This document shows positions 1 through 64,000 of a stretch of 64,000 nucleotides of DNA, piece by piece; the first letter of the stretch is position 1, and the number at the start of each line of letters is the position of its first letter. Under the pieces are notes generated by a model. The model made no database searches, was not told the DNA's origin, and saw only the letters and a list, made by a program, of their open reading frames with translations. The stretch is taken from IMG/VR virus record IMGVR_UViG_2915168811_000001; one strand, given 5' to 3'. Source of the DNA: a virus. The position numbers were made by a program, and so were the translations under genes.

Positions 1-1
1 G

Positions 2-256
2 AAGGCGACCTGGGCGCTCGTAGACGGCGTCGGCTACGACCTGCAGAAGGATCCGATCACCGACTCCGGCATGAAGAAGAGCGCACGGGGACGCCTCGCC
101 GTCTTCCCGGACGAGAACGGCGAGCTGTACCTTGTAGAGCAGGCCACCGCCGAGCAGGAAGCAGCCAGCGAGCTGCAGCCGGTCTGGACGGACGGCCGAT
201 TCATTCGCAAGCAGACCTTCGCCGAAGTGCGGGAAGTGTTGGGATCCTCGAAGTGA
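2..256 (+). CDS. nadV: Nicotinamide phosphoribosyltransferase (NAMPT), C-terminal part (5' truncated by window)
   Basis: Frame from nt 2 reads KATWALVDGVGYDLQKDPITDSGMKKSARGRLAV...FAEVR, the typical NAMPT C-terminal KDP(I/V)TD-KKS-xGRL signature. Confidence 0.85.
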   Translation, partial: KATWALVDGVGYDLQKDPITDSGMKKSARGRLAVFPDENGELYLVEQATAEQEAASELQPVWTDGRFIRKQTFAEVREVLGSSK

Positions 257-870
257 CCATGCCAGATCAGCCCCTCGTTTCAGTGGACGTCGTCGCAGTC
301 CGCTGGGACGGGGGCGCCCTGCGTTACGCAATCCACCACCGGAAGTTCGAGCCGTTCCTGGGCGAGCTCGCGCTCCCCGGAGTGCTGCTGCTTCCCGGTG
401 AATCGCTTGAAGCCGCCGCCCGGCGAGCGGTATCCGCCAAGCTCGGACTGCCCGACACATCCATCCGCCACGTCACGCAGTTCGGGGCGTTCGACGAAAC
501 GAACCGAGATCCCCGCGGCGCGACAATAGCGATCGGGCACCTCGCCTTCCTCACGGATGGGCCCGACGGGGAGGCCACCTGGGTGGACTTCACCGATACA
601 GCAGTCCCGCTTCCGTTCGACCACAACACCATCGTCACTGCGGCATGGGACTCGCTGCGCTCCCGGGTGTGGATCGACTGGCCAGTCACGCGCGCGCTCC
701 TCGGCGAGGGGTTCACAACCGGGCAGGTCATCACGCTCGCGACGCTGCTGGACCACATGCCTTACCAAGTCTCAAACCTCGCGCGCTGGCTCGCCGGAAC
801 CGGTCACATCGAGAAAGCAGGGATGCGCGGCCGCGACACCGTATGGCGCTGGATCGAGAGAACAGCTTGA
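253..870 (+). CDS. Nudix hydrolase / NrtR-like (ADP-ribose-sensing Nudix plus C-terminal wHTH-like region)
   Basis: VSVDVV, ALPG..L..GESLEAAARR Nudix box, RDPRG, LPFDH; GTGA overlap with the NAMPT stop. Confidence 0.8.
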   Translation: MTMPDQPLVSVDVVAVRWDGGALRYAIHHRKFEPFLGELALPGVLLLPGESLEAAARRAVSAKLGLPDTSIRHVTQFGAFDETNRDPRGATIAIGHLAFLTDGPDGEATWVDFTDTAVPLPFDHNTIVTAAWDSLRSRVWIDWPVTRALLGEGFTTGQVITLATLLDHMPYQVSNLARWLAGTGHIEKAGMRGRDTVWRWIERTA

Positions 871-1610
871 ACCAGATCCACCAGTCCCCGGGAGCTCTGC
901 ACCGCGAGATCAAAGAAGCGGTTCGTCTTGCCCTTGATCCCCGTTCGACGCACTCCGATGATCCTCGACTGCCGGCATTGAGGGCAGCGGTGAGGAGTCA
1001 CGGGCAGCTCAGTCCGCTCGACATCTACGCACCAGGGGCAACAGATGATGAATGGCTGCATGAGATGCGATTGACAATGCTCTCATCGCAGTCATCCTCT
1101 AACGCTGACTCGAAGAACCCGGCGTTCATCGTTGCGCAGAATTGGCATCATCCAGAACAGGCTGCAGATCTGCTTGGCCTGCCTGAGAACGATCCCGTCT
1201 TTGGATTACTGCGAGACATTGTGGCCGAGCATGTTGAACGGACCCAAGAGGGTATCGGATCCCTTGGATACGAAGCGGTCACGATGTACCGTCAGGGCCA
1301 CAGGCAGGAGCTCGATCCCGAATCTCAGCATCACGGGTGGCTGAAATCCTGGTCAATGATCGACGTGACCGGAAGCAGCTACCAAGGCGACACAGAATTC
1401 ATATGCGATGTCCCGGTTGAGCACATCGTGGCGGTCCGTTGGGGTGAGGCAGAATTTCTAGTGTCCAGCCGCTCGCTTCAAGAACGCACTGACCTTCTTG
1501 CCCCGTTCGCGAGATGGGAAGGGATGGCGGAGCCGCCGCCGACCCCGCTATCCGTGCCAGATCCTGGCCCGACAGGCCTACGGCAATGGTATCGAAAGCT
1601 TTTCAGTTGA
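867..1610 (+). CDS. Putative ADP-ribosyltransferase-fold protein (R-S-ExE type)
   Basis: VTMYRQG ... LKSWS ... VPVEHIV ... GEAEFLV pattern; TTG start overlapping the Nudix stop is assumed. Confidence 0.5.
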   Translation: MNQIHQSPGALHREIKEAVRLALDPRSTHSDDPRLPALRAAVRSHGQLSPLDIYAPGATDDEWLHEMRLTMLSSQSSSNADSKNPAFIVAQNWHHPEQAADLLGLPENDPVFGLLRDIVAEHVERTQEGIGSLGYEAVTMYRQGHRQELDPESQHHGWLKSWSMIDVTGSSYQGDTEFICDVPVEHIVAVRWGEAEFLVSSRSLQERTDLLAPFARWEGMAEPPPTPLSVPDPGPTGLRQWYRKLFS

Positions 1611-1649
1611 ACTGGATCCCCCGTCAGCGGCCTCCGGTACCGAGGAAAC

Positions 1650-2795
1650 ATGACCGCGATGAATGAACTTCCCCGCATGCAACCCGCCGCCGCGGAGCTT
1701 GTAGCCGAGCTCGAGGCGCTCGCGAGACACCAGCAGGCAGAGATTGACGGCCACTTGCTGGCCGGCGACGACCTGGCGTTCAGCAGGAAGAAAGTCGGGT
1801 CTGCGGTCGTGCACCGCGCCGCGTGCCGGACGATCGCGAAACAGCTTGATCGGCGGAGTGTGTGGAACGGGGTTCTGGACGCCTTGCGTTTCGCTGCGCA
1901 GCACGATCCGGACGCAGATTTACATGAGGTTCGAGCTGCGGTCGAAGCGACCGGGGTCACGAAGATGCCAGTCCTAGTGACGGTTGACGACCTCGCCACG
2001 GCGCCGAAATATCGTGAATGCGCCACCTGCAAACCGAAAATCCCCGCGCACCGCCGAGCGGCACCCGGGCAGGTGGGGCGGCTGACGCAGGGCACCACCC
2101 ATTTCGGCGTCGCCGTGAAACCCGGAAGCTACGGCCTGACCATCGATCGCTCGAAACATGCTGAGGTGGACAAGAAATCGTCACTCCCCGGCACCGACCG
2201 ACTGTTCGCGGCCGGACACCTGCATGAGAGCATCGCAGCCCGCTACGCTGACGCCCCGAACTTCACGACCTACACCGACGAATGGTGCGCGCAGCATCAG
2301 GCTGACGCACTCCGAAACTTCGACCTCAACATGGCGTTCTTCGCCGCGATCGACCGCCAGGACTTTGAAGCAGAGCTGAGCCGCGTGCTGGCACAGGAAC
2401 CGAAATTCACGCAGGTCACGAACCTCATGGAGATCGACGGTATCCGCGGCGTCTACGTCATGGTGCTCGACGAATTCAAGCAAGCGTACGTCGGAATCTC
2501 TGGAGACATGGCGAAACGCATCCGCCAGCATTGGAGTCGGCAGCGCGCGTTCGACCGCCTCATCTTCGGGACCGTCGAAACCTCCATCCTGTCGATCGAC
2601 AGCTTCCGCGCCTTCGACACCACCCGCCTGTACGCGATGAAGACGGACAGCCCTGAGACGGCAGAGGAGCGGATAGTCGCCGCCTTCCAGCCCAACTTCC
2701 TCCTGAACCGAACCGCCGGCGGCGGGAAGCTCAGAGGGCTGCAGGCCGAAATACTCACCGGCACTGTCAAGAGGCGGTCACTCGTTACAGAGTGA
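1650..2795 (+). CDS. GIY-YIG nuclease-domain protein with long N-terminal region
   Basis: GVYVMVLDEFKQAYVGISGDMAKRIRQHW; RBS GAGG upstream. Confidence 0.7.
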   Translation: MTAMNELPRMQPAAAELVAELEALARHQQAEIDGHLLAGDDLAFSRKKVGSAVVHRAACRTIAKQLDRRSVWNGVLDALRFAAQHDPDADLHEVRAAVEATGVTKMPVLVTVDDLATAPKYRECATCKPKIPAHRRAAPGQVGRLTQGTTHFGVAVKPGSYGLTIDRSKHAEVDKKSSLPGTDRLFAAGHLHESIAARYADAPNFTTYTDEWCAQHQADALRNFDLNMAFFAAIDRQDFEAELSRVLAQEPKFTQVTNLMEIDGIRGVYVMVLDEFKQAYVGISGDMAKRIRQHWSRQRAFDRLIFGTVETSILSIDSFRAFDTTRLYAMKTDSPETAEERIVAAFQPNFLLNRTAGGGKLRGLQAEILTGTVKRRSLVTE

Positions 2796-3366
2796 CAGGC
2801 GCGCCAGTGTCGTCCGGATTCCGGGGACCCTCGCTCGCGAACGCCGCTGCGAGTATCTCCCGGACCACCTCCACATTCCGGGTGGCGCCGCTGTCGTTGT
2901 AGGCGCGCACAGCGTCGTTAATCATGCGCCGGGTGATCTTACAGTGATGGTCCCCGGCAGCGCGGGTGGCCGCTTTGATGATGGCGGACATGAGCGCGCG
3001 GCCGTCACGGTCCGTGGTCCGCCATTCGACGATCGCCGCCTCGCACATCGCATCGGTGACTTCGCGGCCCGCGTCCCAGTCGACGCCGCACCCATAATGG
3101 ATCAGAGCACGGCCGACGTCTGACTGGCGAGCGTACGACTCGAGGTTCCGCTGGAGCAGGTGGCGCCAGATGTTTCGGCGGTGGCCACGCGGGATGTCTT
3201 TCACGAGCATCGTCACACCATCACGCGTCGTCCAGGTGACTGTGGCGAGATCGAGGTCCGGATCCCCCAGAGGCGCGGGCAGAATGAACTGCCATGCAAT
3301 CCGGGGTCCGCGCTCAAGCGCTTCGGAGAGATCCCGCTCAAGCATGTCGTCGGCGAAGTCACCCAT
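2785..3366 (-). CDS. Hypothetical protein
   Basis: ORF 2785..3399; ATG at 3366 overlaps the end of the upstream ORF. Confidence 0.55.
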   Translation of the reverse strand: MGDFADDMLERDLSEALERGPRIAWQFILPAPLGDPDLDLATVTWTTRDGVTMLVKDIPRGHRRNIWRHLLQRNLESYARQSDVGRALIHYGCGVDWDAGREVTDAMCEAAIVEWRTTDRDGRALMSAIIKAATRAAGDHHCKITRRMINDAVRAYNDSGATRNVEVVREILAAAFASEGPRNPDDTGAPVTL

Positions 3367-3649
3367 GATGTGAGGTTCTCGTCCCTGAAGCCGGGGCACC
3401 TGCCCGCAACGCTTCGACGAGTCCCTGCTCGCGGGAATCGAGCTTGCCGCCCCACCACTGCATGTCGCCCGCGGCGTTGCGGTGCTTGCCAGTATGAAGG
3501 TCCGCCCGAGCGCATTCCGTCAGGATCCCGGTACCTATCAGTTCGACAAGCTTCTCGCTCAGCCCACTGGATGACGCCTGCGGGCAGTATCCATCCTTGC
3601 GGCCGCCGCGCCATCGTTCAGGCTTGGCCTTCTTCTTGGATTCAGTCAT
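3359..3649 (-). CDS. Hypothetical protein (96 aa)
   Basis: RBS GAGGA and a class A motif upstream. Confidence 0.55.
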   Translation of the reverse strand: MTESKKKAKPERWRGGRKDGYCPQASSSGLSEKLVELIGTGILTECARADLHTGKHRNAAGDMQWWGGKLDSREQGLVEALRAGAPASGTRTSHHG

Positions 3650-3696
3650 CAGGGGTCCTCGTCAGTGTCGGCAGCGTTGTCGCTGCATCTGGTGTC

Positions 3697-3708
3697 AGTG
3701 ATGCGCGG
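3697..3708 (-). promoter_or_regulatory. Class A motif CCGCGCATCACT
   Basis: Exact copy upstream of 3359..3649. Confidence 0.75.
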
Positions 3709-4004
3709 CGCTACGATAGGCCGCGCGCCCCGGTGAGCGCCGCAAGGCCATTGTTCACAGATCCAGGCTCGTAGGCTGAATGCCGCTGATTCGCGTGCAT
3801 TCCGGGAAGCGATCGACTCCGCGAACCCGTACGATCACTGAGTGCAGGTAGGGCCCGCCGCGCTCAAAAGCTCGTCGGTTTCAGGGTTCCTCCAAGCGGG
3901 TGATCGAACGGCGCTTCGCCCGTTTGGAGGATCTCGCAATGGCTCTTCCCGTCAGGCGGTCCGCCGCGCTACGTTTGCCTGACACCCGCACCAAGGAGAA
4001 CCCC

Positions 4005-4100
4005 ATGAATAAGCCCGCCGCGCGCCCGACGTATCAACCGTCGACGCTGTCGCAGCCGCGCTCATGGCGTTCGAATGCGGGCACTCAGAAGCCCTGGTAG
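4005..4100 (+). CDS. Small ORF, 31 aa (MNKPAARPTYQPSTLSQPRSWRSNAGTQKPW)
   Basis: AAGGAG RBS 6 nt before ATG; followed by a terminator. Confidence 0.4.
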   Translation: MNKPAARPTYQPSTLSQPRSWRSNAGTQKPW

Positions 4101-4123
4101 CACTCCTCCAGGATCACTCTGAA

Positions 4124-4160
4124 CCCGCTCCGCCGACATTCGGCTTGGGCGGGTTTTTCA
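4124..4160 (+). terminator. Intrinsic terminator
   Basis: GC hairpin cccgctccgccga/tcggcttgggcggg followed by ttttt. Confidence 0.7.
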
Positions 4161-4174
4161 TTTCTCGGCATCCA

Positions 4175-4186
4175 CCGCGCATCACT
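4175..4186 (+). promoter_or_regulatory. Class A motif CCGCGCATCACT ahead of tRNA array
   Basis: Ends 18 nt before tRNA-Trp, immediately after a terminator. Confidence 0.8.
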
Positions 4187-4204
4187 GTAAGCGAAGCACC
4201 AAAT

Positions 4205-4280
4205 GGGGATGTAGCTCAGCTGGAAGAGCAGCGGTCTCCAAAACCGCAGGCCGCAGGTTCGAACCCTGTCAGCCCCGCCA
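4205..4280 (+). tRNA. trnW: tRNA-Trp(CCA)
   Basis: Cloverleaf, anticodon loop CTCCAAA, TTCGA loop, encoded CCA; one acceptor-stem mismatch. Confidence 0.93.
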
Positions 4281-4282
4281 CA

Positions 4283-4301
4283 CTTTGATAACTCAACAGC
4301 G
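4283..4301 (+). promoter_or_regulatory. rrn-leader/boxA-like element CTTTGATAACTCAACAGCG
   Basis: Close match to the TTGAGAACTCAACAG segment I recall from actinobacterial rRNA operon leaders. Confidence 0.5.
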
Positions 4302-4314
4302 CACCACAACACAC

Positions 4315-4397
4315 GGGCCGGTATCCAAACTGGCGAAGGAAGCTGACTGTAAATCAGCCACGAAGACACGCTGCGGGTTCGACTCCCGCCTGGCCCA
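4315..4397 (+). tRNA. trnY: tRNA-Tyr(GTA)
   Basis: GCTGA-CTGTAAA-TCAGC arm, long variable region, GGTTCGACTCC; no encoded CCA. Confidence 0.92.
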
Positions 4398-4399
4398 CA

Positions 4400-4479
4400 G
4401 GAGATTGCGCGGATTGAACTTCCGCATTTGCTGTCGCACGTTCTAGGCGTGCGGCTCCGCCACTGCGGGTATCTCCCCT
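4400..4479 (+). ncRNA. tRNA-like three-hairpin structure with CTA in the central 7-nt loop
   Basis: GGAGAT/ATCTCC closing stem; hairpins GCGGA/TCCGC, CGCACG-TTCTAGG-CGTGCG and CCGC/GCGG; no canonical T loop. Confidence 0.35.
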
Positions 4480-4480
4480 C

Positions 4481-4555
4481 CCGGATGTAGCTCAGCTTGG
4501 CTAGAGCACCCGCTTTGGGAGCGGGAAGTCGCAGGTTCGAATCCTGTCATCCGGA
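4481..4555 (+). tRNA. trnP: tRNA-Pro(TGG)
   Basis: CCCGC-TTTGGGA-GCGGG arm, CCGGATG/CATCCGG acceptor. Confidence 0.93.
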
Positions 4556-4822
4556 CCGCGGACGTGCCATGTGTACGAACCGTATCCGTCCCCGTCGAAT
4601 CGGCGAGGACAGCGCTCGAGACGGAAGTACTGCCGATCGAGAGCCTGCGGAGACTAGCTAAGTAGCGACTCTCGCGGTAGGCACCCAATACTTCCTGACG
4701 CGCACCGACCTGGTGGCGCCGCATGTTTTAGCTCAAGCGGGCATGCACTTAGACAGTCGGGAGACCGCAGAATCGTCGCACCGCGGAAAGGCGGCGGGAA
4801 CAGCGGCGAAACTCCAGGCCAT
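4556..4822 (+). ncRNA. Unidentified structured RNA (about 265 nt)
   Basis: Nested stems GGAAGTA/TACTTCC, TGCC/GGCA, GAGAG/CTCTC, GTCC-CCG/CGG-GGAC, GCATG/CATGC; no convincing ORF. Confidence 0.5.
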
Positions 4823-4895
4823 GCACCTCTAGCTCAGTTGGTAGAGCATCCGGCTTTTAACCGGCGGGTCCTGGGTTCGAGCCCCAGGGGGTGCA
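4823..4895 (+). tRNA. trnK: tRNA-Lys(TTT)
   Basis: Loop CTTTTAA, GCACCTC/GGGGTGC acceptor. Confidence 0.92.
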
Positions 4896-4955
4896 CGAAA
4901 ACGAAAGGTGCTATCGAGGCACGGCTGAGCCAGCGTATGCGAATCAGCCGAATAT

Positions 4956-5028
4956 TCCGACGTAGCTCAGCTGGCAGAGCGCCGCACTGTTAATGCGGAT
5001 GCCGCAGGTTCGAACCCTGCCGTCGGAG
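4956..5028 (+). tRNA. trnN: tRNA-Asn(GTT)
   Basis: CCGCA-CTGTTAA-TGCGG arm, TCCGACG/CGTCGGA acceptor. Confidence 0.93.
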
Positions 5029-5071
5029 CGGCCTGGTCAGAGTACGGCGTGCACGCCGCTGACCTGGCTTT

Positions 5072-5156
5072 GGATGGTTGGCAGAGCGGCCGAATGCACA
5101 GGTCTTGAAAACCTGAGCCCTTCACGGGGCCCCGAGTTCGAATCTCGGACCATCCG
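5072..5156 (+). tRNA. trnS: tRNA-Ser(TGA)
   Basis: CAGGT-CTTGAAA-ACCTG arm, long variable arm GCCC-TTCAC-GGGGC. Confidence 0.93.
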
Positions 5157-5311
5157 CTGGGGCGAGCGAGCCCTTCTGTGAGGTTTGCCACGGCAGGTCG
5201 ACAAACCAGAAGGGCGCGGTACGTGCGCGGCGCGGGTTGCCATCCGTGTCCAGAAATCCGGGGCTTCGGCTGCCGGTACCTGGGGGTCGATTTCCCGGGC
5301 GTTCCACAAAT

Positions 5312-5370
5312 GGCTCTGTACATCTCAACTGGTAGAGGTACGCGCGTCGGTTCGAGTCCGACCAGGGTTC
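5312..5370 (+). ncRNA. tRNA-like RNA lacking the anticodon arm
   Basis: Acceptor GGCTCTG/CAGGGTT, D arm CTC-AACTGGTA-GAG, perfect T arm GTCGG-TTCGAGT-CCGAC; only 8 nt between D and T arms. Confidence 0.55.
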
Positions 5371-5441
5371 GCCCTGTAGCTCAGACGGTAGAGCGAGAGG
5401 CCTGCGGGCCTCGGGTGCGGGTTCGAATCCCGCCGGAGCCG
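5370..5441 (+). pseudogene. Degenerate tRNA (6-nt anticodon loop CTGCGG; Arg(GCG)-like or undetermined)
   Basis: Normal D and T arms, mismatched acceptor, non-canonical anticodon loop. Confidence 0.55.
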
Positions 5442-5469
5442 CTGCAACCCAGAAACTGGGTTGCGATAT

Positions 5470-5545
5470 TCCCGGATGGTCTGTTGGCAGGCCGCCTCGG
5501 TTCTGGGCCGAGATGTATCCGCTGGTTCGATTCCAGATTCGGGAG
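5470..5545 (+). tRNA. trnQ: tRNA-Gln(CTG)
   Basis: CTCGG-TTCTGGG-CCGAG arm, TCCCGGA/TTCGGGA acceptor; slightly atypical variable/T region. Confidence 0.8.
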
Positions 5546-5549
5546 CTAT

Positions 5550-5623
5550 TCCCCCGTGGTGTAGCGGCAGCACACCTGACTTTGGATCAGGAAGCCTTGG
5601 TTCGAACCCAAGCGGAGGAGCCA
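5550..5623 (+). tRNA. trnQ: tRNA-Gln(TTG)
   Basis: CCTGA-CTTTGGA-TCAGG arm, encoded CCA. Confidence 0.93.
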
Positions 5624-5754
5624 ACGTGGTGCGCTGTTCCCGAACAGCCCGGCCTATGCCTGGTCGCACGAGTTCGGGATGCTGCTTGCGCGCAAAAGCG
5701 AGCCGCACGACGGCGCCGGCGTGCGCAGGATTAACGGGAGCGTCAGCGGAGAAG

Positions 5755-6126
5755 TCATTTCGTACGGTCATGGTTTCCCTCGTCGTGGTCGGTAGGAGTT
5801 CGTTTTGAGGTGCCGCGTCGAAGGCCGCGCTCGAGGCGCTTCAGGGTTGCTGATTCTGCACGGTCATCTGCTTCGTTTTCGACGATGACGTACCGGCGAG
5901 GTATGAGCACGATCATTTTCGGGAAGTGATTTAACCACACCTTCTTGCAGCCTTTGGTCCATTCGTCAGCCAGCCGCTGCGCGACTTGAATCGAAGTTCT
6001 CGGGTCCTGGAGTCCATTCAGGACACGCTCGTACCCCTCTAACTGAAGCCCTTCGCGCTCCACATACCCGACCCGGAGTTCAATCTGCCGGACGAGATTC
6101 AGTGCAGTGATCTGCTTCGGCTTCAC
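5755..6126 (-). CDS. Hypothetical protein
   Basis: Last gene of a stop/start-overlapping minus-strand operon. Confidence 0.6.
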   Translation of the reverse strand: MKPKQITALNLVRQIELRVGYVEREGLQLEGYERVLNGLQDPRTSIQVAQRLADEWTKGCKKVWLNHFPKMIVLIPRRYVIVENEADDRAESATLKRLERGLRRGTSKRTPTDHDEGNHDRTK

Positions 6127-6716
6127 GACGCCCCTCCTGACGTCTGCGCGACCAGCCAGGCGGTCACGTCATCCCACCCGAGGCCGGCGAGCGTCAGCCG
6201 GCGCTCCTCCCGCTTGTGCTGCGCGTCGACGAGCACGAGCTCGTTCCCTTGGCCGTACACGAAAACCTCGTTGCGCCTAGGCGTGAAGACCGGCGTCGCG
6301 GCGACGTGGTATCCGCTCCACTCCAGGTTCGCGCGGCTCATGGCACAGCTCAGATTGGCGCCCATGTCGTACCGCTCCCCCGCGCGCCCGAGGATCGCGG
6401 ATGCTTTCTCCCAGGGCAGGCCGAGCATGGGTGCGAAGATCGCCTCGAACTCAGTGCGGATCTCCTTGCTGGTGAGGGCCCGTTGCTCGGCGATCAGGGT
6501 GAATGGCTCCCACGCAACCTTCGGAAGTCGCCAGCGAACACCGTCCAATTCGACGACAAGGTATGAGCGCGGGATCAGCTCAGACTCCGCGTGCCTCATA
6601 TTGCTCCAGGAGAACATCGACAGCTTGCTGCCATCCGGCCGGACACCGCTGACCATCCCGCGGGCTTGGATCGGTTCGTAGCCGTGCTCAGCGAGAATGC
6701 GTTCGAGGAGGTTCAT
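6123..6716 (-). CDS. Hypothetical protein
   Basis: Overlaps both neighbours (ATGA/GTGA type). Confidence 0.7.
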   Translation of the reverse strand: MNLLERILAEHGYEPIQARGMVSGVRPDGSKLSMFSWSNMRHAESELIPRSYLVVELDGVRWRLPKVAWEPFTLIAEQRALTSKEIRTEFEAIFAPMLGLPWEKASAILGRAGERYDMGANLSCAMSRANLEWSGYHVAATPVFTPRRNEVFVYGQGNELVLVDAQHKREERRLTLAGLGWDDVTAWLVAQTSGGAS

Positions 6717-7060
6717 GATGTGCTCGTTTCTGCCTCGGCGTCGACACTCGCGAGGTATTTCGTTCCCTCGCGTGAGATGTGGAAGATGGTCTGATGGATG
6801 TCGTTGTGTTCGGCAGACACCATCCCCAGATCCTTTACGCGGTACCCGAGACGGGCGCCGTTCATCGGCATAGTCCCGCCCTTGGAACCGCTGAAACCGG
6901 GACGTGACCGCGTCGTGCGACTCCAGGCCGGCGATTCAGGCCACACCTGCTCGGCAATGTACCGGCCAGGCGCGCCGCGGTCCCCCGCCGACGCGATCGC
7001 GCGCAGGGCGCGCAGCTGCGGGTCGGTGAGTCGAACTTGAATATCAGGCAGGGATTTCAT
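6713..7060 (-). CDS. Small wHTH-like hypothetical protein
   Basis: LTDPQLRALRAIA...LGMV...FHISREGTKYL; RBS AAGGAG; class A motif upstream. Confidence 0.55.
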   Translation of the reverse strand: MKSLPDIQVRLTDPQLRALRAIASAGDRGAPGRYIAEQVWPESPAWSRTTRSRPGFSGSKGGTMPMNGARLGYRVKDLGMVSAEHNDIHQTIFHISREGTKYLASVDAEAETSTS

Positions 7061-7095
7061 GTGAGGTGCTCCTTCGGCCGCGCGGTCTCAGTCAC

Positions 7096-7107
7096 AGTTA
7101 TGCGCGG
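7096..7107 (-). promoter_or_regulatory. Class A motif CCGCGCATAACT
   Basis: Overlaps the TAA stop of 7098..7784; upstream of 6713..7060. Confidence 0.75.
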
Positions 7108-7784
7108 TGCTGAAATCCCATGCGATCCAGGATCAGGGAGTTTGTGGTCTGGTCGTCTGTCACATCCCGGGTGACTCTGCGGAAGAGCTTCCGTCGACGG
7201 ACCGGGGTTCTATCCGGCATCGCGCCGATGAGGTCGAACTGCTTGAACTCCTCAAGCTGACCGATCCGTGCGACTTCTTCTAATAGCCAGGTGACCCCGC
7301 GACCACCCAGTACGGCCAATTGACGATCGGCGTCTGGGACGAGACTGAAGGGGGCTGCACTGAGGTCCTTGAACCATTCCGAACCGCTGTTGAACAGGTC
7401 AATGTAATCGATGATTTGCACACCCCACGCCCCGGCCTCGGACAGGTCTGCATACACGCGCCGAAGATCAGACTGGACGTTACGTTCCATGGTCGCCGTA
7501 TCGACGATCACCAGATCCGCGGTGCTGAGAACAACGCTTTCGATAAAAGCTGTCACATCCTCTTCCGGTACAGGCGGGTACCGCCCCTGGAAAGAGAGAT
7601 CAGCAACATCGACGAGCATCCCTCTACTTCGCGCCAGCGACGCCACCTCCGCGGCAAGAGTTGACTTCCCGCTCCCGCCTCTTCCTGACCAGACAATGAG
7701 GATTTCAGGAGCCTTCTTCTGCTGTTCGATAGTGGCGCTCGGTGCGAGTGCCGTGTCGCTGGTCGTGTCGTAGTGCTCGCTCAT
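7098..7784 (-). CDS. P-loop NTPase (ParA/MinD-like)
   Basis: GRGGSGKST Walker A, VADL, DLVIVDT. Confidence 0.7.
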   Translation of the reverse strand: MSEHYDTTSDTALAPSATIEQQKKAPEILIVWSGRGGSGKSTLAAEVASLARSRGMLVDVADLSFQGRYPPVPEEDVTAFIESVVLSTADLVIVDTATMERNVQSDLRRVYADLSEAGAWGVQIIDYIDLFNSGSEWFKDLSAAPFSLVPDADRQLAVLGGRGVTWLLEEVARIGQLEEFKQFDLIGAMPDRTPVRRRKLFRRVTRDVTDDQTTNSLILDRMGFQHRA

Positions 7785-10204
7785 CGCCCCAGCTCCTCGA
7801 ACTCGGCTGCGGCCATGACCTCGATGCCGAGCGCTTCGGCTTTGGCGAGCTTCGATCCCGCTTTGTCGCCGGCAATGAGCAGGTCGAGGTTCTTCGATAC
7901 GGAGGACGCGACGGTGCCGCCGTGCTCCTCGATACGCTCCTCCGCCTGCTTGCGGGACAGGGTCGGGAATGTGCCGGTGACGAGAACACGCTTGCCGGTG
8001 AGGGGCTGCACGGGGTGTGCTGATTGGCCAGCGTTTCGAGTGCTGGCCAACTTCGCGCGAATCTCGTCAGGGAGAAAGTCGCTCTTGGGAGCAGCCAGGT
8101 CGGATGTGCTGTTCGCTTCAGGTAGGTATTTCGACCAGTCCCAAGTCATCATCATCCGGGCGCTGCCGACCCACTTCCAGAGCCGCTCCATCACCTCGGG
8201 TTCGCGGAGTTGAGCCAAGGTACCTTCCCCGAACCCAGGGATGGACAGGATCTCCTCGTTCGTCATGTCATGCAGGTACAGGAACGGCCCCGTGCTCGTG
8301 TCCAGATATGCGGTGCCTCCGCGCGCATCAGCAATCGCTTGAGCGATCTTCTTCCCTGCTCGCACCCCAATACCTGTGGCGCCGACGGCGGCGATCCATT
8401 TGGCTGGATCCTGGGGTTCGCTTAGCTTGAGATCGATTTCCTCTGCAAGCTTGTCCACCAGCTTCTGAGTACCGCGCTCGAATGGAAGCACCTTTCGGAA
8501 CCTGAACGATTCAGCCAGCTCAGGGAAGTCAGTGATCTCCGGATTCGATGCCAGCAGGCGACTGACAACGTCTTCGCCGAGGCCGAGGATGTCGAGTTTC
8601 GACGCAGCGAAGCTGATCGCCTTCACCGGATCGGTGCCGTTGTCGTGCACGAAATCACGGCCCTCGCGGCGGTAGGGAGTAGTAATTTTCCAGGCGATGA
8701 GGCAGCCTTCGAGCCAGCGTTGCACGGCGAAAACCATTTCATCCTGATCAAACGCTGCAGCGAGGCTGCGCTCGATGTCGTCCCCAAACTCAGGGGGTGC
8801 AAAAAACGCCGAGTGGTCGAAATACTCGCGGTCTTCAAGATCAGCCTGGCGCTCCCGGTTCCCGTCAAAATCAGTAACGAGCTTGATGTCGTCCCCTCGA
8901 CCGGGTTGGAAATTGATGACTGTAATGAGGCGGTTGTCCCTGCTTCGCCCGAACTCCTGCCAGCACAGCACTCCGGCTCCGATCGGCCATCCGTCAGGCC
9001 CGGGGATCGGCGTCGCGCCCGCGGCGTGCTCACCGATGCGGCGCACGACGTTCGGGATGACTTCGTTCGCTCGGGTGACTTCGATGGTGTCGCCGATCCA
9101 CACGTCGAGCTCTTCGAGGAAGGCGACGTTGTTCAGGGTGGCGCGCGACACCATCGCACCGGACAGCTCGACGGTGTCGAACACCGCGGTGGGTACAACG
9201 CGGCCGGTGCGGGTTTCTGACCACTCCACGGCGCGCAGTACGGTCTGCTTGGGGCGATTCGGGAACTTGTAGGCGAGCGCCCAGCGCGGGGCAGTCGACG
9301 ACTCGCCCAGCTCGGCGCGGAGCGAGGGGTCGGTGAGCTTCACGACGACGCCGTCGGTTTCGACGTCGAGGAGTTCCGCTTTGGCGTCGAGCCAAGCGAC
9401 AGCGGCGGCGACCGGCGTGCGGTGGTCCGCGAAAGGCGACTGCGGCAGCAGGTGCCGGGCGAAGTGCGAGGTCAAGCCTGACGGCTTCGCGCTCAGATCG
9501 GTGGCTTCCGTGGATCGGTCTGCGAGGGAGACTGCGCCGTCGGCGTCGTACGCCAGGAAGGTGAGGAGTCGCCCCGCTTCTGCGGCTGCAATTGCAAGGG
9601 CATCCCGCTTCGCGGGCTTGCCGATGTTCCGTGCGATTTTGGCGATAAGGCCAGCGGCAGCGTTGCGCGGATTCGAGAGCAGTTCCTCGTTGACGGACGC
9701 CAGCACTTCGTTGTTGTGATTGAACTTGGAGCGTGTCATGACGATCTCGCCCCGCACTTCGCCGGCGCCATCCAGCTTGAGGGGGAAACCCTGCCGGGCG
9801 AAAATCTCCCGGATCGCAGGCGTGATGTCCTCGCCGCGCTCCCCGTCGCCCCGGGTGAGGGCCCGCTCGAGATGCCCGTCGGCGCCGTAGCGGACGGACG
9901 CGGCCAGCCCGTCCCACTTCGGCTCGATCGCGTACGCGGCGTCAGGGTGTGAGGCCAGCAGGGCTTCGAGGTCGGCGACGTCGTGCACCTTTTTCAGGCT
10001 GAGCATGCGTCGCCCGTGCGCGATCTTGCCGCCTGTGGCGCCGTGCCCAACCTGCTCGGCTACACCGCGGGACGCCAGTTCGGCGGTGAGGCTGTCGAAG
10101 GCATCATCGGTCAACGGTGATCCGTCGCCGCCGTAGTAGGCGTCGGCGGCGCGGTCACGCTCCGCAATCAGGTCGTCGGTCGCGCGGGTGCTGAGGTCGG
10201 ACAT
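7781..10204 (-). CDS. ligA: NAD+-dependent DNA ligase with atypical central insert
   Basis: EPKWDG adenylation motif, EVRGE, TDGVVVK, PRWALAYKF, OB fold, HhH, C-terminal BRCT (VLVTG...VSKNLDLLIAGDKAGSKLAKA). Confidence 0.95.
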   Translation of the reverse strand: MSDLSTRATDDLIAERDRAADAYYGGDGSPLTDDAFDSLTAELASRGVAEQVGHGATGGKIAHGRRMLSLKKVHDVADLEALLASHPDAAYAIEPKWDGLAASVRYGADGHLERALTRGDGERGEDITPAIREIFARQGFPLKLDGAGEVRGEIVMTRSKFNHNNEVLASVNEELLSNPRNAAAGLIAKIARNIGKPAKRDALAIAAAEAGRLLTFLAYDADGAVSLADRSTEATDLSAKPSGLTSHFARHLLPQSPFADHRTPVAAAVAWLDAKAELLDVETDGVVVKLTDPSLRAELGESSTAPRWALAYKFPNRPKQTVLRAVEWSETRTGRVVPTAVFDTVELSGAMVSRATLNNVAFLEELDVWIGDTIEVTRANEVIPNVVRRIGEHAAGATPIPGPDGWPIGAGVLCWQEFGRSRDNRLITVINFQPGRGDDIKLVTDFDGNRERQADLEDREYFDHSAFFAPPEFGDDIERSLAAAFDQDEMVFAVQRWLEGCLIAWKITTPYRREGRDFVHDNGTDPVKAISFAASKLDILGLGEDVVSRLLASNPEITDFPELAESFRFRKVLPFERGTQKLVDKLAEEIDLKLSEPQDPAKWIAAVGATGIGVRAGKKIAQAIADARGGTAYLDTSTGPFLYLHDMTNEEILSIPGFGEGTLAQLREPEVMERLWKWVGSARMMMTWDWSKYLPEANSTSDLAAPKSDFLPDEIRAKLASTRNAGQSAHPVQPLTGKRVLVTGTFPTLSRKQAEERIEEHGGTVASSVSKNLDLLIAGDKAGSKLAKAEALGIEVMAAAEFEELGR

Positions 10205-10244
10205 TTCACTCCAGGTCTTCGCCGCACGTTGCGGCTCTCACCTC

Positions 10245-10256
10245 AGTGATGCGCGG
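10245..10256 (-). promoter_or_regulatory. Class A motif CCGCGCATCACT
   Basis: 40 nt upstream of the ligA ATG. Confidence 0.8.
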
Positions 10257-10258
10257 TG

Positions 10259-10708
10259 TCAGAAAACGATCGGGCAGATGCTCGGGTCGTGACCGACGCC
10301 GGACTTCTTGCCGTAGTGCCAGAGCTCGGCTTTCTGTTCGACTCCACGAACTTCCCAGCAGTCAGGGAGGCGTAGGACAGAAACCACGGACTTCGGCGCG
10401 ATCCCTGGTCGTGCGCGGTACTGGTCCGCGGCGTCACAAGCGGTTATACCGTTGGGGTTGAATCCGTGCTCAGTGCTGATGGAGCGGACCAGTCGCTCGA
10501 ACACTGCGCCGCCGGGCACGCCAAACATGATCTGCCCGCCGGTCAGAGCGGCCCGAGCTGCTGCTGCGGCGGTGATCTTGCGCATCGAAGTGAGCTGGGG
10601 ACCTCGGATGTACCAGCCCGCTTTCGAATGCCGTCGGATTTCGAAGTACTGGTCGGTGTATCCATGGAGCGCGGACCCGTCACCTTTCAGGGACTCAGCC
10701 ATCGTCAC
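10259..10708 (-). CDS. Hypothetical protein
   Basis: 149 aa ORF, overlaps the upstream stop. Confidence 0.6.
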   Translation of the reverse strand: MTMAESLKGDGSALHGYTDQYFEIRRHSKAGWYIRGPQLTSMRKITAAAAARAALTGGQIMFGVPGGAVFERLVRSISTEHGFNPNGITACDAADQYRARPGIAPKSVVSVLRLPDCWEVRGVEQKAELWHYGKKSGVGHDPSICPIVF

Positions 10709-11103
10709 TCACTCCCATTGCCGCGATGCAGCAGCCGCACACGTGGTGAATATTGTCCGAATCGGGTGCTGAAGGCGATCACGCGATCGCTCGGCTCGAG
10801 TGTGTCCCCGTCTTCCCGATCGCTCGGGTCAAGGCGTAGCCACCCGCGAACGGATAGCTTCTCGAAGTACACGTAGTTGGGCTGGGGCCCGTACTGCTCG
10901 GGCGCCGCAGATTCGTCGACTTGGACTAGAGATCGGGTGGGAAGGAGATCGAGCTGAACGGCTGATGTGATGCGCGTGCCTGTAAGCGCCGCGACGAGTT
11001 GCGAGATCAGTCCGTGCGCTTCTGAGGCATGAGGGGCGGAAGGATGGTTGAGCCAGGATTGCGCGCGCGCGATTAGCTTCGCGAAGTCCGGAGCGCCACT
11101 CAT
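10705..11103 (-). CDS. Hypothetical protein
   Basis: ATG at 11103 overlaps the DUF3039 stop (ATGA). Confidence 0.55.
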   Translation of the reverse strand: MSGAPDFAKLIARAQSWLNHPSAPHASEAHGLISQLVAALTGTRITSAVQLDLLPTRSLVQVDESAAPEQYGPQPNYVYFEKLSVRGWLRLDPSDREDGDTLEPSDRVIAFSTRFGQYSPRVRLLHRGNGSE

Positions 11104-11351
11104 TTCGGCATCGATTCGTACACCTTGACGCAGTCGGGGCAGATCGGGAACTTCTCGGGGTCGCGCGACGGCGTCCACAGCTTCCCGCAGAGCGCCTTGA
11201 CCGGCTTGCCCGTCAGCGCGGACTCCAGGATGAGCTCCCGGGGCACGTAGTGCGAGAACCGCTCCTGGTCGCCGTCCTCAACGAACGCGCGCTCGGTGGT
11301 CTCTTCTATGCGTTCGAGGAGGTCGGTGCCTCCGGTGTCGGTGTTCGTCAT
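11100..11351 (-). CDS. DUF3039-family protein (conserved actinobacterial, Cys/His-rich)
   Basis: FSHYV...ALTGKPVKALCGKLWTPSRDPEKFPICPDC. Confidence 0.9.
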   Translation of the reverse strand: MTNTDTGGTDLLERIEETTERAFVEDGDQERFSHYVPRELILESALTGKPVKALCGKLWTPSRDPEKFPICPDCVKVYESMPK

Positions 11352-11392
11352 GGGCTCCTCGATTCCTGGCCGAACGTTTCGACCTCACTTGC

Positions 11393-11404
11393 AGTGATGC
11401 GCGG
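11393..11404 (-). promoter_or_regulatory. Class A motif CCGCGCATCACT
   Basis: 41 nt upstream of the DUF3039 ATG, just after a terminator. Confidence 0.8.
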
Positions 11405-11441
11405 TGAAGGCCTGGTGCGTGGCAAAACGGCGTAAACACAG

Positions 11442-11485
11442 CAACGAGGCCAGCTCCCTGAGCATCACGGAAGCTGGCCTCGTTG
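11442..11485 (-). terminator. Hairpin terminator
   Basis: caacgaggccagct/agctggcctcgttg inverted repeat after the lipoprotein stop. Confidence 0.7.
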
Positions 11486-11496
11486 ACTGACTGCGC

Positions 11497-13296
11497 TTAC
11501 AGAACCGGCTCAACCTCTGCTTCCAGAACCGTCACTGCGTCTTCGGTTGCCGGGTCGACGACCACAGGCTCCTCAGCAGGTGCTGGTGGCTCGACGATTT
11601 CCACCTGGACCACCTCGTCAGTCACTGCCGGCGCCGGGCTGTTCACCTCGACGTTCACGAAGTCGTCCGTGGCGACGCTTTCGTCAGCCGTCACCTCATC
11701 CTGGGGTACTGCCGGAACCGCTTCGGGAGCGGTAGCGCGACCCTGCAGGCCCGCGGCGACGGTGACCTTCACTTCGCCGGAACCCATCGCTCCTACGGTG
11801 ATGACGGTGCCGGTGCCGGGGATCGTGAATGACTCCCCGGTGCTCCAGGTGGTGTCGTCCTTCCCGTTGGCGCCTGAGCGTGCGAACGCCTCGGTGGAGC
11901 CGTCTGCTTTCAGTTCGATGAGGCGGACGCCGAACTCGAAGTCGGGGTTGTATTTCTGCCCATCTGCGTAGAGCGCTCCGCTGTCGCGGCCTGAACCGTC
12001 GCGGTATTCGAGGAAAATCTTCCGACCGTCGCCGGTTTCGAAGACAATCGCTCGGGTGTCACCATCGCCGCTGATCGCCTGGAGTGTGAACTCGCGGCTC
12101 TCGCCAGCTTTCAGGTCCGGCTTCACGTAGTCACCGCTGAGCTTGTTCAGCTTCCACTGGTGTCCGGCGTTCAGCGCTTCCAGGGTTTTGTCGTTGCTGA
12201 TGACGGTGCCGTTGTAGCTGTAACGCCATCCGAGACTCATGGGGTCGTAGATGTCGTAGTACTCCAGCGCCTCGGCGCAGTTCTTGAGCTCGGCGTCGCA
12301 TTTCTTCAGGTTCGAATGCCCGATGCCGTAGTTGTGACCCATCTCGTGCGCGAGTGCGTGAAGACCGCGGCCAGCTGCCCCGTCGATCGTTGCCCACGCC
12401 CAGCCGCCGTTCTGGAATCCGGTGCCGACAGATGCGACACCGTTTCCGACGCTACTGCCGCTGCAGCTGGGGTCAGTGAGCATGATGATCTGGTCTGTGG
12501 GAAGACGTCCGGGGAGCAGCGCGGACGCCGCCTGGGCGGCTCCTCCGTAGCCTCCACCGCATCCGGAGCCCGTGCTGTCACGGATGACGACTCCATGCAG
12601 TTCATATGCCTGGAAGCCCGAGCCGGCGTCTGCATACAGCGACGCAATCTTCGCCAGCATCTCGTCGATCTGCGCGTCCGTCGCAACGGCGTTCGTGTCC
12701 ACGCCAGGCTTGGTGAAAACGACGACGCTGACCTTCTTGGTGACGACCGGATCGACGGGATCGGTCGGATCGACTGGGTCTACCGGGTCGACAGGATCTA
12801 CCGGGTCCACCGGGTCCACTGGATCGACCGGGTCCACTGGATCGACCGGGTCCACAGGGTCCACTGGATCCGCGGGGTCAACGGGATCGACCGGATCGAC
12901 CGGGTCAACGGGATCGGTCGGCTTCACTGGATCGGTCGGCTTCACCGGCTTCACTGGTGGCTTCAGTGCGGGCGGCACGAGCTGCGTGTTCCCGGGGACT
13001 CGGGTTGTGGGCACGGTGGGAGGCACTGCGGCGGGGTTACTCCACGTGGCCAGCGACGGGACTCCGACCGGCACGGCGCCTGATCCGGTGTCACCCTGAG
13101 GAGTGTTGTCGCTCGCTTTACCGCTGCTGGGCGCCTGCGACTTCGATTTCTCCTTCGCGGGCGCGGCGGGCGCAGGCTGCTTCGGCGAGACGTCAGGGTC
13201 CGGGGTTGAGCTTGTCTGGGTGCAGCCGGTCAACGCGATGGTTGAGATACAAGCGGCCGCGATGAGCGTGAACGTGTTTTTGCTGGAGCGTTTCAA
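11497..13296 (-). CDS. Lipoprotein with metzincin-type metallopeptidase domain and (DPV)n linker
   Basis: Lipobox LTGC; [11 protein letters not shown] (HExxHxxGxxH); PMS Met-turn; acidic tail. Confidence 0.8.
12746..12945 (-). repeat. 9-nt coding tandem repeat encoding about 20 DPV/DPT/KPT triplets
   Basis: Repeated gatccggtc/gacccggtg/gacccagtc variants. Confidence 0.9.
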
Positions 13297-13379
13297 GATT
13301 TCCTCTCAAAGAGATGAGGTGTAGTCAGGTGGGGCGCGCGTGAAGCTCCTTCTTCCGCGTGGGAAAACCCCTCGACGGT

Positions 13380-13391
13380 ATGTATGCGCGG
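13380..13391 (-). promoter_or_regulatory. Variant motif CCGCGCATACAT
   Basis: Upstream of the lipoprotein peptidase; shares the CCGCGCATA core. Confidence 0.5.
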
Positions 13392-13446
13392 GGGCTCCAA
13401 CCTCCAGATTCGAGATGCAATTACGGTCTGTCACGAAGTGCCCCAG

Positions 13447-13494
13447 ACCACGAAATGCCCCCGTCCAGACTGCGGAACGGGGGCATTTCGTGGT
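13447..13494. terminator. Hairpin terminator (18-bp arms)
   Basis: accacgaaatgcccccgt / acgggggcatttcgtggt. Confidence 0.8.
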
Positions 13495-13509
13495 GAACAC
13501 GATGTGTGG

Positions 13510-14022
13510 TTAGCCGATGGGGAACTCCGTGTAAACGAACTTTGTGATGCCGTTTGCCGGCTCAGTAACGACGGTCACGCCTCGCATTACGTCGCCTTCC
13601 TGAGCGTGCCAGTCCTGCTGCTCTGTGCCGTCGTGCACGGAAGTGCCGGCTGAGGTCCAGCCCATCTGTTCGAGCAGGACGCCGTAGTCAGTAATCACCG
13701 ACTGGTCAGCGATCCGCCCAGCAATGGTGAGAGTCGTGTACCCCGAAGCTTCCGACTGGTCGAGGTTGAAACCGACCTCCATGTTGCGGATCTTCGGCAG
13801 ACCCATTTCGTCGACCCAGCGCGGGCCGTAGTCGCCGATCGCCGACGGGTGATCCAGCGCGACGTCGAGAGGCTGCACTTCAGCTGCCGCTTCCTCGGTC
13901 GCAGCAGGCTTCGTGTCCGCCGTCTCCGCCGAGCCGCCGCCGGCGCAGCCGGTCAGCAGCAGCATGGACGTGACCGCGGCGACGCCGGTCGTGATGATTT
14001 TTGTGCGCAAAGAACCCTGCAT
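13510..14022 (-). CDS. Predicted lipoprotein
   Basis: MQGSLRTKIITTGVAAVTSMLLLTGC lipobox; start moved to ATG 14022. Confidence 0.75.
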   Translation of the reverse strand: MQGSLRTKIITTGVAAVTSMLLLTGCAGGGSAETADTKPAATEEAAAEVQPLDVALDHPSAIGDYGPRWVDEMGLPKIRNMEVGFNLDQSEASGYTTLTIAGRIADQSVITDYGVLLEQMGWTSAGTSVHDGTEQQDWHAQEGDVMRGVTVVTEPANGITKFVYTEFPIG

Positions 14023-14073
14023 TGATGCCTCATTCTGTCGAAGTGCAGCGAAGTCAGACACCTCGCCACCAGA

Positions 14074-14085
14074 AGTAATGCGCGG
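14074..14085 (-). promoter_or_regulatory. Class A motif CCGCGCATTACT
   Basis: Upstream of the 13510..14022 lipoprotein. Confidence 0.75.
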
Positions 14086-14116
14086 CGCAAGCGAACCCGA
14101 GGCCGAACTGGCCGCT

Positions 14117-14130
14117 GGATCGTATGTGTG
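14117..14130 (+). promoter_or_regulatory. Class B motif GGATCGTATGTGTG
   Basis: At the 5' end of the FtsK-like gene. Confidence 0.65.
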
Positions 14131-15837
14131 CAGGTAGGACATGAAATCTGGAAGGAGTCCGCCTTGGCTCAGGAGCGCACGTACGTTGACGTCCCCGACA
14201 AGTTCGACAACGGCAACCAACGCATGGTGGAGATGCTTACTGCGAAGGTGTCAGAGAAGAAGGGGCCCGGCTGGGTTGTTGATTCGTTCGACCCGGGGAT
14301 CCGTCGCATGCACTTCGTGCGCGAAACGGAGGTGACGCAGGTGAACCGCGGCTCCGGCGACTCCCTGCTTGTGGAGCTTGGCCGCATGGTGAAGGCGACC
14401 GAAGGCGAACGGGTTTCCCAGAAGCTCGAAGATGACAACCCCGGGTACTTCCTCACTGAGTTCCGGCCCCATCTCAAGCAAGCTCGGCTTTCCCGTCTGA
14501 ACGACGACGAGCGGCGATGCCGTGAAGCGGTGGCAGGCGTCATCGGTGTTCCCCGATGGGAGATCCAGGTTTCTCAGCGCAGCGACGGGGGCTTTTCGCT
14601 CATCCTCCCTCCGAAGTACTCTCCCGCGAAGCATGACAGGGGTCTGCAGGCGGTCGCAGATGAAGTTGTGGGCCGGGAGGGCTGGCTGGCGTCCATTGAC
14701 GCGCGCACGCTGCGCGGCGAGCTGATCCCAGCAGAGCCGCCGACGTTCCCCGCGATGATCAGTTACCCGTTCAAAGCGAAAGCCCGGAGCCAGTGGTCGA
14801 TCCCGGTCGGTGAGCGCCTCGGCGGTCTCGGTGAAGCGAACACGCCCCTGGAGATGGATTTCTCCGCCACCGCAGGCACCATGGTTTCCGGTACGGCTGG
14901 CGGCGGTAAGTCGGTCGGGATCAACGCCATGCTGTTCGGGTTCCTCAGCCGCGGCTGGGAGGTCGCGATCGGTGACATCAACCACAAGCAGCTCGACTTC
15001 ACGTGGATGAAGCCCTGGGTGCGCGAGAACGGTTGGGGTTGCGACTCACTCGCCCATACTGTCGCGATGCTTGGCGAGGTGTACGAGCAGAAAGAGCGCC
15101 GCACGGAGCTGCTGAATAACTACGGCGTGCAAAAGCTGCAGGACCTGCCGGACAGCGTGCGACCCAGGCCCATCGTGGTGATCATGGATGAGCTCACCGC
15201 CCTCTTCACGCAGGAGCCCATCCCGAAAGGGCTCCCGAAAGACCATCCGATGGTGATGGAGGCCCAGCAGCAGAACCTTGAGGTCGAGCTGATGAAGAAG
15301 TTCGTCCGGCGGATCCCCGCAGAGCTCCGGTTCGTCGGCATCCGAATCATTCTTGCGTCACAGATCTCGCAAGCGAACACCGGCGTCGATTCGACCATGA
15401 AAACGAACCTCCCGAACCGACTACTGTTCGGCGCCGCGGCGACGAAGAACCAGCGCGGCCATGCCTTGCTGAACCCGGAAGGGGTGCCGGAGGTGCCGTC
15501 CTGGGTTCAGAACGACAAGAGCGCCGCTCGAGGTTCAGGGCTGTTCGAGTTCGAAGGGGTCGAGCCGGGTGTCTTCAAGTCCTACTTCGCATCCACTGAC
15601 GACTATCGAGCCCGCCTTGAGGCGCTACGGCTGCCGACGACGATCAACACGACTCCGTCCCCGTCGACGATCGAGAAGCACGTCATCTCGTTGACTGACT
15701 CGGCGGAGGACGAGGGGTTCGGCCGCAAGGAACGGACGCTGGAGGCCTGGGAACTCGGACCGGACGGGCGTCCGTTGCAGGGCAGGGAGCGGGCAAATGC
15801 TGCCCGCCACCAGGCGACGATCGGCGCAGCCGGGTGA
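14128..15837 (+). CDS. FtsK/SpoIIIE-family ATPase
   Basis: GTAGGGKS Walker A, IVVIMDE Walker B, GIRIILASQ, RLLFG; start uncertain. Confidence 0.8.
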   Translation: MQVGHEIWKESALAQERTYVDVPDKFDNGNQRMVEMLTAKVSEKKGPGWVVDSFDPGIRRMHFVRETEVTQVNRGSGDSLLVELGRMVKATEGERVSQKLEDDNPGYFLTEFRPHLKQARLSRLNDDERRCREAVAGVIGVPRWEIQVSQRSDGGFSLILPPKYSPAKHDRGLQAVADEVVGREGWLASIDARTLRGELIPAEPPTFPAMISYPFKAKARSQWSIPVGERLGGLGEANTPLEMDFSATAGTMVSGTAGGGKSVGINAMLFGFLSRGWEVAIGDINHKQLDFTWMKPWVRENGWGCDSLAHTVAMLGEVYEQKERRTELLNNYGVQKLQDLPDSVRPRPIVVIMDELTALFTQEPIPKGLPKDHPMVMEAQQQNLEVELMKKFVRRIPAELRFVGIRIILASQISQANTGVDSTMKTNLPNRLLFGAAATKNQRGHALLNPEGVPEVPSWVQNDKSAARGSGLFEFEGVEPGVFKSYFASTDDYRARLEALRLPTTINTTPSPSTIEKHVISLTDSAEDEGFGRKERTLEAWELGPDGRPLQGRERANAARHQATIGAAG

Positions 15838-15843
15838 CCCTGG

Positions 15844-15855
15844 CCGCGCATCACT
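15844..15855 (+). promoter_or_regulatory. Class A motif CCGCGCATCACT
   Basis: 6 nt after the FtsK-like stop, upstream of 15929. Confidence 0.75.
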
Positions 15856-15884
15856 GCGGGAGTTACTTTTGCGCGCCCGCGCCT

Positions 15885-15898
15885 GGATCGCATGTGTG
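15885..15898 (+). promoter_or_regulatory. Class B motif GGATCGCATGTGTG
   Basis: 30 nt before ATG 15929. Confidence 0.7.
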
Positions 15899-15928
15899 TG
15901 AGTAGACGACAACAATTTGGAGGCACCA

Positions 15929-16489
15929 ATGTTCACGAAGCTTGACCCTGAAGCGGCTGCTAAGCCGGACGCGGAAGTGTTCCCGTTCACCTTCCTGCTG
16001 CAAGACAACTCGTTGATCGGATCGGACACCTTGACGGGGATTTGCGAAGCCACGATCGAGGGCTATGCAGACATTGGTGAGGCGGACACCGCTGACGGCG
16101 TCGACGAGCATCTTATGGCCCGCACAGACGCCCTAGCGAGCCTGGGCGGCACGCTGCAGGCTGTGCTGCTGGCTGAGGTGTCCGGTCGGATCCCCGGCAC
16201 CGAAGAGGCCCTGTCGGAGGACCAGCTGACCGCACTGCTGCATCCGAAAGGGGCTGAGGTGCTTGAGTTCGATGAGTGGACGCACCCTGACATCCCCTTG
16301 ATCCTGCTGGCGACACAGTACGCGCCCTACAACGACGAAGTCATCGCACCGGCCGGAGAGAACATCGTCTGGCTGAACGGCCACGACGAGCGCCGGTTCA
16401 TTCAGTCTCTCGAGCTGGTCGGTATGGGCAGTCTGCTGGTCAACGAGGCGAAACTCGAAGAGCGAGCACTTCTCGCTGAAGCTGCGTAA
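15929..16489 (+). CDS. Acidic hypothetical protein
   Basis: GGAGG RBS before ATG 15929. Confidence 0.7.
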   Translation: MFTKLDPEAAAKPDAEVFPFTFLLQDNSLIGSDTLTGICEATIEGYADIGEADTADGVDEHLMARTDALASLGGTLQAVLLAEVSGRIPGTEEALSEDQLTALLHPKGAEVLEFDEWTHPDIPLILLATQYAPYNDEVIAPAGENIVWLNGHDERRFIQSLELVGMGSLLVNEAKLEERALLAEAA

Positions 16490-16498
16490 GCGTCCGTC

Positions 16499-16509
16499 CC
16501 GCACATACT
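16499..16509 (+). promoter_or_regulatory. Class C motif CCGCACATACT
   Basis: Starts exactly 18 nt before ATG 16517. Confidence 0.75.
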
Positions 16510-16516
16510 CCGAACC

Positions 16517-17605
16517 ATGAACACGTCACTGAGGCACACGGCAGGAACAGTCACTGCGAGCGAGAAGGTCGGAGGCCGTTTTCGGTCGCAGGAGCGCGAC
16601 ACCGCTTCGGCGCCCCCAATCCCTGAAAGCGACGGTCCGCTGGACCGCTACTTCGACTCAGTGGAGGAGAAGGTCGCAGCTATGTCCGCGGAACTGGAAA
16701 CGCTGGTGAAGAACCTGGAGACGGATGAGGGCTGGAATAACTACCTCTCCGCGATGGAGAAGTTCCACAACTACTCCTTCGCGAATCAGATGCTGATCGC
16801 GATGCAGAAGCCGGACGCAACCAGAGTTGCCGGCAAAGGCGCTTGGGCGGCTCTCGGCCGCACTTTGAAGCCGGTCGAGGAACGCGGCCGCGGCATCTCC
16901 ATTTTCCGTCCAAAGATGGGGCGCGCTGACGCGAAGGACCAGGACGGGAATCCGCGCCTGGGCCCGGACGGCAAGCCTCTCAAGGAAATGCGGGTCTTCG
17001 GGTACACGACGACGACGGTGTACGACATCTCCCAGACCGAGGGATCTGAGCTTCCTGTGGGGGTGCCGCACCTCACGGAGGAGCCGCCCGCCGGTTTCAT
17101 TGAGGACCTCGAAGCTGCGATCACGGAACGTGGCTACCCGGTTTCGTATGAAGACATTCCTGGGTCGAAACGCGGATACACGTCCATCAACCGCCTGACC
17201 GGCGAACGTCGCGTAGTCGTGTCGTCGAATCTGCCGGTGGGCGATCGCGCTCACGTGCTGGCGCATGAGCTTGGACACATCGCCGCTGGCCATATGGATG
17301 AAACGGACGACTATCACACGGGTGAGGGCGGACGTCGCGGCGTCATGGAGGTGGAGGCTGAGTCGATCTCTCACGTGCTGACCCGCATGAACGGAATGCA
17401 GACTCCCGGGGAGGCGACAGCGCCGTATGTGGCCGGCTGGGCGAACGTGCAGGGCGGCGACTCCACCGTGAAGGACGCCGGCGTCCGAGTTCAGAAGGCG
17501 ATCAAGGAGATCGTCATCGGGCGGGTGTGGGCGAACGTCGATGGGTCAGGCCCGAAAGCGGAATATGTGCGCAAGCCGCGCGCGAAGAAGGGATCGAAGA
17601 AATGA
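16517..17605 (+). CDS. ardC: ArdC-like ssDNA-binding / zincin antirestriction protein with N-terminal GG(Q/R)F peptide
   Basis: FHNYSFANQMLIAMQKPDATRVAG..W..LGR (ArdC-N-like), VYDISQTEG, HELGHI and EVEAES metallopeptidase motifs. Confidence 0.8.
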   Translation: MNTSLRHTAGTVTASEKVGGRFRSQERDTASAPPIPESDGPLDRYFDSVEEKVAAMSAELETLVKNLETDEGWNNYLSAMEKFHNYSFANQMLIAMQKPDATRVAGKGAWAALGRTLKPVEERGRGISIFRPKMGRADAKDQDGNPRLGPDGKPLKEMRVFGYTTTTVYDISQTEGSELPVGVPHLTEEPPAGFIEDLEAAITERGYPVSYEDIPGSKRGYTSINRLTGERRVVVSSNLPVGDRAHVLAHELGHIAAGHMDETDDYHTGEGGRRGVMEVEAESISHVLTRMNGMQTPGEATAPYVAGWANVQGGDSTVKDAGVRVQKAIKEIVIGRVWANVDGSGPKAEYVRKPRAKKGSKK

Positions 17606-17826
17606 CAGCATCAGAGCGATTCGAGTTCCCCGTCGAGATCATCGACGAAGCGGAAGGCGAGGTCCTGATCTTCGATGACGCTGAGATGTTCGCAATGTTC
17701 GAGGAGGCCGAGGCGAGCAGTGACCCCACGTTCGACTACGACCAGATCCGTCGGCGCGCGCTGACGTTGCGCGATCACCTGTCATCCATGGTTGGCGAGC
17801 TCGACATCCTGCTTGCTGCGGCATGA
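17602..17826 (+). CDS. Small acidic hypothetical protein
   Basis: ATGA overlaps on both sides. Confidence 0.6.
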   Translation: MTASERFEFPVEIIDEAEGEVLIFDDAEMFAMFEEAEASSDPTFDYDQIRRRALTLRDHLSSMVGELDILLAAA

Positions 17827-18437
17827 CCGATCTGGATGAGCTGCTCACTGCAGCTGACACTGAACCACCAGCCGTCACTGCGGGTAAAGCGGATATGCCG
17901 GCGCCGCGCCGCCGCCGGTGGGGCGTCGTTGTGCTGTCCCTCCTCGCTATCGCGGCCCTCGGGATTTGCGGGTGGGTCTTGGCGGTCATCCTGACGACCG
18001 GGTCTCCACCGAAAGCTGTTGAGGAGTTCGTCGGCACCGCATCCACTGAGGTGAGGAAGGCCGCGACAACGGTCACTGGCGGCACCCCGACCGTCACGCT
18101 GGGTGGTGTTGGTGGGCAGGCGCAGTTGGATGTGTGCGACGGGAAGTTCATCGAGATGGATGCGTACCGCGTTCAGGCGGACCTGCCCCCAACGTTCTCG
18201 GCGCACAACGGCTGCGGCGGAGACACCGTACTGATGGTTCCGGTGGGCGGGGTGATCGACGTAGTCGGTCGCGACGGCGTCACGCGCACGTTCACAGTGA
18301 CGGAGGAGCGTCGACTGAACAAGGACACGACGACGACCGCCGATGTTGCCGGGATGACAGGCGAACATATCCTGCAGACCTGCTTCTGGGACGACGCGAC
18401 AATGCGGTTCATCTCACTGGCACCGGCAGCAGTCTGA
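17823..18437 (+). CDS. Sortase-like protein
   Basis: N-terminal TM after RRRR; AHNGC His, LQTC catalytic Cys, downstream Arg. Confidence 0.7.
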   Translation: MTDLDELLTAADTEPPAVTAGKADMPAPRRRRWGVVVLSLLAIAALGICGWVLAVILTTGSPPKAVEEFVGTASTEVRKAATTVTGGTPTVTLGGVGGQAQLDVCDGKFIEMDAYRVQADLPPTFSAHNGCGGDTVLMVPVGGVIDVVGRDGVTRTFTVTEERRLNKDTTTTADVAGMTGEHILQTCFWDDATMRFISLAPAAV

Positions 18438-18475
18438 AAAATCTTTTGGGAAGTTCGTCACATTTTGGCGTGAGG

Positions 18476-18487
18476 CCGCGCATAACT
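18476..18487 (+). promoter_or_regulatory. Class A motif CCGCGCATAACT
   Basis: Upstream of 18544. Confidence 0.75.
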
Positions 18488-18543
18488 ATGGGTGCCACCG
18501 ATGGTGGTCCATTGGAGTACCCAAAACACGAAAGGATTTACCC

Positions 18544-19914
18544 ATGAACGACAAGAGCAGCGGCACCGACGGGGACATCACCCCCGAGGGCACCGCGACG
18601 CCTGACACGACTGCTGTTGCAGTTGCGGCTCCCGTGAAGAAGCGGGTCACGAAGCGCACCGCCCTGATTGCTGGTGGCGTTGCTGTCGCTCTGCTCGCCG
18701 GCGCTGCGGCGTTCGCTACCCCGGTCCTGATCCACAACAGCCAGGTGTCCAGCTACAACGCAATCGTGGATGAGTCGGCGACGGTCCGTGCCGATCAGAC
18801 CACAGCGTTCCAGCTCGCTGAGCTCGGCGAGCCGATCTACAACCGCGAGCTCGTCGAAGCTGCTGGCCTGGCCGGCAAGATCGCCGGTTTCGGTAAGACG
18901 GCTGAGCCGGTGCTGACGAAGAAGCAGGCTGAGGAGCTCGGCAAGGCCGGCGCGGTCGCTGTGAAGGCGATCGGTGAGGCTCCGAAGATTGACCCGAAGG
19001 CGGAGTTCGAGGTTCGCCTGGCTGAGCTGACCAAGGCTGATGAGGCTGCGGCGAAGAAGGCTTCGGATGCGAAGAAGGATGCGCCTGAGAAGGTCGTTCC
19101 GGCGTCGTTCCTGGGTCTGCCTGCCGCTGAGGTGGCCGCTGCTGTCGATCCGAAGTCGGATCTGAGTGAGTTCCCGCTGCCGGCCGCGAAGACGGTCGCT
19201 GACGAGAAGGTGAACGGCGACGTTGTCTCGGCTGCGGAGAAGGATCTCGCTGACGCGAAGGCGTGGCTGGCGAAGACCCAGAAGGCTGCTGACGGCTGGT
19301 CGGCGAAGTCCGACAAGCTCGTCGCCGCGCTGGACGCCACGGCACCGGCGGTTGACGCTGCTGCGAAGGGCGCTCCGGTGCAGGCGAAGGCTGTTGTGGC
19401 CGCTGCCCCGAAGGCTTCGGCTGAGGCACAGAAGAAGGTGACCACGACCGCTCAGGCGGCCGCTGACGCGGTGAAGGGCGGCGACTCGATCGTCACTGCC
19501 CGTGCGCTGGTCGCATATGTCGATGCCGCGAACGCTGCGGTGGCAGCACACAAGGCCCAGGTCGACAAGGAAGCTGCCGAAGCCGCTGCGGCTGCCGCGG
19601 CCGCTGCAGCGGCAGAAGCTGCCGCGAACGGTGCAAGCGGTTACACCGACCCGAACACCGGCGGCTGGGTGCCCAGCAACAACGGCGGCGGTGGCGGCGG
19701 TAACTGGGGCGGCGGCGGCACGACCGGCGGCGGTAACTGGGGCGGCGGTGGCGGCGGCGGCACGACCGGCGGCGGCGGCTCGACTGGCGGTGGCGGTGGC
19801 GGAGCGCCTGTTTGCCCCGGCCCTCCTGGCCCTGGGTGGTACCAAGGTGGTGGCTCTTCCGGTGGCTGCCCGACCTGGGTTGCTCCGGGTAGCGGCGGCG
19901 TCGACGACTGGTAA
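18544..19914 (+). CDS. Membrane-anchored Ala-rich coiled-coil surface protein with Gly-rich C-terminus
   Basis: KKRVTKR plus TM; long helical region; GGGGNWGGGG repeats and CPGPPGP...CPTW tail; RBS GAAAGGA. Confidence 0.75.
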   Translation: MNDKSSGTDGDITPEGTATPDTTAVAVAAPVKKRVTKRTALIAGGVAVALLAGAAAFATPVLIHNSQVSSYNAIVDESATVRADQTTAFQLAELGEPIYNRELVEAAGLAGKIAGFGKTAEPVLTKKQAEELGKAGAVAVKAIGEAPKIDPKAEFEVRLAELTKADEAAAKKASDAKKDAPEKVVPASFLGLPAAEVAAAVDPKSDLSEFPLPAAKTVADEKVNGDVVSAAEKDLADAKAWLAKTQKAADGWSAKSDKLVAALDATAPAVDAAAKGAPVQAKAVVAAAPKASAEAQKKVTTTAQAAADAVKGGDSIVTARALVAYVDAANAAVAAHKAQVDKEAAEAAAAAAAAAAAEAAANGASGYTDPNTGGWVPSNNGGGGGGNWGGGGTTGGGNWGGGGGGGTTGGGGSTGGGGGGAPVCPGPPGPGWYQGGGSSGGCPTWVAPGSGGVDDW

Positions 19915-19934
19915 ACCGCTGCTGTGAAGCTGTT

Positions 19935-19964
19935 GGGGTGTCACTTTAGGGTGGCACCCCTTTT
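19935..19964 (+). terminator. Intrinsic terminator
   Basis: GGGGTGTCAC/GTGGCACCCC plus TTTT. Confidence 0.8.
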
Positions 19965-20128
19965 GCGTGCGTGGACGCAGAAGTTGCGCGGCAGTCGATG
20001 CCATGGGAATGCTCCTCGGTAACGGGATGCTCGGCCTGTTCGGCCTCACCCCATTGATGCGCGGCAGCTGGCAGGGGTTTTGACGCTCTCAGCTGTTTTC
20101 CAGGTTCACGAGGGAATTCGGGCTGATC

Positions 20129-20142
20129 GGATCGCATGTGTG
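20129..20142 (+). promoter_or_regulatory. Class B motif GGATCGCATGTGTG
   Basis: Upstream of the adhesin gene. Confidence 0.7.
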
Positions 20143-20220
20143 TGGGAGAAGGCAATTTTTCTTGCCGGAAGTGATGCGCTGCCACAAGGGCAGGCAGACT
20201 GACCCGAAAGGCACCACACG

Positions 20221-23088
20221 ATGCACAGCATGGCCCCGCCGCTGAATCGAGCCGAGCGACGCAAGCTCGGCAACACCAGCAAGAAGTTCGTTGCTCTGAC
20301 CCTCGCCGGTCTCGTTGTCGCCAGCGGCATGTCCGCCAGCGCAACCCTTTTCCCGACGTCCCGCGCTGAAGCGATCACCATCGGCGCAGGCATCTGGGAC
20401 GGCAGCGGCGTCGGCACCGGCTCCCTGGCGCACTCCAGCGGCCAGCAGGTGTACTGCATGGAGCTCGGCCGCATCGTCGATGGGGCGAACTCCGACGCGG
20501 CTCTCTCGCCGACCGCGACGCTTCCGGGCTACAACGCCGCGTCGTTCAACTTCCAGGGCACCAACTTCAACAACGTCAGCACTGGCGATGTTTCAGGTGT
20601 AGAGATTCAGAAGCTCAACTACGTCATGCAGAAGTACGGCCAGACCGCCGACCCCCAGCAGGCCGCAGCGGTGCAGCTCGCAATCTGGCAGCTGCGTTCG
20701 GCTGGTGCCAGCCAGTCCTACAACGACCTCCTCGCGCTCCAGACCTCCTGGACTGAGCAGCGCTCCCCCGGTGTGACGGATCGCGCGAACGCGATGGTCG
20801 CCGAAGCGCAGAGCGCAAGCTTCGCCGCAACAGCACCCGCATCGCCGGTGATTTCGATGCCAATGCCCTATGCGGGGACGGTGAACCTCGAGGCGGGCAC
20901 CACTGACGTCACGATCACCAATGGCCAGTTCCACTCGCCTCCCGCAGGTGTCACGCTGTCAGCAGACGGCAAGACGGCCACCATCACAGACGGCGCAGCG
21001 AAGTCGATCCCGTTCTTCGGCCAGCCGCCTGAGCTGGAGAACGGCGACATTGATCGCTTCTACCCCGTCACGGTCAACGGCAACTACTCCGTGGCGATCG
21101 CCAGCACCGAGGTCAACTACTCCCGCAACGGCGGCATCTCCCAGGGCGTTGGCGCTCCCGGCGCAGGTGGCACCGAAGAGGGCGCATTCGAGGCAGTCGC
21201 TTTTGACCCCGACACCATCTGGTCGCCATCCCTGACCACGGAGACCCCGTCGAAGATCATCCCCAAGGGCGAGAAGTTCAACGACACCGTCACGTTCGGC
21301 GTCGCCGAGAACTCCAACCCCTGGCGCGTTGGTTTCACCTCCGCTGGTGCGAAGAAGTTCGCACCTATCACGGCCAAGGGAACGCTCTACGGCCCGTTCC
21401 TGACGGATCCTGCACTGAACCCGTCCGCCACGCCTCCCGTGGGTGCTCCGGTCGCAGCGACGGCCACGGTGACGACGGACGCTCTTGTGGGCCCCGGAGC
21501 CTATGAGGTCGAGACTGACATCGTCTCGCAGGAGGCCGGCTACTACACCTGGAAGTGGGACATTGTCGGCGATGACCAGGCACCCTCGGTCGTCAGCCCG
21601 GCTTCGGGCCACTCGTCGCTCCCGGAGAACTACTTCTTCACCGACGGCTTCGGCACGGTGTCGGAAGGTCAGCTGACCGGTTCGGACATTCAGTTCTCGA
21701 CCCAGCTCTCCGACGACCAGGTCACCATCGGCGGCTCGTTCACCGACGAGCTGAACGTGTTCCTCGCGAACGGCGGCTGGCTGCAGACGGACGGTGCGCG
21801 CACCGAGTTCGTGGTGCAGGGTGTCGTGTACGGCCTGAACGAGCGCCCGACGCAGTCGGACGAGGTTCCCGCTGACGCCGCTGTGATGGCGACGACTCAG
21901 ATGACGATCAACGGCCCCGGCAAGGTGAACTCCGAGCCGATCACCGTCCCGCTGAACACCGAGTACGACTTCCTGACGGTGCGCTGGTGCCTCACGGACG
22001 ACCTGCAGACCCCGGAGAACGCCGGTAAGGCTGTCGAGTTCTGCGACGACTTCGGAGTCCCTTCGGAGACCGCCGAAATCGTCCGTCCCGAGGTCAGCAC
22101 GCTCGCGCAGCCTGACGGCGCAGTGAAGGGCAACATCAAGGACAAGGGGTTCATCGAAGGCAGCATGCCCGACCTGCCCGCCGAGATCGGATTCACCGCC
22201 TACATGAAGCCCGAGGTCGGCAAGCCGGTTCTCGATGAGAACTGGAAGCCGACCGTCGACGAGGCCGGCGAGCCCGTGCTGTGGACGCAAGAGATGATCG
22301 ACGAGGTCGGCGAGGACGCGATCTGCTCAGCACAGCCCGTCGCGACGACCGAGCGCGTCCCCGTGACCGGCACCGGAACCTACGACTCCCCTGAGGTTCT
22401 CGCGAACACGCCTGGCACCGTCTACTGGGTCGAGGAGCTCTTCATTGAGGATCCTGAGACCGGCGAGATGGTTTCCGTCCACAAGGGCGAGTGCGGCCTG
22501 CCGAACGAGACCACCATCGTGGACTACCCGAAGGTGACCACGAAGGCGACCCCCGAGGCTATCCCCGGTGACAGCATCTTCGACACGGGAATCGTTGACG
22601 GAGTTCTCTCCACCCGCGACGAGGTCAGCTACGAACTGACGTTCGAGGCGTACGAGAACAAGAACGGCCCGACCACCGCTCCGGACGAGAAGCTCTGCAC
22701 GGTTGACTCGAAGGTGTGGGAGTCCACGGAGCCCACCGCCGTCGGTTCGACGGGCGAGTACAAGTCGGAGTCGTGGAAGGTCACGACTGAGCAGATCGGA
22801 TCCGAGATCCTCTGGGTGGAAACCCTCTGGATGACGGAGAAGACGGACGAGGGCGAGATCAAGTCGGAGATCCACCGCGGCGAATGCGGCGCGGCCGACG
22901 AGATCACCCGAGTCAAGGCAGCCCCGGCCGCGGCAGCAGCTGCAACCGGTACTGACCTCGCTCTCCCGATCGGCATCGGCGCCGCAGCCATCGTGCTCCT
23001 CGCCGCAGGTGGCCTCATCGTCACCCGCCGCCGTCGCAACCGCCTCACCGCTGCCCCGGCAGCAGCTGAGGGCGTCAGCGCGGAGTAA
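20221..23088 (+). CDS. Cell-wall-anchored adhesin with thioester-like domain and tandem Ig-like repeats
   Basis: Signal peptide; VYCMELG and AVQLAIW (YC / TQxAIW-type); four repeats; C-terminal AAATG + TM + RRRR sorting-like signal. Confidence 0.75.
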   Translation: MHSMAPPLNRAERRKLGNTSKKFVALTLAGLVVASGMSASATLFPTSRAEAITIGAGIWDGSGVGTGSLAHSSGQQVYCMELGRIVDGANSDAALSPTATLPGYNAASFNFQGTNFNNVSTGDVSGVEIQKLNYVMQKYGQTADPQQAAAVQLAIWQLRSAGASQSYNDLLALQTSWTEQRSPGVTDRANAMVAEAQSASFAATAPASPVISMPMPYAGTVNLEAGTTDVTITNGQFHSPPAGVTLSADGKTATITDGAAKSIPFFGQPPELENGDIDRFYPVTVNGNYSVAIASTEVNYSRNGGISQGVGAPGAGGTEEGAFEAVAFDPDTIWSPSLTTETPSKIIPKGEKFNDTVTFGVAENSNPWRVGFTSAGAKKFAPITAKGTLYGPFLTDPALNPSATPPVGAPVAATATVTTDALVGPGAYEVETDIVSQEAGYYTWKWDIVGDDQAPSVVSPASGHSSLPENYFFTDGFGTVSEGQLTGSDIQFSTQLSDDQVTIGGSFTDELNVFLANGGWLQTDGARTEFVVQGVVYGLNERPTQSDEVPADAAVMATTQMTINGPGKVNSEPITVPLNTEYDFLTVRWCLTDDLQTPENAGKAVEFCDDFGVPSETAEIVRPEVSTLAQPDGAVKGNIKDKGFIEGSMPDLPAEIGFTAYMKPEVGKPVLDENWKPTVDEAGEPVLWTQEMIDEVGEDAICSAQPVATTERVPVTGTGTYDSPEVLANTPGTVYWVEELFIEDPETGEMVSVHKGECGLPNETTIVDYPKVTTKATPEAIPGDSIFDTGIVDGVLSTRDEVSYELTFEAYENKNGPTTAPDEKLCTVDSKVWESTEPTAVGSTGEYKSESWKVTTEQIGSEILWVETLWMTEKTDEGEIKSEIHRGECGAADEITRVKAAPAAAAAATGTDLALPIGIGAAAIVLLAAGGLIVTRRRRNRLTAAPAAAEGVSAE

Positions 23089-23094
23089 CAGAAT

Positions 23095-23190
23095 CCGGGG
23101 CGGCGATGTTGTGCCGCCGCCCCGGTAATGGGTTCCCCCGGACCCGCACCACCAGAAAGCCCCGGTCTAGCCCTTGGGACCGGGGCTTTC
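23095..23190. terminator. Two tandem hairpins
   Basis: ccggggcggcg/cgccgccccgg and gaaagccccggtc/gaccggggctttc. Confidence 0.75.
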
Positions 23191-23399
23191 GCCTTGCCAT
23201 GGGGCATCTCGCGTGACACGCCTGACGTTCACAGCCTGCCACAGCCCGCCGTATGGCGTGCGCGTCAGCTACTCGCGGTGTCGCGCTACCCTGATGCTGT
23301 CTCGATGCACCTCGTATGCAGGTGAAGCAATGCGTATGCAGTTGCGACACACCGGCGCGGCAAGCGTATGACACGGATGGCGCAGTACAGAATGTGACC

Positions 23400-23888
23400 A
23401 TGAGTACCGCAGCAGTTGTCAGCCCCCGAGTCGCCGAAGGTGGCCGGAAGACCGAACGCGGCTCCTACTCAATGCCCCTGGCACTGAAGGAGCAGATCGA
23501 TTCGGCGGCGAATGAATCCGGGATGTACGCCTCGACGTATCTCGAGCTCCTGCTGCAAACTCGTTTCCCCGAAGGCCTTCCCCGCCTGGTGATGGTTTCC
23601 ATCGGCAAGGACGGCACTCGCCACGAAATCCCCCTCGGCATGCTCAAGCGCGTCACGATGCAGCTTGCAGCCGAAGAGGGCAAGACGGTCCGTCCGACCT
23701 ACACTTTCACCTCTGACCTCAAGGCGAGCATTGAGCAGGCGGCAGAAGCCTCGCAGCTTGGCTCAGCCTCCGCCTACCTCCGCCGGCTACTGGCTCAGGC
23801 CTGGCCCGAAGGACTGCCGCACTTTGGCATGGCGATGTTTGATCTTGACGACCTCCAGCTGACCGAAGGGAATATCGCGATGGTCTAG
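23400..23888 (+). CDS. Tandem ribbon-helix-helix (CopG-like) regulator
   Basis: Two internal repeats SYSMPLALKEQIDSAA...STYLELLL...PEGLP / TYTFTSDLKASIEQAA...SAYLRRLL...PEGLP; CAGAAT + 6 nt + ATG suggests leaderless expression. Confidence 0.65.
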   Translation: MSTAAVVSPRVAEGGRKTERGSYSMPLALKEQIDSAANESGMYASTYLELLLQTRFPEGLPRLVMVSIGKDGTRHEIPLGMLKRVTMQLAAEEGKTVRPTYTFTSDLKASIEQAAEASQLGSASAYLRRLLAQAWPEGLPHFGMAMFDLDDLQLTEGNIAMV

Positions 23889-23957
23889 GAGCGAGCGGCA
23901 CGCCCGCGGCACCGGCTTGGCGGCTGGAGCGGCACACGGCGAGAGGCCCGCAAACGA

Positions 23958-23989
23958 CGAAAGCCCCAGCTTGGCGGCTGAGGCTTTCG
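23958..23989. terminator. Hairpin between RHH gene and rep
   Basis: cgaaagcc-cagc/gctg-aggctttcg. Confidence 0.55.
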
Positions 23990-24081
23990 GGAAAAGTTCT
24001 CGGGAATAGATTTGGCGATCGACCCGAGTAAGTGGACTAGAACCCGCATCTGAATCGAAGATCCAGATAATCACGGGGGCT

Positions 24082-26124
24082 TTGTCATGTTTTGTTATCG
24101 AACCCATCCAAGCGGTTTTGGCGAACCGTTGTGTTTTGGAAGGCAGGATCATCGTAACCCGGAAGCGACCGAAATTCCAGGTAGTTCCCGCAAACGACCC
24201 GTTGGCGTGTCGTGAATCAGCGGAACTCTCTTGGCAGCTCACGCGGGACATTTCCCCGCGGAGCCGAGTTCGTGTCCCCTCACAGGAGGCGTCCGGGGTG
24301 TGGACGAATGCGTACCCGGTCACCCACAAAACCGCTGATGAGATCCCTGTTTCACCGTGGGCAATGCCGCTCACCGACAACCGCAACGAATACCGCTTCC
24401 TGAGCTTCGACTTCGACGCAAAAGCAGGGAACCCGGCGAAGGATTCGGCGCGACTCATCGCCATTCTGGACGCCGCGAACATCGGGCGTGTCGCCACAAC
24501 TTCCGGCCCCACTGGAGGCCGCCACGTATGGGTCGGAATGGCCGAATCGGCGCCGCCTGAGCTCGTGCGGAAGCTCGCCCAGCTTGCAAAGTCGCTGTGG
24601 CCGTCACTGGATACGACACCGCTCATGAACGCCGCCACAGGCTCCGTGCGGCCCCCGTTCTCCCCGCACCGCGTCCCTGGATATTGGTCCCGCCCTGACT
24701 TCACTGACTGGGATTGTGAAGCGCTGAAAACGCCGTCGACGACCCTTCAGCAGCTGCGTCTACTCATCCTTCATCTTGAGGACATTGGCGCCGAACTTCC
24801 CGTATCTGCGATGCAGAAACTCCACGGCGTGAAGTTTGACAGTGATGGAAACGCGCACCTCTCCGGCGCGCAGCGGAAGGTGTCGACGAGCGTCCAGGTT
24901 CTGCTGGCCACGATCCCTCCTGACGGAGCGGACCTCTCAGTCCTCGCATCACGCATCCTCGCCGGCCTGGCCCGCGCGCGTCATTCATATAAGTCCGTCC
25001 GACAGCTTGCCGAGACGGCTCCTGGGCTCGAACATCTGCGGTCGATCGCTCATCCCTCCGGGGGACGCGTCCCGCGCACTGCCCGGGGTGCAGAGGCGAC
25101 CTTGGCGCGCAAATGGGGGTACGCGGTGCAGTTCGTGGCCCTCTCCCCTGCGACTGCCGCTACAGCGGACGACGACGAGTTCGAGGACCGCCTGATCGAC
25201 GTCACAGACCAGGTGGCTCAGGCGCTTGACCACGCAGCGACGATGCCGGGTCGCTGGCTGCGCTCAGGACAGGCTCACCGCCTGGTCCTGGACGCGCTCT
25301 GCACGAACTTCCTCCTAGCGGTGCGCACTGAGATTGAGATGGACGTGCGACGGCTCGCAGAAGCCACTGGATACTCCCGCAGCACGTGCGCGCGAGCTCT
25401 TCACGCGCTGGCGGCAGATGGATGGGTGGAGCGCACTGAGCTTGCTGATGGAGTTCACGGAGCCCGCTGGCGGCTGAACCCCAAAAAGTTCTCCACAAGG
25501 CAAGTCGGTACTGATGGGACACAAGGGGTGACCCGCGCCCCCTCCTTCGGCCTCCCCCGTGAGACCCTGCTGCGCACCCTCGAGCATCGGCTTTCGCTCG
25601 AAGCCCAGCCTCTTTTCGCGGCTACCGGTTCGCTGGGACGTCTCGCAGGTCGAATCGTCTCCCTCGCCCCAGGTGAGGTGGCGTTTACGCTCGAGGACCT
25701 CGCCGGCTGGCTCCCCCTCCCGCGCGGCACCCTCCTGCGAGCATTGCGCAGTCTCCACACGCACGGGCTTGCTGCCAAGCTTTCGGCCGGTAACTGGATC
25801 CTCCAGCTCACCGAGTTCAGCATCCGGCGGGCCACAGACGTCCTAGGCCTCACCAACTGGTCCCGCCATCGTGCTGAACGCCTCGCGACAGAGCGCTACG
25901 TCTGGTCCTGGTGGACAGCCGAAGTCACCTGGATGCGCAAGCGGAAGAAACGACGAGACCGCCGGGCGGGATCAGGCTCCACACCTCTGTTCGGTGGACT
26001 GAGCCAGATCCCCTCCTTCCCTCGCTACCCACGGAATGCGAAGCGTCGCGGTGACCATGCACTCGCGCGCGCCCTTGCCGAGCTCAGAGATACCGAGTCG
26101 CTTGGCCGCGCCGCGGCCGCCTAG
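24082..26124 (+). CDS. Plasmid replication protein (prim-pol-like N-terminus, wHTH C-terminus)
   Basis: FLSFDFDAK (DxD), SGPTGGRHVW, SVRPP; MDVRRLAEATGYSRSTCARAL HTH; start uncertain. Confidence 0.7.
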   Translation: MSCFVIEPIQAVLANRCVLEGRIIVTRKRPKFQVVPANDPLACRESAELSWQLTRDISPRSRVRVPSQEASGVWTNAYPVTHKTADEIPVSPWAMPLTDNRNEYRFLSFDFDAKAGNPAKDSARLIAILDAANIGRVATTSGPTGGRHVWVGMAESAPPELVRKLAQLAKSLWPSLDTTPLMNAATGSVRPPFSPHRVPGYWSRPDFTDWDCEALKTPSTTLQQLRLLILHLEDIGAELPVSAMQKLHGVKFDSDGNAHLSGAQRKVSTSVQVLLATIPPDGADLSVLASRILAGLARARHSYKSVRQLAETAPGLEHLRSIAHPSGGRVPRTARGAEATLARKWGYAVQFVALSPATAATADDDEFEDRLIDVTDQVAQALDHAATMPGRWLRSGQAHRLVLDALCTNFLLAVRTEIEMDVRRLAEATGYSRSTCARALHALAADGWVERTELADGVHGARWRLNPKKFSTRQVGTDGTQGVTRAPSFGLPRETLLRTLEHRLSLEAQPLFAATGSLGRLAGRIVSLAPGEVAFTLEDLAGWLPLPRGTLLRALRSLHTHGLAAKLSAGNWILQLTEFSIRRATDVLGLTNWSRHRAERLATERYVWSWWTAEVTWMRKRKKRRDRRAGSGSTPLFGGLSQIPSFPRYPRNAKRRGDHALARALAELRDTESLGRAAAA

Positions 26125-27347
26125 TCGGACTCAGGAGCGGGGCGGTCCCACAGCGGGCCCTCTTCGAGCCGGGTGGCGAGCATCAGAGAAACCTCTCGGA
26201 GCATCGGCGCTGCCCCGAACACTGTCCCTTGCCGGCGGATCTCCGCGGCGAGCTTCACCCGGTTCGAAATCTTCCCTCGATGCGCGAAATCGTTCAGCAG
26301 ATTGATCGCACTCCGGTGTTTGTCGTGCTCCCCGCCTGAAATCAATTGATGCGGACCCTCGGCGCGGGCGCGCTCAAATGCGGCTGCCCAATGCTCGGGT
26401 TGCATGTTCTTGACCCCGATTCGCCGCACGTCAGCGGCAGGATCCTTCGATTCAATCCATGCGGAACGAATTTCTACGAATTCGCGCTGATCAACTGATT
26501 CATGGTTTTGCAGATGTCCGAGCAGCAGCTCCGGGTCGTAGCTTGAGACTCCAGTCCCCATTGAGTGCAGGGTCCCCGCTTCAGCTTCGCCGCCATTGGC
26601 TGAGATGCTCTCGCTGGTGACGCACTCGCTGTCCATCTTTGCAGCACGGACAGCCTCAAAAGCTGGCGCTGGACCGTTCAGTCCGAGCCTCACGTCGCCC
26701 TCGAAATGACCGGCCAGCCACTCTTCGATCTCCGGTCGGTATTCACGCGCTGTCGCCGCAGAGACGCCGCGCAGTGGTGCGGTCATGGTCTGCGTCACGG
26801 TGACCGAACCGTTTTCACGTCGAACGAACACCTGGTATTTCTCTGAAGCACCCTGGCTCTTCCACTCCTCGCTGTGGTTCGAGTTCACCATGAGGAGGTT
26901 TTCATCAGACCAGCGGGAGGTACGCGTGAAGGCCTCGGTACGCTCAGTCAGTACCGCAATGTCACCCGTGAGCATCGCTCTGGTTCGGCTGTCGAGAGAC
27001 CGCTGATCGATGTTCTCGAGCCGTTGCAGTTCCGCACAATCGAGCAGGTGCTCGGCGATCTCCGGGTAGGCGAGTTCCTGCTCACAGTCAGGGAGCTCGC
27101 TGAGCCGGGTGATCTCCTGCCGGTGCTCCCCCTGGACAGTTACCAGGTAGAGCCTTTCGGAGTCACCGGCACAGGTCATTCCGCTGATCTGATGCAGCGC
27201 CATGGACTCCAGCACCGCGGCTTCCTGGCCTGCAGGAGTGCGGTGCGGCACAGAACCGCTCTCGGAGCGGATCAGGGAAGCAAACTGACCGCCTACCTTC
27301 GAACCCGCTTTGACGGACCCGGCTCGTTCTCTCGCTATGGTGCTCAT
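26121..27347 (-). CDS. Hypothetical protein with N-terminal GGQF peptide
   Basis: MSTIARERAGSVKAGSKVGGQF; convergent stop shares CTAG with rep. Confidence 0.75.
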   Translation of the reverse strand: MSTIARERAGSVKAGSKVGGQFASLIRSESGSVPHRTPAGQEAAVLESMALHQISGMTCAGDSERLYLVTVQGEHRQEITRLSELPDCEQELAYPEIAEHLLDCAELQRLENIDQRSLDSRTRAMLTGDIAVLTERTEAFTRTSRWSDENLLMVNSNHSEEWKSQGASEKYQVFVRRENGSVTVTQTMTAPLRGVSAATAREYRPEIEEWLAGHFEGDVRLGLNGPAPAFEAVRAAKMDSECVTSESISANGGEAEAGTLHSMGTGVSSYDPELLLGHLQNHESVDQREFVEIRSAWIESKDPAADVRRIGVKNMQPEHWAAAFERARAEGPHQLISGGEHDKHRSAINLLNDFAHRGKISNRVKLAAEIRRQGTVFGAAPMLREVSLMLATRLEEGPLWDRPAPESD

Positions 27348-27354
27348 GCTCAGG

Positions 27355-27365
27355 AGTATGTGCGG
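27355..27365 (-). promoter_or_regulatory. Class C motif CCGCACATACT
   Basis: Starts exactly 18 nt before ATG 27347. Confidence 0.75.
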
Positions 27366-27368
27366 CGT

Positions 27369-28136
27369 CTACAGCGCTACGCCGAGCACGTTCACGGCAA
27401 GGCCGGCGAGCGTGTACAGCCCGAGGGTTGCCCCGAACATGTACTCGAGCACAGACCCTGTCTCCGCGAGGATCGGGACAGCCATGTAGCCGTTGCCTTT
27501 CCAGATTTTGTTGAGGATCGGGATCTTCTGCACAGCTTTTGGTGCGCGGATCTTCAACGGCCAGAACCAGTTGATCCCTTCGACGGTGAGGAAATCGCCG
27601 AGGATGTGAGCGGTGAAGCCAACGGTGACGCAGAGCTGAAACCAACCCATGTCGTTCGGGAGGAACAGCGCCATTGCGGCTGCAGCCAGGATTCCGATCA
27701 TCCACGCCTTCGGCCAGCTTTTCGCGACCTGCAGCACCTTCAACGCGAAGGTGAGCAGCGCAGCCGTAGCGACTGCGGCCCCGAGCTGAATCGTTGACCC
27801 CCACCACGGAGCATCCCACGTGATTTGTCCGATCCAACCCATCGCGAACCAGCAGCCCACAATCGCCAGAATCGAGTGCATGCCGTGGCGGTGCCCGCCT
27901 GAAATTGCTCCGACAGCTCCCGCAGCGACCCGCCCAGCGATCGGCACTGAGTGCGCGATCGTGGCGTTGTGGTGGTCAGCGTCCGGCAGCAGTGCGGCTC
28001 CAGCGCACACCAGCGCTCCGGTGACCATGTGCAGCGGTTCAATTTGCACGATGCCGAGAGCTGGGAATGACGGCGCAGTTGAGGCGACGGCCACCCATGC
28101 GGCGGCGCCGGAAAGGGCGTGGTTGGTTCCCATCAT
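27369..28136 (-). CDS. YdjM-like inner-membrane metal-dependent hydrolase
   Basis: MMGTNH, LLPDADH, HRHGMHS, HILGDFLT..G motifs; multiple TMs. Confidence 0.85.
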   Translation of the reverse strand: MMGTNHALSGAAAWVAVASTAPSFPALGIVQIEPLHMVTGALVCAGAALLPDADHHNATIAHSVPIAGRVAAGAVGAISGGHRHGMHSILAIVGCWFAMGWIGQITWDAPWWGSTIQLGAAVATAALLTFALKVLQVAKSWPKAWMIGILAAAAMALFLPNDMGWFQLCVTVGFTAHILGDFLTVEGINWFWPLKIRAPKAVQKIPILNKIWKGNGYMAVPILAETGSVLEYMFGATLGLYTLAGLAVNVLGVAL

Positions 28137-28148
28137 GGTGGATAGTCC

Positions 28149-28889
28149 TTAGTCGTTGCAGGCGTGGACGGTGACGGTGCCGTCAGGAGTGACCGATGCG
28201 GCCCACGGACCAGTGGCGGTAATGTCGACGGACTGGCCGGCAGCGAACTGCTGAACCAGCAGCACGTCCCCGAGGTTCTGGCAGGCGGATGTGAAGCCAG
28301 CTGACTGGTTGATCGTGACTGGCTCGGGAGGGGCCGGTTCCGGTTCCGGCGCGGGTGCTGGAGCCGGTGCAGCCACACGGTTTCGGACCGGAAGGTCAGC
28401 CATCACTTCAGCGAAATCAGCTGCGGAAGTGGCGACGATACTCACCAGTTGACCGTCGAGCGTGCGGGGACCTCGAGGTGGAAGCCACTCCCCCAGGGTG
28501 TCGCGTGTGGGTGAATACGAGTCCACCTGCACCAGATCGAGGTCCTTTGTGAGCTGCTCTGCACCGAGGTACAGATGTTCAGACAGCTCCATGACCAGGT
28601 CTGCCTGGGACCGCAACACGTCGTCAGCTTTGGACGCGGTGACTCCGTCCAGCGCTTTGCGCGCATCGGAAAGATCGGACCGCATATCGGCTGGGATCAG
28701 CCACTCCGGCGCCTCTGCGAGGCGATCGTACGCTGAGGCGGCACGCTGCATGGATTCTGCTTCCACAGACTGGACGCTGGCGACAACTGTGGCTGATGCA
28801 TCGTCACCAGATGTGGGAATTGTGCTGCATCCGGACGAGGTGGCGACACCCGCCAGGAGTGCTGCGACCACGAGGAGCCGAGCGTTCAC
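28149..28889 (-). CDS. Exported/lipoprotein-like hypothetical with PAPEP linker
   Basis: N-terminal hydrophobic segment ending SSGC. Confidence 0.65.
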   Translation of the reverse strand: MNARLLVVAALLAGVATSSGCSTIPTSGDDASATVVASVQSVEAESMQRAASAYDRLAEAPEWLIPADMRSDLSDARKALDGVTASKADDVLRSQADLVMELSEHLYLGAEQLTKDLDLVQVDSYSPTRDTLGEWLPPRGPRTLDGQLVSIVATSAADFAEVMADLPVRNRVAAPAPAPAPEPEPAPPEPVTINQSAGFTSACQNLGDVLLVQQFAAGQSVDITATGPWAASVTPDGTVTVHACND

Positions 28890-29386
28890 AGCGCAACCTC
28901 ATTCTGGGAAGTGGTCATTGCGATGTCGTCGATCAGACGCTCCGAGGCCTTCACGAGGTGCAGATCATGGGACAGTCGGTCGCAGGTGAATACCGCCATG
29001 AGCACGTGAGTGTTTGTCACCTCGGCGAGGTATCGCAGTTCGACGCCGGCATCTGAACGCGTCGTGCGACGGCGGACCGGGCCGATGTGCCGGGACTTGT
29101 ACAGGCCTGGCCAATCTGAGTTCCGTGACTCCTCGCTGTCCGGGGCGACTTTAGCGACTGAGATCGAGGCGAACGCGTATCGACCGTTCAGAAGCGCAAC
29201 AAACAGGGTCTGGGCGTCGAGGTTCTCGCCACGAGCGAGTGTGGCTTCGACTCCTTCGGCGATGAGCTCAGCGCTGGCATCGGGGCCGGAAATCGCAGTG
29301 ATGAACGACTCGGTAGCCGCCTGATCCGCCTGGGCTGGCCAGACATGCCAGAACATTTGCTCATGACTCAACGTGATGGTTCGCAT
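28886..29386 (-). CDS. Hypothetical protein
   Basis: 166 aa ORF in operon. Confidence 0.6.
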   Translation of the reverse strand: MRTITLSHEQMFWHVWPAQADQAATESFITAISGPDASAELIAEGVEATLARGENLDAQTLFVALLNGRYAFASISVAKVAPDSEESRNSDWPGLYKSRHIGPVRRRTTRSDAGVELRYLAEVTNTHVLMAVFTCDRLSHDLHLVKASERLIDDIAMTTSQNEVAL

Positions 29387-29389
29387 GAT

Positions 29390-29620
29390 TTACTCCAGGC
29401 GCCAGGTGGCGTCAATCTCGGGGATCCATGCAGCGGGGCCTGTGATGAACTTCTCAGCGCCTTCGGGTGTAAACACCCATCCGGTCGGCATGCCGATCTG
29501 GTCGACGAGATGTTTCGCCGTAGCGACATCAGGTCGCTCGCCGGTCACGGCGCAGACGCTGCGCGCTGCAAGCTCATCGCGGTATCGGGCGAGCACTTCG
29601 CGTTCTTCTAGGGTCATCAT
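29390..29620 (-). CDS. Small hypothetical protein
   Basis: Start moved to ATG 29620, downstream of a class A motif and AAGGA. Confidence 0.55.
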   Translation of the reverse strand: MMTLEEREVLARYRDELAARSVCAVTGERPDVATAKHLVDQIGMPTGWVFTPEGAEKFITGPAAWIPEIDATWRLE

Positions 29621-29671
29621 GGGTACTGCAGGATCCTTCGTTTCTGGGCGCGGGTTCACGCCTTCAGCCTG

Positions 29672-29683
29672 AGTAATGCGCGG
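29672..29683 (-). promoter_or_regulatory. Class A motif CCGCGCATTACT
   Basis: Just downstream of the large FtsK stop, upstream of 29620. Confidence 0.75.
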
Positions 29684-29715
29684 TGCGAGTCGGCGCCGCG
29701 CCCAACGCACGAACT

Positions 29716-32700
29716 TCATCCGAACAGGTCAAGCAGCGGAGTGCCGCCTCGCTTCACCGCAGGCTTCTTCGGCTCCCCGAAATCGACCGGTGCAGGGGGC
29801 ACGAACTGGGGTTCAGCAGGGGTTACGGGTTCAGCATCAGCAGCCGGTGTAACTGCGCCGAAGTCGACGGGGGCGGGAAGCGGCATAGGTCCTGGAGTGG
29901 CACCCACTTCGGAGTCGGCCCTCGGAGCTGTAAGCGCTACCTCCGGTGTCGGCTCGGGATCAAGAGGGAACACAAGGTCTGCCATCTCAATCACCGGCTC
30001 TGGCGCGCGTTCCTCCGCCGGCTGGTTCGGAGCAAGCGGGGTGACTTCCGCGATCGATCTCGCGACGGTGGCGGTCAGGCCGGCGTCCGCGAAATAATCG
30101 GCGAGGCTGATCCCCAGGTCGTCTTCAGCCCCCGCTTCCTCCGTGATCACCAGCAGCGGCCCCCAGCCCCCGGCAGGAGCGTGGCTGACGATAAGGTCGA
30201 CGATCGCTCCGAGCTCGGCTGCGAACGGGACAGGGATGGCCGGGAACCCCAGCGCATCCGCCAGGACAGCGTCATCCGACAGCAGCACGACTTCCCCGAT
30301 GGTCCGCACCGCGGCGAGAGCTTCGGTGTCGAGTTGGTCCACCCCGTATTCACAGTCCACCTGACCGGAGCCAATCCCCGTGATCACGCCAGTGGGGGCA
30401 ACCAGGCAGACCGCAGCGCCAGGTGCAATTTCGAGGCCCACGTCCGCCCCGCCGACCTGCACGCCTCCCAACCAGGAGGTGTCGTACGCTGAGCTTGCAG
30501 AATCACCGTCACCGAAAGCAGAAGCCACCGCTGCCGCGATTTCATCTTCCGCCGAACGCGCGGCCTCCGCTCCGACAGGCGAAGCGGCTTCATTCCCGTT
30601 TTCAGGCTCGGCGAGAGATTCAAAGTCGAGATCATCCCAGTCGAGATCAACCTCACCGAGATCGATGACCTCGGCAGGCGCCGCTATCGAATCAGGACCC
30701 TCAGCGATGATTTCGCCGAACACCGCCGCGACCTTCTCGTCCTTGCGCAGCTCCGCGTCCGTGAGTCGATCTGTCTCCGGATCACGGACCGCTGAAATGC
30801 GCGCCACCATCGATTCGAGATGGACGGTGCCAGCTTCCCGACCATCCCAGCCTTCCTGTGACTTTGCGGACGGGTTACCGTCGAACCAGGATTGGAAAAT
30901 CAGCGGAGCGCCTGCGGATCCCTCAAAGATCCCGCGGCCTTTCGGTACGGTCTCCCCCAGATCCGGCACCAACTCGATGTCCTTGAACGCTGACGCCTTC
31001 TGCCCGAACGAAGCCTTGCCGAGCAGAACCGTTGCAGCCTGGTTCTTGATGTTGCCCATCGCCGGAGATTCCTTCATATCGGCGGCGTTCATCGTCTGAC
31101 CAGCCACCAGCATCGAAACGCCAGCAGAGCGTGCCTCACGCATGATCTTGCCCACCTGCAGACCGATCTGGGACTTGTCATGGTTGATCGCCGAGATGCG
31201 GTCGAAATCCTGCATCTGCTCCTTCGACTCCTCACCTGTCAGCCGGGGAAGCAGCTCAGGCTTCAGCGTCGAAGTGAACTCGTCGATCATGACCAGCATG
31301 TGCGGCGGGCGCACTTCTTCGGGCAGCTCACTGACGCGAGGTGTCGAGTACTCATGGTTCAGCAGCTTGCGGCGCTCCACCTCCGCGTAAATGCGCGAAA
31401 GTGCTTCGGCAATCGTGCCGTAATCCGTCGCGACCGACTTCGCGTAGGGGAACAGGTACGTGTAGTCGGCAGCCAGCTTCGGCTTGTCGAAAATGTGCAG
31501 TTCGTACTGTTTGATCGCCGCTGCCGTCAGCACGGACTGCAGGAACGCGCTCTTACCGGAACCCGAGCTGCCCATCACCACGAGGTGGGGGTCCTCGAGC
31601 ACATCCAGCACTACCGGCTCCCCTTCGACGCCGTCCGCAAAAGCGAGACCGCGTGCCACTGGGATCTCGTCCCACTTGAACGGGGCGAGGTTCGGAAGCG
31701 GCGAATCCTCAGCAGACAAGATTTTCGCCTGACTGGCTTTGTCTCCTGGGCGAATTTCGAGGAACGAATTCCCTGTCGTCCCGCCGAGAGCGTCTCTTTT
31801 CTTGCGGAGGTCGCCGATCGACAGCCCGGGCGGGATCGAGAATGTCAGTTCGGACACAAGCTCGTTCTTTGGCAGCGTGCTGCGGTTGATCAGCATCGGC
31901 ACCTGCCCCGATGAGTTTTCCACCTTCGCTTCAGAGAATGCGAACTCCCAGTCAAGCGCGGTCGTTCGAAATCGTGCGGAGTCGTCCTTGAGCTCAGTGG
32001 CGCGCCGTGAGTTCGGGTTCGACCCCACTGCGATGCGGCAGCCCTCCGGAGCCTCGGAGATGCGAATCCAGTCGCACCCACCCATCGCCAGTCGAAGCTG
32101 TTCTCGGGCTTTCTTGACCGAAGCCAGGGTCACTCCCCCGTACAGGGCGAGTGTGAGCTCCCAGACATGGGAGCGTGACGTGCGCTTCGTGAGCTGCTCC
32201 ACCTTCACGACCTCAGGCCGATCGAGCTTCGCGGCCGCGAACGCCCGCGTGATCGCGCCGGTCAGGGCCCACCGAGACGCATCCTTGTCTTTGAGGTCAC
32301 GGGACTGACCAATAGCGGCGGGGTTCAGAGGGATTGACTGCTCCGACCAGAAGACGTGCAGTGAGTTCGGGTACCGCTGACGGTTGCCGTCGACGAAGTA
32401 GGACAGCGACGCCCAGCGAGCGTTCGGCAGGCCGGACTGCAGCGTCTCCAGGCTCACCTTGTCGAAGTACTTTGATGACGTGAGGCCTTGAGGTGCCATG
32501 AAGAGCCGGGAGTGGATGGTCTCACCCGTGGACAGCCGCGCTGTCTTGTTGTGCTCTGGGAAGTACGAAGGGTTCTGCAGCCCGATGCCGGTCATGTCCG
32601 TCCAGCGTTTCGCCCACATCGAGCGCTCCGCTTCCGCCTCGAGCTGTTCGATGATGCTGGGGTCAAGCAGGTCAGTCGTCGGTGCAGTGACCGCGCCGAC

Positions 32701-34059
32701 ATACAGTGCGTCACCAAACGGATACACGCCGGCTCCGCCGAGAGCGTTGCTGATCACGTTCGCGAGATAGTCCAGGCTTCCCGACACTTCCGCGCCGGCG
32801 ACTGTCAGTCCGTAGCTCACCTTCCATGCAGCGGTGGCACCTTCCGGATACTCCCCCGCTTCAGCGAAGAGCGGCTCGGGAGGCCCGAGCGGGATCATGG
32901 CGAAGTCAGCACCAGAGTCATTCACACATGCCTGGGTGACGTTCATTTCCAACCAGGCGGCGAGCAGCGTGCGATCCACGTTCGGATCTTCAATGTCAAC
33001 GGGGAAGTCGGACTTCCAGGTGATCACCTTGTATCGAAGCTTCGAGCGTGACAGCAGGATCGGCTGACCTTCGACGTCGGTGTCCGGTGCGGACATGAAC
33101 ACCGCCACCGTGTTTGGCGGCAGAGTCGGAGCGATGTCGTCGGGCGTCGGCGTTGCCGTCCAGTTGACCGCGGCGTTCGACATGGGTGCCTCGAATACGT
33201 CGATCCAGCACTCCTCCTGCTCACCGTGGCGTTCATGGGAGATGAGCTGAGGTCGTTCTTTCAGCTTGGGGACGGCGGCGAATCGTGCCTCCCACACGGC
33301 GCGTGACTCCACGGTGTTGCTCCACTTTGTGAACGTGGCGGCCGCGATAGCTTGATGGCCGATCCCCGCAGCGGTGAGCATAAGAACGCCGGCGCCGAAC
33401 ACGGGCGCGGGGTAGATGTAGTACCAGTCCGCGGCGTACAGCCACCACCAGGTGATCGCGCCGAGACCACCGGCGAACACGATCATCATCGCCGTGGAGG
33501 ACGTGATTTTCGCGTCCGTACCGACGCCTGCGAGGTAATCAGCGACCATCGTTGCGGGCTTCGGATCCCGCTCGGCGGCGAACCGTCGGCGAACTGCCGA
33601 CAGCTGTGTGGCCAGGAGGTACGCCGCCAGGGCGTTGAGAAAAGGTATCGCGGGCAGCGCTGCTTCTGCCCCGAAGCTTTGCAGCAAGGGGTAGGTGCCT
33701 TCGATCGGAAGCGTGAACGCCACCAGAGCGGCCCCGAGGCCTGCGACATGCTCGAATGACATTGGCCACGGAACGGCAGGGACCAGGATCTGCGTTCGCG
33801 CGGTCTGCCAGAACTGATGCTGGGCGACTTTCTTCCGCTCGCCAGGGTTCCCCACGGTTGGGCGTAGAGAGACCGGGTCTTTCGGTCCGGTCAGGGCGGG
33901 CGGCTGGGAGAAGAAACCAGCAATGGATACGCCGATCAGCAGAATGAAAGCGCCGGGGTACTGGAACCAGGCAGCCAGCGCGGCGGCCGCCACGGCGACA
34001 ACGAGTACGACCGGGGTGAGCGGCGCGCCTTGGTCTTGCTGCTGTTTCGAAACGGCCAT
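29716..34059 (-). CDS. Large membrane FtsK/SpoIIIE (TraB/TcpA-like) DNA translocase, about 1447 aa
   Basis: N-terminal TM helices; GSSGSGKS, MIDEFT, GVSMLVAGQ; acidic Pro/Ala tail; RBS AGGAG before ATG 34059. Confidence 0.8.
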   Translation of the reverse strand: MAVSKQQQDQGAPLTPVVLVVAVAAAALAAWFQYPGAFILLIGVSIAGFFSQPPALTGPKDPVSLRPTVGNPGERKKVAQHQFWQTARTQILVPAVPWPMSFEHVAGLGAALVAFTLPIEGTYPLLQSFGAEAALPAIPFLNALAAYLLATQLSAVRRRFAAERDPKPATMVADYLAGVGTDAKITSSTAMMIVFAGGLGAITWWWLYAADWYYIYPAPVFGAGVLMLTAAGIGHQAIAAATFTKWSNTVESRAVWEARFAAVPKLKERPQLISHERHGEQEECWIDVFEAPMSNAAVNWTATPTPDDIAPTLPPNTVAVFMSAPDTDVEGQPILLSRSKLRYKVITWKSDFPVDIEDPNVDRTLLAAWLEMNVTQACVNDSGADFAMIPLGPPEPLFAEAGEYPEGATAAWKVSYGLTVAGAEVSGSLDYLANVISNALGGAGVYPFGDALYVGAVTAPTTDLLDPSIIEQLEAEAERSMWAKRWTDMTGIGLQNPSYFPEHNKTARLSTGETIHSRLFMAPQGLTSSKYFDKVSLETLQSGLPNARWASLSYFVDGNRQRYPNSLHVFWSEQSIPLNPAAIGQSRDLKDKDASRWALTGAITRAFAAAKLDRPEVVKVEQLTKRTSRSHVWELTLALYGGVTLASVKKAREQLRLAMGGCDWIRISEAPEGCRIAVGSNPNSRRATELKDDSARFRTTALDWEFAFSEAKVENSSGQVPMLINRSTLPKNELVSELTFSIPPGLSIGDLRKKRDALGGTTGNSFLEIRPGDKASQAKILSAEDSPLPNLAPFKWDEIPVARGLAFADGVEGEPVVLDVLEDPHLVVMGSSGSGKSAFLQSVLTAAAIKQYELHIFDKPKLAADYTYLFPYAKSVATDYGTIAEALSRIYAEVERRKLLNHEYSTPRVSELPEEVRPPHMLVMIDEFTSTLKPELLPRLTGEESKEQMQDFDRISAINHDKSQIGLQVGKIMREARSAGVSMLVAGQTMNAADMKESPAMGNIKNQAATVLLGKASFGQKASAFKDIELVPDLGETVPKGRGIFEGSAGAPLIFQSWFDGNPSAKSQEGWDGREAGTVHLESMVARISAVRDPETDRLTDAELRKDEKVAAVFGEIIAEGPDSIAAPAEVIDLGEVDLDWDDLDFESLAEPENGNEAASPVGAEAARSAEDEIAAAVASAFGDGDSASSAYDTSWLGGVQVGGADVGLEIAPGAAVCLVAPTGVITGIGSGQVDCEYGVDQLDTEALAAVRTIGEVVLLSDDAVLADALGFPAIPVPFAAELGAIVDLIVSHAPAGGWGPLLVITEEAGAEDDLGISLADYFADAGLTATVARSIAEVTPLAPNQPAEERAPEPVIEMADLVFPLDPEPTPEVALTAPRADSEVGATPGPMPLPAPVDFGAVTPAADAEPVTPAEPQFVPPAPVDFGEPKKPAVKRGGTPLLDLFG

Positions 34060-34090
34060 GCCGAGGTTCTCCTGAACGTGCGATTGCGTA

Positions 34091-34675
34091 CTAGTTGGCG
34101 AGGGCGGCGAGGGCGACCATGATGTCCGGCCGAGCGCCCTGCGCCTTGGTGTGTCGTTTGAGCCAGTGGCTGAGCATCGCTCCGCGCACCACTCGCGTGT
34201 CCCCTGCCGGCCGGTAAGCGGCGAAGGAGACCGGAGTTGTGTTCCAGACGGCAAGTAGCGGGCGTTCGACGATGAAGTCGCCGATTCCCTGCTTGTGCAG
34301 GAACCTCTGAATTGCGCCGGCGGCGGTTGGCAGTGTCTTCTTGTCTGCCTCGGGGAACATCGTCATTCCGCGCCGGGTCACTCCCCCGACTGTCCAGAAC
34401 ACTCCCCCGGCCCACGCTTTTGCGTCGATCAACAGAATTCGGTTGCCGTGCATGACGAGGTGGTCGATGTTCGCTTTGAAACCAGGGATCGGGATTCGTA
34501 GGTCGTTGATCACCGACGGACCGCGCTTCGTGTTCTCGAGCAGCGCCTCCCCGGTCCGGACCTCGGCCCCCTGCCCGACTTTGCGCACTGCGTCGTTTGC
34601 GACCCAGTTGGCGCCGGTGTCGAGTGACCGCCCTGCTCGCCCAAGGTATTGACCTCGGACCTGCGGGGCGCTCAC
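34091..34675 (-). CDS. NERD-domain nuclease-like protein
   Basis: INDLRI...NIDHLVMHGNRILLIDAKAW. Confidence 0.75.
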   Translation of the reverse strand: MSAPQVRGQYLGRAGRSLDTGANWVANDAVRKVGQGAEVRTGEALLENTKRGPSVINDLRIPIPGFKANIDHLVMHGNRILLIDAKAWAGGVFWTVGGVTRRGMTMFPEADKKTLPTAAGAIQRFLHKQGIGDFIVERPLLAVWNTTPVSFAAYRPAGDTRVVRGAMLSHWLKRHTKAQGARPDIMVALAALAN

Positions 34676-34818
34676 TGGAAGGCCTCGAAGATGATGGCGG
34701 CGACGAACAGCACTCCGAGGCCGATGATCACGGTCAATCCGACCCTGCTCGTGAAGAACCCGGCGACGCTGTCTACATCACCCTCGTTCGGTTCAATCAG
34801 GTTCTTGAAAAAGCCCAT
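34672..34818 (-). CDS. 48-aa single-TM protein (not in ORF track)
   Basis: MGFFKNLIEPNEGDVDSVAGFFTSRVGLTVIIGLGVLFVAAIIFEAFQ; RBS GAAAGGGG; GTGA overlap with NERD start. Confidence 0.7.
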   Translation of the reverse strand: MGFFKNLIEPNEGDVDSVAGFFTSRVGLTVIIGLGVLFVAAIIFEAFQ

Positions 34819-34844
34819 GTGTAGCCCCTTTCGCTCTCACTGAG

Positions 34845-34857
34845 ACACATACGATCC
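34845..34857 (-). promoter_or_regulatory. Class B motif GGATCGTATGTGT
   Basis: Heads the small-TM / NERD / FtsK operon. Confidence 0.7.
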
Positions 34858-34928
34858 GGCCAGGACCGCAGAGGCAGACTTTGGCCGTTTCGAGCGTTTG
34901 GGGTCCGGTACGACGCAGTTGATTCTCG

Positions 34929-34940
34929 CCGCGCATCACT
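34929..34940 (+). promoter_or_regulatory. Class A motif CCGCGCATCACT (leaderless spacing)
   Basis: 6 nt before ATG 34947. Confidence 0.85.
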
Positions 34941-34946
34941 CTGGGC

Positions 34947-36077
34947 ATGGACCAGGAGTCGTTACGCGCACGCCGCGACAGCGCAGACATCGACGCGCGC
35001 GAACTCGCGGCCCTGGGAGCTGTTCTCGAGCAGCAAGGCGAGAGCTCCTTGAAGGTGCGTCAGGATTTGGCGTTTCTGCTGCTGGATCCGAATCTCAAGA
35101 TCATCGAGCAGACGATGCGCGGGCTCAGTCCGCTCACGCCCTCGCTCATCCGGGACAGCGTCGAATACCGGCTGATCAATGCGATCGAGCGCCCATTGGT
35201 GGGTCCTCTTACTTCTCGCAGCGCTGGATTGATGGACTTACAGCGCCTGTCCACGTCATCGCCAGTGTCCTGGGCCATAGGGTCACTGGCGCAACCCTTT
35301 CGCTGGGCGTTGAGTAACGCGAATCGTGACATGGAACGGTTCATGGAATTCGACGATGAGATCCTGTCGCCCCACTCCCCCGGTATCGACATCGCCCCCA
35401 GTCCCGAATGTGAGCTCGAAGTACTCATCGAGGAAGACGGCAACTTGGAGGACGCCATTCAGGGTCGCCGCGGAAGTGGCCGCGTGGCTGCCGGGGCCCG
35501 GCTGCTTCACAAGCTGTTCACTATCCCGCCAGTTTCCGCGCCTTTGTCGCGCGCCGACAGAGAAGCACTCCTCGCGCTCATCGAACATGACTCTCAGCCC
35601 TTGCGTGACTCTCTAATTGAGGCCTCTGAAACGGAGCCTTCAGGCCGGCATCACGTGATGAGCGGACTTTGGGCTCAGTTTGACCGAGATGACGCGAGTG
35701 CGCTCCTGGAGCGTGCGCCGAGAGTAGTTGACGTGGTGGCTCTTTCAGCTCTGGCGCAACGCCCAAGGCCGAGCATTTCAGAGATTCAGTCGCTGAAGAT
35801 CGCTGTCGCTTCCACGTCCTCCCACGAAGGGTGGCCTGCGGTTGCCAAGACTCTGGTTGACGCTTGGCTTTTCGAGTTCTACGCAGACCGCCACGAGTAC
35901 GACACCACTGACTCAGCGCCGATCAGCTATACAGCCGACTGCTGGCAGGTTCTCGCTAACCATGTTCTGAACCACCCGAAGAAGCCCCTCGGGCTGGAGC
36001 ATCGCACTCCCGCTGACGTCGACCAGCTGTTGCGCAGCACACTGCACTGGTCGACGTCAGGGGAGCTGAGCGACTAG
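34947..36077 (+). CDS. Hypothetical helical protein
   Basis: 376 aa ORF, apparently leaderless. Confidence 0.7.
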   Translation: MDQESLRARRDSADIDARELAALGAVLEQQGESSLKVRQDLAFLLLDPNLKIIEQTMRGLSPLTPSLIRDSVEYRLINAIERPLVGPLTSRSAGLMDLQRLSTSSPVSWAIGSLAQPFRWALSNANRDMERFMEFDDEILSPHSPGIDIAPSPECELEVLIEEDGNLEDAIQGRRGSGRVAAGARLLHKLFTIPPVSAPLSRADREALLALIEHDSQPLRDSLIEASETEPSGRHHVMSGLWAQFDRDDASALLERAPRVVDVVALSALAQRPRPSISEIQSLKIAVASTSSHEGWPAVAKTLVDAWLFEFYADRHEYDTTDSAPISYTADCWQVLANHVLNHPKKPLGLEHRTPADVDQLLRSTLHWSTSGELSD

Positions 36078-36637
36078 ACCTCGTTTTTCGGGGGTCGACC
36101 TGTTGCTCGCTGCTGAAACGGTGACTTGGGGAAAGGCTGTCCCCCGTTGTACCTGTTCTGCTCGCGCTCAACCTTCTCTCGAATAGCTGCTTCCACGAAG
36201 TGTGACTCGCGGGCGTACAGACCCGTATCGAGGAGAGCGATTTGTGCGTTCGTGAGCAGGTACTGCACCTCATTCGACAGATAGAACGTGCGTTTCGTTC
36301 CGCCGGGTGCGTACGGAAGCGGCGCCGGTTCGATGATTGATGAGGGCTCTGCAGCCGGTGCCGGCGCTGGTGCTATGGGAGCCGGTGCACTTGCTGCTTG
36401 ACGAAACGGGGCGACTGGTGGCGCCGGAGCTTCCACAATTGGTTCAACAGCATCAACTGGCAATTTGACTGCCGGCAGCACAGGAGAATCAGCAGCGGGC
36501 GGCGGCGTGGTGGGTTCGGCTTGCACTGAGGATGGCGTGAGTGGAGTCAAATCAGTCGGCACCACATGGTTGTTGATCAGTGCTGAACCGGACACGCGAC
36601 GCTTACGCGGAGGAAGGCGCAGGCTCTCGTCACTCAT
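36074..36637 (-). CDS. Putative partition adaptor (C-terminal RHH-like)
   Basis: Pro/Ala-rich linker then KRTFYLSNEV...ESHFVEAAIREKV; overlaps the parA stop. Confidence 0.6.
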   Translation of the reverse strand: MSDESLRLPPRKRRVSGSALINNHVVPTDLTPLTPSSVQAEPTTPPPAADSPVLPAVKLPVDAVEPIVEAPAPPVAPFRQAASAPAPIAPAPAPAAEPSSIIEPAPLPYAPGGTKRTFYLSNEVQYLLTNAQIALLDTGLYARESHFVEAAIREKVEREQNRYNGGQPFPKSPFQQRATGRPPKNEV

Positions 36638-37664
36638 CTGACATGACCTCACCTGCGGTGCCCTGCTCCGCCTCTGTGATGCGTGTCACCAGTTCACGCG
36701 CCACGGACTTCACGTCCGAAGCCGCTGAACTCGCCGAATCAGGGATGTGCGACGTCGCGCTCTTCGAGCGGTTCAGCACCTCCCACCATCGCGGCTGCAG
36801 AGCGGCTTCTTTCTCGAGCTCGTGATAGAGCTGACCTCTTTCTCGAGACTCCTGTGCCACCTTTTCGAGGTGTCGGATCGCGGAATCGAATAGCTCAGGC
36901 ATCTCCTCGCCTTCGATCTGCAGCTGCCTCCTAAGTTGCAGGCGCGCGGTGCGCTTAATCTGCGTCCCGGCTACCGTGCTGTCCACGAGCAGGACGCCGA
37001 TAAGTTCAACGGATTCGTTCGCTCCCCCAGGCACGCTGATTTCGTTCATTGATTCAACGGTTTCTGTGACACCCTGAATTGAAGCGCTGTCTGATTTCGT
37101 TGGCGCGAGCACCCACCGAGATGCGCCCAAGGCGGCCATCCTCAGTGAGAGATCCCCTGGTGGCAGGTCAACGAGAATCAACTCGTACTGGTCAGCGATC
37201 GGGCGGAGTACTTCACGCAGTGACACTTTTGCGAGGTCCGGATTCTGGCCGAGCCATGGAGTTACTCGATGCAACCACTTCCCGCCCATCAGTACGTCGA
37301 GACCGGGACGCACATTCTTGAGGGGCTTCACCGGAGTTCCGTCTGAGCTCCCGGATTCAAGCAAAGCCATCGTGAGCTCTCGGCCCTTGTCGTCATTTGG
37401 GGTGTCGATGTACCCCAGGTCACGCGCGATGTTGCCTTGGGGGTCCAGGTCGACTATCAGAACTGGATAGTCCGGCGCAGCGAGGAGCGCCCCGACATTC
37501 GAAACGACGGTTGTTTTAAATACTCCGCCCTTTGCGTTGCCCACCGTCACTACGCGGTCAAAAAGTTCATCCAGCTGTGCCAAGTTGTTCTCCCCTGTTT
37601 TGTGCTCTTCCGGTGTCGAGGTTACGGGGCATCCACTCCCCCGGTCTTGGGGCGCACCGAGCAC
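36630..37664 (-). CDS. parA: ParA partition ATPase
   Basis: NAKGGVFKTT deviant Walker A, VDLDPQGN, LILVDLPP; true start probably downstream of 37664. Confidence 0.9.
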   Translation of the reverse strand: MLGAPQDRGSGCPVTSTPEEHKTGENNLAQLDELFDRVVTVGNAKGGVFKTTVVSNVGALLAAPDYPVLIVDLDPQGNIARDLGYIDTPNDDKGRELTMALLESGSSDGTPVKPLKNVRPGLDVLMGGKWLHRVTPWLGQNPDLAKVSLREVLRPIADQYELILVDLPPGDLSLRMAALGASRWVLAPTKSDSASIQGVTETVESMNEISVPGGANESVELIGVLLVDSTVAGTQIKRTARLQLRRQLQIEGEEMPELFDSAIRHLEKVAQESRERGQLYHELEKEAALQPRWWEVLNRSKSATSHIPDSASSAASDVKSVARELVTRITEAEQGTAGEVMSDE

Positions 37665-37686
37665 TCATGAATCAACGTGCACGTTC

Positions 37687-38226
37687 AACAAACACCCACG
37701 TTGCTGAAACGTAGCCGTTATAGAAACGTGGGTGTTTGTTGTCTAGTGAGTGAAATAACACCCACGTTTCGCCAACACCCACGTTGGCAAAACGTGGGTG
37801 TTGGCGAATGTGTCTCCGGTGTTGAACTGGAACGCGAATGGCCATTTCTCACCCGAAGTCGAAAACGGCGATTTAAGGGATGTTTGCGCATCAGCCTAAG
37901 CACGTACCCCTAGACGTGCTTTGGGCCTCTTCCAGGCGGCGTAGCGTGTTGCACAGCGTGGCCCAATTCGTTCTCCACGCAGATCGAACGTCGTTTGTAA
38001 GCAACTCGGCAAAAAATCCCCTGGGATTGCGTTTGCCGGTACCTAGAAATGTTGCCGTCGCTAATCCGGCGCAGTAAGTCAGAAAAGTCACCGTTCAAAG
38101 AACGTGGGCGTTGTATAAACGGATACGTTATGAGAACGTGGCCGTTCCTAGAACGTATCCGTTCAACAGTCGTGAACAAAACAGCCACGTTTCGGTAAAC
38201 GGCCACGTTCTCCGAACGCCTACGTT
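37687..38226. repeat. Array of 12-bp AAC-N4-ACGTT repeats (centromere/iteron-like)
   Basis: AACACCCACGTT at 37691, 37725(rc), 37757, 37774, 37791(rc); variants at 37708, 38101, 38118, 38135, 38152, 38180, 38198, 38215; lower-GC region upstream of parA. Confidence 0.8.
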
Positions 38227-38244
38227 TCACAATAGGCAGAAACA

Positions 38245-38273
38245 CGAAAGGCCCCGGATGAAGGGGCCTTTCG
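38245..38273. terminator. Hairpin terminator
   Basis: cgaaaggcccc/ggggcctttcg. Confidence 0.75.
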
Positions 38274-38346
38274 TTCGGCCTAGTGGCCGCGGGGGAGTGG
38301 GGCAAGCTTGGAAGAGCGCCCCACGCCAGTCAGTGTAACTGCGATG

Positions 38347-38520
38347 CTAGAAAGCGGCTATCTCAGTTGAAGGCAGTTCGTATCGGCTAGGGAACAGGGG
38401 AGTCGGCGGCGTGGCGTCAAGCACTGGTTGTGCGATGAACCCGTCCGCGACACTGTCAGGAGCGTAGGGCTCAAAAACAGGCTCGCCGCGATCGTAGACA
38501 AGGCGAAGGTGTGCGGCCAT
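38347..38520 (-). CDS. 57-aa small ORF (MAAHLRLVYDRGEPVF...)
   Basis: Strong RBS GAAAGGAAGG; below the ORF-track threshold. Confidence 0.45.
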   Translation of the reverse strand: MAAHLRLVYDRGEPVFEPYAPDSVADGFIAQPVLDATPPTPLFPSRYELPSTEIAAF

Positions 38521-38543
38521 GAGCGGCCTTCCTTTCCGGTGGA

Positions 38544-38573
38544 GAGCTGGGTGGGATCGCTCCCACCCAGCTC
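38544..38573 (-). terminator. Hairpin after 38579..39178
   Basis: gagctgggtggga/tcccacccagctc. Confidence 0.7.
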
Positions 38574-38578
38574 AGAGC

Positions 38579-39178
38579 CTATGCCGCTACCGGCTGCTGC
38601 GCGTTGATGAAGCGCTGCAACTTATTCGGATCGAGCCCGAGAGCCTGCAGAGCCAGCTGCTGCACCTGGAATCCTTCGACAACTCCATCGGACAGAGAAC
38701 GCATGCTGTAGATCATGCGGATCTTGTTGCCGTTCGCCATCTTCTCCATGGCGCCCACGCAGAGGACCTTGTGACCAACAAGGTGCTGAGCTGACTGCGC
38801 CAATGCCTGAGCGGTGGCGTCCCACTCCACATTACGAGTGCGAAGCACCTCCTGCCCGGACATCTTGTTGTGGTCAGACGGCGGGTTGAGCAGGACGATC
38901 ACACCTCGCTTCGAGGTGACCTCCTTGTCGACCCAGTTCAAAGTGCCGATGATCGTCTTCCACTCGATTACGTCCTTGTACTGACGCTCCACCGAGCGCA
39001 CTGCGCTTTCGAGCATCGAAGCTGGCGAATACAGATTCGCGATACGAACAACCTCGTCGTACAGCTTCATGTCCGCCGAACGAGGGTCGTCGAGCTGGGG
39101 GTTGTTCGCCATGGAAATGATGGCGGTGTTGATGATGTTCTGAGTCTGTTCAGGGGTGAACTTAAATTCATCAGCCAT
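38579..39178 (-). CDS. Hypothetical protein
   Basis: RBS GAAAGGA; 199 aa. Confidence 0.75.
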   Translation of the reverse strand: MADEFKFTPEQTQNIINTAIISMANNPQLDDPRSADMKLYDEVVRIANLYSPASMLESAVRSVERQYKDVIEWKTIIGTLNWVDKEVTSKRGVIVLLNPPSDHNKMSGQEVLRTRNVEWDATAQALAQSAQHLVGHKVLCVGAMEKMANGNKIRMIYSMRSLSDGVVEGFQVQQLALQALGLDPNKLQRFINAQQPVAA

Positions 39179-39195
39179 GATCGGATCCTTTCGGG

Positions 39196-40962
39196 TTACG
39201 CGGTAGCCAGCGCGGCGTTTGCCGCACTAGAAGTCGGAGTGAACAGCTGGGCGAGAGTGGCCGGACCGCCAGGCTGGGGATAGATGAGCGTGTGCTCGAG
39301 GGAGTCCTGGTTCCAGATCGCCTCGGCGGTCATCATCAGCGACACTGCAAGCGTTTCGATGCGCTGAACCCAGTTGGCCCAGTCATCCTCAGTTCCGCCG
39401 AACACCGGAGTGATGGTGTCCACGGCAGACTTCACCGAGTAGACCGCCCGTGAGGCGGCGCCGAGATTCAGGCTCTGATTGCCGCTTACGATCTTTTCGA
39501 CCCGTCGAGTAATCGTGCCGAGGACGGACGCAAAGCCGTTCAAGCTGGTCGCGGTCAGCGGCTGTGCGTTGTACCGCAGCGTCCGGAGCGCGAACGTCGC
39601 CAGATCGGAGGAGTTGCGTGCGGCGTGCGACATCAGATTGAGCTCGACACCGACCGTCTCCTGATCCATGCGCGCTTCTGGGCGAGGTGCTCTAGTGGAA
39701 GACATTTTCAACCTTTCAAATGGTGAGAGTGATTCGACCTCAGTGATGCGCGGTGCTTCGCTCACCGGTGCAGGCGGCGGAGTTTCCGTTTCTGCTGGCG
39801 TCTGTGCGGCGGCCACCTCTTCAGCTGTCGCTTCCCGAACAACGTCGACACCGCGCTCGTTCGGTGCGATCAGGAACGTGGGCGCCTCGGAATGGAATCG
39901 GCTGTCGTCGAGCACGCCCAGGTCAGTACCGAGTGAAGTGATTACATGAATGCCGAGCTCGTCCGCGGAACGCTTAGTGCGCGCTGAGGCGTCAGCTTTC
40001 ACCGCCTTCTCAAGAGCGACCTCGAGCGGCTTCCAGCGAGTACCGACCGCATTGGCAGGCACCGGGATATTCGCGACAGGGCACGAACGGGCGAGGTCGC
40101 ACCAGGAGCAGAGGCCGCCTGGGGTCGCCGGGAACAGCTTCGCTTTCACGAGGCCTGTTAGTTTTGCTCGCGTTTTCTTGAACCCGTCGAGTGTTGCCTG
40201 CTGCTCACTCTCGACAATGTCGAGGTCGCGAATGATTGGCTCACGCGGGTAGATGATCCGGAGCGAATCGACTGGCACCCCGAAGTTCGTGACGTACAGG
40301 TCCCGGTACAGATGCTGCTGCGCTTTGTACCCGTCATGAAATTTTGGGTTCGGGACACCTTTCCAGACGCCGAACTTGTAGTCATCTGATCCGAAGGACC
40401 CGTCTGGAAGACGCCGAACACGGTCGATCTTGCCCGTGGACGATACCCCGTTGGACGTCAGAAGACCTTTGAGCTCCACTTCAGTGCCGACGACGTCGAC
40501 GTCCTGCGGATTCTCGAGAAGCACAATACGCATCGCCCAGTTCAAGACGGTGTCGTGCCATTCAGCGCGAAGCTCGCGGTTAGCTTCCAGTGTCTGGGGG
40601 AACTGATCCACGAGCTTCGACTCAGACCATTTCCGCTCAGACACTTCGTCAGCGAGCCGGCGGAACTCGTCCTCCAGTCGCTTCGCCGGCGGAAGGAGAT
40701 AGAAATGCTCCAGAATGTCGTGCGAACCCGAGCCGAGCACGTTCGCATCGAAGGGGTGCTCATGACGGGGGAGGTTGCATTTCGCGGCGTGGGACGCAGG
40801 GCACTGCTCCACGGCTTCAGCCACCGAGTGTGACAGCAGCTCGCGGTCAGCGTTTTTGGCCTGCTCGGCGCTGACGGAGAGCGCATACGAGCCGGGGGAC
40901 TGCTCGATGAAACGCATCCCCTTGACGCTTTTCGGCTTCCGCGCCTGAAATGGTTCGCTCAT
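39196..40962 (-). CDS. PD-(D/E)XK RecB/AddB-type nuclease (Cys-cluster) fused to a helical C-terminal domain
   Basis: EQCP, GSGSHDILE, TGKIDRV, DDYKFG, QQHLY, LCSWCDLARSC. Confidence 0.8.
   Translation of the reverse strand: MSEPFQARKPKSVKGMRFIEQSPGSYALSVSAEQAKNADRELLSHSVAEAVEQCPASHAAKCNLPRHEHPFDANVLGSGSHDILEHFYLLPPAKRLEDEFRRLADEVSERKWSESKLVDQFPQTLEANRELRAEWHDTVLNWAMRIVLLENPQDVDVVGTEVELKGLLTSNGVSSTGKIDRVRRLPDGSFGSDDYKFGVWKGVPNPKFHDGYKAQQHLYRDLYVTNFGVPVDSLRIIYPREPIIRDLDIVESEQQATLDGFKKTRAKLTGLVKAKLFPATPGGLCSWCDLARSCPVANIPVPANAVGTRWKPLEVALEKAVKADASARTKRSADELGIHVITSLGTDLGVLDDSRFHSEAPTFLIAPNERGVDVVREATAEEVAAAQTPAETETPPPAPVSEAPRITEVESLSPFERLKMSSTRAPRPEARMDQETVGVELNLMSHAARNSSDLATFALRTLRYNAQPLTATSLNGFASVLGTITRRVEKIVSGNQSLNLGAASRAVYSVKSAVDTITPVFGGTEDDWANWVQRIETLAVSLMMTAEAIWNQDSLEHTLIYPQPGGPATLAQLFTPTSSAANAALATA
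39742..39753 (-). promoter_or_regulatory. Class A motif internal to nuclease gene
   Basis: Followed by GAAAGG RBS and in-frame ATG 39705. Confidence 0.7.
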
Positions 40963-41363
40963 GCTGACGGCACCCCCGCGGCGACCTTGACTTGCCTTTT
41001 AGGCATTTTGGAGGCGTAGAAAAGTGTCCCGGTGCAGCCAACAATGAGGGTGCATTTGGCTCCCTTGGTTGGGGCCTTCACTGCCAAAGCCCAACGACCG
41101 CATACATCGCAGACGGTGATCGAGCGAAGGGGTGCACGCTGGAGGTGCTGCAGCACGTACGGATGCTCGTCGATCAGGCGTTGCTGTTCGGCAGTCAGCA
41201 GAACGCGCTCCCACACCTCAGGGCTTTCAACGAGCGCCTTCCAGGTGTTGCATCCCGTCGCCCCGAGAGTGAGTAGCGCTACGTGCGCAGCCTGTCCGAG
41301 CTCAGGAAGCTCCGTGTCATGGGTGACGAGCTTGACCTTGACTTTGGGCTTTGCGCGCGCCAT
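40959..41363 (-). CDS. Small Zn-ribbon-like protein
   Basis: CDVC and CTLIVGC. Confidence 0.6.
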   Translation of the reverse strand: MARAKPKVKVKLVTHDTELPELGQAAHVALLTLGATGCNTWKALVESPEVWERVLLTAEQQRLIDEHPYVLQHLQRAPLRSITVCDVCGRWALAVKAPTKGAKCTLIVGCTGTLFYASKMPKRQVKVAAGVPSA

Positions 41364-41572
41364 TACAGCGCCTCCACAGCTCGGGGGGCGCGGCGAATCA
41401 GCAGGGCGCAGCCTGCAAAGGCGGCGAGCAGGGCGAGAAGCGAGGCGCCGTTGAAGACAAGGTCATTTGCGGCGATGCGCACTGGAATGCTGACCACTGC
41501 CGAAGAAATCAGCGCGAAAGCAATCAGCGTGCGAGTCGCCGCGAAGCGTTCTGGGGTTGGGTTCTTGCTCAT
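41363..41572 (-). CDS. Small two-TM membrane protein (leaderless)
   Basis: ATG 6 nt after a class A motif; two hydrophobic segments. Confidence 0.6.
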   Translation of the reverse strand: MSKNPTPERFAATRTLIAFALISSAVVSIPVRIAANDLVFNGASLLALLAAFAGCALLIRRAPRAVEAL

Positions 41573-41578
41573 GTGTTC

Positions 41579-41590
41579 AGTGATGCGCGG
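41579..41590 (-). promoter_or_regulatory. Class A motif CCGCGCATCACT (leaderless spacing)
   Basis: 6 nt before ATG 41572; back-to-back with the copy at 41665. Confidence 0.85.
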
Positions 41591-41664
41591 CGCGGCCGAG
41601 CAAATGATCGTCACTGCCGAGTCGCTCAGGGTGACATGCCGGAAAGGCGGGTCAGGCTGAGCTG

Positions 41665-41676
41665 CCGCGCATCACT
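41665..41676 (+). promoter_or_regulatory. Class A motif CCGCGCATCACT
   Basis: Upstream of the RNase H gene. Confidence 0.8.
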
Positions 41677-41718
41677 GCGAGTGAGGAGCAGGGAGCTCCG
41701 CAGAAAAGGAACGCAGCC

Positions 41719-42657
41719 ATGTCGAAACTTCTGGCCCTACCTCGGCCTCCATCCACCGTCACTCCGTTGAGCTCGCCAAGACCAGAGGCACCTTCACTTG
41801 GACGCATCGACGCCCTTGTCTGGGTAGAGCGCGCGGGACTGAGCCTGAACTGGGCGCTCTCCATCGACGACCCGGTGACGAGCCCGGTCCCGAGACGGCT
41901 CGCTGCGGGGGAGTCGCACGGAGGCAGGGGAGAGCGGGACGGCCGCGCCTGGTACCGGCAAGTAGCAGCGCACCTAAAGCGTCAAGTGACCGGCGACGGT
42001 CGTGAGATTGTCCTGCATCTTGGCTCTGCCACTACAGCGCGGGCGCGCGAACTGCACGCCCAGGCTTTCGAAGGCAAACTCCCGCCGGGAGTTCGCTTGG
42101 CTGACCCGCTGGAAAGTATCGACCGTCATCATCTCCTCAGTCCGATCGCGGAAGCATCCACCCCTGGCGTTATCTGGGATGGACCCGCCGTGATCGCGAC
42201 GGACGGCAGCGTCTCCCACCACAACGGCCATGCCGGCTGGGGGTGGATCTCCAACCGAGGGGCATTTGGCCTCGGTGCGCTCGGGTCAACCCATGACGTC
42301 TGCCACTCCGAGCTTTCCGGAGTCCGGGACGCGCTCGCGCGTGTCCGTGACGGACGCCAGGTGGAGGTGCTCGTGGACTCCACCGAAGCAATCAGTCTGA
42401 TCGACCGCTACATCAGGGAGGGTGACTCGAGCGTGTTCGTGTCGCGTCGCCGTCGCGCAGCGCTTCGCGGTCTCGATCGCACTCCGGTGAGAGAGGTAAC
42501 CATTTCGAAGGTCGCCGGCCACTCCGGCCACCCGCTGAACGAGGGAGCAGATCGTCTGTCGAAGCTCGCGCGCCGCGCCTCTGAAGGCGGGTTGGAGCCA
42601 GCAACTGTGTGGAAGCAGGCGTGCGGCATCCGAGATGACGTCATGGCCGCACTTTGA
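41719..42657 (+). CDS. rnhA: Ribonuclease HI with N-terminal extension
   Basis: IATDGS, GWGW, SELSGV, VLVDS, KVAGHSGHPLNEGADRLS. Confidence 0.85.
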   Translation: MSKLLALPRPPSTVTPLSSPRPEAPSLGRIDALVWVERAGLSLNWALSIDDPVTSPVPRRLAAGESHGGRGERDGRAWYRQVAAHLKRQVTGDGREIVLHLGSATTARARELHAQAFEGKLPPGVRLADPLESIDRHHLLSPIAEASTPGVIWDGPAVIATDGSVSHHNGHAGWGWISNRGAFGLGALGSTHDVCHSELSGVRDALARVRDGRQVEVLVDSTEAISLIDRYIREGDSSVFVSRRRRAALRGLDRTPVREVTISKVAGHSGHPLNEGADRLSKLARRASEGGLEPATVWKQACGIRDDVMAAL

Positions 42658-42667
42658 AATATGGTCG

Positions 42668-42679
42668 CCGCGCATCACT
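42668..42679 (+). promoter_or_regulatory. Class A motif CCGCGCATCACT (leaderless spacing)
   Basis: 6 nt before ATG 42686. Confidence 0.85.
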
Positions 42680-42685
42680 GTGGGT

Positions 42686-43444
42686 ATGAAACGTATCTCC
42701 AGCCTGTTCATCGCGGTCGTCGTCCTTGGCCTCTTCGCTTCCCTCTACATTCAGCAGGGTAAGTGGGACGCCTCAGTGCTCGGTCCGATCCGTGCAGTAG
42801 CGGGCGATGAAGCAGCGGCGAAGGTCGACGAAGGTGTCCGTGGTGGTCTGGCCGCCACCGACGAGTTCGTCGCGGAGGCTGGCGCGTCAACGGTTCCTGA
42901 TCTGGTGGCGAAGCTCGGCACGTTCACCGCCCCCGAGGTTGGTCGGATGCCGAAGTACGAGCGTGAGCAGTTCGGTGACGGCTGGCTCTCTAACGTCGGG
43001 GATGGATGCTCGACCCGTGAAGCCATCCTGATGCGTGACCTCACTGAGGTCACGATGCGCGAGGACCGTAAATGCAAGGTCCACACCGGCGTACTGAACC
43101 CTGATCCGTACACGGGCAAGGTCATCAAGTTCAATTCAGTCGAAGACCCCATGGCAGTGCAGATCGATCACGTCGTGCCTTTGTCGGAAGCCTGGAAGAA
43201 GGGCGCATGGGAGTGGGATCCGAACCTTCGTGTGCAGTTCGCGAACGATCCACTGAACCTCATTGCGTCTGACGGCCCGGAGAACAACCGAAAGAGCGAC
43301 AAGAGCCCGTCGCGCTGGATGCCCAAAAACAAGGCGTTCACGTGCGAGTACGCCGAGCGATACGTTCAGATCACGGACAAGTACGCGCTGTCGATGGATC
43401 CGGCTGACGCAGATACGCTCGGGCGGGTGCTTGAGCAGTGCTAA
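42686..43444 (+). CDS. Exported HNH nuclease (DUF1524-like)
   Basis: Signal/TM; YEREQFG.GW, CSTREAIL.RD, QIDHVVPL, FAND..NL, NNRKSD. Confidence 0.85.
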   Translation: MKRISSLFIAVVVLGLFASLYIQQGKWDASVLGPIRAVAGDEAAAKVDEGVRGGLAATDEFVAEAGASTVPDLVAKLGTFTAPEVGRMPKYEREQFGDGWLSNVGDGCSTREAILMRDLTEVTMREDRKCKVHTGVLNPDPYTGKVIKFNSVEDPMAVQIDHVVPLSEAWKKGAWEWDPNLRVQFANDPLNLIASDGPENNRKSDKSPSRWMPKNKAFTCEYAERYVQITDKYALSMDPADADTLGRVLEQC

Positions 43445-45534
43445 CCCAGACTTACGCGCCCCCGGTAGCCGTCCAGCCGCGCACCGGCACTGCTCTGCTG
43501 ACCGGGCGTCCTTCGAAGCCTGAGCTGTTCATCGACTTCCCCTACACCGCCACCCATCCGCAGTCCGGGGTGCCGCTGCGAGAGATGCTGAAAGCCTGGC
43601 CTGGCGCCCGCTGGCAGAAGGCTACGAGCAACTGGCGGGTCACGGGGACTCCTAGGCACCCGGACGAACTGCTGCGCGCAGCAGGGCTCGAGGTCATCAT
43701 CGACCCCGTCGCCATGCCAGGAATTCGATCGCTCGAGGACGTGTACTGGCCGGTCGCAAAGCTCGATGACAACGGACGAACCGTTGCGATTCGCCACCGC
43801 CTCTGCGGGTATGTCGCAGCCTCGTTCATGCTTGGCCTCGCATCGTCCTGGGATAAAGCCGATGAACTGTTCCGCATCCCCGTCACCGACGTGTACGACA
43901 AAGGCTTGCCCCGAAAGAACGTGCAATGGGACCAAGCATCCCTCGACGCCGCCTACACCGCCCTGACAGTCATTCCCGGGCAGGCCGGGTTCGAGCAGGT
44001 CGCCGGTGATCTCGGTCGCGCGGTGTCGATGGGCCCGCAGTCCCAGGAATGGGCGAAAGAGAACATCGCGAAGCTACCGGAGTGGTGGGCGCGTGAAATG
44101 TTCGCGTTCCAGGAGCCAGGGGCGCTCTCGGTCTTTCTGGGGCACCGCCTCCTCGCTGATCCCCCTGGATTGGGGAAGACGCTCCAATCCATCGCTGTCG
44201 CCGCGATGCAGGAGTCCGAACGCATCCTGATCGTCTGCCCGCCGCTGCTCGCGGTGAACTGGGGTCGCGAGTTTGAGAAATGCGGCTACCCGGGCGAGAT
44301 CGCCGTGTTTAAGGCCGGACGCAAGGAGCCCGTAATCCCTGACGCCGGCGTGGTGATTGTGCCGGACAGCCTGATCACCTCCCGCGAGGAGCTGCGCCAG
44401 CGCATCATCGACTGGGAACCGCAGACCATGGCGGTCGATGAGGCACATCGGATGAAAAGCCTGTCGGCGAAACGAACGAACGCAATTCTTGACGTCTCAG
44501 TTCATGTTCCGGTTCACGGGCGCATCGCGATCACCGGAACACCTGTCATGAGCACGCCGGCGGAGCTTGTGCCGCTGCTGGAGTTCACCGGGCACCTCGG
44601 CCCGATCTTCGGGGGCGCGGACGCTTTCCTGCAACGCTTCTGCACAGTGACCCCGTTCGGGAAGTTCAACCCCCGCCAGTCCTCCCTCAACGAGCTGCAC
44701 CTACTGCTGCGCCAGCACGTGTGGGTGCGCCGGGAGAAAGCGCGCGTGCTCCCGTTCCTGCCCTCCCGCATGCATACCGGCGTCGAGCTCGTCGTGGACG
44801 CGAAGCCTTACCGGGAAGCGCACGACGCTGTGCTCGAAAAGATCATGGAGTGGGCAAAGGCTTTCTACGAGGAAAACGGCGTGCTTCCGGGCAAGGAGGA
44901 GCAGGACGAGTTCTGCAACCAGTCCCTCAGTATGGTGTCAATGCTTCGCGTGGCGTCCGCGCTGACGAAGATCCCGGCCGCCCGCGAGATGATCGCTGAG
45001 CACATCGCCAACGACCCAGACAACGAATCGCCGCTCGTCGTCTGGGTGCATCACCACGAAATCACGCTCGCGCTCGCTGAGCAGATGGAAGAGCTCGGGG
45101 TGACGTACCGAATCCTCGACGGTCAAGAGTCAAACACGCGGCGACAGGCAGCGGTCGACGACTACCAGGCCGGAAAGATCCAGGTCCTGATCGCCGGAAT
45201 CATTGCCGCAGGCGTCGGCATCACCCTCACCCGCGGATACGAAGCGCTGTTCGCCGAGACCGACTGGACGCCCGCGAACGTCACACAATGCATGGACCGC
45301 CAGCACCGCATCGGACAGGAGAAACCCGTCTTAGCGCGCACCCTCGTCGCGCTCGGCACCCTGGATGAACACATCCAGAAGCTGCAGCTGAAGAAGCAGC
45401 AGATGCTGGAGCACATCCACGGCGACAACCAGTCCAACGTCGCAGTGCTTTCAGGCGGCGAACTCATCGGCCCCCGAGACATCATCCGCCAGCTCGTCGA
45501 CATCGTGATCACGAAAGCGCGCAAGGAGCTGTAA
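43438..45534 (+). CDS. SNF2-family helicase (SMARCAL1/HARP-like)
   Basis: LLADPPGLGKT, VDEAH, ITGTP, QCMDRQHRIGQ. Confidence 0.9.
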   Translation: MLTQTYAPPVAVQPRTGTALLTGRPSKPELFIDFPYTATHPQSGVPLREMLKAWPGARWQKATSNWRVTGTPRHPDELLRAAGLEVIIDPVAMPGIRSLEDVYWPVAKLDDNGRTVAIRHRLCGYVAASFMLGLASSWDKADELFRIPVTDVYDKGLPRKNVQWDQASLDAAYTALTVIPGQAGFEQVAGDLGRAVSMGPQSQEWAKENIAKLPEWWAREMFAFQEPGALSVFLGHRLLADPPGLGKTLQSIAVAAMQESERILIVCPPLLAVNWGREFEKCGYPGEIAVFKAGRKEPVIPDAGVVIVPDSLITSREELRQRIIDWEPQTMAVDEAHRMKSLSAKRTNAILDVSVHVPVHGRIAITGTPVMSTPAELVPLLEFTGHLGPIFGGADAFLQRFCTVTPFGKFNPRQSSLNELHLLLRQHVWVRREKARVLPFLPSRMHTGVELVVDAKPYREAHDAVLEKIMEWAKAFYEENGVLPGKEEQDEFCNQSLSMVSMLRVASALTKIPAAREMIAEHIANDPDNESPLVVWVHHHEITLALAEQMEELGVTYRILDGQESNTRRQAAVDDYQAGKIQVLIAGIIAAGVGITLTRGYEALFAETDWTPANVTQCMDRQHRIGQEKPVLARTLVALGTLDEHIQKLQLKKQQMLEHIHGDNQSNVAVLSGGELIGPRDIIRQLVDIVITKARKEL

Positions 45535-45625
45535 ACGACGGCGCCCTTGCCTTGACCCCTGTGAGGGCGCGCTGTCGCTGGGATGCGCTGAGACCCCGAC
45601 TGAACGCGCCGAATGGTCATGGGCT

Positions 45626-45662
45626 GCTCCGGGTGTGACTTTCTAGCACACCCGGAGCTTTT
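45626..45662. terminator. Terminator between convergent genes
   Basis: gctccgggtgtg/cacacccggagc plus tttt. Confidence 0.8.
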
Positions 45663-45681
45663 GAATGCCACCAGCTGCGAG

Positions 45682-48600
45682 CTACTCCAAGCCGAACAGC
45701 GCTGCGAGTGACTGTCCATCCGGGGCTGGGACTGCTGCGGACGCGGGTGTCGATGCTGGAAGAGCTGACTCCACCTGCTGCGGCCGTGCCGGCATCTGCG
45801 GCGCAACCTCGTCCACGCGCTCGATCGCCACTGGTTCATGGTCGGCGGTGAGTGCCGGAACCGCTTGGAGGTAGGGAACAGGGTGGCGAGTCTCTGGGAC
45901 TGTTTCGGTGACGATCGCCTCTCCCGCGATCATCGGCACGAGCGCGAGCGCGCCTTGCATCCGCGGTGCGCTGTGCGGTGCAGGCAAGCTGGGCCCGCCC
46001 TGAGTAGCACCAGCAGTGTACGTGCTCGACGGTGACAGCGAGGGGTCAGCCTGCGTTCGCGACGTGCTGGGGAACTCCGGGGGAGTCCCATCGACGGTTT
46101 CGGTGACGAACACTGACTGCGCGTCTCCGGCAGGCTCAGGAGCCTTCTGTGCGAGGGTGAAGTCGATGCGCGGGAACGACGAGCCGGGCATGCCGCCGGA
46201 CGGCGTCAGATCCACGGGGATGGGGTAAATGCCGCGCACGGTGATTTCGCGGCGCGTCACTTCCTCCTCTACTTCCTGGTCGTTCTCATCAACGGAGTAC
46301 AGCGTGAAGGAGCGCGTGGCGACCTTGCCGTACAGCACAACAGGGAATCCGGTCTGGGGAATGCTGCCGGATTCCTTCGCCTGCGCGCGGTCCTGCTCCC
46401 ACATGACGCCCTCGAGCGATCCCGATGCGTCCTGAATTTCTATGCGAGCAAGGACGCCTTTTGAGTAGGCCTTCTCTTCGAACGCTGCCAGTACGCCGGA
46501 GACGTACACAATCGAGCCGTCCGTGAAATCCATGCCGTTGAGCTCACCAACCGGGATCGCTGTCGGGGCGTGAAACCCGCCCTCGTGCGTCGATGGGTGC
46601 ACCCATGAGGACAGAGCCGACTGAATGTCGTCACGCACACGGGTGTCGAGGGTCATCAGCAGGCGGTCGGCCTGGCGGACACCAAGCTCCACGGAGGCGT
46701 ACTCCATGTCTGGGATGATTGCGCCGGGCTGCGTCAGCGCGCGCGCGGCGAAGCGCATACCCATCCGCGGGCCGAAAGCATCGCAAGCACCGGATTCAAT
46801 GAGCGCGTCCACTCTGTTTGTCGCCAGTGGTTTGCTGGCCTCACCAGTGGTCACACGGGTCAGCAGATCCGCGAGCGAAGTGAAGATCCCTCCTCGCTCG
46901 CGCTCGCGGATCAGATCCTCGGCGACATCGCCGAACCCCTTGATCTCCGCGAGCCCGATGCGCACAGCATCAGTCCCGTCGGGGAGTGTCGCGAACGAAG
47001 AAATATTCACGTCCGGAGGCAAGATCTCCATGCCTTCGCCGAGCAGCGCGCGCATCGCTGCGAGGCGTTTATCCTTCTTGTCGGCTCCAGTGACCGACAG
47101 GGTCGCGGCACCGTAGTGGCCGGGGTAGTTCGCCTTCAGGTAGGCGGTGTAGTACGCGACAAGGGCGTACGCGATCGAGTGAGATTTGTTGAATAGGTAC
47201 TCGGCGCTGCCTCGCATTGCGTCCCAGACCCGTTCAGCGGTCTGCCGTGAGAACACCGGCGAAATAAGCTCGTCGTCGGGGCTCCGGAACTCCTGTTCGG
47301 CGTCTCGCATGAAGCGACCGCCGACTTCGATCATGAGCTGCTCGTTCTTCTTCGAGACTGCCTTGCGGAGCTTGGAGCGCCAAACGTCATCGAAGCCGGC
47401 TACGACCCGACCCAGTTGCATGATTTGCTCCTGGTATACGAAGACGCCGTAGGTCTTGCCCATTACCTTGTCGAGCCACTGCGCCTCGACCGGGTTGCTT
47501 GTCAGGTAGTCGTAGGAAACGACCTCGCGGCCGTGCTTACGGTCCGCATATTTCGTGTGCATGCCGGCGGACAGCGGGCCAGGGCGAAACAGGGCGACGA
47601 CCGCGGACAGCTCTTCGAGCGTATCCGGGGCGACGTCCTCAAGCAGTCGGGTCATCGCAGCGCCTTCGAGCTGGAACACGCCAGCGGTGCGGCCGTCCCG
47701 CAGCATCTCGAACGTCTTCTGGACGCGAGCATCGTTCTGGTGAATGTCAGGGTCTGGGAGGCCGTAGAGGTCAAGGTGCTCGCCGTTGAATTGCTCAACC
47801 AGCTCCATCGCGATGTCAGCCATGTCGAGGTTGCGGATCGCGAGCACATCGAACTTCACAAGCCCGAACTCTTCAATGTCGTGGTGATCCCACTCCGTCA
47901 CCCACCGGAAGCGGTCGGAGGAGCCTGGTTTCGCCCAGCGCATCGGGATCAGGTCGGTCAGCGGCTCGGGGGAGATGATCACACCGGAGGCGTGGATGCC
48001 CTGTTTGTCGGATACCTCGTAGAACTCCTGCAGCAGGGTGAGCACCTGGTCGATGTGGGCGATCTTGTTCGCGGCGGCCCAGAACTCCGTGAGGCGGGGG
48101 TCGTCGCTTCCAGCGATCAACTCCACGGCGGTGAGGTCGCTCGGGATCAGCTTGGACAGCCGGTCCGTGACCGAAGTGGGCTCGCCGAGCACCCGCATCG
48201 CAGCTTTCCATGCGCCGCGGATCAACGGACGCCCGACGCTGCCGATCTGAGCAACGCAGTCCTCACCCCACAGCTCGGCCAGGTGCAACAGCACAGCCTG
48301 CTTGTGGCGGGACTCGAAGTCGACGTCAATATCAGGCAGCTCCGCCCGTCCGGGCTCCAGGAATCGCTCGAACAGCAGCCCGTACGTGATCGGGTTGACC
48401 TGGGTGATGCCGAGCAGGTAGGCGACGAATGAACCTGCGGCGGATCCGCGGCCGGGGCCGACGAGGAAATTCTGGCTGCGGGCCCAGCTGATCATCTCCT
48501 CCACGATCAGGAAGTAGTCGACGAACCCCATCGAAACGATCACACTGAGCTCTTCGTTGAGTCGCGCTCGCTCCGTCAGACCCAGGCCGGAAGGGAAGTG

Positions 48601-49860
48601 GCGCTCAATGCCGATGTTCAGGAGGTGGCGAAGATATTGGGTGTCACGTTCGAAGCCTTCGGGGACAGGGAATTTCGGCAGTCGAATCTGAGGCGCCGGC
48701 ATGATGTCTGCGTCGACTCGTTCTGCAACAAGCAGCGTGTTTCGGCACGCTTGCGTCCACCAGTCCTCGTCGACGAGCGCCTCCATCTCAGCGGCGTCTC
48801 GCAGATGGTAGCCCGTGCCGTGGAATGAGAACTTCGGGTTGTCGAGCGTGGATTTCGTGCGGACAGCGAGCCACGCAGCGTGCGCGACCCGGTCCTCATC
48901 CTTGGTGTGGTGGGCGTCATTCGTCGCGACGACCATCAGTTCGTACTCTTCCGCAAGCGCGCGCAGAGCGGGAAGCGTCGCCCGTTCGTCCTCATTGCCG
49001 TGGTCCATGACCTCGACGTACACGTTCTCTTTGCCGACAGCTGCGATCAGCTTCTCGACGTTGGTGCGGGCACGGTGGCGTTCGTAGTCCACCTGGCTGG
49101 CAAGCTCGGCGACAGCCAGGACCGTGCTGCCGGGGGCGAGCATTGCGGTGAGTTCTTCGTGGCGCCGGTCCATCTCGCTCTCAGCATCCCTGAGGCTTGA
49201 TTCGTCGCAGTCTTCCTGCGAGCTGAGCGCGTTGAAAATCTTCAACGCCATCGTGTACTCGGCGCCGACGGTGATCGGGTCGAGCTCGTCTGTTCCCGGC
49301 AGCATGAGCGCGCGCATCTGCGCCTCAGCGTCCATGGCGCGTGAGAGGGGGCCGAACACCGGTCCGCCGATGCAGCCGGTCAGAACCATCAGGCCTTCGC
49401 CGTGCTCGGCGAGTAGGTCGTAGTCGATCAGCTTCGCGCGGCCGGAGGTGTTCTTGGATGACTCGTTCTGCAGCCGCACGAGGTTGTGCCAGCCGGCGCG
49501 GTTGCGCGCCAGGATTGTCAGGTGCTCGTAGGTGCGCGACTTCGTGGCGGACTTCTGGGCTGCCGAGTCAGCGTCGCCTTCAGATGCGCCGTCATCTTTC
49601 GTGACGAAAATCTTGTCGCGGTCGTGACGTGATCCAATGGCGACATAGGCCTCGAGGCCGGGGATCAGGGACACCCCAGTTCGCTTTGCGTGCTTCGCTG
49701 CCTGCCACATACCCATGAGGTCGCCATGGTCCGTGACAGCTACAGCGGGGGCGCCCTGCGCGGCAGCGGTCTCGAACAAGTCACCCATGCGGATGAGTCC
49801 GTCGAGCATCGAATACTCGGTGTGCACGTGCAGGTGAACAAAGCTCACGGGTGTCTCCAA
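45682..49860 (-). CDS. dnaE: DNA polymerase III alpha subunit
   Basis: HLHVHTEYSMLDG PHP, GPGRGSAAGS, PDIDVDF, IHASGV, FRPGP, FNKSHS; probable start GTG 49848. Confidence 0.95.
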   Translation of the reverse strand: METPVSFVHLHVHTEYSMLDGLIRMGDLFETAAAQGAPAVAVTDHGDLMGMWQAAKHAKRTGVSLIPGLEAYVAIGSRHDRDKIFVTKDDGASEGDADSAAQKSATKSRTYEHLTILARNRAGWHNLVRLQNESSKNTSGRAKLIDYDLLAEHGEGLMVLTGCIGGPVFGPLSRAMDAEAQMRALMLPGTDELDPITVGAEYTMALKIFNALSSQEDCDESSLRDAESEMDRRHEELTAMLAPGSTVLAVAELASQVDYERHRARTNVEKLIAAVGKENVYVEVMDHGNEDERATLPALRALAEEYELMVVATNDAHHTKDEDRVAHAAWLAVRTKSTLDNPKFSFHGTGYHLRDAAEMEALVDEDWWTQACRNTLLVAERVDADIMPAPQIRLPKFPVPEGFERDTQYLRHLLNIGIERHFPSGLGLTERARLNEELSVIVSMGFVDYFLIVEEMISWARSQNFLVGPGRGSAAGSFVAYLLGITQVNPITYGLLFERFLEPGRAELPDIDVDFESRHKQAVLLHLAELWGEDCVAQIGSVGRPLIRGAWKAAMRVLGEPTSVTDRLSKLIPSDLTAVELIAGSDDPRLTEFWAAANKIAHIDQVLTLLQEFYEVSDKQGIHASGVIISPEPLTDLIPMRWAKPGSSDRFRWVTEWDHHDIEEFGLVKFDVLAIRNLDMADIAMELVEQFNGEHLDLYGLPDPDIHQNDARVQKTFEMLRDGRTAGVFQLEGAAMTRLLEDVAPDTLEELSAVVALFRPGPLSAGMHTKYADRKHGREVVSYDYLTSNPVEAQWLDKVMGKTYGVFVYQEQIMQLGRVVAGFDDVWRSKLRKAVSKKNEQLMIEVGGRFMRDAEQEFRSPDDELISPVFSRQTAERVWDAMRGSAEYLFNKSHSIAYALVAYYTAYLKANYPGHYGAATLSVTGADKKDKRLAAMRALLGEGMEILPPDVNISSFATLPDGTDAVRIGLAEIKGFGDVAEDLIRERERGGIFTSLADLLTRVTTGEASKPLATNRVDALIESGACDAFGPRMGMRFAARALTQPGAIIPDMEYASVELGVRQADRLLMTLDTRVRDDIQSALSSWVHPSTHEGGFHAPTAIPVGELNGMDFTDGSIVYVSGVLAAFEEKAYSKGVLARIEIQDASGSLEGVMWEQDRAQAKESGSIPQTGFPVVLYGKVATRSFTLYSVDENDQEVEEEVTRREITVRGIYPIPVDLTPSGGMPGSSFPRIDFTLAQKAPEPAGDAQSVFVTETVDGTPPEFPSTSRTQADPSLSPSSTYTAGATQGGPSLPAPHSAPRMQGALALVPMIAGEAIVTETVPETRHPVPYLQAVPALTADHEPVAIERVDEVAPQMPARPQQVESALPASTPASAAVPAPDGQSLAALFGLE

Positions 49861-49897
49861 TCACGCTGACCTGTGGTGGCCGGGGCGTCGTACATTC

Positions 49898-49909
49898 AGT
49901 GATGCGCGG
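49898..49909 (-). promoter_or_regulatory. Class A motif CCGCGCATCACT
   Basis: In the gap upstream of dnaE. Confidence 0.8.
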
Positions 49910-49926
49910 CGCCCCGGCAATTCGGG

Positions 49927-52900
49927 TTAATCGCTGATCGAGCCGACGATTGATTCGAGCGGAACCAGCACCCCGCGCACACGCCCCTTCCCCATCGAGA
50001 CTCGCTGGGCGTAGGAGCGCGCAGCGGTCTGAGACTCGCCGGAAGGTGCTACTGCGAGACCTTCAGCAATCGCTGCCCGCCACGAACCCTCAGCCTTTTG
50101 GCCGTGAGGAACCTGCGCGGGGTAGTGGCGCTGCGCGAGCTGGAAGGCGTTCGAAGAGTTGAAGACGGCGTATTTCCCGTGGTCGAGGTTGCCAGCGAAG
50201 CCGATGCTCTCGCCACGACTGGTCCAGTCTCCGCGAACGATCTCCCAGCCCAGTGCGCGGTTGATCGCTTCATGCTCCTGGCCGATGAACGGTGGAATTC
50301 CGGGCTGGTTCGGGTTCGCCAGGTGGCCCTTTCCGCCGGCGAGGGCGTCGGACAGGGCATGCATCAGGCTTGCACCGTTCTTCTTCTCCGTCAGCACCTT
50401 GAGTTGCTCAGAAGCCATGTCGAGCATTTCAAGCGTCACGTTGAAGAAGCCGGGGATGCTGGAATACCCGCTACGGGTCTTCTCATAGTTACTAGGGACG
50501 CCGAGAGACAGAGCCAGCATGCTGTTCTTGTCGCCGCCGGACCATTCGTACAGGCGCCGCATGTAGTCGAGCACCAGTACGACTTCGGATACCAGCTGGA
50601 CGCGACGATCCGAAGCGCCCTTCGCGAGGCCGTAGTGTTCCGTGAGGTGCTGCGTCATGCGGTGACGCACGTTTTTCAGGACCCCATCGAGGTTCTCGAT
50701 CTTCTCTAGCCAGGTGGTGGAGACACCAACGCGGCCGACGTTCTGATGCTTCTGATACCAGAACCGGACCATTGCCCCGGCGACTCGAGACAGGGCGAGC
50801 GTGTCTAGGGCTTCCGAAATCAGCGCCTTCGAGGCTTTGTCGTCGATGATGCCGCTTTCAAACTTCAGCTCCAGTACCCGCTCGAGCACGGAGGTTGACG
50901 TCAACCCGTTCTCTGCGGTGATGGCGAGCATGGCGCGGGGCTGCCCGGACTTGGCCAGCCCACCGTCTTTCGTCCCTCGCTGCCGGCTGGAGTCGTTGAA
51001 CACTGATCGCACGATGGACTCCATGCCAGCTTCTGCGTTCACGGCTGCGGACTGGGAGACAGACGGGGCCAAGTCGTCAGCTACCCACATGCCGCCGCCG
51101 CACACCGACATGATTTTCTCCAGCGCGAACGCGGTCGAAGAGGCCGAGCCGGGGAGGTGCTGTGCACTCCACATCCCAGGGCGTGACTGCCAGGCCGCCA
51201 TAGCCATAGCGATCGAGTACGACTTACCGGAACCAGGGGTTCCCGAAAGGTACAGCGGGACGCCCGGACGCTTCGGGAGCGTGGTGCGAAGTGCTGAGGC
51301 GAGCAGGACGATGCCGTACTCGCGGTGGTTCTTCCACACCCCGGTCTCGAGGAAGTGATGGTAGACCTGCTCGATGTCCGCTTTGACCTGTGCGCGGTAC
51401 TGCGCGAGACCGCTTTCGCTCAGTTCGCCGGCGCCGGAGGGGTCAACCAGATCCCACCAATTGTCAGCGACACCGAAGTCGAACACGTTCGGCAGAACGG
51501 CGTCGTCTACGCCGAGGCCTGTTGACAACTCACTATCTCGGGTCGGACCGAGCACCTGGTGGCCAATGACGTACACCGGATCGCCGTTCGCGCACGGCAC
51601 CCAGCCGGTCGCGCCCCAGGACCGCTTCGATGTCCAGTCGATGCCGGAGTTGCGCTTGATCGCCTGCACCCAGGACACCGCCTCCTTGCCCTGCGGCGGC
51701 CAGGAAGGGTGCATGGTGAGCTTCGGCGGGAGAGACGACTGCACCTCCTTCGTCCAGCGATCCGGGGTCGAGTTCAGCATCGCTGTTTCGATCTCCAGCG
51801 TCACTGACTCCTGTTCGCCAGTGAACTCGCTCCGCCAACTCAGCACAAGATTCGCGCGCTGCGTGACCTGGCGATCCTCCGACGGGTGGATGCGGCCCTG
51901 GCGGACTTCTTCCAGCGTGGGAGTGCGGTTCACCGTAATTGACGTGACGACGCCGCCAATCGGGATCATCGGCTGCCAGGTGTTTCCGAACTGGCCGGAG
52001 ACGAACTGTTCGGTCGACAACCCATCGGCGCTCACCCGCCAGTCGCCGATCCGGTAGCCGTCATCATTCGCCTCGGGTCGGACCGGAAGTTCCGTGTCGA
52101 CGTAGCTCAGCAGTGTCTCCAGCGTGCCGACATGGGACAGGTAGTCGTCTACACCGAGGGCAACCACCTTCCCGTCAACGGTCTGCCCAACGTTGCGGAA
52201 CTTCTCAGTGGCGGCGATCTCCATGCGCGCGGCCGCGGATCCGAGCGCCAGAATACGCGGGTGGGCCCCACGGTCGGAAAGGTAGCTCCACAGCTTCTCC
52301 GCTTCCCGCCACACATTAGGGTTCGACTTCACGTCACCGTCGAACGCAATCGTGACCGTCCGGCCCTGCACTGAGAGAGTCGCGAACTGCGCGGTGTTCC
52401 ATGACTGGACTCCTGACGCAGAAACGGGGGTGATGCGCTTCTCCACCGGGACCCGATCGAACAGCGCGCGCAACAGAGCGAATCCAGTGCTGCGGGCCCA
52501 ACTGTCGATGTCACCTCGAGCCACTGAGGGAAGCCCAAGCTCAGCTTCGGTGACGCCTGCGTCGAGGAGCAGGGCCGTGACGAGGGCGTCCTCTTTCAGT
52601 GTCCCTTCGGTGATCATGATGCGTTGGGCGGAGTCCACCCACGCTTTAGTGAATGCAGGGTGCAGAGAGACGAACGTGCCGGCGTCCTTCGGGAAGACGT
52701 ACTTCATCGTCTTCCCGTCCTTTACCCGGGGGTTCTCAGGACGGACCTGGTTCGACGAAGGCCAGGCTGGGCTGTCTGTTTCTGAGTCGAGCACGCCGGC
52801 GAGTGAGAAGATCGGCATCACCATGACGTCCCCGCCGTCCCGGAACAGCGACTGAACCTCTGGGGCTTTGAACGGGACAGCTACTTTCTTCCCGAAGCTT

Positions 52901-53061
52901 GAGTAGTCGGCGAGCTCTTTCGCCGGTTTCGTGTTCTCGCCGCTCGAGAATGAGCGGTAGCCACGGACCGCGGCGACCAGAGGGGCCACCTGGCTGTCCG
53001 CTAGCTTCGCGGCGCCGGAGCCAAACACGAACGGGAAGTAGTCGTCAGGGGTGAACGTCAT
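49927..53061 (-). CDS. Primase-helicase-like protein (Toprim/DUF3854-like N-terminus, P-loop C-terminus)
   Basis: IMITEGTLKED, IAFDGDVKSNPNV, GVDDYL; GTPGSGKS, VADD. Confidence 0.7.
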   Translation of the reverse strand: MTFTPDDYFPFVFGSGAAKLADSQVAPLVAAVRGYRSFSSGENTKPAKELADYSSFGKKVAVPFKAPEVQSLFRDGGDVMVMPIFSLAGVLDSETDSPAWPSSNQVRPENPRVKDGKTMKYVFPKDAGTFVSLHPAFTKAWVDSAQRIMITEGTLKEDALVTALLLDAGVTEAELGLPSVARGDIDSWARSTGFALLRALFDRVPVEKRITPVSASGVQSWNTAQFATLSVQGRTVTIAFDGDVKSNPNVWREAEKLWSYLSDRGAHPRILALGSAAARMEIAATEKFRNVGQTVDGKVVALGVDDYLSHVGTLETLLSYVDTELPVRPEANDDGYRIGDWRVSADGLSTEQFVSGQFGNTWQPMIPIGGVVTSITVNRTPTLEEVRQGRIHPSEDRQVTQRANLVLSWRSEFTGEQESVTLEIETAMLNSTPDRWTKEVQSSLPPKLTMHPSWPPQGKEAVSWVQAIKRNSGIDWTSKRSWGATGWVPCANGDPVYVIGHQVLGPTRDSELSTGLGVDDAVLPNVFDFGVADNWWDLVDPSGAGELSESGLAQYRAQVKADIEQVYHHFLETGVWKNHREYGIVLLASALRTTLPKRPGVPLYLSGTPGSGKSYSIAMAMAAWQSRPGMWSAQHLPGSASSTAFALEKIMSVCGGGMWVADDLAPSVSQSAAVNAEAGMESIVRSVFNDSSRQRGTKDGGLAKSGQPRAMLAITAENGLTSTSVLERVLELKFESGIIDDKASKALISEALDTLALSRVAGAMVRFWYQKHQNVGRVGVSTTWLEKIENLDGVLKNVRHRMTQHLTEHYGLAKGASDRRVQLVSEVVLVLDYMRRLYEWSGGDKNSMLALSLGVPSNYEKTRSGYSSIPGFFNVTLEMLDMASEQLKVLTEKKNGASLMHALSDALAGGKGHLANPNQPGIPPFIGQEHEAINRALGWEIVRGDWTSRGESIGFAGNLDHGKYAVFNSSNAFQLAQRHYPAQVPHGQKAEGSWRAAIAEGLAVAPSGESQTAARSYAQRVSMGKGRVRGVLVPLESIVGSISD

Positions 53062-53104
53062 GGTGATGCTTCTTTCTGGAAACGATAGTTTCGGGGGTCA
53101 CCAC

Positions 53105-53116
53105 AGTGATGCGCGG
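53105..53116 (-). promoter_or_regulatory. Class A motif CCGCGCATCACT (one arm of an inverted repeat)
   Basis: Upstream of the primase-helicase; paired with CCGCGCATCA at 53136. Confidence 0.8.
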
Positions 53117-53167
53117 TACAGACCCGTTTTAGGGTCCGCGCATCAGCTGGGCGGGGAGGGGTAAGCG

Positions 53168-54046
53168 CTAGGCGTATTCGCGCTGAGCGGCGGCGAACAC
53201 GCCCACCTCTTCGGAGATGATGGCCAGTGCCGCCTTCGCCTCCGCTTTCCGGCACTGCGTTGCGTTGCAGAGCGCCATGACCCCTGGGGTGCTTCCCTCG
53301 AAGACGCATCGCATCCATGCGATCGCGCAGCGCATCAGCACCTTGTCTCCCGGGTATGAGTCACGCAAATGCGAGGTGAACGCACGCACCGCTTCATCGA
53401 GCTCCGCTCGAATGAAAGGCTGCTCGGCGGCTGGATCCTCCATGTCGAACTTCTCGGAACCGTCTTCGTAGCGCTCCGAAGTGGACAGAGGATCGATGGG
53501 TGCGAAATCTGCCTCTGACAGGATCATCCCGCTGCGAGCGGCGTCTTTGCGCCGGGCGATCATGCGCTCGTTTACATGCTCGATGACTTCAGCGTCCGTT
53601 GCATCCTCGCCGGTGAGTGCGCGCAGCTCAGCCCGCCCCTTCACGATCTGCTTCTTTCGTCGAACCACTCCGGTGAGCTCCGTCATCCCGGTCCGAGCGC
53701 CGGACTCCTGGTAGACCATCACCGCATACCGTGCGCAGCCGTAGAGGTGCGGGATGTAGAGCGCGCGAATCTTCTCCACTTGCGGGGCGGTCACTCCGAC
53801 CAACCATTCGTACACGGTGAGGTTGACGATCTGCGCGACATCGCTGCTTTCATCCACCAGCTGATAGCGGCGCGCCAGGGAGAGCGACCACTTCTTCAGG
53901 ACGTCAGTGTCCTGAAGATGCCGGATGGCGACTTCCGCGAGCTTTCGTCTGCCGATGTCTCCTTCCGGCAGGGATGCGATCGGAGCGATCAGGTCCCCGA
54001 GCTTCTGGTTCTGGGTCGCGGCGTCGACGTTCACGAAGACGGTCAT
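53168..54046 (-). CDS. Sigma-70-family (group 3-like) factor
   Basis: Region 2-like LARRY...DVAQ...HLYGCARYAV; region 3-like ELRALTGEDATDAEVIEH; degenerate C-terminal HTH; RBS AAGGAG before ATG 54046. Confidence 0.6.
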   Translation of the reverse strand: MTVFVNVDAATQNQKLGDLIAPIASLPEGDIGRRKLAEVAIRHLQDTDVLKKWSLSLARRYQLVDESSDVAQIVNLTVYEWLVGVTAPQVEKIRALYIPHLYGCARYAVMVYQESGARTGMTELTGVVRRKKQIVKGRAELRALTGEDATDAEVIEHVNERMIARRKDAARSGMILSEADFAPIDPLSTSERYEDGSEKFDMEDPAAEQPFIRAELDEAVRAFTSHLRDSYPGDKVLMRCAIAWMRCVFEGSTPGVMALCNATQCRKAEAKAALAIISEEVGVFAAAQREYA

Positions 54047-54063
54047 GTTCTTGCTCCTTGTGT

Positions 54064-54447
54064 TCACAGGGCGGGCTTGTGAGTGAGGGGGAAGCCGGGC
54101 CATGGCGGGCCGTGCGGCTTGATGAGGTTTGAGAAGGCGACGAGGCGACGTCCGCACGCGCGCGAGTCGATGAGCCAGCCGACTGAGAGCCGGGACGCGC
54201 TCATGGAGGTCGGGCAGACCAGCGCGAGTTCCCGAACGAGCTGCTTGCGTCGGCGTTCTCCCCAGCCGTGCTGGGTGGCCATCAGACGGCGGATTGTGAT
54301 TGCGCGCAGCGGGGCGCCGTCCGGGCCGGCGGCGTACGCGATCAGGTCAGCGACCGAGGCGAGCCCTTCGGAGAGGGAGATCAGCCAGTCGCCGCGGGTG
54401 CGGTTAGCAACCGCGCGAGCGGCTGTGAGATCTGCGGCGACAGTCAT
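54064..54447 (-). CDS. mIHF-like (H2TH) nucleoid-associated protein
   Basis: AARAVANRTRGDWL..LSEG..SVADL...ITIRRLM...GWG aligns with the actinobacterial IHF pattern. Confidence 0.55.
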   Translation of the reverse strand: MTVAADLTAARAVANRTRGDWLISLSEGLASVADLIAYAAGPDGAPLRAITIRRLMATQHGWGERRRKQLVRELALVCPTSMSASRLSVGWLIDSRACGRRLVAFSNLIKPHGPPWPGFPLTHKPAL

Positions 54448-55370
54448 GCCGCGGCGTCCTCTTCGAAGAGAAGGTCTTGCATCTCCTCGGCGACACTGAA
54501 TGACGCTGCGTTGACGCTCGCGTCAACCGTCAGGGAGCGAAGGATCCGCTCGTCGGAGAGTCCAGAGCGTTCCGGATACCGGTCCTTCCAGACCTTCTTG
54601 ATCGCTTCGCTTGACGTGTTGGCGCCGAGCTCGCGGTGGATGAGGCGAATAGAGCGCCCGAACGTGGGGTCACCGATCGCGCGGCGAACTGAGCTCTCGA
54701 GGGCTGACTCGGCGTTGCGAACGATGTACGTGACGCGGTCACCGACCGTGCTGGGAAGGTCTCCGACGGCGCGCTCGACGATGATCGGGAAGAGCACTTT
54801 GCGCTTGCGGTCGATGTCGCCGAGGAGGAAGTCATCGGCGAGCGATTCCTGCTCGACGGAGTCGATGACTCCGCTGCCACCCAGGGTGCCTTCGCTGATT
54901 TCAGCTGCGACCTTCTTCGACGCGATGCCAAGGAGGTGCACGACGTACGGGCGGAATAGTTCTGAGAGCTCCCACTGGGACCTGACACCGACCTGCTTGA
55001 TGCGCTCGATCTCGCGGGCAAGAACTCGCGGAGTGCGAAAACGTGCGATACGAAGGTCGATCGAATCGGTCGGCTCGGCGCGCGTGTGCAGGCGCACTTG
55101 GCCAGACTGCGGACCGACGTATCGGTCTGCGTGCCGCCAGGTCGCCTCGAGCTCTTCCCCATCCACGAGCGCGCCGACAAGAGGGACATCCCACGTGATC
55201 GCCACGTTCGTGTCCCGCAGGAACAGCGGGAGCGCGTAGAGAAAACCCGGCGCCGGCGAGTGCACTGTCGCGGTGACCTCGGCGGCTGACCGTGCGTGAC
55301 GGATGTCGGTGAGAAGAGCACTGCATTCCTTGGAGCTCGGGGCGAACGCACCGGCGTATGGGCGGCTCAT
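54444..55370 (-). CDS. Second sigma-like protein, apparently lacking region 4
   Basis: ELSELFRPYVVHLLGIASKKV (region 2.1-like); SIRLIHRELGANTSSEAI (region 3-like); weaker resemblance than 53168. Confidence 0.4.
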   Translation of the reverse strand: MSRPYAGAFAPSSKECSALLTDIRHARSAAEVTATVHSPAPGFLYALPLFLRDTNVAITWDVPLVGALVDGEELEATWRHADRYVGPQSGQVRLHTRAEPTDSIDLRIARFRTPRVLAREIERIKQVGVRSQWELSELFRPYVVHLLGIASKKVAAEISEGTLGGSGVIDSVEQESLADDFLLGDIDRKRKVLFPIIVERAVGDLPSTVGDRVTYIVRNAESALESSVRRAIGDPTFGRSIRLIHRELGANTSSEAIKKVWKDRYPERSGLSDERILRSLTVDASVNAASFSVAEEMQDLLFEEDAAA

Positions 55371-57307
55371 CGGGCGCCCCGACCGAAAAGACGCAGTCCA
55401 CGCTTCTTTGGTTCAATCCGTTCGGGAGCGAACCGTGCGTCACCAGTGACCTGATGTAGGGCTTCATTCAGCACCGGTCGGACGGTCTCTGACGAAGTCG
55501 GGATGAAGCCGCCAAAGGACTGGTCTTTGAAGAACTCGTCCTCCAGAGCAGTCCCCAGAAAGCGTGCTGACCCCGTCAGAAACTGGGTTATGAACTGTCC
55601 TTCGTCTGTGGAGAAGGCAGGCCATCGGTTGCCGATCGCAATGAATCGGGCGTTACTCACGCCGCGCGCCATCAGCGAGGCGATGATCGTTTTAAGGTCA
55701 GGCAGTGACGGCGGGGATGAATCAAACAGGCCGAACGCCCATGCGCCGGATCGCAGCTGCGGGATCATCACCTCCAGCCACAGGTCAGTGAGATGCGCTT
55801 CTGCGATCTGCGTGTCGATGATCACGAGGTCGTATTCCCTCGTCAGCTCACCGATGACTTCCGCGTACAGCGACGCTGGTGTGTGCTCGGGGGCGGCAAG
55901 ATGATCCGGGGGCCCGAAGACCGTGTCGAAGTGCACCGGTCCGTGAGCACGGCGCACAGCGCTGAGCGTCTCTGCGCTGACGACTGCGGCGCGCCAGCCG
56001 CCTCGGACGGCGTCATAGATGCTGGGCAGCTGGGCGTTCGTGGCGCGCGTGTACCGACGGATGTTCGCTTGGCCGCGGTTCGCATCCACGACACAGGCGC
56101 GCAGTCCGGCAAGCCCTGCCATCTCGGCCAGGGTCAGCGCGAACGACGTCTTACCGACACCGCCCTTTGCCGCCCAGCTGATGATGACCTGAGGGTTCAG
56201 CTGTGACTGGACGTGCTGGATAACCTGCCGGTTGCTCCGATCGAAGAACTCGGAGGGGTCCATGACAGGCGCCGCTAGCGGGGCAGTCGCGGCAGGCTCC
56301 TGGTGTGAGGGCTGGGCAGTTTGCTGCATCCACGGAGCGGACGGCTGCGCGACAGGCTGCTGCGGGGCGACGTAGGCAGGCGCGGGAGCAGGAACTGGAG
56401 CAGGGGCAGGCGCGGGAGCAGGCTCAGTCCATTGCTGGATGGGCTGGGCATCGGCTGCCGGTACGGGCTCCGGTTGAGCGGGCACATAGCTCGGGATCGG
56501 CTCAGGAGTGAGCTTCGGCCTGGGGCGTGCGAACTCAGGCAAGGGTGACGGGGTGAGCACGTCCGCGTCCGCGGCTGCCGCTTGCGCCGGGTTCACCTGG
56601 GTGTTCAGGGTTGGCGTTGCCTCCCCGGGCGCTACCGGCTGAGTCGGGGGCTTAGTCGCTGCGTTCATGCGGGTCAGCCAGGCGGGAGTGGAGGGCCCAG
56701 CCCCGGGGGACACTGCGGGAGGAGCTTCCGATGGGACGGCGGCTGCTCGAGTGACCTCGGGGCTGGGAGTGTGTGGGGCGTCCGCAGGGACGGGCTCGCT
56801 GACGGGAGCCCGATGGGCGTCCGAATACGCCGTTGGTGCCGGACTGGGCGCGTCGAAATCGACTGGCGGGGGAAGCTGGGTGTCCGCGGCAGTCGGAATC
56901 GCGTCCTGCATGATCGGAGAGCTGTCGGCTGCAGGCACCCCGCCGAATCCGATCGAAGTGTCAGCGAGATCTGACAGCGCGACGGGGACGCCGAGATCCG
57001 TGAGAAGCTCTGCGACTGTGATCGGCAGGTCCAGCGCGAATGGGTTGCCGGTAAGGGTTCCGCCCGGTCCCGGAATCACCCGAACGTCGGTGCGCTGCGC
57101 CTGAGAGTGCACCCAGGGGCTGATCCGCCCAAGGCCTTCCAGGTCAGCTACCACTACGGGGAACACCCCGTGCTGCTCCTGCGCGCCCTTGATTGCGTGT
57201 GCATGGGCTGGGTATTGATCCCCGCCGAATACGTGAAGGCCCAGGCCGGTCAGAAGCTCGATGAGCCCTGCCGGTCCGATGACGCCAATAAAGTTGCTCT
57301 GTCCCAT
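55367..57307 (-). CDS. MinD/CpaE-like ATPase with long Pro/Ala linker
   Basis: AKGGVGKTS, VDAN, DLVIIDT. Confidence 0.75.
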   Translation of the reverse strand: MGQSNFIGVIGPAGLIELLTGLGLHVFGGDQYPAHAHAIKGAQEQHGVFPVVVADLEGLGRISPWVHSQAQRTDVRVIPGPGGTLTGNPFALDLPITVAELLTDLGVPVALSDLADTSIGFGGVPAADSSPIMQDAIPTAADTQLPPPVDFDAPSPAPTAYSDAHRAPVSEPVPADAPHTPSPEVTRAAAVPSEAPPAVSPGAGPSTPAWLTRMNAATKPPTQPVAPGEATPTLNTQVNPAQAAAADADVLTPSPLPEFARPRPKLTPEPIPSYVPAQPEPVPAADAQPIQQWTEPAPAPAPAPVPAPAPAYVAPQQPVAQPSAPWMQQTAQPSHQEPAATAPLAAPVMDPSEFFDRSNRQVIQHVQSQLNPQVIISWAAKGGVGKTSFALTLAEMAGLAGLRACVVDANRGQANIRRYTRATNAQLPSIYDAVRGGWRAAVVSAETLSAVRRAHGPVHFDTVFGPPDHLAAPEHTPASLYAEVIGELTREYDLVIIDTQIAEAHLTDLWLEVMIPQLRSGAWAFGLFDSSPPSLPDLKTIIASLMARGVSNARFIAIGNRWPAFSTDEGQFITQFLTGSARFLGTALEDEFFKDQSFGGFIPTSSETVRPVLNEALHQVTGDARFAPERIEPKKRGLRLFGRGAR

Positions 57308-57394
57308 GCCCTAGAAGCACCGGGAGCCCAGAGACAGCGAAGGGGCGCTTCCACGTGATTACGCGAAAACGCCCCTGGGGTACTCAGCTAACTG

Positions 57395-58198
57395 TCAGCT
57401 TGCGACGAGGTACTGCACCGGCACCTCTGCAGTGACCGGCGGGACCCCCACCATTACTGGCGAGCTCGGCACTACGACTGGCTGCCGCGTCAGCGGGGGA
57501 ACGGTGAATAGTCCGTCCTCAGAGACAGTGAGCGCGGGCAGTGGTTCGGAATCGAACGGGGCTTCTTCCGCTACCTCTTCAGGGTCGATCTCCGCTTCAC
57601 GGCTCAGGTGCTCCGCCCAAGCGGCATCCAAGTCAGGTTCGTAGGCATCGGCAGCGCGCTCATAAGTGGGTTCGGGCACGAAAGTGGAGACTTCAGAGAT
57701 GGCTTCTTCCCGTGCGGCCGCCACTTCACGCTGGAACGAAAGCCGCACAACCTCCTCGGCTGACACCAGTGCTGCGAGGGGAGCCGAGATCGCGATCAAG
57801 ACACCAAAAAATGCTTCGTAGCGTGTGAAATCCCATGACCAGTGCGATCCCGCATGTGCACCGTTAATCAGGACGGAAATGATCGTGAAGGTCCACAGCC
57901 AGCGGCGGGCGATTCCAGAGTTCTCCAGCTCGCCCCGCCACCGGTAGATAGCGAACGACACCGTGTAAGTGAGGATCGCGCCGTCGATGAAGATCGGGGC
58001 GAGAAACTGCACCCATTCAGCGCCCTCTGGAGGCCCTGCCCATTTCGCGGCCTCGGCGATGGTGGCGTACGAGAACACGTACGACGCGACCATGATGGTC
58101 ACGACCAGGGCGATCGCAAACCATCCAACGGCTTGGCGGTCAGGCGAGATGCGGGCAGAGCTCTTCTTTTTCTCAGTCACATTCATGATCAGATCCAT
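57395..58198 (-). CDS. DUF2637-like membrane protein (Spd-type)
   Basis: Four TMs; SYATI...APIFIDGAIL...SVLINGAH...IAISAP. Confidence 0.7.
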   Translation of the reverse strand: MDLIMNVTEKKKSSARISPDRQAVGWFAIALVVTIMVASYVFSYATIAEAAKWAGPPEGAEWVQFLAPIFIDGAILTYTVSFAIYRWRGELENSGIARRWLWTFTIISVLINGAHAGSHWSWDFTRYEAFFGVLIAISAPLAALVSAEEVVRLSFQREVAAAREEAISEVSTFVPEPTYERAADAYEPDLDAAWAEHLSREAEIDPEEVAEEAPFDSEPLPALTVSEDGLFTVPPLTRQPVVVPSSPVMVGVPPVTAEVPVQYLVAS

Positions 58199-58201
58199 TC
58201 G

Positions 58202-59701
58202 CTAGTAAAGGTCGACGTCTTCGTCGATGTCGTTAATCCAGGAGAGTGCGCCGGTGTCCAGCGCATCTTTCGCCCGCGTCACGGTGACGTAGGAGATGCG
58301 TGCCTCTTCGGCCTGGAGCTCAAGCCGATCGGTGGTGTCGTTCCGCTTCGGCTCCGGGAAGTCCTTCGACACGCGAACGGAGCCCCACTCGAGGCCCTTG
58401 GCGATGTGCGCCGTGGAGATGACGAGATCAGCAGAAGCCATGTCGCAACGCTCGAGCGCATCGACCACCTTCTCCGCGGTGAACCGGTCGACGACCTTCA
58501 CGAGCGGGGCGAAATCCTTGCCCTCGTCGGTCTCGGAGATCTCGACCACCTGATCCCAGGTTTCAAATGCCTGGAAGTCGGGGTGGCTGGTCCGACCCTT
58601 CACCTGCAGGTCCACAGCAGCCTTCGCGAGCCGCTGCAGTTCCTGAGCCTTTCGCTCGCCGGCAACACCCACGGTTCGGTTCTTCTCCAGCCCCTTCAGG
58701 ACCTCGAAGATCGCTCCGCCGTTCGTGCGGCAGATCACTGCGTCAGGCGCTGTCACACGACCCACGCGAGACTGCTTCGCAGGGTTGCCGCGGATCGTCA
58801 GGTCAGCACCAAGCAGATCGAGCCACTTCTGAGCTTCCTCAGCGACCTCTTCGCCGAACCGGAAAGACTGACTGAGCTGCGCGACGTACGCACCGGGAAG
58901 GTTGCTCATTGCATCCATCGTTCCCGTGCGCCAGCCGTAAATGGCCTGGCTGCGGTCCCCGACAAACACCCGCTGGGCGTCCTGCTTCAGCAGCACGTCC
59001 ACCATCAGCCCGTCGGCGTCCTGGGCTTCGTCGAGGCATACGAAATCGACGTTGAGCTTCGGGTTGGATAGCTGCCACATCTTCAGGTAGGAGTCGTGCT
59101 TGAACGGCAGCGTCCCGAAGGGATCGCGCTGATCGGCCCACACAGTTTCCGCGAAGTCGAGGATGGTGCGAGCCAGGTCTTCTTTCGCTGCCCGATTGCC
59201 TACGACGAGTGCTTTCGGGAGAGCGACGTGCTGCAGTCCGAGCACCGCATCGGCGGTGCGCTGGAAGCGGGTCACTGTCTCCTGCGCGAGCTGCGTCAGA
59301 GACTCCCGCCGGATCTTCCGAGTGGTCGACTGTGCGTCGGGGCCAAAAACGTAGTCGGTTTCGATGCCGACCCGCTTCGCAATGACGCCCCACGGAGTGA
59401 ACCGAGGCGTGTTGTTCAGGCGCTCACGGAAAGGGGCCGCCATGGACCGCCAGGCGAGAGAGTGCACTGTGAACGGGTTGGTCTGGGTTCCGCTGAAACG
59501 GGCCTGCGCTTCCTGCGCGACGCTCTTATTGAACGCGAGATACATGCCTCGGCGGTGCGGCGCGTACCGGGCCAGTAGCTCCAAGGTCGTCGTCTTTCCG
59601 GAACCCGCGGCCGCCTCAATGACGAGGTCCTTCCCGGTTCGATAGCACAGCAGGGCGTGCTCCTGCTCAGCTGTGGGAGCGTGCTGGACGGCGGTGGACA
59701 T
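58202..59701 (-). CDS. UvrD/REP-family 3'-5' helicase
   Basis: AAAGSGKTT, LDEAQD, VGDRSQAIYGWR, LSQSFRFG, HIAKGLEW, YVTVTRAK. Confidence 0.9.
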   Translation of the reverse strand: MSTAVQHAPTAEQEHALLCYRTGKDLVIEAAAGSGKTTTLELLARYAPHRRGMYLAFNKSVAQEAQARFSGTQTNPFTVHSLAWRSMAAPFRERLNNTPRFTPWGVIAKRVGIETDYVFGPDAQSTTRKIRRESLTQLAQETVTRFQRTADAVLGLQHVALPKALVVGNRAAKEDLARTILDFAETVWADQRDPFGTLPFKHDSYLKMWQLSNPKLNVDFVCLDEAQDADGLMVDVLLKQDAQRVFVGDRSQAIYGWRTGTMDAMSNLPGAYVAQLSQSFRFGEEVAEEAQKWLDLLGADLTIRGNPAKQSRVGRVTAPDAVICRTNGGAIFEVLKGLEKNRTVGVAGERKAQELQRLAKAAVDLQVKGRTSHPDFQAFETWDQVVEISETDEGKDFAPLVKVVDRFTAEKVVDALERCDMASADLVISTAHIAKGLEWGSVRVSKDFPEPKRNDTTDRLELQAEEARISYVTVTRAKDALDTGALSWINDIDEDVDLY

Positions 59702-59748
59702 GAGTCTCCTTGGGGTCTGCGAACACATAGGTTCGGGGGTCTGCCCCT

Positions 59749-59760
59749 AGTGATGCGCGG
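59749..59760 (-). promoter_or_regulatory. Class A motif CCGCGCATCACT
   Basis: Upstream of the UvrD-like gene. Confidence 0.8.
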
Positions 59761-59781
59761 TGCTCTGCGAGAGAGAGCCGA

Positions 59782-60771
59782 CTACGCGGCGACGCGGTCG
59801 AGCTCAGCTGCGGCCAGCTGAAGGCCTGACGTGATCAGAACTTCACGGGACTTCGATGGAGTAGTAATCCGATGCGACGCGTTCTTGTAGTCAAAATCGA
59901 GATCCAGTACCCGGTAGTCGCGGGCGGCAAGCCAGGCGAGCATCCGGGTGTGGTCCTGCCCTTTGTGGGTGAGGACGTTCGACATCGCGAACGGGATCCC
60001 GCGGTCTGCGAGCCCGTCGAGCCAGTCAAGAAGCTCGTCATCGATTGACGCGTTCCAGCTCGCCTTGTTGTACGGCGCCGCACCGAGCAGATACGGTGGG
60101 TCTGCGTAGCAGAACACGTCACCGTCAGGCAGCTGCATTTCACGGAAGTCGATGTTCGTGATCGAGTGGTCAATCGTGGCCAGGCGGGCGACGGTGTCCG
60201 CGAGATTCTTCCGCACGTTCGCATTGAAGTCGCGCTTGCCCGCGGGGTTACGCCAATGCCCGTCACGCGCCCTCAGCCTGATTTGGTTATTGAACCCAAA
60301 CAGCACCAAGGCGAACGTTGCTGCGTCCCGGCGGCGTCCGGCAAACACTCCAGAGTTGTAGTCGTCACGCAGTCGTTCATATGGCCCGCGGTTGTGGCTG
60401 ACCAGACCGGAAGAGGATGTGCCGCCGAACGCCTCGTAACCGTGGGTGCGTGAATCGGAGAAGCCATACCCCTCGATCAGCGCCTCGATTTCCGCTTCGA
60501 TCTGACCTGGGTGTGAGCTTGAGAAATATCGGGCGAGGCCCGCGGCTTCGGCCGAAGCGTCGTTGAACCAGACATGCGCCGCGTCGACGTTCATGCCGAC
60601 GTTCATGCCCCCGCCGAACACGTCCACAAACGTCGACCCGGTCAGATCCCCGAACTCAGGGATGATCGTGTGCAGCAGCCGAATCTTGTTCCCGACGTAG
60701 TTCGTCGGGGCTTTCGTGAAACGGCTGATGGGGGCTTTCGGACGGCGCCGAACTGGTGCTGTGCTGTGCAT
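59782..60771 (-). CDS. Orphan N6-adenine DNA methyltransferase (D12/Dam family)
   Basis: NYVGNK, DVFGGG, GFNNQIR..G....P.GKRDFN, YADPPY, FAMSN, EVLIT. Confidence 0.9.
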   Translation of the reverse strand: MHSTAPVRRRPKAPISRFTKAPTNYVGNKIRLLHTIIPEFGDLTGSTFVDVFGGGMNVGMNVDAAHVWFNDASAEAAGLARYFSSSHPGQIEAEIEALIEGYGFSDSRTHGYEAFGGTSSSGLVSHNRGPYERLRDDYNSGVFAGRRRDAATFALVLFGFNNQIRLRARDGHWRNPAGKRDFNANVRKNLADTVARLATIDHSITNIDFREMQLPDGDVFCYADPPYLLGAAPYNKASWNASIDDELLDWLDGLADRGIPFAMSNVLTHKGQDHTRMLAWLAARDYRVLDLDFDYKNASHRITTPSKSREVLITSGLQLAAAELDRVAA

Positions 60772-60780
60772 GAGGACTTA

Positions 60781-60789
60781 TATGTGCGG
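60781..60789 (-). promoter_or_regulatory. Class C motif CCGCACATA
   Basis: Starts exactly 18 nt before ATG 60771. Confidence 0.75.
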
Positions 60790-60818
60790 CGAGCCCGAAA
60801 TTCGGGACCACCGGCCTC

Positions 60819-60827
60819 CCGCACATA
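60819..60827 (+). promoter_or_regulatory. Class C motif CCGCACATA
   Basis: Starts exactly 18 nt before ATG 60837. Confidence 0.75.
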
Positions 60828-60836
60828 TGGGTAACC

Positions 60837-61550
60837 ATGAGTAGCGCAAGAAACCAGCCCCGAATTTCAGCAGGAAATCGCGTCGCCGGACGCCCCGCCG
60901 GCGGGCAGTTCGCCGCCACAGTCAGACTGTCCGGGGTAGCTCCGCAGCTCATTCCCTCCACAGGGCCGGCAGAGCAGCCGGCAGAGCAGCCCGTGTCACG
61001 GTTTGCGCCACCAGCTCACGTCGCTGCATATGAGCCACCCGTCATTTGGGATGCAGAGTTTGCTGTCACTCCGTTTGACCTCCTCCCGGAGCTCCCGGCC
61101 TCCGGCGGCAGTGAGCGGGAGTGGTCGGACTACGTCTCGCATCGAAAACGGATCGGAGACGCCGTGCCCATCTCGAGGTATCAGGTGCGAATGCAGCATG
61201 AAGCGAACGCCGCCGCGCTGTTCAATGAGCTGGAGGACATGCGCGGGATGGTGCCCGTCGATGACCCTGCCTGGCTGCAGAAACGAGATGCCGCTCTGAT
61301 CCAGTCAGCACTTGCCGCGGACCCTGACGCTACGGAGTTGATCATCACCCGGGACATGGCAAGCAACATCACTGTCGAGCTGGATGTGCCGCAGGACCTC
61401 TACCTGCGCCCCAACCTCCAGCAAGTCGCACTCCCGATGCGGGTTAAGCGCGCGATTGGAGTCGCCACAACTGCGGGGCTGGAGTGGAAGTACGGCCCGG
61501 TGGGGGACCGTGGAGCGACACAGGTTGTGCGGATCCCGCTGCGCAGCTGA
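60837..61550 (+). CDS. Hypothetical protein with N-terminal GGQF peptide
   Basis: MSSARNQPRISAGNRVAGRPAGGQF. Confidence 0.75.
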   Translation: MSSARNQPRISAGNRVAGRPAGGQFAATVRLSGVAPQLIPSTGPAEQPAEQPVSRFAPPAHVAAYEPPVIWDAEFAVTPFDLLPELPASGGSEREWSDYVSHRKRIGDAVPISRYQVRMQHEANAAALFNELEDMRGMVPVDDPAWLQKRDAALIQSALAADPDATELIITRDMASNITVELDVPQDLYLRPNLQQVALPMRVKRAIGVATTAGLEWKYGPVGDRGATQVVRIPLRS

Positions 61551-61565
61551 GGGGCCCTGAAACAA

Positions 61566-61600
61566 AAACGCCCCGACTTCGAGATGAAGTCGGGGCGTTT
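61566..61600. terminator. Bidirectional terminator
   Basis: aaacgccccgacttc/gaagtcggggcgttt. Confidence 0.85.
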
Positions 61601-61610
61601 GCTGTTTCAG

Positions 61611-62585
61611 CTACGTTCCGGGGTCGGGAGTGACCGCAGACCGGTTTTCGGCCGCGACCATCGCCTCCAATTCATTCGCCTCATGTGCCAGCTGCGCCAA
61701 CACTTCCGAGTGCGCCTGGTAGACGCCGGCGCAGAGTGGCATCAGGAAATCGATCGCCTCTTGCAGCGTGATCGCCGGTTCATCGGCGTTCGCCGCATGC
61801 AGAAGTGACTGCACCTGAGGGTCGACTGGTTCGCCCGTGTCGGTGACGGCGCCGCCGAGCCATCCGATCGCTGCGAGGAATCCCAGCCGCTGGGTTTCCT
61901 GCGTCAGGTTCACATCGCGGCCAGCTGCGAGGTCTTCGGCGAGATCCTGGCACACCCGTCCGAGGTAGTCCGCTGACTGCGCCCATTGCGCGCGCTGGAA
62001 TTTCTCGTGATCGAGCAGCGCGTTCTTGGCGCAATCTGACTCCGGCCCGAACAGCTCGAACATCGGAGAGAGGTCGATGGCATCGAGCTCGGCATCCTCC
62101 TCCCCGTCGCACCAGAGCACGATCCGCGCCTGCACGCGCTCATCGTTCACATCGAGTCCGTGGAACGCCAGGACGTCCAGCCATGACCCCATCTCGATGT
62201 CGAGCAGCCCGGCCTCGACGCATTGCATCGTCACCCGAAGCAGCCACTCCTCGTTGGTTTCCACGCGAGGCGCACCATCTGGTTCCTCGATGAGCTGCAC
62301 CCGGTATGCGATGTTCGCCGGAAGCCACAGCAGTGGATGCCAGAACATTGCCGGGTTCACGCCCTTCCACCGCAGCATCTTGCCGTCACTGCCGCGGGCG
62401 GCTTGCGGGATCGGGAACGCCACCAGCGGCGACAGGACCACGTCCTCCAGGTCAAGGCCGGTGTCATCCATGAACTGCGTGAACCGATCAACGAACAGCT
62501 GCAGGTCAGAGGAGATAATCACCCCTTCGCCCGGTGCAAGCAAATACCCCCGTCGGAGCTGGAGCTCCGGTGTCTGATCGGTCAT
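61611..62585 (-). CDS. Acidic hypothetical protein
   Basis: RBS GAAAGGA before ATG 62585. Confidence 0.75.
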   Translation of the reverse strand: MTDQTPELQLRRGYLLAPGEGVIISSDLQLFVDRFTQFMDDTGLDLEDVVLSPLVAFPIPQAARGSDGKMLRWKGVNPAMFWHPLLWLPANIAYRVQLIEEPDGAPRVETNEEWLLRVTMQCVEAGLLDIEMGSWLDVLAFHGLDVNDERVQARIVLWCDGEEDAELDAIDLSPMFELFGPESDCAKNALLDHEKFQRAQWAQSADYLGRVCQDLAEDLAAGRDVNLTQETQRLGFLAAIGWLGGAVTDTGEPVDPQVQSLLHAANADEPAITLQEAIDFLMPLCAGVYQAHSEVLAQLAHEANELEAMVAAENRSAVTPDPGT

Positions 62586-62617
62586 TGGGTGGGCCGTCCT
62601 TTCATTGCGTCTACCTC

Positions 62618-62631
62618 CACACATACGATCC
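62618..62631 (-). promoter_or_regulatory. Class B motif GGATCGTATGTGTG
   Basis: 32 nt before ATG 62585; back-to-back with a class A copy. Confidence 0.7.
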
Positions 62632-62659
62632 GGCGGGCACGTCACCCTCAACGCCGGCG

Positions 62660-62671
62660 CCGCGCATCACT
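62660..62671 (+). promoter_or_regulatory. Class A motif CCGCGCATCACT
   Basis: Upstream of the 62717 operon. Confidence 0.8.
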
Positions 62672-62716
62672 GGGGATGAGGCTGGATTCGCTGGCCGATA
62701 ACTTTCCCGAGATGAG

Positions 62717-63055
62717 ATGACCATGTCGACCACCATCAGCGTCAACGCCCCAGCCGTCAGTGAAGATCCGTTCGCCGGACTGAACCGAGAGCTCCTCCTG
62801 GCGCAGAAGGAAGCGAACGCCGCTCGCGCGAACGCTCAAGACATCCGCGCTGCGGCTGAGAATGCCGGCCGTCGCCACAGTGCCGAGCGCGCACAGCTGC
62901 AAGGGGAGCTGAACGCCGCCAACTGTGTCATCAGTGCGATGAAGGACCTCGTCACCCAGGCGCAGCTCGAAGCGAAGATCAACAGCAACGGCTTCATCCC
63001 GACGATCGCCGTCGCGGACCTAGCCGAACTGCTGCTGACCCGGAGCGCGCGATGA
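62717..63055 (+). CDS. Coiled-coil hypothetical protein
   Basis: Ala-rich heptads; ATGA overlap with the next gene. Confidence 0.65.
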   Translation: MTMSTTISVNAPAVSEDPFAGLNRELLLAQKEANAARANAQDIRAAAENAGRRHSAERAQLQGELNAANCVISAMKDLVTQAQLEAKINSNGFIPTIAVADLAELLLTRSAR

Positions 63056-63861
63056 GTCATCTCCGTGAGCAGCTCAGCCAGGTCGCTGATGTCTATGTGG
63101 CAGGGGACTGGCATGCAGACACGAAGTGGGCGAGGCGCGCGCTCGAGTCGATTTCCGGCGAGGACTGCCAAGTGCTGCTGCATGTCGGCGACTTCGGTTA
63201 CTTCCCGAACCACACGCACGGTGCCCAGTACCTGCGGGAAGTCTCCGCGCTCGCCGTGCGTTCCGGCATCCAGATTCTGGTGACCCCCGGGAATCACAGC
63301 GACTACGCCTCGCTGAACGCAGGCCTTGCGCTGTCAGGAGGCGAACCGTTCGAAGCGGCACCCAACGTGCATCTGTTGCCGCGAGGCTGGCGGTGGACCA
63401 TGAGCGGCCGTTCATTCGTATCCCTCGGTGGCGCAGTCTCTGTAGATCAGCGGCAGCGGCTCGAAGGGGTGAGCTGGTGGCCGGAAGAAGTGATCACGCG
63501 CGAGGAGGCGGAAGCTGTCGCCGCCGCCGGCGCAGCAGACGTGCTCATCACCCATGACACTCCGTTGCGTGACTCAACTCCGGAGGTAGCGCTGGCGCGT
63601 CTCGATCCGAGATGGGATCTGCCCACATGGCTCCAGGATGCCTCAACCCACAGTGCGGAGCTCGTACAGGTCGCCCGGGACGGCGTGAAGCCAAAACTTC
63701 ATTTCCACGGCCACTGGCACATACCCACCTCGCTCCAGAGTGACGACGACAGCGCGATTATCTCCCTTGGGATGAATGGCCAGCGGTTCAACCTTGTCTC
63801 CCTGGATCTTGACGCCCTGGCGTGGACTGAGCACCACGTACACAGCTGGGATGCGTCATGA
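63052..63861 (+). CDS. Calcineurin-like metallophosphoesterase
   Basis: GDWH, GDFG, GNH, THD, FHGHWH. Confidence 0.9.
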   Translation: MSHLREQLSQVADVYVAGDWHADTKWARRALESISGEDCQVLLHVGDFGYFPNHTHGAQYLREVSALAVRSGIQILVTPGNHSDYASLNAGLALSGGEPFEAAPNVHLLPRGWRWTMSGRSFVSLGGAVSVDQRQRLEGVSWWPEEVITREEAEAVAAAGAADVLITHDTPLRDSTPEVALARLDPRWDLPTWLQDASTHSAELVQVARDGVKPKLHFHGHWHIPTSLQSDDDSAIISLGMNGQRFNLVSLDLDALAWTEHHVHSWDAS

Positions 63862-64000
63862 GCCCGGGATTCGAGGTCTGCGCCGACTGTGCGCTCCTGG
63901 ACTACGGACGCGCTCCAGGCAGGGTGGCGGAGTTCGTCGCCCACCGAGAGCGAGAGCACATCGGCGTGATCGTCGACTACTCCTGGATTGTCGAGGGCAT
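63858..64000 (+). CDS. Hypothetical protein (3' truncated by window)
   Basis: ATGA overlap; MSPGFEVCADCALL... open to the window end. Confidence 0.5.
   Translation, partial: MSPGFEVCADCALLDYGRAPGRVAEFVAHREREHIGVIVDYSWIVEG

Follow-up and report, generated by a model that had tools for sequence, protein, structure and literature searches.

Three genes with a common N-terminal peptide

The window (the whole stretch of viral DNA analyzed, 64 kb in length) belongs to a large plasmid-like element of actinobacterial type and contains three long ORFs, at 16517+, 27347− and 60837+, that each begin with a peptide of the form R-x2-AG-x7-[VA]GG[QR]F-x4-R, hereafter the tag (Table 1). That three such peptides lie here with identical spacing had been noted in the initial annotation, and this is borne out. 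Taken strictly (R..AG.{7}[VA]GG[QR]F.{4}R), the pattern occurs at these three places only in all six frames; 300 mononucleotide shuffles of the window gave no strict match, and matches to its core averaged 0.01. The tag sets in 5–9 residues downstream of the start codon in each case, and the GC3 of all three ORFs is of the coding type. The bodies had been said to lack any other visible similarity, and BLASTP among the three proteins indeed finds none. A search of the window for other tag-like motifs (regular expressions HPR..GxF and RDxxGRF) returned nothing credible, and a megablast search with 24 kb of its sequence found no match among plasmids and phages.

Table 1. Tags, tagged genes and associated features in the window
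Feature	Position	Strand	Basis or remark
FtsK/SpoIIIE-type ATPase, 569 aa	14128..15837	+	Pfam; two genes upstream of the tagged ArdC
CCGCACATA before the ArdC-like ATG	16499..16507	+	9-nt spacing
ArdC-like protein, 362 aa; tag at the N-terminus, then linker, ArdC-N ssDNA-binding domain and HExxH metallopeptidase domain	16517..17605	+	ORF, Pfam, homologues, AF2
Tag copy 1, RHTAGTVTASEKVGGRFRSQER	16532..16597	+	Diverged GGRF variant; pattern search, orthologue P0003, AF2
Tagged orphan protein ORF2, 408 aa	26121..27347	−	ORF
Tag copy 2, RERAGSVKAGSKVGGQFASLIR	27267..27332	−	Pattern; independent profile, E 1.3e-3
CCGCACATA before the ORF2 ATG	27357..27365	−	9-nt spacing
FtsK-domain protein, 1512 aa	29716..34254	−	Pfam; conserved backbone gene of the element family
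Dam-type methylase, untagged	59782..60789	−	Pfam MethyltransfD12; CCGCACATA at 60781-60789
CCGCACATA before the ORF3 ATG	60819..60827	+	Divergent pair with the copy at 60781-60789
Tagged orphan protein ORF3, 237 aa	60837..61550	+	ORF
Tag copy 3, RISAGNRVAGRPAGGQFAATVR	60861..60926	+	Pattern; best window match of the independent profile, E 2.9e-5

When the six-frame translation was searched with an independent profile built from 131 tags, all from other organisms, the copies in ORF3 and ORF2 were the top two matches. The ArdC-like copy, which has GGRF where the others have GGQF, has diverged too far for this profile to score it, and we count it as a member of the family solely because its orthologues carry GGQF; the 60%-identical orthologue P0003 has GGQF at the equivalent place.

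The first tagged protein resembles ArdC of the IncW plasmids R388 and pSa, with the same two-domain fold in its predicted model. Pfam identifies Peptidase_M78 at residues 205–264 (24.8 bits, cut-off 22), while ArdcN scores 19.4 bits, under its cut-off of 22.6. There are 271 homologues, most with ArdcN and M78, and PF08401 is found on most of the 120 listed. H250, E251 and H254 are invariant in an alignment of 28 sequences, and with the M78 match this identifies the C-terminal part as an HExxH zincin metallopeptidase domain. The AlphaFold2 (AF2) model has an overall pLDDT of 83, above 90 in the ArdC body, and its top PDB match is R388 ArdC (6I89; E 9e-8 over 259 columns, with ~16% identity in the structural alignment). 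Homologues and model together assign the N-terminal part to the ArdC-N ssDNA-binding domain. The modelled fold, on which the comparison with R388 ArdC was made, starts at about residue 45, behind a disordered tag of 38 residues.

The other two bodies are orphans. Neither ORF2 nor ORF3 has a Pfam or NCBIfam match, ORF2 has no homologue among 5.8 billion proteins, the homologue search with ORF3 was likewise empty, and Atlas feature and structure searches with both gave sub-threshold leads only, and no recognisable fold. That they might be anti-defence effectors is a guess.

Promoter context and nature of the peptide

The general consensus of the tag is [QR]-x-R-[VQ]-P-[AK]-G-V-P-T-G-G-Q-F-A-x3-[RH]-x-E-x2-V-x-L, a conserved stretch of ~25–30 residues relative to which the version in the window element has a five-residue insertion. 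The residue following GGQ is F in all 131 independent tags, and only F, Y or W in the copies of a Cellulosimicrobium element; a conserved E lies seven residues beyond this aromatic. Over 59 copies each position with an invariant R, P, A, G or V is encoded by three to four synonymous codons. The residues are thus kept while their codons change, so it is the peptide that is under selection.

This bears on whether the common element could be a by-product at the level of DNA or RNA, i.e. a duplicated cassette of promoter and 5′-coding sequence, or a leaderless initiation region, encoding a functionless peptide. An exact CCGCACATA is found 9 nt ahead of the ATG of all three tagged genes and is probably the −10 region of a leaderless promoter. 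More generally CCGCACAT usually lies at a fixed distance before the tag, and the genes fronted by the motif have no Shine–Dalgarno sequence, which speaks for such a reading. The same motif is nevertheless found at fixed spacing at ~106 start codons of the Cellulosimicrobium element, where it precedes ~45 of the 58 tagged genes and also ~60 genes that are untagged; in the window it precedes the untagged Dam methylase gene, which shows that the promoter motif can occur without the tag. Conversely there are tagged genes that are operon-internal, GTG-initiated and preceded by a Shine–Dalgarno sequence in place of the motif, and tags lie inside phage polyvalent proteins (below). With the free variation of synonymous sites at invariant residues, this reading is largely refuted, and we consider it highly improbable. 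The upstream motif is probably a promoter type of leaderless character used across the element. The proposal that the three tagged genes are co-regulated thus stands in so far as all three have CCGCACATA, but the motif is not specific to tagged genes, nor do all tagged genes have it.

The tag is a portable short linear motif at the N-terminus, ~25–30 residues long and, by structure prediction, intrinsically disordered. Residues 1–38 of the ArdC-like protein have pLDDT below 50 in the AF2 model, with no secondary structure and no contacts with the body, and the tag modelled alone folds to nothing. It is scarcely credible that all these proteins begin with the same folded domain, too diverged to be detected by sequence, of which the peptide would form the first strand or helix. 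The 22 residues that the proteins have in common are all that would speak for this. The disorder of these residues and the start of the ArdC fold at about residue 45 speak against it, as do the unrelated cargo bodies and the existence of ArdC homologues that have no tag or have different N-terminal modules. The view that the tag is not part of one shared fold is thus upheld.

The tag does not resemble an established export signal of the general secretory routes. A Sec or Tat signal peptide was considered and rejected; the consensus has a single R, with neither a twin-arginine nor a hydrophobic h-region, and a marginal hydrophobic segment of 19 residues was found in one of 119 tagged proteins, outside the tag. 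The likeness of GG[QE] to the GGQ loop of release factors, or to the C-terminus of Pup, is superficial by inspection; spacing, context and position differ in both.

Tags of one element resemble each other more than they resemble those of other elements (0.68 versus 0.38–0.57), and the three tags of the window share a private five-residue insertion with Leucobacter-type relatives. Each element therefore has its own dialect, which, as judged from the sequences, points to a partner encoded by the element; similarity within an element and a private insertion are both to be expected from co-evolution with such a partner.

Distribution in plasmids, integrated elements and phages

How general is the tag? 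In a library of 1.8 billion proteins, a profile built on the peptide matches 2,606 clusters at E≤1e-3, and in 129 of the 150 best clusters there is a single N-terminal tag, within residues 1–40. In stand-alone proteins it lies 3–10 residues from Met1. There are 58 copies in one Cellulosimicrobium genome and 39 on the complete circular 400-kb Arthrobacter plasmid NZ_CP104273.1, and three other contigs have 15, 12 and 1 copies (12–15 per 15–21 kb). The Arthrobacter plasmid is that of strain zg-Y1110, and Cellulomonas hominis also has a tag-rich element. The cargo is diverse; 119 tagged proteins fall into 90 BLAST families, with a Pfam match in only six of the 119. The bodies are acidic and mostly have no assignable function, and those that can be named are of effector type: ArdC, Fic, Arr-type ADP-ribosyltransferase, DSP phosphatase and HD enzymes. 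The reading of the peptide as a portable module on unrelated cargo is thus supported.

The tag was not found among 18 candidates scored per genome in 400 genomes sampled across the class, and tblastn of the short peptide against 50,697 phage records gave nothing. It is absent from Pfam and NCBIfam, and its profile matches no PDB sequence at a threshold as loose as E 10. A literature search for ‘GGQF’ returned irrelevant papers only, a paper on leading regions has no N-terminal, ArdC, Actinobacteria, signal or translocation terms, and we found no published description of the tag.

The tag-bearing elements carry VirB4-like, VirD4-type and FtsK-type ATPases, together with M23 hydrolases. The 569-aa FtsK/SpoIIIE-type protein of the window is a candidate receptor or coupling ATPase; its orthologues, with 42% identity in the Cellulosimicrobium element and 38% on the Arthrobacter plasmid, adjoin tagged genes. 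The 1512-aa FtsK-domain protein also has orthologues in both related elements, and there the gene of a VirD4-type coupling protein lies just upstream. YdjM and a small protein encoded at 15917-16489 are further backbone proteins that the window has in common with these two elements. SecYEG and ClpX encoded by the Arthrobacter plasmid were considered as receptors of the tag and set aside; they are absent from the window and the Cellulosimicrobium element, and so are not core. The HK97 capsid family (PF05065) has no match in the whole Cellulosimicrobium genome, and no family of structural proteins is among the 25 of 56 Pfam families listed for its 81 backbone ORFs.

The motif had been assigned to actinobacterial plasmids. 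It is abundant there, but this is too narrow, as it also separates the domains of phage polyvalent proteins. In polyvalent proteins with ART-PolyVal, MuF, LPD1 and GNAT domains one copy stands ahead of each domain, the first included, the profile finding 3–9 copies per protein with the first at residues 3–30. In two phage contigs (L063 and L064) the motif-bearing genes lie between portal/MuF and prohead protease/capsid. The motif is not general to MuF proteins, since that of Gordonia phage Jabberwocky, found by MuF homology, lacks it.

In passages of the paper on polyvalent proteins (Iyer, Burroughs, Anand, de Souza and Aravind 2017, PMC5512222) these are presented as entering a new host together with the DNA; the passages do not describe the motif, and contain neither ‘HPR’ nor ‘linker’. 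An identical motif precedes each domain of these proteins, and two of their signature domains, ArdC-N and the zincin peptidase, are both present in the ArdC-like protein of the window. In the plasmids and integrated elements, by contrast, the units of motif, linker and domain are separate genes, as many as 58 in one element, and do not form a single polypeptide of 2–15 effector domains; the tagged proteins of the window have 237–408 aa, with domains recognised in the ArdC-like protein only.

The internal copies raise the question of whether the motif is a processing site or conditional degron, at which a protease would split polyproteins or remove an N-terminal propeptide. The protease might be an element-encoded zincin/M78 enzyme such as the C-terminal domain of ArdC, the phage prohead protease S78 or a host enzyme, and the cut could activate the proteins, or expose a destabilising N-terminal F, Y or W after GGQ. 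The position between domains would suit this, and metallopeptidases are proposed to process polyvalent proteins in passages of the same paper (PMC5512222). One motif-bearing polyprotein ends with a Peptidase_S78_2 domain and another adjoins an S78-capsid gene, tagged proteins include ArdC, itself a peptidase, and the strict aromatic after GGQ with its E seven residues on could form part of a recognition site. However, many copies lie where a cut would separate nothing, close to the N-terminus of polyvalent and stand-alone proteins alike, and the conserved ~25–30 residues exceed a typical cleavage site. Processing is, in our judgement, unlikely but a live rival to the reading favoured below.

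A possible address for proteins delivered with DNA

We tentatively favour the idea that the tag is an address or docking label for the co-delivery of effectors with DNA, at a probability somewhat below even. The motif, which is followed by a flexible linker and a variable cargo domain, would then label the ‘travelling’ effector modules of mobile DNA. Each module is a separate gene in the giant actinobacterial plasmids and integrated elements with VirB4/VirD4/FtsK-type transfer genes, while in some phages the motif–linker–domain units are joined into polyvalent proteins whose genes lie in the head module. The tag would most plausibly dock on a partner encoded by the element, a transfer or coupling ATPase in plasmids and a component of the head or ejection apparatus in phages, and so destine the cargo to accompany the DNA into a new host. 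There the delivered proteins (ArdC, Fic, ADP-ribosyltransferase, phosphatase and many uncharacterized acidic proteins) would aid establishment. ArdC is cited as transferred in conjugation in a passage of the polyvalent-protein paper (PMC5512222).

Several observations stand against such an address. Plasmids and phages have no obvious common receptor, so that one address must serve two unrelated machines. No VirD4 or VirB4 gene lies within the 64-kb window, MOB-suite types the Arthrobacter plasmid as non-mobilizable, and similarity of tags within an element could also stem from duplicated 5′ ends. We know of no precedent in conjugation for 58 delivered proteins from one element.

Known delivery systems offer partial parallels. 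The signals of type IV secretion (T4SS) effectors are C-terminal, not N-terminal: the Arg-rich tails of VirE2 and VirF, the BID domains of the Bartonella Fic effectors and the C-terminal signals of Dot/Icm substrates. As with the tag, one short shared signal is found on many unrelated effectors, Fic enzymes among them, and recognition by a coupling ATPase is the logic proposed; the elements with the tag have VirD4/VirB4/FtsK-type ATPases. Yet the tag is N-terminal, unrelated in sequence, neither positively charged at a C-terminus nor of the BID type, and occurs in Gram-positive Actinomycetota; the C-terminal location of the established signals is a further point against an address.

The capsid-targeting sequence of phage T4, like the propeptides cleaved by prohead proteases (also of the phiKZ type), is a short N-terminal peptide on proteins that are packed and injected. 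The tag similarly places the same short peptide on diverse proteins, and the phage genes with the motif lie beside portal, MuF, prohead protease and capsid. In contrast to the T4 sequence, however, it is internal as well as N-terminal, and among the families listed there is no detectable capsid in the actinobacterial elements; capsid and prohead protease are encoded only in phage contigs L063 and L064.

Polymorphic toxins (LXG, WXG, MuF) have N-terminal trafficking domains, of which LXG and MuF are folded and have at least 100 residues. A constant N-terminus, hypervariable C-terminal cargo and genes in arrays are features in common with the tagged genes. But the tag is a disordered motif of 25–30 residues, whereas the type VII LXG/WXG domain is helical with ~100–200; the conserved part here is ~30 residues of predicted coil.

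A more specific form of the proposal is that Actinomycetota have a conjugation apparatus that translocates effectors and for which the tag is the N-terminal export signal, the same signal being used on the capsid-borne polyvalent effectors of phages. This we regard as possible though doubtful. If it were true, recipients would be injected with dozens of different tagged proteins alongside the DNA of a giant plasmid or ICE, and the tag would be a ‘passport’ valid across machines for thousands of anti-defence and host-takeover proteins, a repertoire previously unseen.

Alternatively, docking could occur after delivery, the tag tethering all the effectors to one common hub in the cell, such as the DNA that is entering or the protein that coats it, RNA polymerase, the ribosome or a defence hub, and so concentrating them at their site of work. 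The motif is found in plasmids, ICEs and phages of different phyla, which share conserved host machinery rather than delivery machines; disordered short linear motifs are of the kind that bind folded hubs, and the layout of tag, linker and cargo suits a tether. Against this, element dialects and the private insertion of the window are not what a universally conserved host target would produce, and neither a likeness to known clamp-, SSB- or RNAP-binding motifs (by inspection) nor a PDB sequence match was found. We think it unlikely that the tag acts in this way, though this too is a live rival.

Even if the function of the tag proved to be processing or docking on a hub, it is strongly selected, widespread and uncatalogued, and merits a family model. 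If it marks delivered proteins, a profile of 30 residues would give access, from sequence only, to the effectors of an entire class of mobile elements, a set of more than 2,600 clusters that is almost entirely ‘dark’. Protein transfer in Gram-positive and actinobacterial conjugation would then be open to direct testing, and there would be a common grammar in which the stand-alone effectors of plasmids and the polyvalent proteins of phages are the same units, unfused or fused.

The N-terminal tag in the window

Three ORFs of the window carry the pattern R-x2-AG-x7-[VA]GG[QR]F-x4-R with identical spacing, 5–9 residues after Met1. The strict pattern occurs at these three places only in the six frames of the window; it is never found in 300 shuffles, where the core pattern has a mean of 0.01. 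BLASTP among the three bodies with the tag removed finds no similarity. Thus the initial annotation was right to place one peptide on three otherwise dissimilar proteins.

The protein beginning at 16517 is ArdC-like, as had been suggested. It matches Peptidase_M78 above the Pfam cut-off and ArdcN slightly below it, most of its 271 homologues are annotated as, or typed to, ArdC-N combined with a metallopeptidase, and its AF2 model (mean pLDDT 83) has R388 ArdC (6I89) as top PDB match (E 9e-8). ORF2 and ORF3 are orphans: neither has a Pfam or NCBIfam match, a homologue in a collection of 5.8 billion proteins, or anything above noise in the protein Atlas. Their designation as anti-defence effectors is a guess by association. 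A short frame that runs antisense to the ParA-like gene contains a weakly tag-like stretch (Q-A-P-G-V-R-A-G-Q-F-A-A-S, E 0.26), most likely by chance.

Coordinates of the tagged ORFs and of other features discussed in the text
Feature	Record	Position	Strand	Description
ArdC-like ORF	window	16517-17605	+	362 aa, coding-type GC3
ORF2	window	26121-27347	-	408 aa, coding-type GC3, orphan
ORF3	window	60837-61550	+	237 aa, coding-type GC3, orphan
Acidic protein	window	15917-16489	+	190 aa, no Pfam match
Tag-like stretch	window	56266-56508	+	short frame
Inverted repeat	window	60781-60827		two CCGCACATA copies, ~29 nt apart
P0122	phage contig L063	1502-6580		polyvalent protein
secE	NZ_CP104273.1	125242-125514
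secY	NZ_CP104273.1	159473-160780
secG	NZ_CP104273.1	160825-161070
clpX	NZ_CP104273.1	166575-167840

Residues 1–38 of the ArdC-like protein have pLDDT <50 and no secondary structure in the AF2 model (28-sequence ArdC alignment), and the body from about residue 45 exceeds 90. When the alignment of the tags is modelled by itself, coil is predicted (pTM 0.20). The tag is therefore predicted to be disordered and separate from the ArdC body, and a common fold to which it would belong is essentially excluded as an alternative. So too is an origin of the shared peptide at the DNA level: each invariant R, P, A, G or V is encoded by three or four different synonymous codons among 59 Cellulosimicrobium copies, and the tag is therefore conserved at the protein level, with recent DNA homogenisation not the cause.

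Distribution and cargo

How widespread is the tag? At E<=1e-3 a profile built from 32 tags matches 2,606 representatives in a library of 1.84 billion proteins, and in 129 of the best 150 matches a single copy stands at the extreme N-terminus. The bodies of 119 N-terminally tagged representatives fall into 90 BLASTP families, so that the proposed portability between unrelated proteins extends far beyond the window. Any Pfam match is limited to six of the 119 (LRV, LRV_2, DUF7007, GmrSD_N, Arr-ms ADP-ribosyltransferase and DUF6745). Their bodies have a median pI of 4.6, compared with 5.7 for genes of the window. Since only one has even a marginal hydrophobic segment, the tagged proteins are predicted to be soluble and not Sec substrates. 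Named cargo includes a DSP-type phosphatase and, on an Arthrobacter plasmid, Fic, KTSC, HD, PASTA-annotated and helicase-associated-domain proteins.

Related elements contain many copies. All 58 in the genome of Cellulosimicrobium sp. Marseille-Q4280 lie within two element contigs (C9 and C3), with 13 consecutive tagged genes surrounding the ArdC gene. Arthrobacter plasmid NZ_CP104273.1 has 39, a 15.6-kb metagenomic contig 15, and Cellulomonas hominis 12 within 21 kb. A profile made from 131 foreign tags only ranks ORF3 first and ORF2 second among the window's 1,236 six-frame segments. The GGRF copy of the window's ArdC-like protein has diverged beyond the reach of this profile; a 60%-identical orthologue has GGQF. 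A private five-residue insertion in the tag is common to the window element and Leucobacter-type relatives.

The same peptide class starts about 45 of 120 listed ArdC homologues. In others a shorter version, E-x-x-HPR-x(n)-G-x-F-x-DK, or a Cys-rich module takes its place, and the distant ones lack an extension. Hybrid tags such as FDS-x-AHPR-x3-GV-x-TGGQF connect the HPR and GGQF classes. Among ArdC homologues P0007–P0067 the extension is swapped between at least three modules, namely the GGQF tag, the HPR form and Cys/His-rich forms (C-x-TGPTC-x2-H, or the CPA...C...H type).

The element family and its promoter-like motif

The window encodes two FtsK-type ATPases (569 and 1512 aa), together with an AEP-wHTH protein, YdjM, DnaE, NAD-dependent ligase, UvrD, SNF2, a ParA-like protein and Dam methylase. 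Weak, sub-threshold Pfam matches are to NikA and, in a 955-aa protein, to a thioester (TED) domain. This backbone recurs on the two Cellulosimicrobium contigs, which also encode a VirB4-like AAA_10 ATPase and a VirD4-type coupling protein; in the whole of that genome the search for an HK97 capsid is negative. It recurs again on NZ_CP104273.1, a complete circular plasmid of 400.6 kb from Arthrobacter sp. zg-Y1110 with a VirD4-type protein, both FtsK types, YdjM, ParA, two type IV pilus gene sets, sigma factors and Lsr2. Tagged genes are also found on chromosome-sized contigs of Jonesiaceae, Cellulomonas hominis and Pseudactinotalea, adjoined in Jonesiaceae by VirB4-like and M23 hydrolase genes. 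Within the 64-kb window, neither VirD4 nor VirB4 is found. From the common backbone, we assign the window to a family of giant plasmids and integrated elements that carry conjugation-type genes.

Some further features of these elements deserve mention. The acidic protein encoded between the 569-aa FtsK and tagged ArdC genes has an orthologue at the same position in the Cellulosimicrobium element, and is a candidate accessory factor of the FtsK ATPase. The families listed for 81 backbone ORFs scanned in C9 68-215 kb (C9 200001-215173 and neighbouring loci) include BacA, alanine dehydrogenase, CorA and aldo-keto reductase; because of such housekeeping-type genes, this element may be integrated in, or assembled beside, the chromosome. 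The 124000-173999 stretch of NZ_CP104273.1 carries its own SecY, SecE, SecG and ClpX. The plasmid also has two sigma-70 factors, Lsr2, thioredoxin reductase, dUTPase, DHFR and UmuD/Y-polymerase. It is to our knowledge unusual for a plasmid to encode SecYEG, and the set is absent from the window and the Cellulosimicrobium element.

All three tagged genes of the window have CCGCACATA 9 nt upstream of the ATG. A fourth exact copy fronts the untagged Dam-type methylase gene (start at 60771), forming a divergent pair with that before 60837. These two copies, on the minus strand for the Dam gene and the plus strand for the tagged gene, make an inverted repeat that could be back-to-back promoters or a single palindromic operator. 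In the ~335 kb of C9 and C3, CCGCACAT followed by ATG after 8–10 nt occurs ~106 times, and the upstream motif precedes ~45 of the 58 tagged genes; it is thus an element-wide promoter type and no tag-specific signal. Operon-internal tagged genes without it are GTG-initiated and preceded by a Shine-Dalgarno sequence. The original description of the three genes as co-regulated is thus to be qualified: they have the motif in common, but it also fronts untagged genes and is missing from some tagged ones. It is probably a leaderless, -10-only promoter, with transcription presumably starting at the ATG. The number of CCGCACAT-ATG sites and the lack of a conserved -35 region at them suggest that most genes of the Cellulosimicrobium element are transcribed as leaderless mRNAs from this private promoter.

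Polyvalent proteins and the proposed role of the tag

About 20 top profile matches are proteins of 800–3,100 aa with 3–9 internal copies of the motif, and with Pfam domains including ART-PolyVal, ADP-ribosyl exotoxin, GNAT, topoisomerase I, 2'-5' RNA ligase, MuF and LPD1. These are the polyvalent proteins of Iyer et al. (PMC5512222), a paper in which a term search brought up no description of the motif; a term search of the leading-region paper found no mention either, and no entry of Pfam-A, NCBIfam or the PDB sequences covers it. Each domain, the first included, is headed by one motif copy and then a Gly/Ser linker, and the motif-linker-domain unit is therefore identical to that of the stand-alone actinobacterial proteins. 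In phage protein P0122 each repeat begins with K-M-AANQPRVPAGS, which contains an in-frame Met, as though the protein had arisen by fusion of seven stand-alone tagged genes or could also give single modules by internal initiation.

The genomic context of two polyvalent genes could be read: each is part of a phage head module, with portal/MuF on one side and prohead protease/capsid on the other, and a motif-bearing polyprotein nearby ends in a Peptidase_S78_2 domain. A motif that lies between domains, has an S78 protease as neighbour and always carries an aromatic residue after its GGQ would suit a protease recognition site or conditional degron. But cleavage of copies at the extreme N-terminus would separate nothing, and we consider this role unlikely.

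Tags resemble each other more within than between elements (within and between, respectively: Cellulosimicrobium 0.68 and 0.38–0.57; Arthrobacter plasmid 0.55 and 0.31–0.52; L062 contig 0.60 and 0.34–0.57; window 0.42 and 0.31–0.38). The repeats of one polyvalent protein are nearly identical, and differ between phages. Such dialects fit co-evolution with an element-encoded partner and speak against a host target that is conserved universally, although descent through duplicated 5' ends could account for part of the pattern. A further rival, in which the tag would tether delivered effectors to one shared hub within the cell, has a similarly low probability to that of the protease site.

We tentatively propose, at a little less than even confidence, that the tag is a disordered N-terminal address or docking motif. 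It would mark out effector modules for delivery together with the DNA of the element, and would be read by an element-encoded component. Obvious candidates for this reader would be the FtsK- or VirD4-type ATPases in plasmids and a component of the head or ejection apparatus in phages.

The kind is not new: address tags common to several delivered effectors are known in the C-terminal signals of T4SS substrates, the T4 capsid-targeting sequence and the LXG/MuF N-domains. Unlike the T4SS signals, the tag described here is N-terminal. What appears to be undescribed about this particular motif is that it stands at the N-terminus in conjugation-type elements of actinobacteria, that one element may carry as many as 58 copies, and that the motif between the domains of polyvalent proteins is the same.
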